This document shows positions 1-64,000 of a DNA stretch of 64,000 nucleotides, in pieces. Under the pieces are notes generated by a model, which was not told the origin of the DNA, did not search any database, and worked only from the letters and a program-made list of their open reading frames with translations. The stretch's first letter is position 1, and the number at the start of each line of letters is the position of its first letter. The stretch covers positions 39,246,001 to 39,310,000 of the forward strand of contig OZ024750.1 of assembly GCA_964016885.1 (NCBI GenBank), read 5' to 3'. The stretch is from Eledone cirrhosa (lineage: Eukaryota). The position numbers and the translations under genes are program-made.

Positions 1-198
1 AAACAACATTACCATAACAAACATAACATTACCATAACAAACATAACATTACCATAACAAACATTACTATAACAAACATAACATTACCATAACAAACATA
101 ACATAACATTACCATAACAAACATAACATTACCATAACAAACATAACATTACCATAACAAACATAACATTACCATAACAAACAACATTACTATAACAT
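1..198 (+). repeat. 20-bp minisatellite (ACATAACATTACCATAACAA)n, truncated by window edge
   Basis: Period-20 repetition is directly visible. Confidence 0.9.
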
Positions 199-296
199 TG
201 GACAAAAATAGTGTTCACATTCTTTTATCCCATTTACTATTGGCAGCACTGATGTCACCTACTAAATAATTTACTGTTACCTTTCTCTACTTCCAG

Positions 297-3200
297 ACAC
301 ACCACAGCCTGCAATAGAGATGTCCGTTCATTCTACCAGTATATCTACTACTGAACCCCAGCATAGGAATATATACCTGACGTCTTTGGATAACAATAGC
401 TCTTTGTCACCATCTCAATGTTCAACACTAGCGGCATCAACCCAGTTACCATTATCACTTACCAAGACAGCTACTGCTACTACTACTATTACTACTACTA
501 CTGTTATGCCGCAAGTTTCAGCCATCAATCCACCAGATCCGTCCACTACAACATTTGACCAGACATCTGTGTTGCCAACATCACAAAATCAGTTGTCTTC
601 AGACAAACCGAGAGATTTATTTGCTTTAAACAACACCCAGGTTCCAAATTATTTGTCATTGCCTGCCTTAACCACATCATCACCATCAGCTTCTGCATTA
701 AAAATACAATCGTCTTCCACTTCAAAAGTTCCACCAAGGCCCTGTTCTAGTCCAGAAGCTTCTGTTTCAACATTGTCTTCATCTAAATCTGATGTGTCAT
801 CGTCATCATCGTCTTCAATTTCTTCTGTTCCCTACACCTTTAAAGTAGAAAATACATTGTTACCTCAGTCAGTCTCTCAGACTCCTTCTTCTAACCAAAC
901 TGTTGCCCCTAAAGTTATTTCTCCAGTCTCATCTGGTCTCTTATTCACTTCATCTTCACAATCTTCCCCACCCAGCACGCTACCAACCACGCTCCACTCA
1001 TCATTACACAGTTCACAGTTTTGCACTACAACAACAGCAGCAACAATTACTACTACTGTTACTACCACCACTACTACTACTACTTCAAATAAATACTCCA
1101 CCCATCATGCATCACTTCCACAAATGAAATGTCAAACTACTTCATTAGCTCTCAAGGATTTGGTTCCTTGCTCATCTACAAATACTGACTCTTCACCTCT
1201 TAGTTTGTCTCCATATATGGACATGTCAACCACCAGTTCATCTTCAAACCCAAAGATATCAATACCAACTCTATCTCCAAATACTAAACTTGCTTCCCCT
1301 ACTCCAGTTCCACTTGATCCGGAGATTGCCACTCAAGATTCATCAAGAAGCATGTCGCTATTAGTTTCTAATTCAACACCAAACATGATGTCTACAGTAA
1401 CTGGTAGCAGGGTTCTTCCTTCTGCTACTAAAACCCTAGGACTTAACTCATCAACTGATACTAAGGCTTTAGTATCCAACTCCTTAACTAGTACTGAAAT
1501 TTCAACACCTATTTCTTCTTCTGCTACTGTCACTTTGGCCCCTCCCTCTTCTGCTACTAACACTTTAGCTCCTCCCTCTTCTGCTACTGTCACTTTAGCT
1601 CCTCCCTCTTCTGCTACTGTCACTTTGGCTCCTGCCTCTTCTGTTACCAACACATTGGTCCATCCTTCTGCTATTGGCACTATGGCTCCTCTTGCTACTG
1701 ATACCTTAGCACCTACCACAACCCCGTCATCCCTAGTAGCCACTGAGACTCTCACGCCAAACTCTTTACATATTATTAAGACTCAGACATCCAATATCCT
1801 TCCTCTTATTAACACTTCTGTATCTGGATTGTCTACTGCCAACATTGTTCTACCTAGTTCCTTGTTCCACACCAACACACCAGTAATCTCTCTGTCTTCT
1901 CAAACCTCAGCTTTAACTTCCAGCTTTGACACTAAAAATAGCTCCCTAGGACCTCAAACAACAACTCAAACTTCTAATTTATCTGATACTCTCACTTCTG
2001 CTGATGCAAAGATATTAACTGCTACTTCTGAAAATAATTTGATGGTTTCTTGCTCAGTTACTCCTGCTATCTCTACTAATAATCTTTCTACTCCCATTAA
2101 GAACTCCACTAAGGAATCTGCTGCTATTTCTTCATCAACTATTAATAATCTATCAGCTTATTCTTCTGATACATTATCCCATGTCTCTACATCTTTGGCT
2201 ACTCATCTTTCTACATCCAAGGGCATTATTGTTCATCCCCCAGCTATTAATACTTCTCATCTTGACATTTCCACATCTGTTAACACTATGGAACTATCAC
2301 TCCTAACCTCCAGTCCCCTTCCAACTCAAAAGGCTCCAGTTGCCAGCTCTACTCCAACTGAAAGAAATCCTACACCTATCTCTGTATCACACACTCCTAC
2401 TACCACTTCTCCTTTAAAGACATCAACTCCTACTTTCAATTCCAATTCTACATCGAACTCCTCAGTTATTAACTTGTCTTCTCATCTAGCAAGTACATCT
2501 GATGCCAAGATATTGGTTACTAACTCATCTTCATCTTCACTTAATATATCTGACTCAGTATCATTAACCTCTGGGACCATTACTTCTAGTTTGTCATCAA
2601 CAACTAAGACTTTAGCTCCCACTTCATTTTCAGATTCTAAGACATCATTCTTGTCTTCTGATCCCAAAATTCTGTCACCTAGATTGAAGACTGTTAGCCC
2701 ATGTGCTGCTATGAAGCCTTCAACAGCTAATAGCCCTGATTCAGTGAAACCCTGTACAAGTGATAGTTTAGCAACTTCATCAGATTGCATATCTCTTGAC
2801 ACCAAAACCTCAGCTCCCGACTTCACTGAAAGTCCTAAGACTTTAGCTCCTAGCTCTACAAGTAGTACCAAAACCTTGCTTCCTGTCTCTTCTGAGAGCC
2901 TTAAAAGCTTGGTTCCCAATTTAACCGATAGTTCCAAGATGTTGGCTTCTAGTTCTTCTGATAGCTGCAAGACGAAGGTGGCCACCTCTGCTGATAGCTC
3001 TGCGTTACTCTCTTCTAGCTCTACCCATGAGCCCCAAACTTCAACTGATGGTGCAGGAATTGTGGCTCACACAACTTCCGATACTACAAAGGTATCAACC
3101 CCCATCTCTGACAGTTTGAAAACATTGGATAGTAGCTTAATTGATATTTCCCAGGGTAGCAAGACGCCAGATCACAGCTCAACAGCCTTGGTTATCAGTT

Positions 3201-6200
3201 CAACAGATAGTTCTAAGGTGTTAGCTACCAGTTTGACTACTACCAATACCACTTCTATTCCACCTAAATCTCTTGATTCAATTTCTTCTGTTACAAAACC
3301 TCCAAGTGTAGTTTCATCCTCTACTCAAAAATCAGTAAAATCAAGTCTTATCCTCAAAACACCTGCTGCCAGCAGTACTTCTACCCTTAAAACACCTGCT
3401 GCCAGCAGTACTTCTACCCTTAAAACACCTGCTGCCAGCAGTACTTCTACCCTCAAAACACCTGCTGCCAGCAGTACTTCTACCCTTAAAACACCTGCTG
3501 CCAGCAGTACGTCTACCATTAACAAGCCAACTCTCAGTGACTCCTTATTACCTGTCATTGTGTTAACCCAGATGACATCATCTGCAACGTCTATAGGTAA
3601 CTTCAAAACTCAAGCTCCCACCTCTACATCTGTCACTAAAGTTCCAACCCCTACAGCAGCTTCCAACACACCAACCTCCACCTCAACTACCCCCAACAAG
3701 ACTCCAATAGAAAGCTCTACATCTGGCCCTAAAACTTCAGCATCCAGTTGTACAGCTTCCCTCAAGACATCAAATTCTAGCTCTCCAGCAGTTCCCATAA
3801 CTGAAACAGCCACCCCTAAGACAACAACATCTACCACAACAGCCACCCCTAAGACAACACCTACCACCACAGCCAGCCCTAAGACAACATCTACCACCAC
3901 AGCCACCCCTAAGACAACAACATCTACCACAACAGCCACCCCTAAGACAACACCTACCACCACAGCCACCCCTAAGACAACATCTACCACCACAGCCACC
4001 CCTAAGACAACAACATCTACCACAACAGCCACCCCTAAGACAACACCTACCACCACAGCCAGCCCTAAGACAACATCTACCACAACAGCCACCCCTAAGA
4101 CAACACCTACCACCACAGCCACCCCTAAGACAACAACACCTACCAACACAGCCACCCCTAACACAACAACACCTACCAACACAGCCACCCCTAAGACAAC
4201 AACACCTACCAACACAGCCACCCCTAAGACAAAAATACCCACAACCACAGCCACCCCTAAGACAACAACACCTACCACAACAGCCACCCCTAATACAACA
4301 ACACCTACCACAACAGCCACCCCTAAGACAACAACACCTACCACAACAGCCACCCCTAAGACAACAACACCTACCACCACAGCCACCCCTAAGACAACAA
4401 CACCTACCAACACAGCCACCCCTAAGACAACAACACCTACCAACACAGCCACCCCTAACACAACAACACCTACCAACACAGCCACCCCTAAGACAACAAC
4501 ACCTACCACCACAGCCACCCCTAAGACAACAACACCTACCACCACAGCCACCCCTAAGACAACAACACCTACCAACACAGCCACCCCTAAGACAACACCT
4601 ACCACCACAGCCACCCCTAAGACAACACCTACCACCACAGCCACCCCTAAGACAACAACACCTACCACAACAGCCACCCCTAAGACAACAACACCTACCA
4701 CCACAGCCACCCCTAAGACAACAACACCTACCAACACAGCCACCCCTAAGACAACACCTACCACCACAGCCACCCCTAAGACAACAACACCTACCACAAC
4801 AGCCACCCCTAATACAACAACACCTACCACAACAGCCACCCCTAATACAACAACACCTACCACCACAGCCACCCCTAAGACAACAACACCTACCAACACA
4901 GCCACCCCTAAGACAACAACACCCACAACCACAGCCACCCCTAAGACAACAACACCTACCACAACAGCCACCCCTAAGACAACAACACCTACCACCACAG
5001 CCACCCCTAAGACAACAACACCTACCAACACAGCCACCCCTAAGACAACAACACCTACCAACACAGCCACCCCTAACACAACAACACCTACCACAACAGC
5101 CACCCCTAAGACAACAACACCTACCACCACAGCCACCCCTAAGACAACATCTACCACCACAGCCACCCCTAACACAACAACACCTACCACCACAGCCACC
5201 CCTAAGACAACATCTACCACCACAGCCACCCCTAAGACAACAACATCTACCACCACAGCCACCCCTAAGACAGCACCTACCACCACAGCCACCCCTAAGA
5301 CAGCACCTACCACCACAGCCACCCCTAAGATAACACCTACCACCACAGCCACCCCTAATACAACACTAACCACCACAGCCACCCCTAAGATGACGCCTAC
5401 CACCACAGCCACCCCTAATACAACACTAACCACCACAGCCACCCCTAAGATGACGCCTACCACCACAGCCACCCCTAATACAACACTAACCACCACAGCC
5501 ACCCCTAATACAACACTAACCACCACAGCCACCCCTAAGACAACACCTACCATAACACCTACCACCACAGCCACCCCTAAGACAACAACACCTACCACCA
5601 CAGCCATCCCTAAGACAACACCTACCACAACAGTTACCCCTCAGATAACAAAACCTACCACCACAGCCACCCCTCAGATAACAAAACCTACCACCACAGC
5701 CACCCCTAAGATAACACCTACCACCACAGCCACCCCTAAGACAACAACACTTACCACCACAGCCACCCCTAAGACAACAACACCCACCACCACAGCTACC
5801 CCTAAGACAACAACACTTACCACCACAGCTACCCCTAAGACAACAACACCCATCACTACAGCCACCCCTAAGACAACAACACCTACCACCACAGCCACCC
5901 CTAAGACAACAACACCTACCACCACAGCCACCCCTAAGACAACACCCACCACCACAGCTACCCCTAAGACAACAATATCTACCACCACAGCAACCCCTAA
6001 GACAGCACCCATCACCATAGCCACCCCTAAGACAATACCTACCACAACACCTACCACCACAGCCACCCCTAAGACAACACCTACCACCACAGCCACCTTT
6101 AAGACAACAACACCTACCACCACAGCCACCCCTAAGACAATAATACCTACCACAACAGCCACCCCTAAGACAGCAACACCTACCACAACAGCCACCCCTA

Positions 6201-9200
6201 AGACAACAACACCTACCACCACAGCCACCCCTAAGACAACAACACTTACCACCACAGCCACCCCTAAGACAACAACACCTACCACCACAGCCACCCCTAA
6301 GACAACAACACCTACCACCACAGCCACCCCTAAGACAACAACACCCATCACTACAGCCACCCCTAAGACAACACCTACCATTACAGCCACCCCTAAGACA
6401 ACACCTACCACAACAGCCACCCTTAAGACAACAACACCTACCACAACAGCCACCCCAAATACCTCTTCACCTAGTATTATTTCTACAACAAAGTCCTTGA
6501 CATCCAAATCTACATTTCTGTCCAATATTAACACACTAGCACCTGCCTCTATAGTTATTCCCAAAACAACAGCACCCAGCTCCACCCCTAAGGCAACTGC
6601 ACCCAGCTCTACTCCTAAGGCAACAGCACCCAGCTCTACTCCTAAGGCAACAGCACCAATCTCGCCCCCTAAGGCAACAGCACCCAACTCCACCCCTACC
6701 CCTAAGACAACAGCACCCAGCTCTACCACTACCCCTAAGGCACCAGCATCCAGCTCAACCCCTAAAACATCAGCACCCACTTCTAGTACTACACCCAGCT
6801 CTACCATTAAGACATCAATAGCCAACTCTACTTCTCTTTCCAAGATACAAGCACCCAGCTCAACAACTTCTACAAAGACACCATCACCTACATCTACAAC
6901 TACCCCTAAAACACCCTCACCCACATCTACCACCAGCCTCAAGACACAAGTGCCAACATCTACAGCTACCCCCAAAGCACAAGCACCCAGTTCTACAGCC
7001 ACCCCCAAAACACAAGCACCTAGTTCTACAGCTACCCCCAAAGCACAAGCACCTAGTTCTACAGCCACCCCTAAGATGCAAACACCCAGTTCAACAACCA
7101 CCCATAAGATGCAAGCACCTAATTCTACAGCCACCCATAAAACACAAGCACCCAGTTCTACAGCCACCCCCAAGACACAAGTACCCAGTTCTACAGCCAC
7201 CCCTAAGACACAAGTACCTAGTTCTACAGCCACCCCCAAGACACAAGCACCCAGTTCTACAGCCACCCCCAAGACACAAGCACCTAGTTCTACAGCCACC
7301 CCCAAGACACAAGCACCCAGTTCTACAGCCACCCCCAAGACACAAGCACCCAGTTCTACAGCCACCCCCAAGACACAAGCACCCAGTTCTACAGCCACCC
7401 CCAAGACACAAGCACCCAGTTCTACAGCCACCCCCAAGACACAAGCACCCAGTTCTACAGCCACCCCCAAAACACAAGCACCCAGTTCTACAGCCACCCC
7501 CAAGACACAAGCACCCAGTTCAACAACCAACCCCAAGACACAGGCACCCAGTTCTACAGCCACCCCCAAGACACAAGCACCTAGTTCTACAGCCACCCCC
7601 AAAATACAGGCACCCAGTTCTACAGCCACCCCCAAGACACAAGCACCCAGTTCAACAACCACCCATAAGACACAAGCATCCAGTTCTACAGCCACCCCCA
7701 AGACACAGGCACCCAGTTCTACAGCTACCCCCAAGACACAAGCACCCAGTTCAACAACCACCCATAAGACACAAGCACCCAATTCTACAGCCACCCCCAA
7801 GACACAAGCACCCAGTTCAACAACCACCCCCAAGACACAAGCACCCAGTTCAACAACCACCCCCAAGACACAAGCACCCAGTTCAACAACCACCCCCAAG
7901 ACACAAGCACCCAGTTCAACAACCACCCATAAGGCACAAGCACCCAGTTCAACAACCACCCATAAGATACAAGCACCCAGTTCTACAGCTACCCCTAAAA
8001 CACAGGCACCCAGTTCTACAACTTCTACCAAACAAGCTAACATTCCTTCTTCAAAACCAATTCCCAGCTCTACATCTACCACAAAGAAACCAGCACTCAC
8101 CTCTTCAGCCACCCAAAATTCTTCCTCTAAGACTACATCACCCACCTCTACATCCAAGACTACAACACCCACCTCTACCACTACATCCAAAACTACAACA
8201 CACACCTCAACATCCAAGACTACAACACCCACCTCTACCACTACATCCAAAACTACAACACCCACCACTACATCCAAGACTACAACACCCACCTCTACCA
8301 CTACATCCAAGACTACATCCAAGACTACAACACCCACCTCTACCACTACATCCAAGACTACAACACCCACCTCTACCACTACATCCAAGACTACAACACC
8401 CACCTCTACCACTACATCCAAGACTACAACACCCACCACTACATCCAAGACTACAACACCCACCTCTACATCCAAGACTACAACACCCACCTCTACCTCT
8501 ACATCCAAGACTACAACACCCACCTCTACCACTACATCCAAGACTACAACACCCACCTCTACCACTACATCCAAGACTACAACACCCACCTCTACCACTA
8601 CATCCAAGACTACAACACCCACCACTACATCCAAAACTACAACACACACCTCTACATCCAAGACTACAACACCCACCTCTACCACTACATCCAAGACTAC
8701 AACACCCACCACTACATCCAAGACTACAACACCCACCTCTACATCCAAGACTACAATACCCACCTCTACATCCAAGACTACAACACCCACCTCTACATCC
8801 AAGACTACAACACCCACCTCTACCACTACATCCAAGACTACAACACCCACCTCTACCACTACATCCAAGACAACAGCACCTACTTCAACCACTACAGCTA
8901 AAACTATAGCCCCAAGTTCTACCACTACAGCTAAAATTATAGCTCCAAGTTCTACCACTACATCCATGACAACAGCACCTACTACTACTACTACTACCAC
9001 CACTACCACAGTCCCTTTCTCTAAGTCTGCAGCTTCTAAAACCACAGCCCCAAGTTCTACCACTACATCCAAGATAACAGTACCTACTTCTACCACTACA
9101 GCTAAAACTATAGCCCCTACCCCTACCATTGCTTCTAAGACCCCAGCTCCCATCTTGACATCCAAGACTACAGCTAAAACTATAGTTCCTACTTCTACTA

Positions 9201-12200
9201 CTACATCCAAGACTACAGCATCCACCTCTACCACTACTACTAAGGCAGCAGTTCCTTTCTCTAAGTCTACAGCTTCTAAAACTACAGCACATACCTCTAC
9301 CAGCCTTACCACTAGAACTTCAGCTTCTATCTCTAGCACTACATCTAAAACTACCACCATTACTAAGACACCAGTATCCTCCTCTACCAGTACTACCACT
9401 AAAACTACAGCTCCTTCCTCTAACACTTCATCTAAGACTACCACCATTGCTAAGACATCAGCACCCTCCTCTACCTCTAGCCTCAAGACTCCAGTACTGA
9501 AGATTGTCTTATCTAATGTTAAAGCAACAATGGCTACCATCACTTCTGGTGGCAAGTCAGTAGTTTCAACTTCTAAATTAGGTGTGAAAAGTTCAGTATT
9601 GAGCTCCACATCTGGCAGCAAGGCAGCAACACCGAGCACAATGTCCAATAACAAGGCACCTGAGCCTAGAGTGACAGCTGGTGTCAAAAGAAAAGCTCCC
9701 AGTCTCGTTTCTAATGCCAAGAGGCCAGCACTTAGCTCCTCTTCGAGTGTTGAGAAAAAACCTGCATCCAGCTCTACTTCTGCTCAGTCAGCTTCCAGTT
9801 GTATCAGTGATTCTCAGACATCTCTTGAATCAACTCCACCTGTGATGAGCTTAACTTCTCATTCTAAGCCTTCTTCTAGTCTTACTAATGTAGCCACCAA
9901 TTCTTCTAATAATGAAAACAAAACTCAACCTATTAGTTCTGCTATTGTTACACCTGCTCTTAGTTCTACTGTCAGTAGCAACACTCCAGCTTCTACTGGT
10001 GTTGACACTTCAGATGCTACTAGCTCTGTTATAGGTATTAATACTCCAGCTTCTAGTTCTACTGCTGATATCGACACTTCAGCTTCCAGTTCTGTCATTG
10101 ATGTTGACACTTCTGTTCTTAGTTCGACAGTCAGTGTGGACACTTCAAATGCTAGTTCAACTTCCAAGAACAGCGTTTCTTCTGGTCAGACAAGCTCTAG
10201 TCCATCTTCTCTCAACAAAAGTCCATCATCGTGTGAATTTGGTCCAAGTTCCCTCTCAGCTCCCACATCTCTCTCTGCTAGCAGATTATCTGATTCCCAA
10301 ATGCCTTGCTCTTCTAATTCAGTGATTCCTGTAACAAGTTCCTTCTCTAATATCAACAGCACATTTTCATCAATCGATTTAATATCATCACCAAACTCTG
10401 AAACTACAGAACTTGCATCCTCCACCAGTTCAAAAATGTCCACTGGTGTAGTATCCAGTCAAAATACTTCCTCACATTCTTCAAATCTGGCTTCTGAAAT
10501 GTCTGACCCTAAATCTCCAGCTCCTATTTCGTCATCTGTTCAGTCATCTTCAGACCTAGCTTCCTCATCAAATCAAGTCATAGTTGAGTCTGATTCTTCA
10601 CCTTCCCAGTCTAAATCAGACCATCACTCCTCCAACTGCACGTCTACTTTACCATCTGGTAAATCACCAACTAATACGTCTCCAGTAGAAACTAAATCAC
10701 TGACTTCATCATCTTCTACCCCTTCCTCTACTGTCTCAACCTCATCGGATTCTGTTAGTTCATCTCATTGTGCCAAAGATTTAGTTCTTTCATCGGAAGT
10801 TAAACCATCAAGCCCGTCATCAAATAATCTGATGCCATCAACTTCTGCCACCACCAACGAACCAGCCCCATCTTCAGTTCTAGCCAAAGAGTCTGTTCCA
10901 TCCTCATCTGTATCCCCTATGGAGACAGCCCCATCTTCGTCTGCTTCTTCGACGGAGCCAAAAACCACTCCAGTAGCAAGCTCTAAGGCATCAGTATCAT
11001 CTTCCACTAAAAGAACATTACCATCATCGTCATCAAGGTCTTTGTCTAGTGTCAAATTGCCTGAGCCTTCATCATCATCATCTGGTACCAAGCAACCAGG
11101 TCCATCATCATCATCGTCATCTGACACTGATATACTAGGACTTTCATCGTCATCATCATCATCTGACAAGGCCCCAACACTGTCGTCATCTAATGACATG
11201 TCACCAGCAACAGTATCACAATCAATAGAATGTAAACTTGATTCTCCATCAACAACACCGATATCTTCTACTTTTCCTCCATCTCCGTCGTCATCAACTA
11301 ATCACAGATCTCCTCCACATAGTCAGAAATTGCCATCCCCTTCTTCATCAACTGACTTTTCAGATTCTAACCTAATTGCTCCGTCATCTGATAAATCTGA
11401 ACAGCCCGCTGTCGCATCATCGGCGTCTTCTCAACCAATGTCTCTCTCAGCATCCATTGATGAGGTCTTGATGATGTCTTTGGAACTGTCATCTAATTTA
11501 GTTGAATCAACTAGTAACCAACACAGTTCTTCACATTCTGTAGAAGCAATTCACACCACATCTTCATCTTCTCTAACAGAAGATGCTCTTTTACATTCTT
11601 CATCGACAGTGCCACTACCTTCTGATCCGTCATGTTCTTCTCTAGATATTCCCCAGCAATCATCAGCAACTCCTATTTCATCATCTTCATCATCATCATT
11701 AACATGTATAGAAGCATTATCTTCAGAAGTATCTGACTCACAATCATCGACCCTAGTTCCCTGTGTCAAAGAGTCACCCAAATCACGTGACAGTGCTGCG
11801 GACTCTGCCTCTACTACTCCACCTCCTGTTTCTGCTTCTAAGAAGATGGCACAAAACACATCTGTCACTTCATCTCCTCGTCTATCTAACAAATTGCCTT
11901 CTAAGCTAATATCTTGTTCATCGGCTGAATCTTCCTCATCATCATCATCATCATCATCTCTAAACACATCTATAAGCTGTCCTCCTCTAACTGATCCAAC
12001 TCCAATACCCTCATCAGAATCATCAGATTTAGTCAGTTCTGAAAACAATAGTTCAAACATTCCAGTTTCACTCCAAGTTAGTGGCTCTCCTTATCTGAAC
12101 ATTTCTGGACCACAGACTCGCCTTAAACCTTCCCTTTGTGAAGTTGAACAAAATACTTTGGAAAGTGTGGTGAACAGTAAAACTAAAGGTGGTTTCACTG

Positions 12201-14229
12201 AGAAAATGACTAAGAATTTGGAACCTGAAAATACTAGTCAGAAAGCAGAAAAGGATACTCAACTAGCAGACACAGTTGTTAGTGTTGATCAAAATAAAGA
12301 TTTGGAAGAAATACCTGGAAATTCAGGTGAGAAGAAAAGCAGTGAAAATAAAAAAGAAATGAAAACTACTTCTTTGAATTGTGACACTCCCAAAGTAGAA
12401 CGGTTGATTTCCAAGGCTAGAAGTGACTCGAATGAAGGACAAAAGGTTAGTTGCAGTAATGTTACTAGCCGGCTATCAAATTGTAAACGTGAGGTGGCTA
12501 AGTCTTCTGGCACTGAAGTCAGCAGGTTATTAGGAGATGTTGGTAATGTTACAGTTGTCCTTCATGATATTTGTGGCAGTAAAGATGACTCATCTGCAAC
12601 AGATGATGTGAAAACTGATACGGATTTCAAATCACAGTCACAGACACCGACTGAAGATGCTGATAAAAAATTGGATGTTGAAGAGGAAGAATGTCCATTA
12701 TCATCATCAGAGTCTAAGAGTAAAATGAAAGCAGAAGAATCTGATAAAAATCTATCAAAGGTTGTTAAAACAGACTCTAAAGTGGATGTAAAGTGTGAAG
12801 AAGAGGAGGAGGAGAGTGAAGTTGGAATTTCCTACAACACTCGTTCAGAATCTGTTAAAGATGAAGACAGTTCCAATGTTTGTAAGAAGGAGAAACAAGA
12901 GCAAGTTAGCACCTGTGAAGAAGATGAATCACAGAGTTTTAATAAAAGCAGTAAATGTGAGGATCTAGCATTACAACTACAAGAAAACAGTTGCCATTCT
13001 GAAGAATCAACAGACTCTGGCAGTCGAAGGTTGCGTGGAAGACCTCGAAAGACCAGTGCTGAGACTGTCTCAACGGAACAAACGAAAAGTCAACCGTTGA
13101 ACCCTGGAAATATCATAAACTTTCGCCTTCGCCGAGACCGTCCATCTTTAAAGAATGGCAAGTGTAAGCACTGTTGCTGTAAAAAACGCTGTCAGTTGAG
13201 CTGTGTCCAGAACAAGTGTGTGGGTTGTATTTTAGATGGCAACTCACTATGCCGTTGCAATTTGAAAGAAAATTTGATAAATAACATTCAAAATATAGCT
13301 TTGTCTGTTAATACAATGTGCATGAATTGCCATGGAAAGAACAAAAGATCTGTTCGTGCTTGCAAGCGGAAGCGCTTGCCTAGCCCACAGCCAAACAAAC
13401 GACGTAATGTTCTGCAAAGTCAGGTCAAACCCTCTACTACAACAAATCAAAAATCATCCAAAAATTCTCAAAAAGTATCGAAAACAAATTTCAAAACCAA
13501 AATGTCTACAACTGCTTCTCACAAAAAACTTGCCAAATCACCTCACAAAAAAACCATAACAAAATCCCCTCCTCCTTCTAAAAAAGTAATTAGAGTTGAA
13601 TTGAAGAAAATATCTCGGGAACCCCCTAAACAAAAAGAAACCAAATGTAAATTAAAGAAAAAATTAGGGGTTGATCTATTGAAAGAAAACCCTGTTGTTT
13701 CTCTGAAGCAGATGACTTCCTTAGAGTCACTATCGGCAACTAGCCACACCAGTAAAAAGGAGGAAAATACAAAGTATGTATCAACAAGGCGTTCACTGAG
13801 AAGTCGGAAGTCTGTCGATGAAAGCACACCAGTGTTACAACACATGCGACGATCAAAGTCAGAACAGAAGCTTGATTCCAACAGTGTCAGTACACCAAAA
13901 TACCAAATTAATTTGGCACTGACACATAGGAATGATAGTGAAGTTAGTTCTAAACTTTCTCAAGACCATCATCTCAGGACAAATAGTACAAGGAGTGCAG
14001 CAGCTCAGCCATGCTGCAGTACGGCAGAAGATTGTTGTAGCACATGTGCTGACAACTTCAATAAAAAATTTGTAGATAATCGTGCTCTGAAAGAGCTGCG
14101 GCAGCGTGTTAAACTTGGACCTTTTAAATGGGACTTAGAGGAATCAGACACGGGTGGACGAGCTCACACGAACGACGAATCTAATAAATCAAATAATGCA
14201 AAGACTTGCAACACCAGTGTATCTAATAC

Positions 14230-14263
<34 letters not shown>

Positions 14264-14770
14264 TGTAGTGGTAGTAGTAGTTCCAAGGTATCGGAAAATA
14301 CCTTACAAACATCCCAGCTAACTCCCTCCTCTTCTACATCATCATCATCATCAAATGTTATGGATGATGAGCTTGTGAAAACATCCATGACCCCGCCAAT
14401 CAGGACCTACTCCAGAACACAGTCCCCACCTTCTCGGATCCGTGTTGGCCGAACATACAGTAAAGCATCAGACTATCAGGCCCTTCCCCCCGGGGTCATA
14501 CCCATTGTCGACTGTCTGCGAGCATCGTCCCGCAGTTCAGCCAGTCACCTGTGTGACATGCCCCGTGTCCACGTGGTACGAGTGGATAAAAAGGGCAACA
14601 TGTTTGAAACTCGGGAACCATATCCACTTCCCAGGACTCCAGTTGACACCGATATCAGTCGTAGTTTAATTGACGAGGAAAAAGTTTCTGGTCAAAGGTG
14701 GAAACTGCAAAGAACTAAAATGAAAACGGATGGTTATCCATTTAGTTTTAAGAAGACACGAATTCAATAA
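297..14770 (+). CDS. Giant terminal coding exon of a S/T/P/K-rich low-complexity repeat protein (>4800 aa) with AT-hook, NLS-like motifs and Cys cluster; upstream exons outside window
   Basis: Stop-free 14.45-kb ORF that includes kilobases of non-repetitive sequence. It is preceded by a polypyrimidine tract and AG (ctttctctacttccag, AG 295-296), with the frame open from 299 to the ATG at 320. AT-rich UTR-like sequence follows the TAA. Confidence 0.85.
1517..1645 (+). repeat. Coding 30-bp repeat (APPSSATVTL) x~4
   Basis: Seen in the DNA and the translation. Confidence 0.85.
3352..3520 (+). repeat. Coding 33-bp repeat (LKTPAASSTST) x5
   Basis: Seen in the DNA and the translation. Confidence 0.9.
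3805..6455 (+). repeat. Coding 24/27-bp repeat block (TATPKTT[T]PT), roughly 100 units
   Basis: The cagccacccctaagacaac core recurs and length variants keep the frame. Confidence 0.95.
6960..8020 (+). repeat. Coding 33-bp repeat block (PKTQAPSSTAT), ~32 units
   Basis: Seen in the DNA and the translation. Confidence 0.95.
8125..8880 (+). repeat. Coding 27/33-bp repeat block (SKTTTPTS[TT]T)
   Basis: Seen in the DNA and the translation. Confidence 0.9.
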
Positions 14771-14973
14771 CTACAATGCATTGGTTAGGATATTATTAAC
14801 TTCTTATTGTGATTTTACTACATTTTTTTTCTTCTTAATATTCCCCCCCCCCCCTTTTCTTTTGTTAAGACTTATTTTTTTCTGTTTTTGTTGCCCCTCC
14901 CCCCCCTCCTTTCTTTTTACTTCAATTAAATATTTATATGGAAGAATTTCACTTGCTAAAAGGTTTTAAAAAT

Positions 14974-15677
14974 AATAAATAAGTTCTTGAAATATTTGTT
15001 AAATTTCTAAAATGCTTTTTGATAAGTTTAATTTGACGAGAGAAAACTGTGAGGGGATAATTAGTGCTCTGGTCATTTTTAATTTATTACCAGTAAAGTT
15101 CTTACTATGATCTTTACTTGGAATACGGTAATTTACTACTGCCAACCACTTAGCTTCTTCTTCTTCTTACTATTATATTTTCTAAGATGTATTTATCCCT
15201 TTTCAATAAATTATTCTGATTTTTGAGTGGGGTAGTTTTTTTTTTTTTTATCTTCGTTAGTCTAGAGACGAAGCTTTTTAGTTGACAAGCAATAGAAAGA
15301 TTATATAACCTCACCCTTTGTGTAAATAAATTTGATTTGAAAGAAACAAAATAATAATAATAATACTTTTTAAACACTTGTCTGTTGACAAAAGTTTCAG
15401 CTGTGAGTAATTTTGACTGAGAAGCAGATAAAAATATCTCTTTATGTATAGTTTATATTTTTTTCTAGAATACAATCTCAACTTTGCTGCTGTTGGTTTC
15501 ACTGTATGATAAAGATAAATTGTATTGTGCCATGTACATAGAACTCTCACTCACGCATACTCTCACTCAGACGTACACTCTCACTCACACACACTCTCTC
15601 TCTCACACACATACACTCACTCACACACACATACATTTCATACAAATAATGATCTTGTGAAATTGAATTCTAATAAA
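14974..15677 (+). terminator. Candidate poly(A) signals of the giant-exon gene (AATAAA at 14974, 15205, 15325, 15672)
   Basis: AATAAA hexamers lie in AT-rich sequence after the stop and before the SINE cluster. The site actually used is unknown. Confidence 0.4.
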
Positions 15678-16645
15678 ATTGTCCAATTTGAAATGTCTAC
15701 AATTCCAACAAATGCTGTCACGAAGAACTGGATGTGACGTCATGAATAATAATAATTGTTTCCACCTTTTGGCACAAGGCCAGCAATTTGAAGGGAAAAG
15801 GTAAAGTCCACTGATTGATTTAATTACTTAGTTTATTTTATTGACCCCTGTAAGAATGAAAGGTTGACATCAGAACTGGAACTCAGAAGGTAAAGGGCCA
15901 CGAAGCATGTGATCTGGCGCTCTACCGATACTGCCAATTCACTGCCCACGTAATGATACTAATTTTTTCTAGCATTATTACAAGACCAGCAATTTGGGGG
16001 GTGGGAGGGGGAATTCAATTAAATTAACCCCAGCATTTGACTGGTACTTTATTGACCTCAGAAGGAGCTGGACCAAATACTTAGAAGCTTTTGTCTGACG
16101 CTAACAATCCTGTCAATCCAATGACCTATAATAATAATAATAATTGTTTCTACTTTTGGCACAAGGCCAGCAATTATCCCAGTGTATTACTGGTACTTTA
16201 TTTTATCGGCCCCCAATAATAGTTTTTAATTTAAGCTCAAAGCCAGCAATTTTGTTGGGGGAGGGGTTCCATCAATCCTAGTTTTACTTTATTTTATCAA
16301 CTCTGGAAGAAAGACTAGGCTTACCTTGGCTGGGGTTGAAACCAGAACAAATAGTGTAAAGTATTTGTCTGATGGCAGGGTCGGTAGAGTGTCATAGAAT
16401 ATTTTGTGCTACTCTATCATGTTTGAATTCAAATTTCACTCTGGTCAACTTTGTTATATAACCTATTATAAATACCAGTTATACAAAAACTTGGGGTTAA
16501 TGTTATTTACTGTAACTTAGTGCATGTGGCCATACTGGGGCACCATCTAATGATAAAATGTAGGACAAGTAGAAATCTCAGATCAAATTTGAAATTCCCC
16601 CTTTGTCTAAGATCAATAAAATAAGTAATGTATAATTGGTGGGAT

Positions 16646-16902
16646 TGACTATACTTTTGAAAGTGGTGCCCCCAGTATGGCCACACATTGACTATACTTT
16701 TGAAAGTGGTGCCCCCCGTATGGCCACACATTGACTATACTTTTGAAAGTGGTGCCCCCCGTATGGCCACACATTGACTATACTTTTGAAAGTGGTGCCC
16801 CCCGTATGGCCACACATTGACTATACTTTTGAAAGTGGTGCCCTCCGTATGGCCACACATTGACTATACTTTTGAAAGTGGTGCCCCCCGTATGGCCACA
16901 CA
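16646..16902 (+). repeat. 43-bp minisatellite x6 (ttgactatacttttgaaagtggtgccccccgtatggccacaca)
   Basis: Period 43 is visible. The unit resembles a dispersed SINE-tail motif at ~51830-51875. Confidence 0.9.
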
Positions 16903-17302
16903 CTATCAAATGACTGCAAAATAATGATATTGGTCCCACACCTAGACACAATATTTCGTATGAACATCACAGATTCTAATAATTGAAACAAAACAGTAAT
17001 TGTTTCTACTTTAGGCACAAGGCCAGCAATTACCCAGTACATTACTGGTACTTTATTTTATCGACCCTGTAAGGATGAAAGGCAAAGTTAACCTCGGCGG
17101 GATTTGAACTCAGATTGAAACAAAACAGTAATGACATGTAGCTAGAGCCAGCAACCTTTCCCAGTTGCCTGAACATTCTAGAAACAGCAGCCAAATTTCC
17201 CTCAAAATCACTCTGCATCATCTTTAAAAAGAGAAGGACACTTTGGATCTTGTAGTCTAAGATGTGGCATTATGTAACCAGAATTAACCTAGCTCTAAAT
17301 AT

Positions 17303-17605
17303 CCCTAAAGAACTGGTTTAATGGCCAGCAACCCTTGCCACATAGATGATAATAATAATTGTTTCTACTTTTGGCACAAGGCCAGCAATTATCCCAGTAC
17401 ATTACTGGTACTTTATTTTATCGACCCCGTAAGGAAGAAAGCCAAAGTTAACCTCCCTAAAGAACTGGTTTAATGGCCAGCAACCCTTGCCACATAGATG
17501 ATAATAATAATTGTTTCTACTTTTGGCACAAGGCCAGCAATTATCCCAGTACATTACTGGTACTTTATTTTATCGACCCCGTAAGGAAGAAAGCCAAAGT
17601 TAACC
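17303..17605 (+). repeat. 152-bp tandem duplication including a SINE 3' half
   Basis: ccctaaagaactgg...gttaacct starts at both 17303 and 17455. Confidence 0.85.
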
Positions 17606-18141
17606 TCGGCGGGATTTGAAATCAGAATGGAAGTGTCGTAACTAAATGCTGCAAAACATTTTGACAATTCTGTCATTCCACTGCAGAATCGGTAGAGTGG
17701 TGGATACCATGCTTTATAGCATAGAGTTACGGCCCTTTACGTTCTAATCTCAAATCCTGCCGAGGTTAGCTTTGCCTTTCGTCCTCATGGGGTTGATTTA
17801 ATCGACTTTCCCCTCCCTCAAAATTGCTGGCCTTGTGCCTAAATCAGAAACCATTATTGTGTGATAAATATTATATAATATTAAAGTTTAAGAATTAACA
17901 AAAGACCTTACATAACCAGGCGTAACATTCAAGTTATTTCATTTGATTTTAATATAATAAATAGGAATACTGATATGGTTGCAATTGTATTTTTAGAAGT
18001 GTTTTATATATTTATGTTGGTGTGTATATATATATATATATTTATATATAAACAATGAGTTATATGCTTTGTTGATAAGTATTTTATGTTCATAACGGAT
18101 ATGAAGCACTCGACAGATAAAAATTAATCTGGAGTATTATA

Positions 18142-18271
18142 ATAGTAATAAATGGAAAATATATCACTATAGCATCATATTTTATTTCGTTATATATATT
18201 TTGTCTGAAGAAATCATATATATCAAAATATATTATGTTGATATAGTGATATATTTTCCATTTATTACTAT
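18142..18271. repeat. Inverted repeat, perfect 30-bp arms with 70-nt spacer
   Basis: 18142-18171 is the reverse complement of 18242-18271. Confidence 0.85.
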
Positions 18272-19138
18272 ATTAAAGTACCAGTAATACACTGGGATAA
18301 TTGCTGGCCTTGTGCCAAAAGTAGAAACAACTATTATTATATATATATATATTATAAAGAGTCTGGATGTGGTGGCTGAGCTCTTGCTATTTCAACAGCT
18401 AGTTCCATATATATAAATATGTTAATACATAGGTTTATTATATTTATCATTGATGAACAGCTAATAATTATGAAATTTATAATTGTAAATGGATTGTTTT
18501 GCAGCATAAATTTCTCTCTTTCTCTCTTTGTGTGTATATATATATATAAATATATAAATAAATGAAAGAGAAGAGTGTTCAACTAAAATGTGGAAGTCGA
18601 AAGTATTTATATTGACCTATTTCAGCATTATCAGTCGTTTTGTAGACATGGACACGTCTAACTGCATCAGGTACCTTAAAATATGTGAAATGGGGATGTA
18701 TGAGTCTATTAAGGGTGACCATTAGTTGGTTTAGATCATGTGGTGGTGTATGTGAGGCAGTGACAACCAATTCAACAAACATGTGGCAGGGAATAGCCCA
18801 CTAGGGGATGCCATTAACTATGATAATTATCTCAACATCAGATATATCCCTAGATGTCCTGGTGAGAGGTGACAGGTCTTCTACAGCAGGATATAATGTC
18901 TATATTTGGTGTTTGTCACCTTTTCGTGGCTCTGGTATTGATTGGAATAGAAACACCTACATCATAAATCTGGGGTTTTGTCATGTCATGTCATGTTTGG
19001 TTTATTGGAAATGGAGAAATCTCTTATATCTTCTCACCTATAACCCCTCACATACAGATGATGGAGATACTTTATGGTTGCTTGACATGCTAAAAATAGC
19101 AGCCAAATCATCAGATCACATCCTATATACAACATGGA

Positions 19139-19262
19139 GGCACATGGCTTAGTGGTTAGAGCATTGGTCTTGCAATCGAAAGGTTGTGAGTTCAATTCTC
19201 AGACCGGCTGATGTGTTGTTTCCTTGAGCAAGACACTTTATTTCACATTGCTCCAGTTTACT
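19139..19262 (+). mobile_element. tRNA-derived SINE family 2 (CORE-like), 5' part
   Basis: A-box tggcttagtgg and B-box gttcaattc, followed by ccttgagcaagacactttatttcac. Matches the copies at 45915-46250 and 52703-53025. Confidence 0.8.
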
Positions 19263-19533
19263 TAAAAAAAGCACCCAGCACTCACTGTAAATGAGGTTGG
19301 TGTTAGGAAGGGCATCCAGCTGTAGAAATCAAGCCAGCATCAGTTCCCGTCCCACCCTTGCAAGCAGGGAAAAAGCGGACGTATGATGAAATGATGATAC
19401 AACATGGAATATGTAATCCAACAGTTCATAAAAAAATGGAAAGACTTTGATCAGAGTTTTCACCTGAAAACAAAAGTTTAGTGCTTTGATTAAAAACTAA
19501 ACTTCACTTGTTTTCATTCTTCAACAAACAAAC

Positions 19534-19565
<32 letters not shown>

Positions 19566-19933
19566 ATATACATTGACTATGATATATATAGTATATACAT
19601 TGACTGATATTATAGTCAATGTACACACTATATAGTTGGCGTTAGGAAGGGCATCTTACTGTAGAAACCAAGCCAAAATCAACCCTGTGTGAGTGAAACA
19701 CAGTCCTCTGACCTGATCTCTCCCAATGGGACAGCCCCCTCTGTCCATGCTAAATGATGGTGATATACATATATAAAGGTGAAAATTGCTATCTTCCATT
19801 TACCAGCCAAAATCACCTGAATAGATAGGAAAGGTTAGAATTGCCTACATTTGTGATAGATAGGAGAGGTTAGAATTCCCTACTCTTGTAATTAAGCTTA
19901 GAAATCCTTTCTAAATATTATTATTATTATTCG

Positions 19934-20060
19934 GTCTGAGTTCAAATCCCGTCGAGGTTAACTTTGCCTTTCATCCTTACCGGGTCGATAAAATAAAGTA
20001 CCAGTAATAAACTGGGTAATTGCTGGCCTTGTGCCAAAAGTAGAAACAATTATTATTATT
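19934..20060 (+). mobile_element. SINE family 1, 5'-truncated, flanked by (TTA)n
   Basis: Same B-box, core and tail as the cluster copies. Confidence 0.8.
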
Positions 20061-20637
20061 CATTTGTAAGGGCTCTTTATCTTCTGAGGTCAACTTTACC
20101 TTTCATACATCCTGGGGTTGATATGGTACCAGTCAGACATTAGGGTCCATATAATAAACTGTTCTCTTCCCACAAATTCAAGGCCTTTATTTAGCTTCGT
20201 AGAAAATATAAATTTCAGGATATTTATTTCCATAGAGTGCACTTTATATACTGACACACACAAACACTTATGTGTGTGTGTGTATATATCGACAGTTGAT
20301 CAACTTTCGTCAAATCGGACCGGGGAAACAATGTTTCCATTAGTCTTTCCAATTACTAATACTATCTATCAATCGCAACTCCAGGTAGAAGGAGCAACAT
20401 GAAATAAAGTGTCTTGCTCAAAGACATAGCGCATCTTATATTGTAACATTTACTCCTGCGTTTATCTGGGGGTTTTTTTTATTTTCTGTTATTCCAACCT
20501 ATATATATAAAGAAATATAGAAACACTTCTGTGTATGTATAGGGGTATTGGCTGAGTTGGATAGAAAACTTTACACCATTTGTTCTCTGTACTCTGAGAT
20601 CAACCTTATTTTTCATCTGTCAGTTCAATGCTGGGGT

Positions 20638-20640
<3 letters not shown>

Positions 20641-20694
<54 letters not shown>

Positions 20695-21017
20695 AATATA
20701 TGTCTAAAATCAGCAATGTTCATTCCTGGAGAAGGAAAGACTTTGCTGGGTTTAAATATTCATCATATCGTATAGGAATATATCACTATGGTAACACTAT
20801 GACTTCAGCAGGAGTTCAGGGATGGATATATATATGTGTGTATGTATGTATATATATATATATATGTGTGTATGTATGTATATATATATATATATATGTG
20901 TGTATGTATGTATATATATATATATATATGTGTGTATGTATGTATGTATATATATATATATATGTGTGTATGTATATATATATATATATATGTGTGTGTA
21001 TATATATATATATATAT
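20641..21017. repeat. (TC)n and compound (TA/TG)n microsatellites
   Basis: Directly visible. Confidence 0.9.
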
Positions 21018-21096
21018 AATCTGTCCACATTTTATTGTCGTATTCTAGTATCAGAATGAGGCTAAAGAGAAAACGAGAAAAAAAAGCAGTGAGTTG

Positions 21097-21623
21097 TGTC
21101 AGCAGTGCCGTAGCATGGCCTGTGCTATGGTGTCAGCAGCAGTGCTGTAGCATTGGCCTGTGCTATGGTGTCAGCATGGCCTGTGCTATGGTGTCAGCAG
21201 CAGTGCCGTAGCATAGCCTGTGCTATGGTGTCAGCAGTGCTGCAGCATGGCCTTGGCTATGGTGTTAGCAGCAGTGCCGTAGCATGGCCTGTGCTATGGT
21301 GTCAGCAGTGCCGTAGCATGGCCTGTGCTATGGTGTTAGCAGCAGTGCTGTAGCATTGGCCTGTGCTATGGTGTCAGCAGTGCTGCAGCATGGCCTTGGC
21401 TATGGTGTTAGCAGCAGTGCTGTAGCATTGGCCTGTGCTATGGTGTCAGCAGTGCTGCAGCATGGCCTTGGCTATGGTGTTAGCAGCAGTGCTGTAGCAT
21501 GGCCTGTGCTATGGTGTCAGCAGTGCTGTAGCACGGCCTGTGCTATGGTGTCAGCAGTGCTGCAGCATGGCCTGTGCTATGGTGTCAGCAGCAGTGCTGT
21601 AGCATGGCCTGTGCTATGGTGTC
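21097..21623 (+). repeat. ~36-40-bp minisatellite (cagcagtgctgtagcatggcctgtgctatggtgt)
   Basis: Directly visible. Confidence 0.9.
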
Positions 21624-21819
21624 TAAAGACAAACTACAGATCATTTATTTCTATATTTTGATGTAGAATTCAGTTGATTTTTGAGAGAAACAAATAAATT
21701 TTTTAAGGATTTACAAACATTAAATCTACACAAGTTCCCTGAAAACAGGTTATTGTGTGTGGATATAGAATATATATATATTTAATATAGAAATGGCTTC
21801 TACAGGACTAGAACTGTTT

Positions 21820-22290
21820 CACACTTACACACACATATATATATATCTATATATATACACACACACTCACACGTACATGTATATATACACACACACACAT
21901 ATATATATATATATACACTCACATATACATGTATATATACACACATACACACATATATATATTACACTCACATATACATGTATATATATATATATATACA
22001 TACACACTCTCACACGTACATGTATAAATACACACACATATACATGTATATATATATATACACATGCACACATCCACTTACACACATGTATATATATACA
22101 CATACACACATATATATACACACACACACCCATATATATATACACTCACATATACATGTAGATATATACACACACATATATATATATATACACACTCACA
22201 TATACATGTATATATATATATATATACACACACACACATATCCACTTATACTCACACACATGTATATATATACACTCAAATATACATTCT
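21820..22290. repeat. Compound (CA/TA)n microsatellite
   Basis: Directly visible. Confidence 0.9.
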
Positions 22291-22567
22291 TACATATGGA
22301 AATTCTGTAAATGTTTTTGTTTATATTTTTTATTAATTCCCTTCTTTCCCAACCAATTGTAAGTTCTGCCATGGTACACCGTGTTATTACAAATATTTCA
22401 CTCTGTACCATTTGTTTTAACACTGATTAAAAATATATTAAAAAAAAAATATTCATTTAACATAATAAACTTCTGAAATACATATTGAATGTTTTGACTT
22501 TCCTTACCATTTATCTCCTCTTACTGGCTTTTTGAAATGAGACTGTAACCATGTTAGGGAAGCATCT

Positions 22568-24540
22568 TTAACCCTTTACCATTTACATTACTCTATATAT
22601 ACTATTGTATTTTTGTGGTAAAGGCTTTACCTCACATAATATCCCACATAACATTTACATTACTCTATATATACTATTGTATTTTTACAGTAAAGCCTTT
22701 ACCTCACATAACATTTACATTACTCTATATATACTATTATATTTTCACAGTAAAGGCTTTACCTCACATAATATCTCACATAACATTTACATTACTCTAT
22801 ATATACTATTGTATTTTCACAGTAAAGGCTTTACCTCACATAACATTTACATTACTCTATATATACTATTATATTTTCACAGTAAAGGCTTTACCTCACA
22901 TAACATTTACATTACTCTATATATACTATTATATTTTCACAGTAAAGGCTTTACCTCACATAACATTTACATTACTCTATATATACTATTATATTTTCAC
23001 AGTAAAGGCTTTACCTCACATAAAATCTCGCATAACATTTACATTACTCTATATTTACTATTGTATTTTCACAGTAAAGGCTTTACCTCACATAATATCT
23101 CACATAACATTTACATTACTCTATATATACTATTATATTTTCACAGTAAAGGCTTTACCTCACATAAAATCTCGCATAACATTTACATTACTCTATATTT
23201 ACTATTGTATTTTCACAGTAAAGGCTTTACCTCACATAATATCTCGCATAACATTTACATTACTCTATATATACTATTATATTTTCACAGTAAAGGCTTT
23301 ACCTCACATAATATCCCACATAACATTTACATTACTCTATATATACTATTGTATTTTTACAGTAAAGCCTTTACCTCACATAACATTTACATTACTCTAT
23401 ATATACTATTATATTTTCACAGTAAAGGCTTTACCTCACATAATATCTCACATAACATTTACATTACTCTATATATACTATTGTATTTTCACAGTAAAGG
23501 CTTTACCTCACATAACATTAACATTACTCTATATATACTATTATATTTTCACAGTAAAGGCTTTACCTCACATAACATTTACATTACTCTATATATACTA
23601 TTATATTTTCACAGTAAAGGCTTTACCTCACATAAAATCTCGCATAACATTTACATTACTCTATATTTACTATTGTATTTTCACAGTAAAGGCTTTACCT
23701 CACATAACATTTACATTACTCTATATATACTATTATATTTTCACAGTAAAGGCTTTACCTCACATAAAATCTCGCATAACATTTACATTACTCTATATTT
23801 ACTATTGTATTTTCACAGTAAAGGCTTTACCTCACATAATATCTCGCATAACATTTACATTACTCTATATATACTATTATATTTTCACAGTAAAGGCTTT
23901 ACCTCACATAATATCCCACATAACATTTACATTACTCTATATATACTATTGTATTTTTACAGTAAAGCCTTTACCTCACATAACATTTACATTACTCTAT
24001 ATATACTATTGTATTGTCACAGTAAAGGCTTTACCTCACATAATATCTCACATAACATTTACATTACTCTATATATACTATTATATTTTCACAGTAAAGG
24101 CTTTACCTCACATAAAATCTCGCATAACATTTACATTACTCTATATTTACTATTGTATTTTCACAGTAAAGGCTTTACCTCACATAATATCTCGCATAAC
24201 ATTTACATTACTCTATATATACTATTATATTTTCACAGTAAAGGCTTTACCTCACATAATACCTCACATAACATTTACATTACTCTATATTTACTATTGT
24301 ATTTTCACAGTAAAGGCTTTACCTCACATAATATCTCACATAACATTTACATTACTCTATATATACTATTGTATTTTCACAGTAAAGGCTTTACCTCACA
24401 TAATATCAAATTTGAGATTTTGATTTTATTTATTTTGAGAACAATATCTTAACATCAGTATGTGGGGCCAGTTATGGCCGAATAGAAAGAGGTGAGAGAA
24501 TTCTGGCCAGATATGGCCAGTTTGAATGCTAAAGGGTTAA
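22568..24540 (+). mobile_element. piggyBac-type MITE copy A with internal 60/72-bp satellite expansion (22578-24405)
   Basis: TTAA|CCCTTTACCATTTA ... TGAATGCTAAAGGG|TTAA. The body matches the unexpanded copy at 52190-52395. Confidence 0.85.
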
Positions 24541-24721
24541 AGGATTTAGTCAATTGTATCAACCACAGTACCAACTTTTTTCAAGCCTGGATTGTCATAG
24601 TGTTAAGTTACGGGATGTAAATATAGATACAGGATCACACACGTGTGGCTACCATGAGGAGTGGTTGTGTGAGAATATATATATATACTCACATTCATTC
24701 ACGTATACTCACGTATTTTTG

Positions 24722-25035
24722 ATTTCCATGTGTCTAACACACGTGGACATGCCCACAAAGTAAGAAAACAGCACAGTTCCCATGACTTTCGGAAACATTT
24801 TTTCACGCTCAGAGTTGCTGAAGCATGGAACAAACTACCTGCATCAGTTGTTAACTGTCGAGACACTGCATCCTTTAAGGCCTCCATGCTTCCCGAGATC
24901 CACCAACACTACAGCTAACACATACACACATGTACTTCCCTGACATTTGTGTATTATTCTATGTACTATACATGCACCTTTGACAAGTTGTAGTGCACCT
25001 GAGCACTTTACACAATAATTTCATTATTTCATTAT
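24722..25035 (+). mobile_element. CR1-clade LINE 3' fragment
   Basis: Encodes TRGHAHK..RKHFFTLRVAEAWNKLP and has the same 3' tail as the 30945-31900 copy. Confidence 0.85.
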
Positions 25036-25040
25036 TTTAT

Positions 25041-25092
<52 letters not shown>

Positions 25093-25263
25093 CTCACATT
25101 CATTCACATATACTCACACAGATTAATATATATTTATATATATGTATCACTCCATTATGTGTTACAGTCGATAGTCTGAGGCCATGCTGGGGCACCACCA
25201 CTATATATATATATATATATATATATAAAGAAGAAATTAAAAGATGGTTAGAAAAGTTCCAAG

Positions 25264-25334
25264 TATTTTATTATGCGCATTTCAAAAACAAATATCATCC
25301 AGGGACGATATTTGCGTTCTCATCAGATAAAATA
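25264..25334 (-). ncRNA. Minimal type-I hammerhead ribozyme motif (Penelope-like), minus-strand copy
   Basis: On -: tattttat CTGATGA [stem II] GAAA tgcgca TA ataaaata. Confidence 0.75.
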
Positions 25335-25438
25335 GGGAGACATGATATGAAGCTTAAAAAAGATACTTGTGAGCAAGGTAGTGTCTAATCAACATATTGC
25401 TCACAAGTGTCTTTTTTAAGCTTCATATCATGTCTCCC

Positions 25439-25509
25439 TATTTTATCTGATGAGAATGCAAATATCGTCCCAGGATGATATTTGTTTTTGAAATGCGCAT
25501 AATAAAATA
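25439..25509 (+). ncRNA. Minimal type-I hammerhead ribozyme motif (Penelope-like), plus-strand copy
   Basis: Stem I tattttat/ataaaata (8 bp), CTGATGA 25447-53, long stem II 25454-89, GAAA 25490-93, palindromic TGCGCA, predicted cleavage after A25501. Confidence 0.75.
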
Positions 25510-25587
25510 CACTGTCTAATGTGTCATTCCTTAGTTTTGATGTGATATACGGGATTAAATGTTAACAATATTTGACAGTATATATAT

Positions 25588-25762
25588 AATTGTTTCTACA
25601 TTTGGCACAAGGCCAGCAATTACCAGTACATTACTGGTACTTTATTTTATCGACCCCGTAAGGATGAAAAGCAAAGTTAACCTCGGCAGGATTTGAACTC
25701 AGATCCTAAAGGGACGTAACTATGTTGGAAAGCATGGCATCCGGCTCTCTACCTATACTGAC
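25588..25762 (-). mobile_element. SINE family 1
   Basis: Same consensus as the other family 1 copies. Confidence 0.8.
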
Positions 25763-25834
25763 AATCTACATAATGGGAAGAGGGTATTGCTGTTCAGGTA
25801 GCAGTGGCTTAAACCCCTCAGTATTTGGTTCAAC

Positions 25835-28385
25835 ACAATATATTCTTACAACACTATATATATACATCCCTATACAATATATTGTTACAACACTATATAT
25901 AAACCCCTATACAATATATTGTTACAACACTATATATATATATACACCCCTGTACAATATATTGTTACAACATTATATATACATCACTGTACAATATATT
26001 GTTACAACACTATATATATACACCCCTATACAATATATTGTTACAACACTATATATAAACCCCTATACAATATATTGTTACAACACTATATATATACACC
26101 CCTGTACAATATATTGTTACAACATTATATATACATCACTATACAATATATTGTTACAACACTATATATACATCACTATACAATATATTGTTACAACACT
26201 ATATATAAACCTCTATACAATATATTGTTACAACACTATATATATACACCCCTGTACAAAATATTGTTACAACACTATATATACATCCCTATACAATATA
26301 TTGTTACAACACTATATATATATCACTGTACAACATATTGTTACAACATTATATATACATCACTGTACAATATATTGTTACAACACTATATATACATCAC
26401 TGTACAATATATTGTTACAACATTATATATACATCACTGTACAATATATTGTTACAACACTATATATACATCACTGTACAATATATTGTTACAACACTAT
26501 ATATACATCACTGTACAATATATTGTTACAACATTATATATACATCACTGTATATAGTGTTGTAACAATATATTGTATAGTGATGTATATATATATTGTT
26601 ACAACATTATATATACATCACTATACAATATATTGTTACAACACTATATATACATCACTGTACAATATATTGTTACAACACTATATATACATCACTGTAC
26701 AATATATTGTTACAACACTATATATACATCACTGTACAACATGTTACAACATTATATATACATCACTATACAATATATTGTTACAACACTATATATACAT
26801 CACTGTACAATATATTGTTACAACACTATATATACATCACTGTACAATATATTGTTACAACACTATATATACATCACTGTACAATATATTGTTACAACAT
26901 TATATATACATCACTATACAATATATTGTTACAACACTATATATACATCACTGTACAATATATTGTTACAACACTATATATACATCACTATACAATATAT
27001 TGTTACAACATTATATATACATCACTATACAATATATTGTTACAACACTATATATACATCACTGTACAATATATTGTTACAACACTATATATACATCACT
27101 ATACAATATATTGTTACAACACTATATATACATCACTGTACAATATATTGTTACAATATTATATATACATCACTGTACAATATATTGTTACAACACTATA
27201 TATATACATCCCTATACAATATATTGTTACAACACTATATATACATCACTGTACAATATATTGTTACAACACTATATATACATCACTGTACAATATATTG
27301 TTACAACACTATATATACATCACTGTACAATATATTGTTACAACACTATATATACATCACTGTACAATATATTGTTACAACACTATATATACATCACTGT
27401 ACAATATATTGTTACAACACTATATATACATCCCTATACAATATATTGTTACAACACTATATATACATCACTGTACAATATATTGTTACAACACTATATA
27501 TACATCCCTATACAATATATTGTTACAACACTATATATACATCACTGTACAATATATTGTTACAACACTATATATACATCACTGTACAATATATTGTTAC
27601 AACACTATATATACATCACTGTACAATATATTGTTACAACACTATATATACATCCCTATACAATATATTGTTACAACACTATATATACATCACTGTACAA
27701 TATATTGTTACAACACTATATATACATCACTGTACAATATATTGTTACAACACTATATATACATCACTGTACAATATATTGTTACAACACTATATATATA
27801 CATCACTATACAATATATTGTTACAATATTATATATACATCACTGTACAATATATTGTTACAATATTATATATACATCACTGTACAATATATTGTTACAA
27901 CACTATATATATACATCACTATACAATATATTGTTACAACACTATATATATATCACTGTACAATATATTGTTACAATATTATATATACATCACTATACAA
28001 TATATTGTTACAACACTATATATATATCACTGTACAATATATTGTTACAATATTATATATACATCACTATACAATATATTGTTACAACACTATATATATA
28101 CATCACTATACAATATATTGTTACAACACTATATATACATCACTGTACAATATATTGTTACAACACTATATATACATCACTGTACAATATATTGTTACAA
28201 CACTATATATACATCACTGTACAATATATTGTTACAACACTATATATACATCACTGTACTATATATTGTTACAACACTATATATACATCACTGTACAATA
28301 TATTGTTACAACACTATATATATACATCACTATACAATATATTGTTACAACACTATACAATATATTGTTACAACACTATATATAT
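25835..28385 (+). repeat. 37-bp satellite (acaatatattgttacaacactatatatacatcactgt), ~68 units, one inverted unit at ~26550-26592
   Basis: Period 37 is visible. Degenerate relatives lie at 29190-29595 and 29780-30150. Confidence 0.95.
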
Positions 28386-28575
28386 CATCATCATCATCAT
28401 CATCGTTTAACATCTATCTTCCACGCTTGCATGGGTTTGGACGGGAATTTTCCCACTTGAGGCAAGATTGGTTGTCTTGCTCGTATAGGACTCTCTGGCG
28501 GGTTTTTTTACGGTTGGATGCCCTTCCTAACACCAACTACGTTTACAGTGTGGACTGGGAGGTTTTTACCGTGTT
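28386..28575 (-). mobile_element. RTE 3'-tail fragment with (GAT)n end
   Basis: Reverse complement of the 50930-51122 RTE 3'UTR. Confidence 0.85.
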
Positions 28576-28665
28576 GTAAACCACTATATTTTACAGTTCA
28601 GGCAGCAGTGGCTTAAACCCCTCAGTATTCGGTCCAATTCACTATATCCTGCTTCTGGGGTTAAC

Positions 28666-28935
28666 TTTTGCAGGGTTTCCAAGAATCATGGTAAGAAGTC
28701 ACAGGCAATGGTTTGCTGCAGAAAAAATGTATCAATACATTCTCAGATTAGAAACCGGGTTCAAATATATTCAACAAAGTAGACTTCTTTCTTAAAGTCT
28801 TTTGCAGGGTTTCCAAGTATCATGGTAAGAAGTCACAGGCAATGGTTTGCTGCAAAAAAAGTGTATCAATACATTCTCAGATTAGAAACCAGGTTCAAAT
28901 ATATTCAACAAAGTAGACTTCTTTCTTAAAGTCTT
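28666..28935 (+). repeat. ~134-bp near-perfect tandem duplication
   Basis: ttttgcagggtttccaag...aaagtcttt occurs twice. Confidence 0.85.
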
Positions 28936-29003
28936 TCAATGTGAGGTTGTGGTGTTAAACTGAGTTATTGTTTAGATCAGAATCCCTCAATACTATATAA
29001 TAC

Positions 29004-29180
29004 AATTGTTTCTACTTTTGGCACAAGGCCAGCAATTTCCCCCCCCACTGCATTACTGGTACTTTATTTTACCATAAGGATGAGAGGCAAAGTTAATGTT
29101 AGCGAGATTTGAACTCAGAACTCAAACGGCCATAACTCTGTGCTGCAAATCATGGTGTCTGACGCTCTACCGATACTGCC
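29004..29180 (-). mobile_element. SINE family 1
   Basis: Same consensus as the other family 1 copies. Confidence 0.75.
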
Positions 29181-29595
29181 TCATAATATAATGTTGTTAC
29201 AACTATATATATACACTACTATACGATATATTGTTGTTACTACATTATATATATACATCATTATACAATATATTGTTACAACACTATATATACATCACTA
29301 TACAATACATTGTTGTTACTACACTATAATACATCATTATACAATATATATACATCACTATACAATATAACGTTGTTACAACATTATATATACATCACTA
29401 TACAATGTAACGTTGTTATAACACTATATATACATCACTATACAATATAATGTTATAACACTATATATATACATCACTATACAATATAATGTTGTTACAA
29501 GATTATATATACATCACTATACAACATATTGTTACATTATATATACATCACTATACAATATATTGTTACATTATATATACATCACTATACAATAT

Positions 29596-29775
29596 AATTG
29601 TTTCTACTTTTGGCACAAGGCCAGCAAATACCCAGTACATTACTAGTACTTTATTTTATCGACCCCGTAAGGATGAAAGGCAAAGTTGACCTCGGCGGGA
29701 TTTGAACTTAGAATGGAAAGGGCCGTAACTCTATGCGTCAAAGCATGACGTCCGACCCTCTACCTATATTGCCAA
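29596..29775 (-). mobile_element. SINE family 1
   Basis: Same consensus as the other family 1 copies. Confidence 0.8.
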
Positions 29776-30944
29776 TCCACAACACTATATATACCAATGT
29801 GGTTACAACATTCTATATATATCATTATATATACATTCTATATACATCACTATATACCAATGTTGTAGAATACTCTATATTTACCAATGTTGTAGAACAT
29901 TCTATATATACATCACTATATACCAATGTTGTAGAACACTCTATATATACCAATGTTATAGAACATTCTATATATACATCACTATAAACCAATGTTGTAG
30001 AACATCCTATATATACATCACTATATACAAATGTTGTAGAACACTATGTATATATCACTATATACCAATGTAGTAGAACATTCTATATATATAATTATAT
30101 ATACACTCTATATACATCATTATATACCAATGTTGTAGAACACTATATATATCCATGTGTCAATGATGCTCCAGTTGTACAACAGAACAGTATGTTCGCG
30201 AAATTAATGTATAAATGGCTGAGCATTCCACAGACTTTTGTACTTTTAACGTAATTCTCAGGGAGATTCAGCAGGACATGCGTTTCGCGATTGATCAGCT
30301 CAAGGTTCAATCTCTCTCAACCGAGCCAAAATCTGTAATCAAAAGCTCATATAATATACTGAAGAATACAAAACGTATTGTTATATATTAGCATTACATT
30401 GAGTTCTGTCTACGATCGACATTGAGACTATTTTAGGATCTGATTTCACTATTTACCATCAAGATGATCTCAGCTATTCTTTCTAGGTACGATACTTTCC
30501 AACAGATTCTCAACCTCCTCATGTTCATTGTCATTACATTGAGTTTCTAGTAGACCATTTTAGAATCTGGTCTTACCATCCACAATTGGAGCTTCCTTGG
30601 TTTCTCTTTCTAGGTACCATACCCTACAGACGGATTTTAGGGAGATTCACCCCAATCCCTCTCATTTTAATTACATTGAGTTCTGTCTACAATCAACATC
30701 TAAACCATTTTAGAATCTGGTCTTACCATCCACAATTGGGACGTTTCTCTTTCTAGGTACCAAATCACCCAGACATAACAAGTTGACAGTTTGATATGGC
30801 CAAACAGTTTGAAAGAATTGATTTTAATTTTATTTTAAAAAAAAACAAAAAAAAAAACGAAAAACGTTGTCATTTCTCGAATATGTAATATCCCAGTGTC
30901 TGGTCCAGCTCCCAGCTCAGAGTTGTTTGAGTGGTCGGTTAAAT

Positions 30945-31900
30945 AATAATAATGAAATTATTGTGTACAGTGCTCAGGTGCACTACAACTCATCAAAGGT
31001 GCATGTATAGTACATAGAATAATGTACAAATGTCAGGAAAATAAACAGTGTATGAGTCATGATATAATAACAATAACAATAATGAAATATTGTGCACAGT
31101 GCCCAGGTGCACCACAACCCATCAAAAAAGTGCATGTACAGTACATAGGGCAATGCACAAACATCAGTAAAATGAACAGTGCACACATGTGTGCATGTGT
31201 ATGGAAGGGGCACATCAGGTGTAGTTTTGGCGTATTTCGGGAAGCATGAGTGTCTTAAAGGATGCAGTGTCTCGGCAGCTAACAATTGACGCAGGCAGTT
31301 TGTTCCATGTTTCAGCAACTCTGAGCGTGAAAAAATGTCTGCGAAAGTCATGGGAGCTGTGCTGTTTTCTTATCTTGTAGGCATGTCCACGTGTGTTAGA
31401 TACATGGAGATCAAAGAGGCGCTCAGGGTTGCAGTTGGCGAGATGGTTAAAAACTTTGTGGGTATTCACCAAGTCCACTGCCAGACGTCGGAGCTTCAAT
31501 GAATCCATGCCCAGGGAAGCAAGGCGTTCAGAGTATGGTAGGTGTCTGATGGAGGGTATGCGCTTGGTTGCACGTCTCTGAACAGTTTCCAGGAGGTCAA
31601 TGTTCCGAGCAAGATAGGGGTTCCAGACTGATGATGCGAATTCCAAGTGTGGTCGCACCATAGCTGTATACAGTTTTAAATAGATGGCTGGAGAGCGGCT
31701 AACAAAGGTCTTGCTGAGTGATGCCAAAACACCCTCGGCCTTCTTGACAATCTTAGAGACATGCTTTGTCCAACGCAAATCGTTGCTGACAGTAATGCCC
31801 AGGTCACGTTCACAAGAGGACTTTTTGATGTCAGTGTTGTGGAGGGAGTATGTGGACGCTGGATTTTTCCTTCCAAAATGCATGGTGGTATACTTCAATA
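30945..31900 (-). mobile_element. 5'-truncated CR1-clade LINE (ORF2 C-terminus plus 3'UTR with duplicated tail)
   Basis: ORF 31215-31904 contains ERDLGI, LYTAMVRPHLEFASSVWNPY, LETVQRRATK and FFTLRVAETWNKLP, which are typical of CR1 ORF2 ends. (ATT)n tail. Confidence 0.9.
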
Positions 31901-33494
31901 TCACTTCAACCTCAAATAATATTGTAGGTCAGTTATGATAGAACAGATAGACCTATGATTAACGGCATTCCAGATGTGACCATATCATCTTCTTAGGGAT
32001 ATATGTATTTTCCTTATATAAAACAGTCGAGTGTGATATGAGAGAGAAATGGCTGCTATATCTAGCAGGTCGAGCGATACCGTGACGGCTCCTATGGTTA
32101 ATACCTTTTTTATTCTTATGTTCCGTTTGCTTCCCCATGGAACATTAAGTGACGAGAGATCTCTATGCCGCACGTTTGCAAGCTTTGTCTGTTCTGGGAC
32201 TCAAATCACTTCTAACCATTTTGTCCGCTAGTAACGAAGTAATATTTGTCAAGATGGCGTGTCGGTTGTAGAAGGGGAGGTAAGTCAGTAAGTTTAAGTC
32301 TTTCAATGGATTTTTAAACTGATTAAATAATTGAATGTGTTGTATGTGTGTGTGTATATAATGTGTTGTATGTGTGTGTGTGTATATATGTCTGTATATC
32401 ACCGTCTTTTCATGTCCTCTTCCCACGTTTACATGTTGGAGGGGTCATCTTATTCAGAGTTACTGCTCTGATTCTTTGCCCTGTGTTATATCTTAAGTAT
32501 TGTCATTTGGTGCCAGGTAAGGGTAATTAGACTCACCTAGCTAGAAATGATCCTCTTCTGAGTATCGATGTCTCACAGGTGGGCATTAATCATTATTTAT
32601 AAGAAATAATTATTTATGTCTTGCGGTTTTGTTGTGACTTTTTACATTCTGTGTTCCAATTCTATAGTTGATCTTGCCTCAAGTGGGACTACCCCCGTCC
32701 AAACCCATGCAAGCGTGGAACATGGACGTTAAACGTTGATGATGATGATGATGATGATTGACAGTATGGTGTTGAGGGAGATGTAGCTGCTCTTTCTAGC
32801 AGGTCAGGCCGCCACGTAAAGGGTTCATCCATGAATTTGAAAGTGATTTTGATAATGCTTCAATCGTGTGTGATATGCGATATATATGGCTACTATTTCT
32901 AGCAGGTCAAGCAACAACGTGGCGACTCCCATTGTTGATTCTTCTTGAGTTCCATTTAATGATTATTTATCCCCACCGCTATCGATTTTACGTCTGTTTT
33001 TTTTTCTCTCCATACTTGGACGAGTTGGACCAGATTTTATCCCAGTTTCATGTGACAAGTAACTGGGAGTACAATCACTCATTGCTGGGGGTGCAGCAGC
33101 TGCACCCCCCCCCCCATTTAGTCATTTTTGTTAGAAATGAACGTCTGTACTCCACAAAAATGACTGGAGCAATAAACCTACGAGTACAACACTTGACTAT
33201 ACCTGACTATCACAAGTTTAACCCCCAGCTGCTGCTGCTGCTACAGCAACGTGAAATACTTTGCTCAAAGACTCAACATACCTTCCAATCTAGAAATCGA
33301 ACCTATGACCTTATAGTCATGCAACCAACACTAACCACTGGGCTCCACATATAGCTTTGTTCTCAGATTAACACCAGAAATGGCTACAACCAGGAATGTG
33401 TCGACTTTGAAGAGATTAAATAAAATTATTGTTGAAACAACATTTACAGTTACTGCTGCTAAAACTTTTGATACTTTATGAAAAAAACATTCCT

Positions 33495-33822
33495 GTTGGT
33501 GACATGATGAGAAGGATCCAGTCGATCCTGTAATGTAGTGTTGGTGACATGATGAGAAGGATCCAGTCGATCCTGTAATGTAGTGTTGGTGACATGATGA
33601 GAAGGATCCAGTCGATCCTGTAATGTAGTGTTGGTGACATGATGAGAAGGATCCAGTCGATCCTGTAATGTAGTGTTGGTGACATGATGAGAAGGATCCA
33701 GTCGATCCTGTAATGTAGTGTTGGTGACATGATGAGAAGGATCCAGTCGATCCTGTAATGTAGTGTTGGTGACATGATGAGAAGGATCCAGTCGATCCTG
33801 TAATGTAGTGTTGGTGACATGA
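33495..33822 (+). repeat. 45-bp minisatellite x~7, contiguous with RTE 3'UTR remnant (to ~33920)
   Basis: Period 45, then gtgttaggaagggcatccagctgtagaaa. Confidence 0.9.
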
Positions 33823-33964
33823 CAAAGAGCACAGTCCACACTTAAGGTGGTGTATTGATAACAACAAAAAGCACCCCTGTAACGTGGTTAGTGTTAGGAA
33901 GGGCATCCAGCTGTAGAAACGTCCAAGTTAATCCTTTGCAACATATTTCATGGAGTTTTAAGGA

Positions 33965-34132
33965 GAGGAAAACACTGATACATCTACATCGACAACCTGA
34001 CCAAAGATACTGGCCTAGACTGTGTCCAGGACCTCAAGTCTGTGATGTTAGGCCAAGATGTGTGATAGAGGGTCTTTGTCACTGTGGCCTGGGTTGAAAC
34101 TGGCTTAAAAGAAGAAGAAGAATGATGATGAT
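33965..34132 (+). mobile_element. Degraded RTE-group LINE 3' end
   Basis: YIDNLTKDTGLDCVQDLKSVM-like reading, similar to the 39908-40234 ORF end, with a (GAA)(GAT) tail. Confidence 0.45.
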
Positions 34133-34178
34133 TCCTTATCAAATAAAAAATAACAGTAATAGAACTTTTATATACAAT

Positions 34179-34184
34179 TTTATT
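34179..34184 (-). terminator. Candidate RPN1 poly(A) signal
   Basis: AATAAA on - about 300 nt after the stop, followed by a U-rich tract. Confidence 0.5.
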
Positions 34185-34489
34185 ATTGCATAACACTTTC
34201 CTTACAAAATATTTGAAATTCAGATTAGCTGTCTCTGTTATAAGTGAAACAAAATATCTTTGAGCTAAATTTTAGATTTATATGAAGAAGAACAAGAAAA
34301 ATGGAGAAGAGAATAAAACAAACCAAAAATTTGAGAAAATACAAATTAAGAATTGAGATGTTTTATTCCAAAATAGAGAACAAAACAGTATGAAATGAAA
34401 ACATTTTTTTTCTCTTCTTTTATTGTCCAGACAAACAAAAGATGTATGAATTAATTGATAAATGATTTCACTCTAGATGGTACTGCTTA

Positions 34490-34672
34490 CTAGAGAGAAC
34501 TACTGAGAGCTTCCATTTTCTGGTTAATTTCAGCTCGTTTCTTACTTATGCCTGGCTCACTATCAATGTACGCTTGTTTATTCATTTTATTGTTTATTAA
34601 TCTCTCAGCATAGTTTATAGCCTGATTGATGAGTTCCTTGTACTGGCTATCAAGTTTCTGCAGTTCAGCAAC
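34490..34672 (-). CDS. RPN1: Ribophorin I (OST subunit 1) last coding exon (exon 10)
   Basis: CAG|VAELQKLDSQYKELINQAINYAERLINNKMNKQAYIDSEPGISKKRAEINQKMEALSSSL*, which resembles the RPN1 C-terminus. Confidence 0.9.
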   Translation of the reverse strand, partial: VAELQKLDSQYKELINQAINYAERLINNKMNKQAYIDSEPGISKKRAEINQKMEALSSSL

Positions 34673-35257
34673 CTGAAAAAATATTCAAACAAAAACACAT
34701 TTAGCTCATATTTAACTCTTAAAATCCTCTATCATCATCATCATTGTGTTTTATGTCTGTTCTTCCATGCATGCATAGGTTAGATGGGTCCTTCTCAGTA
34801 TGGCATCTCTCCTAGCAAAGTTTGAACTGACTTTCACAGACCAAATCAGTACGTAGAGCTAAGCCATCTCAGAAATGAGCAGCATCTTGCTTACATACGT
34901 CTCAACATTCTATAGAGTACACCAGATGCATTTTATCGTGGAACCAACAGGGAGGTCCCTGTATCTTTGGCACAATTGAAGAGTCCTCTCGACCCTTAGT
35001 TTTCTATGGTTGGATGCCCTTCCCATCAACCACTTTACAGAGTGTAATGGGTGCATTCTATCATGCCACCAGCATTAGATAGGTTGTCATATTCTTCACT
35101 GTTACTATAACAGCAGTAAATATTTTAAGGCCATTTTTATCTGTCAAATCTCCATGAATGGCTTTATGATTGAAATAATGATTATAGGGTCTTCAGTGAA
35201 ATGAGGGGAGGGGAAGGGAGGGGATCAAGATTAATTCAGATTCTGAACAATCTGATC

Positions 35258-35764
35258 CGTAAAGTGATAGTGCTGGTGTCATGGTAAAATACACCCAGTA
35301 CACTCTGTAAAGTGATAGTGCTGGTGTCACAATAAAATGTACCCAGTCCACTCTGTAAAGTGGTACTGCTGGTGTCATGGTAAAATATATCTAGTACACT
35401 CTGTAAAGTGGTAGTGCTGGTGCTACAATAAAATGTACCCAGTCCACTCTGTAAAGTGGTACTGCTGGTGTCATGGTAAAATATATCTAGTACACTCTGT
35501 AAAGTGGTAGTGCTGGTGCTACAATATAATGTACCCAGTCCACTCTGTAAAGTGGTAGTGCTGGTGTCACAATAAAAAGCATCCAATAAACACTGTAAAG
35601 TGGTTGGTGTTAGAAGGAACCAGCAGTAGAGACTATACCAAAATAAAACATGAGTTAATTGTGGTCTTTTGACCTGTCCTAATTTTAGAATTTGAGGACC
35701 TGTCCAGCCCACACCAGCGTAGAAGATGGACATAAAATAACAGTGATGATGATGATGATGATGA
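35258..35764 (+). repeat. 46-bp minisatellite running into an RTE-tail element ending (GAT)n
   Basis: Units of cactctgtaaagtggtagtgctggtgtca lead into gtggttggtgttagaagg. Confidence 0.8.
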
Positions 35765-35871
35765 TAAATAAGAAAGACTGTCAAGAAATACAAGGTAAAA
35801 AAACAAAGAATAGTTGTAAATAATTCTAAGAAATTTTTTTTCAATGGCCTAATACAAAAGAAGCAATAGAT

Positions 35872-38800
35872 TTAACTCTTTAGCATTTAAACCTGCCACA
35901 TCCGGCTAGAATTCCCACACCTCTTTCTGTTCAAACCAGCTGTAACCGGCAACACATACTGATATTAATGTATTATTCTCAACATAAATAATATCAAAAT
36001 CTCATAGATTCGATATTATGTGAAATAATTATGTGAGGTAAAGACATTAATGTGAAAATATAACAGTAAATATAGAGTAATGTAAATGTTATGTGAGATA
36101 TTATACGAGGTAAAGCCTTTACTGTGAAAATATAATAGTATATATAGAGTAATGTAAATGTTATGTGAGGTAAAGCCTTTACTGTGACAATACAATAGTA
36201 TATATAGAGTAATGTAAATGTTATGTGAGATATTATGTGAGGTAAAGCCTTTACTGTGAAAATATAATAGTATATATAGAGTAATGTAAATGTTATGTGA
36301 GGTAAAGCCTTTACTGTGAAAATATAATAGTATATATAGAGTAATGTAAATGTTATGTGAGGTAAAGCCTTTACTGTGACAATACAATAGTATATATAGA
36401 GTAATGTAAATGTTATGTGAGATATTATGTGAGGTAAAGCCTTTACTGTGAAAATATAATAGTATATATAGAGTAATGTAAATGTTATGTGAGATAGTAT
36501 GTAAGGTAAAGCCTTTACTGTGAAAATATAATAGTATATATAGAGTAATGTAAATGTTATGTGAGGTAAAGCCTTTACTGTGACAATACAATAGTATATA
36601 TAGAGTAATGTAAATGTTATGCGAGATATTATGTGAGGTAAAGCCTTTACTGTGAAAATACAATAGTATATATAGAGTAATGTAAATGTTATGTGAGATA
36701 TTATACGAGGTAAAGCCTTTACTGTGAAAATATAATAGTATATATAGAGTAATGTAAATGTTATGTGAGGTAAAGCCTTTACTGTGACAATACAATAGTA
36801 TATATAGAGTAATGTAAATGTTATGCGAGATATTATGTGAGGTAAAGCCTTTACTGTGAAAATACAATAGTATATATAGAGTAATGTAAATGTTATGTGA
36901 GATATTATACGAGGTAAAGCCTTTACTGTGAAAATATAATAGTATATATAGAGTAATGTAAATGTTATGTGAGGTAAAGCCTTTACTGTGACAATACAAT
37001 AGTATATATAGAGTAATGTAAATGTTATGTGAGATATTATGTGAGGCAAAGCCTTTACTGTGAAAATATAATAGTATATATAGAGTAATGTAAATGTTAT
37101 GCGAGATATTATGTGAGGTAAAGCCTTTACTGTGAAAATATAATAGTATATATAGAGTAATGTAAATGTTATGTGAGGTAAAGCCTTTACTGTGACAATA
37201 CAATAGTATATATAGAGTAATGTAAATGTTATGTGAGGTAAAGCCTTTACTGTGACAATACAATAGTATATATAGAGTAATGTAAATGTTATGTGAGGTA
37301 AAGCCTTTACTGTGACAATACAATAGTATATATAGAGTAATGTAAATGTTATGTGAGGTAAAGCCTTTACTGTGACAATACAATAGTATATATAGAGTAA
37401 TGTAAATGTTATGTGAGGTAAAGCCTTTACTGTGACAATACAATAGTATATATAGAGTAATGTAAATGTTATGTGAGGTAAAGCCTTTACTGTGACAATA
37501 CAATAGTATATATAGAGTAATGTAAATGTTATGTGAGGTAAAGCCTTTACTGTGACAATACAATAGTATATATAGAGTAATGTAAATGTTATGTGAGGTA
37601 AAGCCTTTACTGTGACAATACAATAGTATATATAGAGTAATGTAAATGTTATGTGAGATATTATGTGAGGTAAAGCCTTTACTGTGAAAATATAATAGTA
37701 TATATAGAGTAATGTAAATGTTATGCGAGATATTATGTGAGGTAAAGCCTTTACTGTGAAAATATAATAGTATATATAGAGTAATGTAAATGTTATGTGA
37801 GGTAAAGCCTTTACTGTGACAATACAATAGTATATATAGAGTAATGTAAATGTTATGTGAGGTAAAGCCTTTACTGTGACAATACAATAGTATATATAGA
37901 GTAATGTAAATGTTATGTGAGGTAAAGCCTTTACTGTGACAATACAATAGTATATATAGAGTAATGTAAATGTTATGTGAGGTAAAGCCTTTACTGTGAC
38001 AATACAATAGTATATATAGAGTAATGTAAATGTTATGTGAGATATTATGTGAGGTAAAGCCTTTACTGTGAAAATATAATAGTATATATAGAGTAATGTA
38101 AATGTTATGCGAGATATTATGTGAGGTAAAGCCTTTACTGTGAAAATATAATAGTATATATAGAGTAATGTAAATGTTATGTGAGGTAAAGCCTTTACTG
38201 TGACAATACAATAGTATATATAGAGTAATGTAAATGTTATGTGAGGTAAAGCCTTTACTGTGACAATACAATAGTATATATAGAGTAATGTAAATGTTAT
38301 GTGAGGTAAAGCCTTTACTGTGACAATACAATAGTATATATAGAGTAATGTAAATGTTATGTGAGGTAAAGCCTTTACTGTGACAATACAATAGTATATA
38401 TAGAGTAATGTAAATGTTATGTGAGGTAAAGCCTTTACTGTGACAATACAATAGTATATATAGAGTAATGTAAATGTTATGTGAGGTAAAGCCTTTACTG
38501 TGACAATACAATAGTATATATAGAGTAATGTAAATGTTATGTGAGGTAAAGCCTTTACTGTGACAATACAATAGTATATATAGAGTAATGTAAATGTTAT
38601 GTGAGGTAAAGCCTTTACTGTGACAATACAATAGTATATATAGAGTAATGTAAATGTTATGTGAGGTAAAGCCTTTACTGTGACAATACAATAGTATATA
38701 TAGAGTAATGTAAATGTTATGTGAGGTAAAGCCTTTACTGTGACAATACAATAGTATATATAGAGTAATGTAAATGTTATGTGAGGTAAAGCCTTTACTG

Positions 38801-39508
38801 TGACAATACAATAGTATATATAGAGTAATGTAAATGTTATGTGAGGTAAAGCCTTTACTGTGACAATACAATAGTATATATAGAGTAATGTAAATGTTAT
38901 GTGAGGTAAAGCCTTTACTGTGACAATACAATAGTATATATAGAGTAATGTAAATGTTATGTGAGGTAAAGCCTTTACTGTGACAATACAATAGTATATA
39001 TAGAGTAATGTAAATGTTATGTGAGGTAAAGCCTTTACTGTGACAATACAATAGTATATATAGAGTAATGTAAATGTTATGTGAGGTAAAGCCTTTACTG
39101 TGACAATACAATAGTATATATAGAGTAATGTAAATGTTATGTGAGGTAAAGCCTTTACTGTGACAATACAATAGTATATATAGAGTAATGTAAATGTTAT
39201 GTGAGGTAAAGCCTTTACTGTGACAATACAATAGTATATATAGAGTAATGTAAATGTTATGTGAGGTAAAGCCTTTACTGTGACAATACAATAGTATATA
39301 TAGAGTAATGTAAATGTTATGTGAGGTAAAGCCTTTACTGTGACAATACAATAGTATATATAGAGTAATGTAAATGTTATGTGAGGTAAAGCCTTTACTG
39401 TGACAATACAATAGTATATATAGAGTAATGTAAATGTTATGTGAGGTAAAGCCTTTACTGTGACAATACAATAGTATATATAGAGTAATGTAAATGTTAA
39501 AGGGTTAA
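35872..39508 (-). mobile_element. piggyBac-type MITE copy B with ~3.5-kb internal 60/72-bp satellite (36015-39497), RPN1 intron 9
   Basis: TTAA|CTCTTTAGCATTTA ... TAAATGTTAAAGGG|TTAA. The array is inverted relative to copy A. Confidence 0.85.
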
Positions 39509-39533
39509 GGCAGGAATGATGAAATAGACTCAC

Positions 39534-39779
39534 TTTTTCGGCAGCTTCAGCTCCTTCTGCCTTTAAAGTAGCTTGGAGAGTATGTATCTGCTGAGTGAGC
39601 TGTTTGTAATCACTGTCAGTCTTCTTACGACTGGCCTGGAAAACATTAGCTTCTTTGTTGCTTTTAAACTTGTTTGTAGCATCATCATAAGTTTGATACA
39701 GAGCACTTCTCTTGTCATGGCTATTCTGAACTTCTTCAATCAGACTTGCAATTCTCATTTTGCTCTCTTTAGCTTCATC
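39534..39779 (-). CDS. RPN1: Ribophorin I exon 9
   Basis: CAG|DEAKESKMRIASLIEEV...LKAEGAEAAEK|GTGAG; 246 bp, phase 0/0. Confidence 0.92.
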
Positions 39780-39852
39780 CTGCATATAGAAATATCAAAC
39801 ACCATATATAATACATATATATATCATCATCATCTCCCACACACTCTTTCTA

Positions 39853-39901
<49 letters not shown>

Positions 39902-39907
39902 ATCTAT

Positions 39908-40375
39908 CTAAGGCGGGTAAAATTTCTGAGATCCATGGACGAGCTCTCTCCAGCGGTCTCTGTCCCTCATCATCGCTGCCGTGTCCTGCATCTCCAACAG
40001 ACCAGTGTCTGTCATTAGGGCATCAACATACGTTAACCTTGGTCTTCCTCTTCTAGTGTGTCCATGTAGGGGCTCCCAAAGGAGTACTGAGTGCAATGTC
40101 AACTCTGGATGTCGGTGAGCATGTCCAGCCAATCTCAGTCTCCTCTGTGTCACTTTTGAGCTGACTTTTGGGATGCTCCCATACAGCTCTGAGTTTTTCA
40201 TCCTCAGTGTATACTGATTAATGTTCAGAGCCATCCTCAGCAGAGGATTTGATGCGGGAGGTTGAGACTGTGTCGATGAGTGTGGGGCTGAGAATGAATG
40301 AGACTAAAACAAAATATCTGGTAGAGAATGTTGAGAAGCCAGAGGGGATCACTAATGTAGGCGGGAAGCCGCTGA
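39908..40375 (-). mobile_element. RTE-group LINE fragment with 5' inversion, inside (TA)n
   Basis: On -: RRLRLAGHAHRH..WEP.HG..RRGRP..TYVD. On + from ~40240: EDLMREVE..VGLRMNETKTKYL, an upstream RT segment. Confidence 0.75.
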
Positions 40376-40584
40376 AATATATATATATATATATATGTAT
40401 ATATAGTCTGGCACAGACACTGGGAAGACCACAAAGCAAAACAGTACTCAGTTTGCTCCAATAGGGACATGGAGCCAGTATGCTGTAGTAGGGACATGGG
40501 GTCAGTATGCTCCAGTAGATATGTGGCATGGGCAAACAGAGAGAAGGACTTTTGTCCAACACACTAACAATTCAGCCAAATAAT

Positions 40585-40760
40585 ATTTGTTTCTACTTGC
40601 CAGCAATTACTGCAGTACATTACTGGTACTTTATTTTATCGACCCTATAACGATAAAAGGCATGGTTAACTTTGGCGGGATTTGAACTCAGTTCGTAAAG
40701 GGACGTAACTCTGTGCTGCAAAGCATGGCGTCCGATCCTATACCAATACTGCCAAACCAC
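40585..40760 (-). mobile_element. SINE family 1
   Basis: Same consensus as the other family 1 copies. Confidence 0.75.
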
Positions 40761-40790
40761 CGCCCTAATAATAATAATAATAATACTGAC

Positions 40791-40910
40791 CTTTGTTATA
40801 GAGAAATCTAAACGGACGTAGATAATAACGACAAGGAAGAGCAGGTAGAAAGCTCCAACCACAAGCAGTGGTTCTTGTAATAATAAGAACTTCTGGAAGG
40901 TATAGTTCAG
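40791..40910 (-). CDS. RPN1: Ribophorin I exon 8 (transmembrane helix)
   Basis: [40 protein letters not shown]; AG/GT boundaries, 120 bp. Confidence 0.95.
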
Positions 40911-41683
40911 CTGAAATATCAACAGAGTTATAATTACAGGGGGTTCACCAACAAATCAGTTCACAAAGAATTTTTACTAACATAAAACAGCTCTGTATGA
41001 GACAAACCCATCGAACCCATGCTAGCGTGGAAGATGGACGTTAAACGATGATGATGATGATAAAATGTCTCGGTTGACAAATGGTGTCTCTAGTAAAGAA
41101 CACACAAGCCGGCAACAAGTTTGTAGTACGAGTGGGAAAGCGTCACTTACTGTGTAGTTAGTTACTGTGGTAATATCTGTCTTTCACCCAGACTCTCTCT
41201 CTCAACATTTCGTATCGAAGACATAGTTTTGGTTTACAGAGATTCCAGGTGATGAACAGCCTTCAGTAATGGATTAAGCTTGTGAACCAAGGTTCCACTG
41301 TGTTATAATTTACTAATTAGATAGCAATAATTTATTCAATCCAAATCTTTGGATTTTATAGAAGCAGAAAAGCTGGGAAGATGTAGCTTGCATGCCTTTC
41401 CTTCAATGGTGAAATTTACAGCTAACACTTAAGTAGGTTTAGCTTGCTTCTTTCCTTCAAGTTTGAAGCTTATAGGAGTTTCTCAGATGTTTTAATAAGG
41501 AGGCCCCAATGTGAAATGAAATGTGTTGCTCAAGGACACGATGCATTGTCCAATCCAGGAATTAAACCTACAACTTTATGACTATGACTAACAATTTAAC
41601 TACTAAACCACATACCTTCACTTTCATTAAGTTGTTACAAGATAAAAACTGGTTTTGTGAAGCTATTTTAATATGAAATTGCA

Positions 41684-41925
41684 GTGACCACCAACGATGG
41701 CCAATGAGCAGCAAAAGTGACCAGTGACCACCAACGATGGCCAGTGACCACCAAAGATGACCAATGACCACCTAAGATGACCAATGAGCAGCAAAAGTGA
41801 CTAGTGACCACCAACGATGGCCAATGAGCAGCAAAAGTCACCAGTGACCACCAACGATGGCCAATGACCACTAAAGATGACCAATGAGCAGCAAAAGGGA
41901 CTAATGACCACCAAAAGTGACCAGC
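41684..41925 (+). repeat. Composite minisatellite (gtgaccaccaacgatggccaatgagcagcaaaa)
   Basis: Directly visible. Confidence 0.8.
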
Positions 41926-42678
41926 AACGCAAACAACAGGTGATGAGGGAGTCATCTACCAGTTTTCAAAATGACCATTCAGTTATTTAATCAACTGATC
42001 ATCCAGCTTATGAATGAACTCGCAAGTGGTTGAGTATTCCACAAACATGTGTATCTTTTTAACCTCGCTGAAACATTGTGACAAGGAAGAAATGGAGGTT
42101 TCTCGGTTTTGACCCTGAATGGTACTACTCTAATGTCAAAGTGGCTGAGCATAGACATGTGTATCTTAATGTAACTCTCAGGGAGATTCAGCATGAAACA
42201 GTGTGTGAATTACAAGTACAGCCCAATGAGGTTCTAAACAAGGCACAGCTTGACTTGAGGCCATGATAAATGACACTTCCCCACTTACCCACCATATCAC
42301 GTTTTGGGATTGAACCCAGAACCTAAACTTCTGAACCATTCAGCCATGTTGTGTCCATATCAGAATGTTGAAGTACAGATACTATGATTCAACAGGCTTC
42401 CACATAGTCTCCATCTACACAATTTCACTAGCAAGGTCAACCCAAATCTATAGCAAAGAAACTTGTCCAAAATGCCACACAGTAGAATCAAATCCAAGCC
42501 TAGTAAACATTTATTAAATATCTAACTATTATTAAAAGATCCTTACACAATATTAAGAGTTAAAGATACTATAAACATTTGAATTAACAAACCCAACTTA
42601 GATATTTTCTATTAAATCATTACATGATTTTATACCATAAACGTTGGAATTAACAAAACTATTTTTATATAATTTCTT

Positions 42679-42975
42679 TTAACTCTTTAACATTTAAACT
42701 GGCCATATCCGCCCATCATTCTCTCACCTGTTTCTGATCAAACTGGCTGTAACCAGTCATTCATACTGATGTTAAGGTATTGTTCTCAAAATAAATAGCA
42801 TCAAAATCTCATAGATTCGATATTATGTGAAGTAAAGCCTTTACCATGAAAATACAATAGTAAATATAGAGTAATCATCATCATCATTTTATGTCCGCTT
42901 TTCCCTGCTTGCAAGGATGGGACGGGTCCTATTCAGCACAGCATCTTTCCACTTGTCACGGTCCTAAAGGGTTGA
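42679..42975 (-). mobile_element. piggyBac-type MITE copy D (unexpanded), interrupted by an RTE-tail insertion at ~42874
   Basis: TTAA|CTCTTTAACATTTA start, same body as copy C, remnant TAAAGGGTT at ~42965. Confidence 0.7.
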
Positions 42976-43083
42976 ACCATTATAGGATATTAAGAGTTAG
43001 GGATAAATCAACCTATCTTAGTTGACTAAGGGGGGGGGGGGGGAATCCCTACAGAAATGTAAAATATATTTCCAAAGACTTAC

Positions 43084-43222
43084 TTCAAAATCTTGAATAT
43101 GTTGTTCCACCAAATTGTTCTTGTGTAACACAATAACAGGTCTGCCAATAGTATCCAGGTAAGTAAAATGCAATTGTCTTTTACCTTGAACAACTTCAAA
43201 TGGAGTTCTCAGTTTGATGTTT
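43084..43222 (-). CDS. RPN1: Ribophorin I exon 7
   Basis: NIKLRTPFEVVQGKRQLHFTYLDTIGRPVIVLHKNNLVEQHIQDFE; 139 bp, AG/GT. Confidence 0.95.
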
Positions 43223-43555
43223 CTGAAGAATATCAACAATGAAAATAACAATTTTACTTCAACCTCTCATACAATTTGATACTTCTTTGTCACACACACA
43301 CACACATATATATATATGTATATATATATTAATAAAAGGAATTCCAACTTTGTCTGATTTACTCGTTTTATTTACAATCCTTTGAAATTTATAATGGTAT
43401 TAGAATGAAATAGTATGGTAGAATATTAAATGTTAAGTGTTAATTGAACAAGTACTTTCATGCTTTCGCAATCTTCAAGTTCATATTGTGTGGTGACAGT
43501 CAAGTTTGCAATTAATATAATCTTCTATACACAATCATACACACCCGTGTATATT

Positions 43556-43626
<71 letters not shown>

Positions 43627-44159
43627 CACCCAGCCCACACTGTAAATGTAGTTGGCATTAGGAAGAGCATCCAGCCGCCAGCCGTAGAAAACCAACCAGA
43701 AACACTCCTATATGTGCGAGACATGGTCACCCAACCCAACTTGCCTCTAAATGGGACAAACCCGTCTAACCCATGCTAGCGTGGAAGATAGATGTTAATC
43801 GATGATGATATCAAGGAGGCAATTGCTTCTACACCAACAATGCCAACTCTTTTCTTAAAAAAAGCTACAATTTTAATGAATCTTATGATGAATAAAATAT
43901 AATTATTTTCACACCTCCCTATGTTTTTTAAACATATTAAATATTTCAACAAAAATACGATGTGGAGAATAAAGTAAATATATTTTCACACTTCGTTATG
44001 TTTTAAAAATATACTAAAATATTACAACTAGAATTACATTGTAGAGTGATAATAAAACAATTACAATGTACAAACTTTATACCCTTCACCTGACATTTGT
44101 AGTTTAAAGACATTTATTTATTTAATGCCTGCCAAAATTGAGGTGATAATAAAAAAATT

Positions 44160-45172
44160 ATGTTGTGTAGTAGCTATGGTATCTTGTGTAGTAGCTGTGG
44201 TATGTTGTGTAGTAGCTGTGGTATGTTGTGTAGTAGCTATGGTATGTTGTGTAGTAGCTGTGGTATGTTGTGTAGTAGCTATGGTATGTTGTGTAGTAGC
44301 TATGGTATGTTGTGTAGTAGCTATGGTATGTTGTGTAGTAGCTGTGGTATGTTGTGTAGTAGCTATGGTATGTTGTGTAGTAGCTGTGGTATGTTGTGTA
44401 GTAGCTATGGTATGTTGTGTAGTAGCTGTGGTATGTTGTGTAGTAGCTGTGGTATGTTGTGTAGTAGCTGTGGTATGTTGTGTAGTAGCTGTGGTATGTT
44501 GCGTAGTAGCTGTGGTATGTTGTGTAGTAGCTGTGGTATGTTGTGTAGTAGCTGTGGTATGTTGTGTAGTAGATGTGGTATGTTGTGTAGTAGCTGTGGT
44601 ATGTTGTGTAGTAGCTGTGGTATGTTGTGTAGTAGCTGTGGTATGTTGTGTAGTAGCTATGGTATGTTGTGTAGTAGCTATGGTATGTTGTGTAGTAGCT
44701 GTGGTATGTTGCGTAGTAGCTGTGGTATGTTGTGTAGTAGCTGTGGTATGTTGTGTAGTAGCTGTGGTATGTTGTGTAGTAGATGTGGTATGTTGTGTAG
44801 TAGCTGTGGTATGTTGTGTAGTAGCTGTGGTATGTTGTGTAGTAGCTGTGGTATGTTGTGTAGTAGCTATGGTATGTTGTGTAGTAGCTATGGTATGTTG
44901 TGTAGTAGCTGTGGTATGTTGTGTAGTAGCTGTGGTATGTTGTGTAGTAGCTGTGGTATGTTGTGTAGTAGCTGTGGTATGTTGTGTAGTAGCTATGGTA
45001 TGTTGTGTAGTAGCTGTGGTATGTTGTGTAGTAGCTATGGTATGTTGTGTAGTAGCTATGGTATGTTGTGTAGTAGCTGTGGTATGTTGTGTAGTAGCTG
45101 TGGTATGTTGTGTAGTAGCTGTGGTATGTTGTGTAGTAGCTATGGTGTGTTGTGTAGTAGCTATGGTATGTT
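44160..45172 (+). repeat. 21-bp minisatellite (tgttgtgtagtagctgtggta) x~48
   Basis: Directly visible. Confidence 0.95.
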
Positions 45173-45707
45173 GCTGCAGCTCTGTAACTTTGAATTTAAA
45201 ATATCTTTGCCCAAAGAATCGTTCCACTGAGTGGTTGGGAAAAATAAGAGAGAATGTAGATTGATGCTATAAAACTGAAACATGGTCTTTATCTTGACTC
45301 TAATTTATGAAGAACAGAGACACTAACTCTCAACATTCTCTATTACATACAACCGCCTTAGTATTCTTGAAAACTATAACATAACACTAGGACTGACCAC
45401 ATTAAATATTGAAGTCTTCACTCTAATACTACAAAATTTCACAAAGCTCTGTCTAGTAATAAAAATACTATAAACATTTGAATTAACAAATCCATATTTT
45501 TAGATATTATCTGCTAAATGTGGTTTGCATTTGGAAGGGCATCCAGACATAGAAACCAGGCTAGAAATAGTCCCGTATGAACAAGACAATCATTTGATCT
45601 GGCTTGTCTCACAATGGGACAACTTGTGTAACCCATGGTAGCGTGGAAAAATGGACGTTAAACAGAGATGATGATGAGTAAAGAGAAAATGAAGACAATA
45701 TATTTAC

Positions 45708-45807
45708 TTAGAACCTTCTGGAAGAATTATCTTCACTGTCAAATGATCAACAATTTGGTCGTCAAATATATGATCAATAAGACGCATCTTTAATAAATAT
45801 TTGTCAC
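45708..45807 (-). CDS. RPN1: Ribophorin I exon 6
   Basis: [33 protein letters not shown]; 100 bp, AG/GT. Confidence 0.95.
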
Positions 45808-45914
45808 CTACAAAACAGAGATAACATACATTAGTTTTCCTCATCCACCAACAGGAAAATACACACACATATATACATGCACTCTCACACACACATACAC
45901 AAACTTATATAGGG

Positions 45915-46250
45915 TAAAAACCCCCTTCGGTCAGTAATGACCATGGGATTTACACCTAGGAAGTTCCCCTCCGAGGCACAAGTCCAGGCAAGGTTGTTTG
46001 TGGAAGACCAGCAGTCACCCATGTATACCGATCTCTCCTTCTCCATGCCACCAATGTTTTCCAAAGGAAAGGCAATGGCTGATACAGCTTGGCACCAGTG
46101 ATGTCACAACTCATTTCTACAGTTGAGTCAACTGGAGCAACATGAAATAAAGTGTCTTGCCCAAGAACACAACACAAAGCCCGGTCTGAGAATCGAACTC
46201 ACAACCTCACGATTGTAAGCCCAATGCTCTAACCACTCAACCATGCTCCT
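45915..46250 (-). mobile_element. Full-length tRNA-derived SINE family 2 (CORE-like)
   Basis: A-box tggttgagtgg, B-box gttcgattc, cttgggcaagacact core. Colinear with 52703-53025. Confidence 0.85.
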
Positions 46251-46294
46251 TCACCCACAAACATACACACACTCATACATAGAGAGACAATGTG

Positions 46295-46860
46295 TTAGTG
46301 TAGGTGCCACAATACACCCAGTACATCCTGTAAAGTGGTAGTATTGGTGCCACAATAAAATGCACCCAGTACACCCTGTAATGTGGAAATGTTGGTGCCA
46401 CAATACACCTAGTACACCCTGTAAAGTGGTAGTGTTGGTGCCACAATACACCCAGTACACCCTGTAAAGTGGTAGTATTGGTGCCACAATACACCCAGTA
46501 GACCCTGTAAAGTGGTAGTGTTGGAGCCACAATACACCTAGTACACCCTGTAAAGTGGTAGTGTTGGTGCCACAATACACCCAGTACACCCTGTAAAGTG
46601 GTAGTATTGGTGCCACAATAAAATGCACCCAGTACACCCTGTAATGTGGAAATGTTGGTGCCACAATACACCTAGTACACCCTGTAAAGTGGTAGTATTG
46701 GTGCCACAATAAAATGCACCCAGTACACCCTGTAATGTGGAAATGTTGGTGCCACAATACACCTAGTACACCCTGTAAAGTAGTAGTGTTGGTGCCACAA
46801 TACACCCAGTACACCCTGTAAAGTGGTAGTATTGGTGCCACAATACACCCAGTACATTCT
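46295..46860 (+). repeat. 43/48-bp minisatellite related to RTE 3'UTR subrepeat
   Basis: Units of cccagtacaccctgtaaagtggtagtattggtgccacaata. Confidence 0.9.
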
Positions 46861-47087
46861 GCAAAGAAGCCATGCCAGATATAAAATGTGAAAGTTATAT
46901 ATTTTACTAACTCACTCCACCCATTATTTTCAAACTGATTTGAAAATAATAGACCTGGTAATCATCATCATCACTGTTTTATGTCTATTTTTTTATACTA
47001 GCATGGGTTAAACGAGTTGTCCTCTTGTGAGCAATGTTAGGCCAGGTGACCATGTCTTGCTCATACAGAACTGATTTTGGTTTGGTT

Positions 47088-48800
47088 TGTCGTGACACCT
47101 ACATGACCACTTTACAGTGTGGACTGGGAGGTTTTGTCATGACACCTACATGACCATTTTACAGTGTGGACTGGGTGCTTTTTGTTGTGACACCTACATG
47201 ACCACTTTACAGTGTGGACTGGGAGGTTTATTCATGACACCTACATGACCACTTTACAGTGAGGACTGGTGCTTTTTGTCGTGACACCTACATGACCACT
47301 TTACAGTGTGGACTGGGAGGTTTTGTCATGACACCTACATGACCACTTTATTGTGTGGACTGGGAGGTTTTGTCATGGCACCTACATGACCACTTTACAG
47401 TGTGGACTGGGAGGTTTTGTCATGACACCTACATGACCATTTTACAGTGTGGACTGGGAGGTTTTGTCATGACACCTACATGACCACTTTACAGTGTGGA
47501 CTGGGAGGTTTTGTCATGACACCTACATGACCACTTTACAGTGTGGACTGGGTGCTTTTTGTTGTGACACCTACATGACCACTTTACAGTGTGGACTGGG
47601 AGGTTTATTAATGACACCTACATGACCACTTTACAGTGAGGACTGGTGCTTTTTGTCGTGACACCTAAATGACCACTTTACAGTGTGGACTGGGAGGTTT
47701 TGTCATGACACCTACATGACCACTTTACTGTGTGGACTGGGAGGTTTTGTCATGGCACCTACATGACCACTTTACAGTGTGGACTGGGAGGTTTTGTCAT
47801 GACCACTTTACAGTGTGGACTGGGAGGTTTTGTCATGACACCTACATGACCACTTTACAGTGTGGACTGGGAGGTTTTGTCATGACACCTACATGACCAC
47901 TTTACAGTGTGGACTGGAGGCTTTTTGGCGTGACACCTACATGACCATTTTACAGTGTGTACTGGGGGCTTTTTGCCATATCACCATCACAACCACTTTA
48001 CAGTGTGGGCTGGGCGCATTTTGCCATGTCACCATCACAACCACTTTACAGTGTGGGTTGAATTTTTTTTGCCATGTCACCATCACGATCTCACCTACAC
48101 AACCACTTTACAGTGTGGATTGGGGGCTGTTTGTCGTGACACCTATACGACCACTTTACAGTGTGGGCTGGGTGCTTTTTGTCGTGACACCTATACGACC
48201 ACTTTACAGTGTGGGCTGGGTGCTTTTTGTCGTGACACCTATACGACCACTTTACAGTGTGGACTGGGAGCTTTTTGTCGTGACACCTATACGACCACTT
48301 TACAGTGTGGGCTGGGGGCTTTTTGTCGTGACACCTATACGACCACTTTACAGTGTGGACTGGGAGCTTTTTGTCGTGTCACCATCACGACCACTTTACA
48401 GTGTGGGCTGAGGGCTTTTTGTCGTGACACCTATATGACCACTTTACAGTGTGGGCTGGGGGCTTTTTGTCGTCTCACCATCACGACCACTTTACAGTGT
48501 GCGCTGGGGGCTTTTTGTCGTGACACCTATATGACCACTTTACAGTGTGGGCTGGGGGCTTTTTGTCGTCTCACCATCACGACCACTTTACAGTGTGGGC
48601 TGGGGGCTTTTTGTCGTCTCACTATCACGACCACTTTACAGTGTGGGCTGGGGGCTTTTTGTCGTCTCACCATCACGACCACTTTACAGTGTGGGCTGGG
48701 GGCTTTTTGTCGTCTCACTATCACGACCACTTTACAGTGTGGGCTGGGGGCTTTTTGTCGTCTCACCATCACGACCACTTTACAGTGTGGACTGGGGGCT
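47088..48800 (-). repeat. 47-bp minisatellite (~36 units) expanded from an RTE 3'UTR (tail remnant at 46960-47088)
   Basis: The unit is the reverse complement of gtaggtgtcacgacaaaaa..cagtccacactgtaaa(t)gtgg found in the RTE 3'UTR. Confidence 0.9.
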
Positions 48801-48859
48801 TAACTGGATAATAAAAATGTTAATCTGTTAATCCAACAAGTCAACAGTAACTGGTTTAC

Positions 48860-49052
48860 CTTTATTGTAAAGATATTCATAACTAGGTGTATTGTATCCA
48901 ATATAATACTGGGTCTTCCAACCACCAAACAAGGGGAACCTAGGACGAAGTTCTAATTCCACAGAATCATCCATTTCCTTCAAATGACTTGTAGAGATAT
49001 TTCCAATTTCATCACGGTAATAAACATCTCTGGCAGCAGCTGGTAGAATGGT
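48860..49052 (-). CDS. RPN1: Ribophorin I exon 5
   Basis: [64 protein letters not shown] (RPN1 signature, NxS sequon); 193 bp. Confidence 0.97.
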
Positions 49053-49243
49053 CTAGATGGTGATAAAATAGAAGGGGAAAATAGATTTATATTTTATATA
49101 TAAGAGAGAGATAGAGATAGAGTTTTGGCAGAAGAGTCTATATGGTGATAAAATAGAAGGGAAAGATAGATTTATATGAGAGAGAGAGAGCTTTGGCAGA
49201 ATGGTCTACATGGTGGAAAAATAGAAGGGAAAATAGATTTATA

Positions 49244-49276
<33 letters not shown>

Positions 49277-51122
49277 GATGAAATGCAGTTCGGGTTTGTG
49301 TCAGGCAAAAGTACCACAGACGCTCTTTTCATTGTACGACAACTACAGGAGAAGTACCTAGCTAAAAGTAAACCCCTATACTTAGCTTTTGTCGACTTGG
49401 AGAAAGCCTTCGACAGAGTCCCCCGTTCCATTATCTGGTGGTCTCTTAGAAAACTAGGTGTTGACGAATGGCTTGTGAGAGCTATACAAGCCATGTATAA
49501 AGAAACAGTCAGTAAGGTTAGAATTAACAACGAATATAGTGAAGAGTTTAGCGTAAAAGTTGGTGTCCATCAGGGCTCTGTACTTAGCCCCCTACTATTT
49601 ATTATTGCCCTTCAGGCTATAACAGAGGAGTTCAAGACCGGCTGCCCATGGGAACTCCTATACGCAGATGATCTAACGCTCATAGCTGAATCAATGACCG
49701 AACTAGAGAAGAAATTCCAAACGTGGAAGCACGGCCTAGAATCAAAAGGCCTTAAAATTAACCTGGCTAAGACTAAAGTTCTAGTTTGTAGGAAAGAAAA
49801 TAAGGCGGCGGTCCCATCGGGGAAATGGCCATGCTCAGTGTGTAGGAAAGGCGTAGGTAGAAACTCCATTTTATGTCCCAAATGCAAAGTATGGGTGCAT
49901 AAAAGATGTAGTGGGATCACAGGTAAGCTAACTAAGAACATAGATTTTACATGTGGCCGGTGCTCTGGTGCAATAAGTAGCAGCAAGTGCCCACAAAATA
50001 CTAGCTCCTTCAACTGCGCAGAGGGTTCTATAGAAATAGTGGACAGCTTCCGTTATCTGGGTGACAAAATCAGCAGTGGGGGAGGGTGCTCTGAAAGTAC
50101 AGTAGCTAGAGTCAGAACTGGATGGAAAAAGTTCAGAGAGCTTATACCACTATTAGCCGCTAGAGGGTTCTCCCTAAAAATGAAAGGCAGGTTATACGAT
50201 GCCTGCATACGAACAGCAATGCTGCATGGCAGTGAGACCTGGGCATTGTGTGCAGAGGATATACGCAGACTAGAGAGGAACGAAGCTTGCATGCTCCGCT
50301 GGATGTGCAATAGTAATATACGTGAACGGCAAAGCATAAACGAACTAAGGAAAAAATTAGAAATAAGAGGGATCAGATGTTGTTTACTCGAGAGAAGGCT
50401 ACGTTGGTACGGTCACGTGATGCGCATGAAAGACGACAGCTGTATAACAAAGTGCAGGGCAATAAAGATAGACGGTAGCCACGGAGTAGGCAGACCCAGA
50501 AAAACATGGGACGAGCTGATAAATTCCGACCTCACACGCTTACACCTCTCCAAGACAATGTCACTGGACCGAGACCTTTGGCGGTACTCAGTAATAGAGA
50601 AGACCCGCCTTACCTAAATACAAAGTAAAAACCTACTACAGTCAGTAGGCACCTCTATCAAAACACACCCCCGTCCCACCACCTCCACCCCACCCACACC
50701 GCCCCTTTCAATGTAAAGTTATGTTGGTCCCACAACATCCAGGCCGAAACAAATGAGATCGTGTAGGTGTCACGACAAAAAACACACAGTCCACGCTGTA
50801 AATGTGGCCGTGTAGGCAACACGGTAAAAACCTCCCAGCCCCACACTGTAAATGTGGTTGGTGTTAGGAAGGGCATCCAGCTGTAGAAAACCCGCCAGAC
50901 AGTCCACGCTGTAATGTGGCCGTGTAGGCAACACGGTAAAAACCTCCCAGCCCCACACTGTAAATGTGGTTGGTGTTAGGAAGGGCATCCAACTGTAGAA
51001 AACCCGCCAGACAGTCCTATGCGAGCAAGACAACCACTCTTGCCTCAAGTGGGAAAACCCCCGTCCAAACCCATGCAAGCGTGGAACACGGACGCTAAAC
51101 CTGATGATGATGATGATGATGA
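49277..51122 (+). mobile_element. 5'-truncated RTE-clade LINE: RT (QFGF, FVDLEKAFD, GVHQG, YADD) + PHD-like finger + 3'UTR + (GAT)n tail
   Basis: Uninterrupted ORF to 50617 with RT motifs. Inserted in (TA)n within RPN1 intron 4. Confidence 0.93.
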
Positions 51123-51514
51123 TATATACATATATGCAGGTAAAATACTATTATAACAAATTTTTCAGTATAATGAAACTTTTTTCAATCCCTGAGATAA
51201 CAAAACACTTGATTTGTTTTGGTTGATCTCGTTATAAAGAATTTTTCATTACAACAAATATTTTTTATACCTCGTGAATTTCATTATAATGGAATTTCAC
51301 TGTATATACTTTCTTTTCATTCTGTAACTCCTGAAGGAGTCGTAGAGGAGGAGGGGGGGGGGGGGGGGGGGCATATTGACATACAGCGTTTCTAGGGCAT
51401 TTTAAAACCTGGCCGAGCACATTTCCTCTCCAGGACTGAATACAATAGATTTCTTCCAGAGAAGAATAGAGAGAGGGAGAGAATGGAAGTGAGAAAGAGA
51501 TACAGAGGAAGAAT

Positions 51515-51660
51515 CAACCCCAGTACTAGACTGGTACTTTTTTTTATCAACCTTGAATAGATGAAAAGCAAAGTTGACATCGGTGGGATTTGAACTCAGA
51601 GAGCAAAAGGTTGAAATGGACCAGCAAAACATTCTATCTGATGTTCTAACGACTCTGCCA
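51515..51660 (-). mobile_element. Degenerate SINE family 1
   Basis: ctggtactt..gatgaaaagcaaagttgac..gggatttgaactcaga. Confidence 0.6.
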
Positions 51661-51923
51661 TATATATATATAGATATATATATACAGTGTCACAATAAAA
51701 AGTACCCAGCTCATACTGTAGCTTGGTTGGCGCTAGGTGTGTGTGTTTATATTCCATAACTTAGCTGTTCAACAAAGAGACTGATAAAATAAGTACTAGG
51801 CTTGAAAATAAATATTAGGGTCAATAGGATTGACTAAATCAACCGGTTTAAGGTAGTGTCCCAGCATGGTCACAGTCTAATGACTAAAGCCAGCAAAATA
51901 CCTAAAAGAACTGAGTTACTTAC

Positions 51924-52130
51924 TTTGAAAGACTTGATAGAGGAGACACCATCTTGGTTCCGTTGATAATCATAGCGAGAGAAAGGTCCCTTGAGGGTGG
52001 CCCCAGAATGAGTTACTCGGAAGTGTTCTTCCACTGCAATATTGCCCCAGTGGGAAATCTCAATAACACGTTCCATGCTAGTTACAGTCAAGAATGGGGT
52101 GTTATTTTCAAAATGAACTTTTAGGTCTTC
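51924..52130 (-). CDS. RPN1: Ribophorin I exon 4
   Basis: [35 protein letters not shown]...[22 protein letters not shown]; 207 bp. Confidence 0.97.
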
Positions 52131-52189
52131 CTGTAGAAAATAAAAGACAAGGAAATATTATAGAACAATTATTGAATGTGATAACAGCT

Positions 52190-52395
52190 TTAACTCTTTA
52201 GCATTTAAACTGGCCAGAATTCTTTCACCTTTTTCTGTTCAAACCAGGCATAACCAGCTGCTCATACTGATGTTAAGGTATGGTTCTCAAAATAAATAAT
52301 ATTAAAATCTCATAGAGTCAATATTATGTGAGATAAAGCCTTTACCAATAAAATGTAATAGTATATATAGAGTAATGTAAATGCTAAAGGGTTAA
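52190..52395 (-). mobile_element. piggyBac-type MITE copy C, complete and unexpanded (~200 bp)
   Basis: TTAA TSDs and 14-bp TIRs CTCTTTAGCATTTA / TAAATGCTAAAGGG. Contains a single satellite monomer. Confidence 0.85.
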
Positions 52396-52702
52396 CATTC
52401 TGTAATGACTGACGTAACAGAAAATATCTAAAAACAGGTTTGTTAATTCAAATGTTTATAATATCTTTACTAATGAACAGATCACTGTGAACATTTGCAG
52501 TAAACTAAGGACTTTAATTTCTAATATGATGCAGTCATAGTGATGTTTTGTACAGTAAGTTTGGTGTAGATTTGTTTGCATTCAAGTTAAGACAATTAAA
52601 AGTCATATTTATATATAGAAAAAGATATTTTTCTTTAGCAGGAAGACTACCCATATGTTAGATATGTTTTCCTATACACCTTTATTATACTTAAACATTG
52701 TT

Positions 52703-53025
52703 TTAGTGGTTAGAGCATTGGTCTTGCAACCGTAAGGTTGTGAGTTTGATTCTTGGACCAGGTGATGCGTTGTGTTCTTCAGCAAGACACTTTATTTCAC
52801 ATTACTCCAGTTTACTCAGCTATAGAAATGAGTTGTGACGTCACTGGTACCAAGCTGTATTGACCATAGCCTTTCCCTTGGACATTATCGGTGGCATGGA
52901 GAGGGACAACTGGTATGTATGTGTGACTGCTGGTCTTCTACAAACAAGCCTTGCCGAGGCTTGTGCATCGGAGGGAATCTTTCTAGGTGCAAAACCATGG
53001 TCATTACTGACCGATGGGAGCCTTC
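52703..53025 (+). mobile_element. SINE family 2, slightly 5'-truncated
   Basis: Colinear with 45915-46250. Confidence 0.85.
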
Positions 53026-53161
53026 TAGTGCCACTGCCAATTAAATATAATCAACCAAGCTTGTAGTGTATGCAAATGAGCAATTCCAGCCAATATTTTC
53101 TATTTGCTATATGCAAATGATCATCACACAAAATACTATATAGAATATAGTCTATTTCAGC

Positions 53162-53214
53162 GAGTGTCACTGATGAAAGAGTAACAAATCTTGAAGCAGC
53201 ACTGTATGACATTC
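53162..53214 (+). ncRNA. Degenerate type-I hammerhead ribozyme motif
   Basis: gagtgtca CTGATGA aaga-gtaacaaa-tctt GAAG cagcactg TA tgacattc. All three stems pair, but A15.1 is replaced by G. Confidence 0.55.
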
Positions 53215-53550
53215 TCAGAACCTACTGGCAACTCTATTCACAGAGGAAAAATACTTTTCTTTGGCAACAAGGCTACTCATATATTTATTGTATATAAACA
53301 TATATATATATTTTCATATACACTCTATTATACTTAAACACTGTCTTAGTGCTACCACCAATTAAATAAGCATATATATAGTGTATGTGTGTGTGTGTAT
53401 CTAGTTTAAAATAAGTATACCATAACCAGGCATATCATAAGAAGTAACTAAAAAGGTTGGTGTCAGGAATGGCATCCAACTGTAAAACATTGCCTCAAAA
53501 AGCTCCGTCCAACCCATGCCAGCATAGAAAATCTACTCATATAATAGCCT

Positions 53551-54070
53551 TGTGTAGTTGATTATCACACACTAGAGATGACTGAGGACGGAAGGGGTGT
53601 CTAATACACACGCATCTATGTGATGACTGAGAAAGTAGGTGTGTGTGAGAAACTATAGAAGTCCAGCGTTCTAAGATTCATCACAGCTGTGTGTTTATAT
53701 GTTTGTATCACGGCAAGGCACTACAGATGTCGTGGCCATCCACTGCAGCCAAGGAAGTGCCTGGTCATGACGGTCCTCCATACCGCCGGATTCTGGCTTC
53801 TACGGCCGAGTGAGTGGGACCGTCACTGTGCACTGGCCCTCCTCCCACTATAAACCTTTCCCGCACAGGTTTCTTCTTCTTTAGCGTGCACTCCCAAAGC
53901 CCTGCGGCGATGTCCCCGGACTTGCAAGTCAAGGATCGGCCTCCAGGGCCACCTTCGTGCCCACGGCAGATGGGAACAACAATAAAGAAGATGTCATCAT
54001 CGTTTACGATGGACAACCAAGAAGAGAGATCACTTGTGTGAATGAGCACCAAGGAACCAACCAACCAACA
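53551..54070. mobile_element. CpG-rich insertion, possible solo LTR or LINE 5'UTR
   Basis: GC/CpG-rich against its flanks, TATAAA ~53849, AATAAA 53981, ends ...CAACA. No clean TSD was found. Confidence 0.3.
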
Positions 54071-54174
54071 TCTCTTTTTTATATTATGTATAGATATTAC
54101 AATTAGCCGTTATTTTTGATGGCACGGGGCCAGCTAGTTTGACATAAAACCAATGAAGGTAACAATATACATAC

Positions 54175-54481
54175 CGTAGTAAAAGGATCTTTATTGGGAT
54201 AAGGCCCATAGTTGATAGTAGTTTCAGCTTGTGAAACAGGCTTCTTTTTGGTATAGAATTCTATATTGGAGGAAGCACAAGTAACAACAACTGATTGACT
54301 TATCACACGATATGGTGAAAACAAATACAGATTGGAACTGAATACAACATATTGTTTCTCAGATTGAGCTATCTGAGAGGGGTAGGCCTGCAAAGCATGA
54401 GTGTAGATATCTTCTACTTCTACAACGGCTGTCTTTCCAGGTTCAATACCAGATGACAGGTCAATTTGGTAGTATACACTC
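54175..54481 (-). CDS. RPN1: Ribophorin I exon 3
   Basis: SVYYQIDLSSGIEPGKTAVVEVEDIYTHALQAYPSQIAQSEKQYVVF...SPY...INYGPY; 307 bp, AG/GT. Confidence 0.95.
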
Positions 54482-54488
54482 CTGTAAA

Positions 54489-55948
54489 GAATAATAAAAA
54501 CATTAAAATACAACAGATATACCCAGCCTCCAGACCAAGGAAATAATAAAGACATTAAAATACAACAGATATACCCAGCCTCCAGACCAAGGAAATAATA
54601 AAGACATTAAAATACAACAGATATACCCAGCCTCCAGACCAAGGAAATAATAAAGACATTAAAATACAACAGAGATACCCAGCCTCCAGACCAAGGAAAT
54701 AATAAAGACATTAAAATACAACAGATATACCCAGCCTCCAGACCAAGGAAATAATAAAGACATTAAAATACAACAGATATACCCAGCCTCCAGACCAAGG
54801 AAATCATAAAGACATTAAAATACAACAGAGATACCCAGCCTCCAGACCAAGGAAATAATAAAGACATTAAAATACAACAGAGATACCCAGCCTCCAGACC
54901 AAGGAAATAATAAAGACATTAAAATACAACAGATATACCCAGCCTCCAGACCAAGGAAATAATAAAGACATTAAAATACAACAGATATACCCAGCCTCCA
55001 GACCAAGGAAATAATAAAGACATTAAAATACAACAGAGATACCCAGCCTCCAGACCAAGGAAATAATAAAGACATTAAAATACAACAGAGATACCCAGCC
55101 TCCAGACCAAGGAAATAATAAAGACATTAAAATACAACAGAGATACCCAGCCTCCAGACCAAGGAAATAATAAAGACATTAAAATACAACAGAGATACTC
55201 AGCCTCCAGACCAAGGAAATAATAAAGACATTAAAATACAACAGAGATACCCAGCCTCCAGACCAAGGAAATAATAAAGACATTAAAATACAACAGAGAT
55301 ACCCAGCCTCCAGACCAAGGAAATAATAAAGACATTAAAATACAACAGATATACCCAGCCTCCAGACCAAGGAAATAATAAAGACATTAAAATACAACAG
55401 ATATACCCAGCCTCCAGACCAAGGAAATAATAAAGACATTAAAATACAACAGATATACTCAGCCTCCAGACCAAGGAAATAATAAAGACATTAAAATACA
55501 ACAGAGATACCCAGCCTCCAGACCAAGGAAATAATAAAGACATTAAAATACAACAGATATACTCAGCCTCCAGACCAAGGAAATAATAAAGACATTAAAA
55601 TACAACAGATATACTCAGCCTCCAGACCAAGGAAATAATAAAGACATTAAAATACAACAGATATACTCAGCCTCCAGACCAAGGAAATAATAAAGACATT
55701 AAAATACAACAGATATACTCAGCCTCCAGACCAAGGAAATAATAAAGACATTAAAATACAACAGAGATACCCAGCCTCCAGACCAAGGAAATAATAAAGA
55801 CATTAAAATACAACAGAGATACCCAGCCTCCAGACCAAGGAAATAATAAAGACATTAAAATACAACAGATATACTCAGCCTCCAGACCAAGGAAATAATA
55901 AAGACATTAAAATACAACAGATATACCCAGCCTCCAGACCAAGGAAAT
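54489..55948 (+). repeat. 52-bp minisatellite x~28 abutting the exon 3 acceptor
   Basis: Period 52 (aaataataaagacattaaaatacaacagatatacccagcctccagaccaagg). Confidence 0.95.
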
Positions 55949-56225
55949 ACATTGAAACCAAAAAAAAAAAAAAACCTTCTCCAGAAAGTATTGTCTAAAA
56001 AGATATCAAACATACCCTAGTTCTATGGTACCAAACTACCTGAAACTACATTGTCATACTATCAGACACTCTACCACTCCACCAGTGTCATACTATCAGA
56101 CCCTACCACTCCACCAGTGTCATACTATCAGACCCTACCACCCCACCAGTGTCATATCAGACACCCCACCACAGTGTCATATCAGACACACTACCACCCA
56201 ACAACTCAATATGAACATAACTTAC

Positions 56226-56287
56226 TTTTGACCTTTGATTGTGGTTTGTTTCCTTTTGATTTTCAGCTTGTCATCTTCACCTTTTAA
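56226..56287 (-). CDS. RPN1: Ribophorin I exon 2
   Basis: CAG|LKGEDDKLKIKRKQTTIKGQ|GTAAG; 62 bp. Phase 2 matches exon 3, and the peptide resembles [21 protein letters not shown] of vertebrate RPN1. Confidence 0.85.
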
Positions 56288-56639
56288 CTGGAAATAATAT
56301 AAATATAGAATATTAAATAGTAATAAATGTGTGGGGGTTAGAGGATGTTGTTGGAAGTATGAGGGTTGGAGGGCCTTGCCTTAAGCAGAAATGCAAGTAG
56401 CATCACATAAGCAGAAGTAGAACCAGGGGGTCAGGCTCTCGCTTTCAGACTGTCTTGCACAGAGGATGTATTTTTGACACGTGAGCTTAGGATGTATGCT
56501 TATAGGTTCTGGTCAAAGGTTAGGCAGATAGGGTTCTCCCAGATATACCCTCATCTGAACATGTCAACCAGGGAAACAGCCTGTGAGGTAGGTGAGGGGC
56601 AATCCCCTCCCAATTACAACATTCTTTTTGTGTTTCTCC

Positions 56640-57795
56640 ATGTTGTTACACCTCACACGTACCCATGTAAGTTTAGCTGACCTCCTACAAGGATACTTAG
56701 GTGATTAATGATAGGGGCCCCAGTCCTATCATGTTGTTGTTACACCTCACACGTACCCATGTAAGTTTAGCTGACCTCCTACAAGGATACTTAGATGATT
56801 AATGATAGGGGCCCCAGTCCTATCATGTTGTTGTTACACCTCACGCGTACCCATGTAAGTTTAGCTGACCTCCTACAAGGATACAATGAAAGGCAGGCTG
56901 TATGATGCCTGCATACGAACAGCAATGTTACATGGCAGTGAGACCTGGGCATTGTGTGCAGAGGATATACGCAAACTGGAGAGAAACGAAGCTTGCATGC
57001 TCCGCTGGATGTGTAATAGTAATATACGTGAACGGCAAAGCATAAACGAACTAAGGGAGAAATTAGAAATAAGAGGGATCAGATGTTGTTTACTCGAGAG
57101 AAGGCTACGTTGGTATGGTCACGTGGTGCGCATGAAAGACGACAGCTGTATAAAAAAGTGCAGGGCGATAGACGGTAGCCACGGAGTAGGCAGACCCAGA
57201 AAAACCTGGGACGACTTGATAAATTCCGACCTCACACACTTACACCTCTCCAAGACAATGTCACTGGACCGAGATCTTTGGCGCTACACAGTAATAGAGA
57301 AGACCCGCCTTACCTAAGTGCAAAGTGAAACCTACTACAGTCAGTAGGCACCTCTAACAAAATACACCCCCGTCCCACTACCCCCACCCCATCCACACCA
57401 CCCCTTTCAATGTAAAGTTATGTTGGTACCACAACATCCAGGCCGAAACAAATGAGGTCGTGTAGGTGTCACAACAAAAAAAAACACACAGTCCACACTG
57501 TAATGTGGCCGTGTAGGTAACACGGTAAAAACCTCCCAGTTCCACACTGTAAATGTGGTTGGTGTTAGGAAGGGCATCCAGCCGTAGAAAACCCGCCAGA
57601 CAGTCCTATGCGAGCAAGACAACCAATCTTGCCTCAAGTGGGAAAACTCCCGTCCAGACCCATGCGAGCGTGGAATATGGACGTTAAACGAAGATGATGA
57701 GATGATGATGATGATACTTAGGTGATTAATGATAGGGGCCTCAGTCCTATCATATTGTTATTACAGCTCACACCTACCCATGTAAGTTTAGTCGT
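56640..57795 (+). repeat. 94-bp tandem repeat (~3.5 units) split by the RTE insertion
   Basis: ggatac recurs at 56691, 56785 and 56879, and the unit resumes at 57713. Confidence 0.8.
56885..57712 (+). mobile_element. Second 5'-truncated copy of the same RTE LINE
   Basis: Near-identical to 50179-51122. GATAC flanks both sides. Confidence 0.92.
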
Positions 57796-57994
57796 AAAGT
57801 AGCATCTTGTAGGAGGCTTCTTAGGTGTTTTAATGATAGGGGCCTCCAGTCACATCATGAAATGAAATGCCTTGCTCAAGAATGTAACACATTCCCAGTC
57901 ATCCTAGCATGGGATAGATGAGACATTTTTGAGGCAATATTCTATGATTGGATGACCTTCCTGATACCAACTCTACCTTTCTTTTTTAAAGTAT

Positions 57995-58308
57995 ACATGA
58001 ACAGCAAAGCATGGATGATCTAAGAGGAACCAAATGTAGTGTCCAAGAGAGAAGACTACACTGGTGGGGGACATGTGATACATATGGATGATGTTTGTAG
58101 AAGACGTGGCGGGAGTTCCCAGTGGAAGGAAGCTGCAGTAGAGGAAAGTCAAGGAAAACCTGAGCAGAAGTGGTGAGAGTAGATCTCAAAACACTGAACC
58201 TGTTAGAAGAGATATCCTGGAGTACTGTAGGTGGAGGGATATGTTGGAAAAGACCCATCCAACCCATGCCAGCATGGAAGAGCAGACATTTTATGATAAT
58301 GATGATGA
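57995..58308 (+). mobile_element. Old degraded RTE 3' end
   Basis: RRLHWWGHV..RGKSRKT-like remnants plus an acccatgccagcatgga..(GAT)n tail. Confidence 0.65.
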
Positions 58309-58530
58309 CTGATCTTTACATGTCAACTTGCTAAGCTGAAGGACACATATACACAACAGGCTTTGTATTGGTTTCATATCCCTATTTTAATCAGAAGGCA
58401 TTGGTCAGCCTAGGGCTATAGTAGAAGACACTTGACCAAAGTATCACAAAGAGAGAGAGAACCTGAAACCAAGTGGTTGTAAAGCAAACTTCTTAACTAC
58501 TCAACCATGCTTTAATTCATTAACTCTTAC

Positions 58531-59128
58531 AGAGATGACTGCTCTGGTATAGACATGTTACATCAAACATCAGATGTCATAAGTAGGAGAGATGACTGCT
58601 CTGGTATAGACATGTTACATCAAACATCAAATGTCATAAGTAGGAGAGATGACTGCTCTGGTATAGACATGTTACATCAAACATCAGATGTCAGAAGTAG
58701 GAGAGATGACTGCTCTGGTATAGACATGTTACATCAAACATCAGATGTCAGAAGTAGGAGAGATGACTGCTCTGGTATAGACATGTTACATTAAACATTA
58801 GATGTCATAAGTCGGAGAGATGACTGCTCTGGTATAGACATGTTACATTAAACATTAGATGTCATAAGTAGGAGAGATGACTGCTCTGGTATAGACATGT
58901 TACATTAAACATTAGATGTCATAAGTAGGAGAGATGACTGCTCTGGTATAGACATGTTACATCAAACATTAGATGTCATAAGTAGGTGAGATGACTGCTC
59001 TGGTATAGACATGTTACATTAAACATTAGATGTCATAAGTAGGTGAGATGACTGCTCTGGTATAGACATGTTACATCAAACATTAGATGTCAGAAGAGAG
59101 AGAAACGACTGCTCTGGTATAGACATGT
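58531..59128 (+). repeat. 57-bp minisatellite x~10
   Basis: Period 57 is visible. Confidence 0.92.
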
Positions 59129-59190
59129 TGTGTGGGTAGACAATCAGTCCTAGGTAAAAAAGTGTTCTATTTTAATGAAGGAAAATGTAA

Positions 59191-59330
59191 TAAGGTGACA
59201 GATGTAAAGATATTGGACCACATAAGATGACAGATGTGAAGATATTGGACCACATAAGATGACAGATGTGAAGATATTGGACCACATAAGGTGACAGATG
59301 TGAATGAAGATATTGGATCACATAAAGTGA
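59191..59330 (+). repeat. 32-bp minisatellite x~4
   Basis: Directly visible. Confidence 0.8.
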
Positions 59331-60074
59331 CATGATTGAGACAAAAGGTTATGTGTTACAGGCACATTCAATAGATGTCTACATCTTTTAGCAGTTTTTA
59401 CTGTTTAGTCAGGGGAGGGAAAAGTAGTCCTTATGACCTTCCCAAGGCCTCCAAAATTGTTGGCAAAGAATGATGAACATTATTCTCAAACTGGAGACAT
59501 GGTCCAACAGAATGAACTCTGCTAAAAGTACCAAACTGGAGAGATAACCACACAGTTTGCAAGAGAGAGGACCCTGCTAAAGGTATTCATAAGCCAGACA
59601 AGACAATAGATTAAGTCTATCACCTATGAAATATCAGATGCTAAACTGGTGCTGATAATGAAGAATGTCGTCAGATTACTAAAATACACCTGTGTGAATC
59701 CAGTTCAGAATAGGTACACTGTATCCCTACATGTTGGAAAAGAATTGGCACAAAACTGCAAAACACTGCCTCAGAAAGGACCCCCTGATGTGTATGAAGT
59801 CTGTGATGGGGTCTGCAAGCAAGGGAAATAACCTTAAAATGCTCATATATAATCATCACCGTTGTTCCACTTTTTCATGCTAGGCTGGAGTGTTTTGAGA
59901 ATGATTTACAGCTGGTTGCTCTTCCTAACACCAACCCTTTTAGTCAACTCCTACGACATGGATACATCATTTAATGTCTATTTTCTCTGCTAGCAATGGT
60001 TGGAGAGATCTTTGCAGACTGAGTCAGTACACAAGTGGGGCTACTGACCTCTAAAATGAGCCAAGGGCCTAACA

Positions 60075-61197
60075 CATACCTCACAGTTCCCCACACCACG
60101 TACCTCACAGTTCCCTACACCACACGCCTCACAGTTCCCCACACCACATACCTCACAGTTCCCCACACCACACAATGTACCTCACAGTTCCCCACACCAC
60201 ACAATGTACCTCACAGTTCCCCACACCACACCATGTACCTCACAGTTCCCCACACCACACAATGTACCTCACAGTTCACCACACCACACAATGTACCTCA
60301 CAGTTCACCACACCACACAATGTACCTCACAGTTCCCCACACCACACAATGTACCTCACAGTTCCCCACACCACACAATGTACCTCACAGTTCACCACAC
60401 CACACAATGTACCTCACAGTTCACCACACCACACAATGTACCTCACAGTTCCCCACACCACACAATGTACCTCACAGTTCCCCACACCACACAATGTACC
60501 TCACAGTTCCCCACACCACACAATGTACCTCACAGTTCCCCACACCACACAATGTACCTCGCAGTTCACCACACCACACAATGTACCTCACAGTTCCCCA
60601 CACCACACAATGTACCTCACAGTTCCCCACACCACACAATGTACCTCACAGTTCACCACACCACACAATGTACCTCACAGTTCACCACACCACACCATGT
60701 ACCTCACAGTTCCCCACACCACACAATGTACCTCACAGTTCCCCACACCACACAATGTACCTCACAGTTCCCCACACCACACAATGTACCTCACAGTTCC
60801 CCACACCACACAATGTACCTCACAGTTCCCCACACCACACAATGTACCTCACAGTTCACCACACCACACAATATACCTCACAGTTCACCACACCACACCA
60901 TGTACCTCACAGTTCCCCACACCACACAATGTACCTCACAGTTCCCCACACCACACAATGTACCTCACAGTTCCCCACACCACACAATGTACCTCACAGT
61001 TCCCCACACCACACAATGTACCTCACAGTTCCCCACACCACACAATGTACCTCACAGTTCCCCACACCACACAATGTACCTCACAGTTCCCCACACCACA
61101 CAATGTACCTCACAGTTCCCCACACCACACAATGTACCTCACAGTTCACCACACCACACAATGTACCTCACAGTTCACCACACCACACCATGTACCT
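60075..61197 (+). repeat. 29-bp minisatellite (gtacctcacagttccccacaccacacaat) x~38
   Basis: Directly visible. Confidence 0.95.
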
Positions 61198-63054
61198 AAT
61201 ATATATACCAAACACCATTAATAACAACAAATGATATTTTACATAAAATTACTCATTTCAAACTAAATAAGCCACCATCAAAACTGATTTATTTACAAAA
61301 TCTACAAATAAGGATTATTGTCAAAATGACCAGCTAGACAATGGTTCCAAATGTCTAGCTGGTATCTGGGAGGTTCGATTTCTCGTAGCTGCTGATGCCA
61401 ACTACCGTCTTTAAGTGTCTTACCCCTATTTCCTAGCATCTCTACACACCCTCCCACTATATTAAATCTATATACAATGTGGATGGGTCTTGCCCATTGA
61501 CACCATGAGAACCAGAATCTGAAACAATGCACTCAATACACGTATATATCTACATTTATTAAGTTAATGGCTCTTATACGACTAATTGTTTTTCTTTCTT
61601 TAGAGTCATTCGTTTAACACACACACACATATATGTGTGTGTGTGTGTGTGTGTTATACACACATAATATATCGCTTTAAGCGAAAAACAGAGTCAACGC
61701 TCTTAATATAGATGAAAGCTATGAAAAGCACATGGTTTAATCTATAAAGTGTTCCTTTTGTTTTATAGAAAAAAGGGGAAAAAAAACTGCTTACGAATCA
61801 ATTATCATATCGGAAGTGGTTTTATACTGCACGCCCGACATTGTCGATATATTTCACACCGATTGTTATATTGAAATTATAACTGACGAACTCATCAAAT
61901 CAATAAGACCGGCTCTATTTCCGATAAATAACTGAATCTATCTTCTAAATAATTATTAGAAATAATTTTAATAGAATTGTAAATGGAAGAGGGTGTGGTG
62001 GGGTAGAATTAATTTAACGTAATATTTTTCAAACTATAAAACAGTTACCTCCCTTCTTTCATTAACGTGTCGTTTAAAAAACAACGTTGTGTAATAAAAT
62101 TCCGCTTCACATTTCCCTTTTCATTCGGTTTATCAACATTAAAACACATCCAACGATAAAAGTTGATTAAATAAATACTACATTTATACTCAGTAGTCAT
62201 TTAATTGACTCCATTTATGTATTAATTGCGAACTAAGTGAAAATAAATAATTTCTATATCATTTTACGTTGTTAAATGCCGGTAGGGTTCCATGACACTC
62301 GGAGGTCAACAAGGATAAGCAAGCAAGCTTCTGCAGCAATATTCCATCTATTCTGGAACTAATTGTTTTGCATTGTACTCATGATTTATGTCCTTATAGT
62401 GGCTGACACCGTCTACCCAGAGGTGCCACTGTGGAGGTTTCTTGTAAAACAAGCATGCCTTGCCTCTATACTTAGCTTTTGAGAGTTCTGCCAGCTTTCG
62501 TCTAAATATTCAGCCTTATCTACAAATTATATAGTTTCAACCAATTACTTCTCAGACAACGTGTTAACGGCCTTTTAAAAGAATCATTATTAATTTAGTC
62601 TAAAATTTATAGTGATAATTAGGAAAAGCAAGAAGGTGTATGGATAGTTCAGTAAAAACAAAAATCTCACTAGCCATTTCTGTGATGTAATGGCACCGGC
62701 GTCTTCCTTACACACACACAGATATATATATAGGAAAAGAAATTGAAAATGGAACCTTTTAAGAATATTTATTTATTTTACCGATTTCACAGTTCTTATG
62801 GTTTTCAAAAGTAAAATTGAGATGAAGGGTTTGTGTTTCTGTTATGGTTTGTTTCGTGTATCACTGACGAAGGACTATTTTTATCATATGTAACTCATGT
62901 GCAACCACGCAGTACTCTTCTTTCTTCTCATTTATATATATATATATATAGAGAAAATTGAGGTTGGTAATGGCACATGGAATATATAAGAGACAGAATA
63001 CTTTTTTGTGAAAAAACATAATTTTATAAGGTAAGGAAATAATAAAGGGTATAA

Positions 63055-63102
63055 AAAATGACCGGTTTCGATGGGTCTGCAAAAGCCATCTTTTCAAATG
63101 TT
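63055..63102 (-). ncRNA. Hammerhead-like motif with U3-A8 core variant, minus copy
   Basis: On -: aacat TTGAAAA gatgg..ccatc GAAA ccgg TC atttt. Confidence 0.5.
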
Positions 63103-63374
63103 GATTAATATTAAGAAAAATTAATAATACGAAGAGTTAAAATTTGAGACTTGAAAATTCAAGTATAAAATTCATTGTGGGATTTCATAGCAGTTTTCAT
63201 CTAGGTAGCAACAACAGGTTGACTGCTGTGTCCCTTTCTGGTAGTGAATGAGAAGTTATTTGGGGTGTGGGTTATTTTATAAAGGTCAGATTTAGCAATA
63301 GCCAGCTGCTGGTCAGTGAGGGGGTGGAAGCAATATACACACACATACCTTCATCCACACATACATACACATAC

Positions 63375-63415
<41 letters not shown>

Positions 63416-63478
63416 CACACATACATACACACACACATACATATACATACACACATACACACACATATATATACACAT

Positions 63479-63533
<55 letters not shown>

Positions 63534-63572
63534 TATATATACATACACATACATCCAGATACACACATACAT

Positions 63573-63654
<82 letters not shown>

Positions 63655-63931
63655 CCCCACACATACATACACACATATATATATATACATACACACATAC
63701 AAACATACACACACACACACACACACATATATATACACACATACACACACATATATATACACACACACACACACACACATATGCATATATATATATATAT
63801 ACACATACGCATACATCCAGATACCCACATACATACACACACACACACACACACAATACATACATCCACATGCACACACATACTCACACACACACACACA
63901 CACATACATACAATTTTTCTTAATATTAATC

Positions 63932-63979
63932 AACATTTGAAAAGATGGCTTTTGCAGACCCATCGAAACCGGTCATTTT
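63932..63979 (+). ncRNA. Hammerhead-like motif with U3-A8 core variant, plus copy
   Basis: TTGAAAA 63937-43, stem II gatgg/ccatc, GAAA 63965-68, palindromic CCGG, GTC triplet. Stem I is weak. Confidence 0.5.
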
Positions 63980-64000
63980 TTATACCCTTTATTATTTCCT

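Follow-up and report, generated by a model that had tools for sequence, protein, structure and literature searches.

Amplification of a segment inside a MITE and the seeding of arrays from one locus into another have both been published for other animals, so a further case should be no great surprise to the specialist. Xmix and Xstir of Xenopus (T2-MITE, Kolobok) are among the closest systems and, like the element analyzed here, are abundant old MITEs in which an internal segment was tandemly amplified and which occur in plain, array, and composite forms; their target is TTAA, the sequence that also borders the element here (PMC6004289, PMC12628747). Their termini are AGGRR (Kolobok), in contrast to CCCTTT here; the repeat here is the TIR-proximal 60/72 bp, including 6 bp of the TIR, and its two arrays lie in bodies that are 18.5% apart. 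In miDNA4, a Tc1/mariner MITE of Xenopus tropicalis, one monomer or a variable array is likewise found inside the element, and microhomology-driven expansion and homogenization among paralogous arrays were proposed (PMC12628747, PMC9659126); however, it belongs to another superfamily and its monomer is thought to have been captured, whereas the monomer here is the element's own end. The insertion of Rsp-like repeats into 1.688 clusters of Drosophila simulans and mauritiana also resulted in near-identical arrays with a common junction inside older, diverged homologous repeats, and the mechanisms proposed were interlocus conversion, by SDSA and template switching, or re-integration of eccDNA (PMC7403614). 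In Drosophila, a different satellite serves as the landing pad, whereas here this role falls to a dispersed copy of a DNA transposon, whose own terminal segment makes up the array.

Three further systems bear a partial resemblance. Tetris TIR-220 (PMC4079207) is non-autonomous and its internal repeat number varies and can reach kilobases, as here, but it is a foldback element. DTC84 of the clam Donax (PMC3879986) is a non-autonomous mollusc element with variable internal repeats, but it is pearl-like, has an AA target and contains one to five repeats; neither it nor Tetris is of the TTAA/CCC type. The CMITE elements of corals (PMC2872659) are MITEs tied to piggyBac-like transposons and form tandem arrays, but reportedly of whole elements, whereas the repeat here is a 60/72-bp segment of the end and lies within a single element.

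Four copies of one element and the RPN1 exons

The window (the whole stretch of 64,000 nucleotides that was analyzed) contains four homologous copies, A (1,973 bp), B (3,637 bp), C (206 bp), and D (297 bp), of which A is oriented opposite to the other three. They and the neighboring exons of the gene for ribophorin I (RPN1) are arranged as follows:

22568..24540, + strand: copy A, 3′ of the last RPN1 exon, reading TTAA, TIR, array, body, TIR, TTAA (array end first)
22580..22638, + strand: A unit 1, A's own monomer, with TG at unit positions 37–38 as in C and D
22652..24402, + strand: A units 2–27, donor-type array of 60/72-bp units with CA at 37–38
24408..24536, + strand: A body and distal TIR, without the 13-bp duplication, 18.5% from the B body
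34493..34675, − strand: last coding exon of RPN1, flanked by arrays A and B, which are inverted to each other
35872..39508, − strand: copy B, within the last RPN1 intron, 25 bp in, and opposite in orientation to A
36017..36088, − strand: B unit 55, the diverged monomer native to B, which contains the 13-bp duplication
36089..39496, − strand: B units 1–54; 22 identical 60-mers adjoin the TIR, older 60/72 types lie toward the body
39534..39779, − strand: RPN1 exon with 92% identity to RPN1 of Octopus bimaculoides; 25 bp separate its donor site from B
42679..42975, − strand: copy D, unexpanded, in an RPN1 intron, right TIR broken, right flank TTGA
42876..42963, no strand assigned: 88-bp insert in D, a fragment of a different dispersed repeat, with (CAT)n at its start
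52190..52395, − strand: copy C, intact and unexpanded, 198 bp between the TTAA ends

C matches D with an E value of 4e-52 and the body of B with one of 1e-40, and the 14-bp TIR inside the TTAA matches at 12 (A), 12 (B), and 13 (C) of 14 positions. The initial annotation had recognized four copies of one element, which is correct as to homology and, for A, B, and C, as to TTAA at both ends and the TIR, but not for the right end of D. It had assigned one monomer each to C and D; both are indeed unexpanded, but only C is plain, while the foreign insert interrupts D and takes the place of 7 bp of its right TIR. The closing stem of C is present in both the MFE and the centroid fold. Amplification of the TIR-proximal segment in A and B, both of which retain the element ends, had been noted correctly, but the unit numbers are 27 and 55 instead of ∼28 and ∼56, and most units of A are not 60 bp long (17 of 72 bp and 9 of 60 bp, plus the last, compared with 40 of 60 bp and 14 of 72 bp, plus the last, in B).

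The bodies of A, B, C, and D differ by 15.7–18.5% in all pairs. Because they are about equally far apart, the four copies appear to be independent, old insertions. A related species has the left TIR of C at the orthologous site too, and the insertion of C is older than the split of the two. The copies are thus not stages of one lineage, and the proposal that the element was caught at "each stage of becoming a satellite" was not supported.

A high-copy, TTAA-ended family

Members of the family end at an identical TTAA (position 52395) and then diverge; this holds for at least 1,177 contigs from this species (X2), at least 1,977 from the relative (X1), and 7,684 (X5) and 8,273 (X6) reads (agreement 0.36–0.37). 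TTAA is present on both sides in three of the four copies (A, B, and C) and at this family-wide right end. The 14-bp TIR starts with CCCTTT, or with CTCTTT at one end of each of B, C, and D. As C was the majority second TIR base in reads (552/654 in X5 and 592/675 in X6, 84–88%), CCC can be considered the family form. The TIR of piggyBac elements comprises about 12–19 bp and begins with C[C/A/T][C/A/T][T/G/A][T/A/G][T/G/A] (PMC5381638), which agrees with both the CCCTTT termini and the TIR length found here. Kolobok and T2-MITE elements also have a TTAA target, but an RR (AGGRR) terminus (PMC6004289); membership was rejected, as the termini here start with pyrimidines (CCC or CTC). C is a short non-coding element with TIRs, and copies with common ends are numerous in X1, X2, X5, and X6. 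The piggyBac-like MITE signature assigned earlier is therefore supported, and the sequences indicate that the family is an old, high-copy, TTAA-ended, piggyBac-like MITE of ∼200 bases in an octopod.

No empty TTAA site was found among the joints listed; the TTAA may be a duplication or terminal sequence. No transposase family (Pfam) was matched in the window, neither in the 14 frames scanned first nor in 110 frames of 60 or more codons (chosen outside the arrays and beyond position 14,800); the scan returned RPN1, one frame with RT and PHD, and two matches below the cutoff (REX1-B and DPF1-3 N) on RPN1 exons. A 22-nt motif of the monomer had no match in metagenome, prokaryote, and viral collections. 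The literature searched, judged by titles and the opening of abstracts, listed nothing on this octopod element, although the family may be recorded in Repbase, Dfam, subscription-only journals, or supplementary files.

The depth of the X5 RAD reads, a sample biased against arrays without a cut site, was about equal over the monomer (10,968–11,850) and the body (11,871–12,036), and no excess of monomer was observed. Satellite DNA proper consists of long arrays that lack element ends and abound in the genome; arrays A and B comprise 1.8 and 3.4 kb and retain the element ends. From the read depths, expanded copies look rare, and two of them within 11 kb suggest local exchange.

Near-identical arrays in diverged bodies

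The bodies of A and B differ at 24 of 130 sites (18.5%), which makes them the most diverged of the six pairs, with a longest exact match of 12 bp. The array consensus units, in contrast, differ at 1 of 59 bases (Fisher P = 0.0009; P = 0.002 against the lower divergence of the native monomers, 45/333). Within the 59-bp core, 16 of the 27 A units are identical to some B unit and 49 of the 55 B units to some A unit, and whole 60/72-bp units are identical for 4 of 26 (A) and 5 of 54 (B). The two arrays agree in their junction, in which two 12-bp tails are the most frequent, and in being polymorphic at positions 28 and 33 of the unit; their longest exact match is 147 bp, the next among 210 array pairs being 46 bp. 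Private variants occur in A (T at position 20 in six units; the tail AAATCTCG in five) and in B (GT at 55–56 in three units). The near-identity of the arrays in unrelated bodies, in the only two expanded copies of the window, is the opposite of what transposition of an expanded element predicts, and the notion that expanded copies act as satellite vehicles is not supported.

Beyond the TTAA, the flanks of A and B are unrelated (scores of 22 and 18; shuffled mean 18, maximum 25), and segmental duplication was therefore rejected. A crossover or inversion between A and B as the present state was rejected as well, both because the last RPN1 exon is in gene orientation and because each native monomer is still with a body of its own type.

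The first unit of A carries TG at positions 37–38, as do C and D, whereas all other 81 units carry CA. In a monomer tree (on 59 bp only), it clusters with C and D (support 0.76) and with C (0.90). The marker at 37–38 resembles a CpG-decay site and could recur. A has CCC at both ends, and its array a higher-order repeat of ∼9 units. The 13-bp duplication in B unit 55 is the mark of a family-wide subfamily, with loose ends behind position 52336 in 252 X1 contigs and before 52350 in 1,588 X5 reads. The TIR of B has the A that gives a 3-bp microhomology (TAA) at the array junction. B is not a simple donor, however, because T at position 20, present in its unit 55 and in the six A units, is missing from B units 1–54.

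Where readable, the array unit is near the family majority, which lowers the expected distance between A and B somewhat. A "young donor", that is, an array nearer to the family master than the old copies, was considered, but a unit of 59 bp holds too little sequence to demonstrate this. The array unit gave no support for a special hairpin (dimer z = −1.72; 12 of 200 shuffles equally good).

Elsewhere, the same element end forms arrays of 63-bp period and of ∼39–67-bp units that take in the TIR, the TTAA, and flank, that is, overrun the element end, and the opposite end forms 38–44-bp arrays. Amplification has therefore been recurrent and did not need transposition. Three junction variants of 60-bp period, absent from A and B, were found at 8–14 times single-copy depth in X2 and X1, bearing in mind that contig depth is no copy number. 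As they occur in both species, 60-bp arrays elsewhere may be old; the donor may therefore be a third locus, and A may be an overwritten earlier array. The exact A/B junction was absent from the 15 of 461 joints listed.

Origin of the arrays

We consider it likely that A–D are old insertions and that the array of A was copied from B, or from a B-type copy, by non-crossover ectopic repair instead of being transposed, because transposition of an expanded element would keep the bodies as alike as the arrays. The family would have spread by cut-and-paste, presumably with a transposase, before this species split from its relative. Tandem duplication and expansion of the TIR-proximal segment would then have taken place in a member of the subfamily with the 13-bp duplication; the strongest candidate for this birthplace is B, where slippage may have made use of the TAA present at its junction. 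A break in the single monomer of A would have been mended by synthesis on the donor array as template, followed by annealing out of register; alternatively, an array circle may have integrated by homology. Either could result in the structure observed, namely, A's own TIR and first monomer, the donor tract, and A's own body. Separate turnover of each array would have led to the 22 identical units in B and, in A, to the higher-order repeat of nine units. Any crossover between these inverted arrays would invert the last RPN1 exon and be purged, so that only conversion would remain.

Whether A and B instead both began as arrays, in a subfamily that transposed long ago, and were homogenized by exchange while their bodies drifted, was weighed as the foremost rival, but we regard it as unlikely. 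The 60-bp-period junction variants of both species fit it, as does the homogenization of paralogous MITE arrays proposed for miDNA4; however, the monomer and body of A belong to the non-duplicated TG type but its array to the duplicated CA type, degenerate edge units are lacking in A except for unit 1, and ectopic exchange would be required all the same. That expanded elements are still mobilized, A and B having arisen by transposition of one expanded copy, is very unlikely: the TIRs and TTAA kept in both, the CCC at both ends of A, and the possible variation of active piggyBacs at TIR positions 2 and 3 are outweighed by the divergence of the A and B bodies, the lack of a transposase family in the window frames scanned, and the age of C, which predates the species split.

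The position corresponding to 52383 is a recurrent breakpoint (in the 60- and 63-bp arrays and at the end of the D insert) and tandem repeats make up 41% of the window, which would suit independent amplification of A and B at a hotspot. This notion is extremely improbable, being already largely refuted by the common tails and polymorphisms and the 147-bp exact match. For comparison, six window arrays that arose independently from one parent, another dispersed repeat, have different periods, and no pair of them has more than 26 bp in common. Just as improbable is an artefact of assembly or polishing by which reads of one array were placed at two sites: the array sequences are those of the assembly and 22 consecutive units of B are identical, but the higher-order patterns differ and each array has its private variants.

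Tentatively, and with more doubt than conviction, one may envisage a homing minisatellite: across octopod genomes, the 60/72-bp array would turn MITE copies that are dead and fixed, thousands in number, into arrays of kilobase size. The terminal 60 bp would be the landing pad, breakage at a fragile site 8 bp inward of the terminus would start the process, and no transposase would be involved.

The locus is likely a new case of a known route of satellite DNA spread. Dispersed satellites inside transposable elements are usually read as carried by transposition, and the locus provides a base-level case in which array and carrier have different histories. Comparing a tree of bodies with a tree of arrays is a simple test, applicable to this family of more than 1,000 copies. 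The near-identical inverted arrays flanking the last exon of the conserved RPN1 are a predicted substrate for a damaging inversion.

The four MITE copies and their locus

Exons of the ribophorin I gene (RPN1) stretch between 34493 and position 56287 or beyond, and tandem repeats make up 41% of the window bases. The exon at 39534–39779 (minus strand) is 92% identical to ribophorin I of Octopus bimaculoides and 91% to that of Argonauta and O. vulgaris, which identifies the host as an octopod. The four MITE copies proposed in the initial annotation were borne out in the sequence (strands below are for the copies written array end first):

Copies of the TTAA-ended MITE
22568–24540, plus strand: copy A, past the last RPN1 exon
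35872–39508, minus strand: copy B, RPN1 intron
42679–42975, minus strand: copy D, RPN1 intron
52190–52395, minus strand: copy C, RPN1 intron

That description was correct for the most part. TTAA and terminal inverted repeats (TIRs) were found at both ends of A, B, and C (12, 12, and 13 matches, respectively, across the 14-bp TIR), but the right flank of D reads TTGA. The arrays are long as described, but comprise 27 units in A and 55 in B (17 and 14, respectively, are 72 bp long, 9 and 40 are 60 bp long, and a last unit completes each array) rather than ∼28 and ∼56 of one length; a 12-bp duplication extends the shorter unit to 72 bp. D is a plain, single-monomer copy, but its TIR is broken, 7 bp being swapped for an 88-bp foreign insert (42876–42963) from another dispersed repeat, which starts with (CAT)n and matches three further window sites. 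This insert ends 8 bp inside the terminus, where the junctions of the 60- and 63-bp arrays also fall, reflecting either chance or a break-prone site.

The element is bounded by TTAA and its 14-bp TIR opens with CCCTTT, consistent with the piggyBac TIR motif in the excerpt of PMC5381638, so it is putatively a piggyBac-type MITE and would work like one. No cognate transposase turned up among the window's open frames scanned against Pfam. Kolobok/T2-MITE was ruled out by the termini, as compared with the excerpt of PMC6004289.

The intronic ends at 39508 (B), 52190 (C), and 42975 (D) are all close to splice sites of RPN1 (25, ∼59, and ∼108 bp away), although the introns measure at least 2 kb; proximity to exons may favour the survival of old insertions, a post hoc notion from three intronic copies. 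An RPN1 exon frame (35994–39779, minus strand) stays open past the splice donor and on into array B, for 1,261 codons in all, and encodes a hydrophobic 20/24-residue repeat, which would be relevant only if the intron were retained.

Other features of the window
266–14770, plus strand: single 4,834-codon open frame rich in T, S, and P (up to 76%), 33-bp repeats mid-frame, non-repetitive C-terminal part
49157–50614, plus strand: 486-codon frame, reverse transcriptase then PHD finger, in an RPN1 intron
63034–63122 and 63912–64000: 89-bp perfect inverted repeat flanking a long (ACAT)n tract, running off the window end

The first frame has the appearance of a very large mucin-like exon; Pfam gave no match for the portions scanned, which are its N- and C-terminal parts. 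The 3′ 730 bp of the second recur at 56885–57606 (93%), and the inverted repeat is possibly a young foldback element.

Divergence of arrays and bodies

The bodies (non-array remainders) of the four copies are pairwise 15.7–18.5% apart, A and B being the most distant pair (24/130 sites, with no identical run longer than 12 bp). Between the A and B arrays, by comparison, the consensuses differ at one of 59 core sites (Fisher P = 0.0009 versus the bodies; P = 0.002 versus the 13.5% divergence of the native monomers). Units differ on average at 1.85 of 59 sites between the arrays, and at 1.47 and 1.07 within them; 16/27 A cores and 49/55 B cores have an identical partner in the other array, as do 4/26 and 5/54 whole units including tails. 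Both arrays have the same junction and the same two commonest 12-bp tails, and they vary alike at positions 28 and 33; the longest exact stretch in common is 147 bp. The other 209 pairs among 21 window arrays, serving as internal control, each have at most 46 bp in common. Six arrays kin to another dispersed repeat (four via dispersed homologues, the rest via self-BLAST) have at most 26 bp in common and periods of 43–112 bp. Given these short matches and differing periods, the likeness of A and B is unlike independent amplification.

Arrays kin to one segment of the second dispersed repeat (periods 43–112 bp)
33494–33822
35259–35604
46292–46856
47086–48801
50786–51017

This second element is a putative case of recurrent independent minisatellite birth in the window.

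A unit 1 carries TG at 37–38, as do C and D; the other 81 units carry CA. In a tree of the 59-bp core, based on little data, A unit 1 groups with C and D (support 0.76), and A and B array types are mixed. The flanks of A and B are unrelated to each other.

The family in public sequencing runs

Four public runs were aligned, at an identity level of 80%, to C together with the exon next to it: contigs labelled as the species itself, from which the assembly may derive and which are hence not independent (X2), contigs of a related organism (X1), and RAD-seq runs of other samples of the species (X5, X6). Alignments reached the terminal TTAA (52395) and then entered unrelated sequence in 1,177 X2 contigs, 1,977 X1 contigs, and 7,684 (X5) and 8,273 (X6) reads; among the joints listed from the four runs, no empty TTAA site was seen. 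Distal TIR base 2 was C in 552/654 (X5) and 592/675 (X6) reads, which makes CCC the form typical of the family and CTC the minority. B, C, and D (starting at 35872, 52190, and 42679) have in common their orientation and the CTC terminus (at most 12–16% of family reads), which may be a subfamily mark or result from local hopping. One X1 contig matches the RPN1 exon and its intron with 26 differences in 331 bases and carries on into the left TIR of C, so this insertion predates the split of the two organisms. A 13-bp duplication at the monomer inner end marks a subfamily found throughout the family (252 X1 contigs), present in B's own monomer and absent from A, C, and D; the CA state of the arrays occurs beside it in the loose-end consensus.

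Junction variants of 60-bp period, absent from the window, reached depths of 149.5 and 141 in X2, where a single copy has 10.6, and of 128.8 in X1, where it has 15.6. Each of the four runs also contained a 63-bp-period joint (in 2 and 4 contigs and in 55 and 126 reads). Elsewhere, some array units extend over the TIR and TTAA into foreign flank, and the element's other end forms short arrays. The exact A/B junction was not among the joints listed (15 of 461; 12 of 436 with inserted letters). Thus, the element forms arrays recurrently, some crossing its boundary, and A's donor may be a third locus. B units 1–54 lack T20 of B's own monomer. RAD depth showed no excess of monomer relative to body (X5: 10,968 and 11,850 versus 12,036 and 11,871; X6: 11,619 and 12,596 versus 11,264 and 11,800). 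Expanded copies would accordingly be a small minority, but arrays that lack a cut site are under-sampled in RAD data.

A probable array transfer between resting copies

Tandem amplification inside MITEs is known, according to the excerpts available, from Xmix/Xstir and miDNA4 (reviews PMC12628747, PMC9659126), Tetris, DTC84, and CMITE; for Rsp-like, interlocus conversion or eccDNA has been proposed as the route by which near-identical arrays were seeded into homologous repeats of greater age (excerpt of PMC7403614). Literature searches, judged from titles and abstract openings rather than from repeat databases or supplements, brought up no article treating this octopod element.

The initial annotation took the copies for stages of becoming a satellite and suggested that expanded copies may be its vehicles. 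This interpretation is not supported, with bodies far apart and arrays near-identical: as body and array move together, transposition cannot yield young arrays in old bodies. The better reading, which we consider probable, is that an array was copied between resting MITE copies. A consists of its own TIR, its own first monomer, a foreign tract, and its own body, with switch points within ∼20 bp of shared sequence, the expected product of ectopic non-crossover repair from an array. Synthesis-dependent annealing that returns out of register would yield this layout, and so, equally, would an array circle that integrates. Of the candidate donors, B is the nearest: it lies 11.3 kb from A, inverted, and belongs to the right (13-bp-duplication) subfamily, and no other copy has a TIR that provides the 3 bp of junction microhomology. 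As the last coding exon of RPN1 (34493–34675) sits between the two arrays, an A–B crossover would invert it, and presumably only conversion would survive between them.

Follow-up and report, generated by a model that had tools for sequence, protein, structure and literature searches.

Insertions of Penelope-like elements (PLEs) are described as carrying an inverted 5′-truncated copy and a tail of 30-40 bp at one end (PMC8557442; PMC3846280). The head-to-head arrangement is the commonest inverted form, target duplication is optional, and self-priming has been proposed as the cause (PMC8557442; PMC3846280); a target-site duplication is also absent in some copies (PMC3846280). PLEs favour AT-rich or microsatellite targets (PMC8557442; PMC11167929; PMC3846280). 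The PLE protein nicks and extends both strands, with two start sites setting the tail; the template is uncleaved RNA, and ribozyme cleavage is protein-assisted (PMC11167929). PLE hammerheads have a small palindromic helix III and low, dimer-dependent activity, and in Schistosoma mansoni they occur as opposite-strand pairs 100-700 bp apart, mostly in truncated copies (PMC4209133). Penelope inverted repeats have been linked to siRNA (PMC3681739), and Penelope and palindromic Harbinger repeats to editing (PMC5625713). Hammerhead pairs on opposite strands and siRNAs arising from inverted repeats of Penelope have both been published already. For Octopus vulgaris, 31 recently active Penelope-like families are reported in a paper whose main text does not mention ribozymes (PMC13282606). 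No described octopus Penelope hammerhead was found in a literature search whose scope took in few subscription papers; the supplements of PMC4209133 may hold such a type.

The hairpin analyzed here lies in a 64-kb stretch of animal DNA in which microsatellites and tandem arrays abound; "the window" denotes that whole stretch. The hairpin very probably represents two truncated copies of one high-copy repeat end, joined head to head as a PLE insertion stub, and a switch function is unlikely. What is observed comprises the geometry, the family, the tail on one side, a loop derived from the element, and a hammerhead core that is conserved; the putative PLE membership rests on motif and architecture.

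Structure of the locus

Two copies make up the locus, one of 160-170 nt on the minus strand and one of 115 nt on the plus strand, and they meet at 25396/25397. The parts are listed below, with the type of evidence in brackets.

25201..25227, no strand: (TA)n run adjoining the outer end of the left copy (sequence)
25230..25262, minus strand: one-sided 3′ extension, or tail, of the left copy (family contig depth, loose ends)
25263..25376, minus strand: left arm, part of the longer 5′-truncated copy (repeat geometry, family contigs)
25377..25396, minus strand: hairpin loop, formed by upstream element sequence that belongs to the left copy (family contigs)
25397..25511, plus strand: right arm, the shorter inverted 5′-truncated copy, without tail (geometry, family contigs)

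By sequence comparison, the hairpin arms (25263-25376 and 25397-25510, 114 nt each) are complementary at 111 of 114 positions, with mismatches at 25301/25472, 25316/25457, and 25364/25409, and they enclose a 20-nt loop at 25377-25396. These are the 114-bp arms, three mismatches, and 20-nt loop given in the initial annotation of this DNA. The span reported there, 25263..25510, is correct for the arms but not for the full element: with the tail and the loop counted as parts of the left copy, it reaches from 25239, or at least from 25230, to 25511. Folding of 25240-25530 yields -196.8 kcal/mol (z = -35), a value equalled by 0 of 200 shuffles.

A high-copy repeat family

Positions 25230-25575 were compared at 80% likeness with the contigs of four of the nine sequencing runs listed (X1, X3, X5, and X6), none of them recorded as RNA. 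Matching contigs number 1560 in X1 and 1802 in X3, both from one sample, and 10 and 1 in X5 and X6, which derive from other organisms. The summed depth at 25266-77 is about 0.9-1.0 million, which is not a copy number; since single listed contigs have depths of about 2-90, we infer thousands of family copies or more. The family is dispersed and multicopy, with variable 5′ truncation.

The tail is found on the left only. It comprises 24 nt common to the main family (to 25239) and at least 33 nt in a sub-family, and its outer end is a lower bound. Loose ends at 25239 occur in 30-31 contigs, and depth goes on outside the left arm, falling in successive tail bins from 0.77-0.80 to 0.23-0.27 and 0.05 of the peak. 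In all, 99 and 108 contigs run past an end of the compared stretch, and depth is present only at the 25230 end. The right copy has no counterpart to the 25230-25262 extension and stops at 25511, where its A agrees with the family majority. Farther right, the flank at 25554-25575 has no contig cover in any of the four runs.

The loop also belongs to the element. One contig (run X3, record 13) spans 25266-25397, the depth is 1,900-5,400 in the bins covering 25362-25397, and a main-family loose end aligned by eye matches 25364-25393 at 21 of 30 letters. An 8-mer of the loop (25382-25389) recurs at 25513-25520, 2 nt into the right flank, with a chance probability of about 0.002. A reading of the loop as host DNA, with this 8-mer as a target-site duplication, was ruled out by the family contigs, which identify the loop as element sequence; the 8-mer may instead have helped the new DNA anneal to its target. 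No target-site duplication was found around the unit, where only (TA)n matches and 6-mers occur, none abutting both ends. The (TA)n run at 25201..25227 is likely the AT-rich insertion site, though its inner part may be element sequence.

Past 25361, the depth drops about 60-fold. Together with the very high abundance of a short stretch and the failure to find an ORF in the frames searched, this drop could point to an element of the same origin and geometry that is short and non-autonomous, a retrozyme- or SINE-like hammerhead element borrowing PLE enzymes, and animal retrozymes have been proposed as PLE derivatives (bioRxiv 10.64898/2026.07.22.740005). The drop, however, is due to a sequence difference, with loose ends showing that the family continues both upstream and downstream. 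Moreover, the locus contains no tandem unit, whereas retrozymes are defined as head-to-tail tandems (PMC7229834; bioRxiv 10.64898/2026.07.22.740005). We consider such an element unlikely and retain the truncated PLE insertion as the preferred reading.

Head-to-head joining recurs in the family at other breakpoints. The 12 listed joints, each represented by a single contig of depth 4-17, comprise one deletion, two strand changes of unclear direction, and nine antisense-to-sense joints. Six of the nine lie in or beside the self-complementary stem II and may be stem-length variants; the other three are clear, and one of these (25359 to 25414) contains palindromic filler. Palindromic fillers are seen in two joints of the family. 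The loose ends at 25361 and 25412 mark a short self-complementary stretch just upstream of the conserved part. By analogy with the 5′ palindromes reported for rotifer pLTRs (PMC3846280), a built-in hairpin at this position could seed fold-back.

Hammerhead motifs

A type I hammerhead descriptor, scanned over both strands of the 64-kb window, matches at two places only, one per arm and facing outward, with CUGAUGA at +25447 in the right arm and -25326 in the left.

25439..25509, plus strand: type I hammerhead motif of the right copy (descriptor and fold), predicted cut after 25501; stem I 25439-46/25502-09, CUGAUGA 25447-53, stem II 25454-89, GAAA 25490-93, UGCGCA 25494-99, UA 25500-01
25264..25334, minus strand: type I hammerhead motif of the left copy (descriptor and fold), predicted cut after 25272

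Each arm contains an 8-bp all-A-U stem I, CUGAUGA, a 16-position stem II, GAAA, UGCGCA, and UA, which confirms the type I core that had been annotated in both (8-bp stem I, long stem II, and the same four motifs). The core residues C3 U4 G5 A6 N7 G8 A9 ... G12 A13 A14 A15.1 ... U16.1 H17 are all present, as are stems I and II, and the motifs are open at stem I as type I requires. Folded in isolation, the motif forms the expected stems I and II, at about -17 kcal/mol. Stem III has 2 bp as a monomer and is computed to form an 8-bp duplex of -10.5 kcal/mol as a dimer. With UGCGCA in both arms, the assignment to PLE-type hammerheads with a palindromic stem III was well judged: the motif and its palindromic helix III would fit a type I PLE ribozyme, the catalysis of which is putative.

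The first pair of stem II is G10.1-U11.1 in both arms, the usual G-C closing pair being absent, and the fourth position is a U-U or C-U mismatch. G10.1-C11.1 is rare in the family: position 10.1 is A in 43-47% of the depth, and position 11.1 is C in 1.4%. A dedicated hammerhead search, as initially proposed, gives a divided answer: the descriptor finds the two motifs and the Rfam models find neither. At the gathering score, Rfam returns only a tRNA-like match for the whole window, and no hammerhead is among the 18 sub-threshold matches up to E = 10. The miss may be due to the length of stem II and to a stem III that is minimal.

Variation among copies

The 26 listed family differences, each reaching 3% in a run, reduce to 21 distinct variants. 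No variable site falls within the 34 positions made up of 12 invariant core residues, the 6-nt palindrome, and 16 stem I positions, vs 14 of 36 positions in stem II and its loop (Fisher P = 2.7e-5, which is only a guide because the copies are related and variants are listed from 3% in a run). N7 is the only core position to vary (U to C, 16%). The motif therefore looks selected in the parent element.

Within stem II, eight of the 11 paired-site variants keep the pair as A-U, G-U, or G-C, though in an unphased listing that carries no demonstrated two-sided compensation. Among transitions, eight of nine keep the pair vs 60% expected (P = 0.07; P = 0.017 for the eight variants above 1%), a weak and likewise unphased signal. 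A/G variants that face U, read on the ribozyme strand, account for six of the 11. These would be explained if, in what looks like a cephalopod genome, ADAR edited the RNA of the long stem II and reverse transcription wrote the edits into DNA, but pairing selection by itself would give the same pattern, and we regard write-back editing as quite improbable. If it were true, RNA editing would feed mutations back into a transposon family and could account for the hypervariability of PLE hammerheads, for which there is no explanation so far, and fold-back stubs such as this one would form a large, self-made pool of substrate for editing and siRNA.

The two arms share two minority alleles, at which the family differs in 85-96%, and depart privately from the family majority at three sites in the left arm and one in the right. 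This combination fits one insertion event, templated by a single lineage, with drift thereafter. The arms differ at four sites if 25262/25511 is included, and at each of them one arm keeps the family majority base. This pattern bears on whether the hairpin might be a fold-back artefact of sequencing or assembly. None of the listed contigs from the four runs spans the locus's own junctions, and the best runs contain 0.43 of the sampled words. An artefact would not, however, be expected to place a majority base in one arm at every difference, nor to produce unequal arms with a one-sided tail and loop, as in real PLE insertions. The chance of an artefact appears negligible, and we treat the hairpin as a genuine insertion.

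Genomic setting

The main features of the surrounding window are as follows.

266-14770, plus strand: open frame of 4834 codons, very rich in S/T/P and containing long peptide repeats; its C-terminal part is charged and includes Cys
34490-54606, minus strand: Ribophorin I gene, with five frames matching Ribophorin I (Pfam)
63034-63122 and 63912-64000: second inverted repeat, a perfect 89-bp repeat cut by the window end, with a 789-nt spacer that contains (TA)/(CA) microsatellite

The last 922 residues of the 4834-codon frame have no Pfam match. What we take, by likeness, to be the last ribophorin I exon ends near 34490; its only Pfam match is weak and unrelated. The hairpin had been placed between two convergent genes. 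Their convergence holds, but they are not close: the stops are 10.5 kb (plus-strand ORF) and 9 kb (likely ribophorin I exon) away, with tandem arrays between. Long tandem arrays (36-bp) occur in the Ribophorin I introns, with a related one at about 22560-24420. The short repeats of the window presumably resemble octopus SINEs. An AT-rich hairpin of about 130 nt at 18142-18271 (-52 kcal/mol, z = -10.8) has no hammerhead match and is possibly a small fold-back element.

Each arm of the 63034-64000 repeat also carries an outward-facing hammerhead-like motif, with a U3-A8 core variant and a CCGG palindrome. The descriptor was widened after this pair had been sighted, and in its widened form gives 0 matches in each of 30 shuffled windows. 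Stem I of the motif is weak, and no hammerhead fold forms on its own. The repeat is only suggestive of a second head-to-head PLE pair, unrelated in sequence; two outward-facing pairs in 64 kb would fit an ordinary by-product of insertion.

No Penelope ORF had been noted nearby, and this is upheld in the frames covered: beyond 14770 there are 173 frames of at least 62 aa, and the 107 searched with Pfam, after removal of 66 low-complexity or long repeat frames, gave no GIY-YIG match. The single RT match in the window (49157-50614) lies within the Ribophorin I gene span, together with a PHD-like match, in a frame that we take to be a LINE. Neither the window-frame search nor pattern scans of metagenome and viral contigs found an RT/GIY-YIG parent ORF. 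Motif pattern scans of the metagenome contigs gave 0 matches, twice; one viral contig matched the motif (L001), which was judged by eye to be chance, stems I and II being unpaired. The copy search suggested earlier for a parent Penelope has thus delivered a high-copy family and, in the contigs scanned, no parent ORF.

Predicted folding of the transcript

The hairpin had been interpreted as a self-masking switch between long double-stranded RNA and a ribozyme. Part of that picture stands. The plus-strand RNA is predicted to fold at -202.4 kcal/mol, consistent with the proposed long double-stranded transcript, and as the motifs lie on opposite strands with the antisense arm made first, a ribozyme is indeed preceded by its own antisense. 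The switch is unsupported: the energy is -113.2 kcal/mol with the hammerhead enforced, so that the hairpin beats the ribozyme fold by about 89 kcal/mol, and stem I pairs form with a probability of about 1e-58. Every plus-strand prefix, as it grows, already pairs the right arm back, in folds that represent equilibrium and not kinetics. Because the motifs are on opposite strands, one transcript contains one motif and no tandem dimer. The modeled RNA shows masking but no switching, with no pair of comparable folds and no trigger, and the motif would be freed only in an RNA starting inside the hairpin.

That the transcribed hairpin toggles between double-stranded RNA and active ribozyme, controlling the convergent genes, seems to us highly improbable. 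Both arms do have an intact core and are 97% complementary, and heavy editing, as in the hyper-editing of octopus and lizard Penelope (PMC5625713), could loosen the duplex. Editing would presumably strike the core adenosines too, however, and to the folding cost, the equilibrium zipping of every prefix, and the single motif per transcript must be added the distance to the nearest gene stops (9-10.5 kb) and private arm changes that resemble neutral decay. A by-product of insertion is also a form already described, one that recurs at other breakpoints and, with another motif, in the window.

A co-opted hairpin-RNA locus yielding siRNAs that silence the parent family could draw on the 114-bp duplex and on Drosophila siRNAs, which have been mapped to inverted segments within rearranged Penelope copies (PMC3681739). 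This copy is nevertheless without sign of selection and sits among tandem arrays far from gene ends, and since other head-to-head copies exist, any such role would be a diffuse property of the family. We judge co-option of this locus very unlikely, and again favor an insertion stub without switch function.

Proposed origin

The locus has the hallmarks of PLE insertion, namely a hammerhead with palindromic helix III, an adjacent inverted 5′-truncated copy, and a tail on one end only. In the proposed pathway, the endonuclease of the element would nick the AT-rich site, and uncleaved terminal-repeat (pLTR) RNA would be reverse-transcribed from the outer start site to give the 160-170 nt left copy with its tail. 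That both arms keep sequence 3′ of the cut site fits an uncleaved template. The inverted 115-nt copy could then arise by extension of the other-strand nick from the inner start site, to which we give slightly better than an even chance; alternatively, with slightly less than an even chance, the first copy may fold back and self-prime.

The hammerhead presumably acts for the parent element, probably by dimerising through UGCGCA and with the assistance of protein. Within the stub, the motif is predicted to be buried in duplex, and RNA from chance read-through would be a passive ADAR or Dicer substrate.

Comparison with known systems

As it stands, the locus adds one more truncated PLE insertion of described shape and is of little consequence. 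It does record a hammerhead family that Rfam misses, in which stem II is unusually long and its closing pair non-canonical, and offers a clean, recent case for weighing two-strand priming against a fold-back origin of inverted PLE copies.

Compared with repeat-derived substrates of long double-stranded RNA (PMC3681739; PMC5625713), the lone palindromic repeat would likewise fold without a partner copy. It also resembles the non-LTR retrozymes (PMC7229834; bioRxiv 10.64898/2026.07.22.740005) in being short, non-coding, high-copy, and type I in an animal genome. Retrozymes, however, are head-to-tail tandems giving circular RNAs, whereas the present locus is head to head and its motifs cannot dimerise in cis.

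The hammerheads agree with those described for S. mansoni PLEs (PMC4209133) in their type I core, palindromic helix III, and occurrence as opposite-strand pairs. They differ from the PLE hammerheads described in that source in the length of stem II (about 15-16 pairs vs 6-8) and stem I (8 bp vs 2-5), in that positions 9 and 10.1 have no additional base between them, and in the 10.1-11.1 pair, which is G-U or A-U in most copies instead of G-C. The cleavage triplet here is AUA, a slower natural triplet (PMC1636495). The closest match overall is to EN+ PLE insertion units, which share the head-to-head geometry, the unequal truncation, and the AT-rich or microsatellite neighborhood; the tail here is about 24-33+ nt, and the copies, unlike those units, are too short to retain any ORF.
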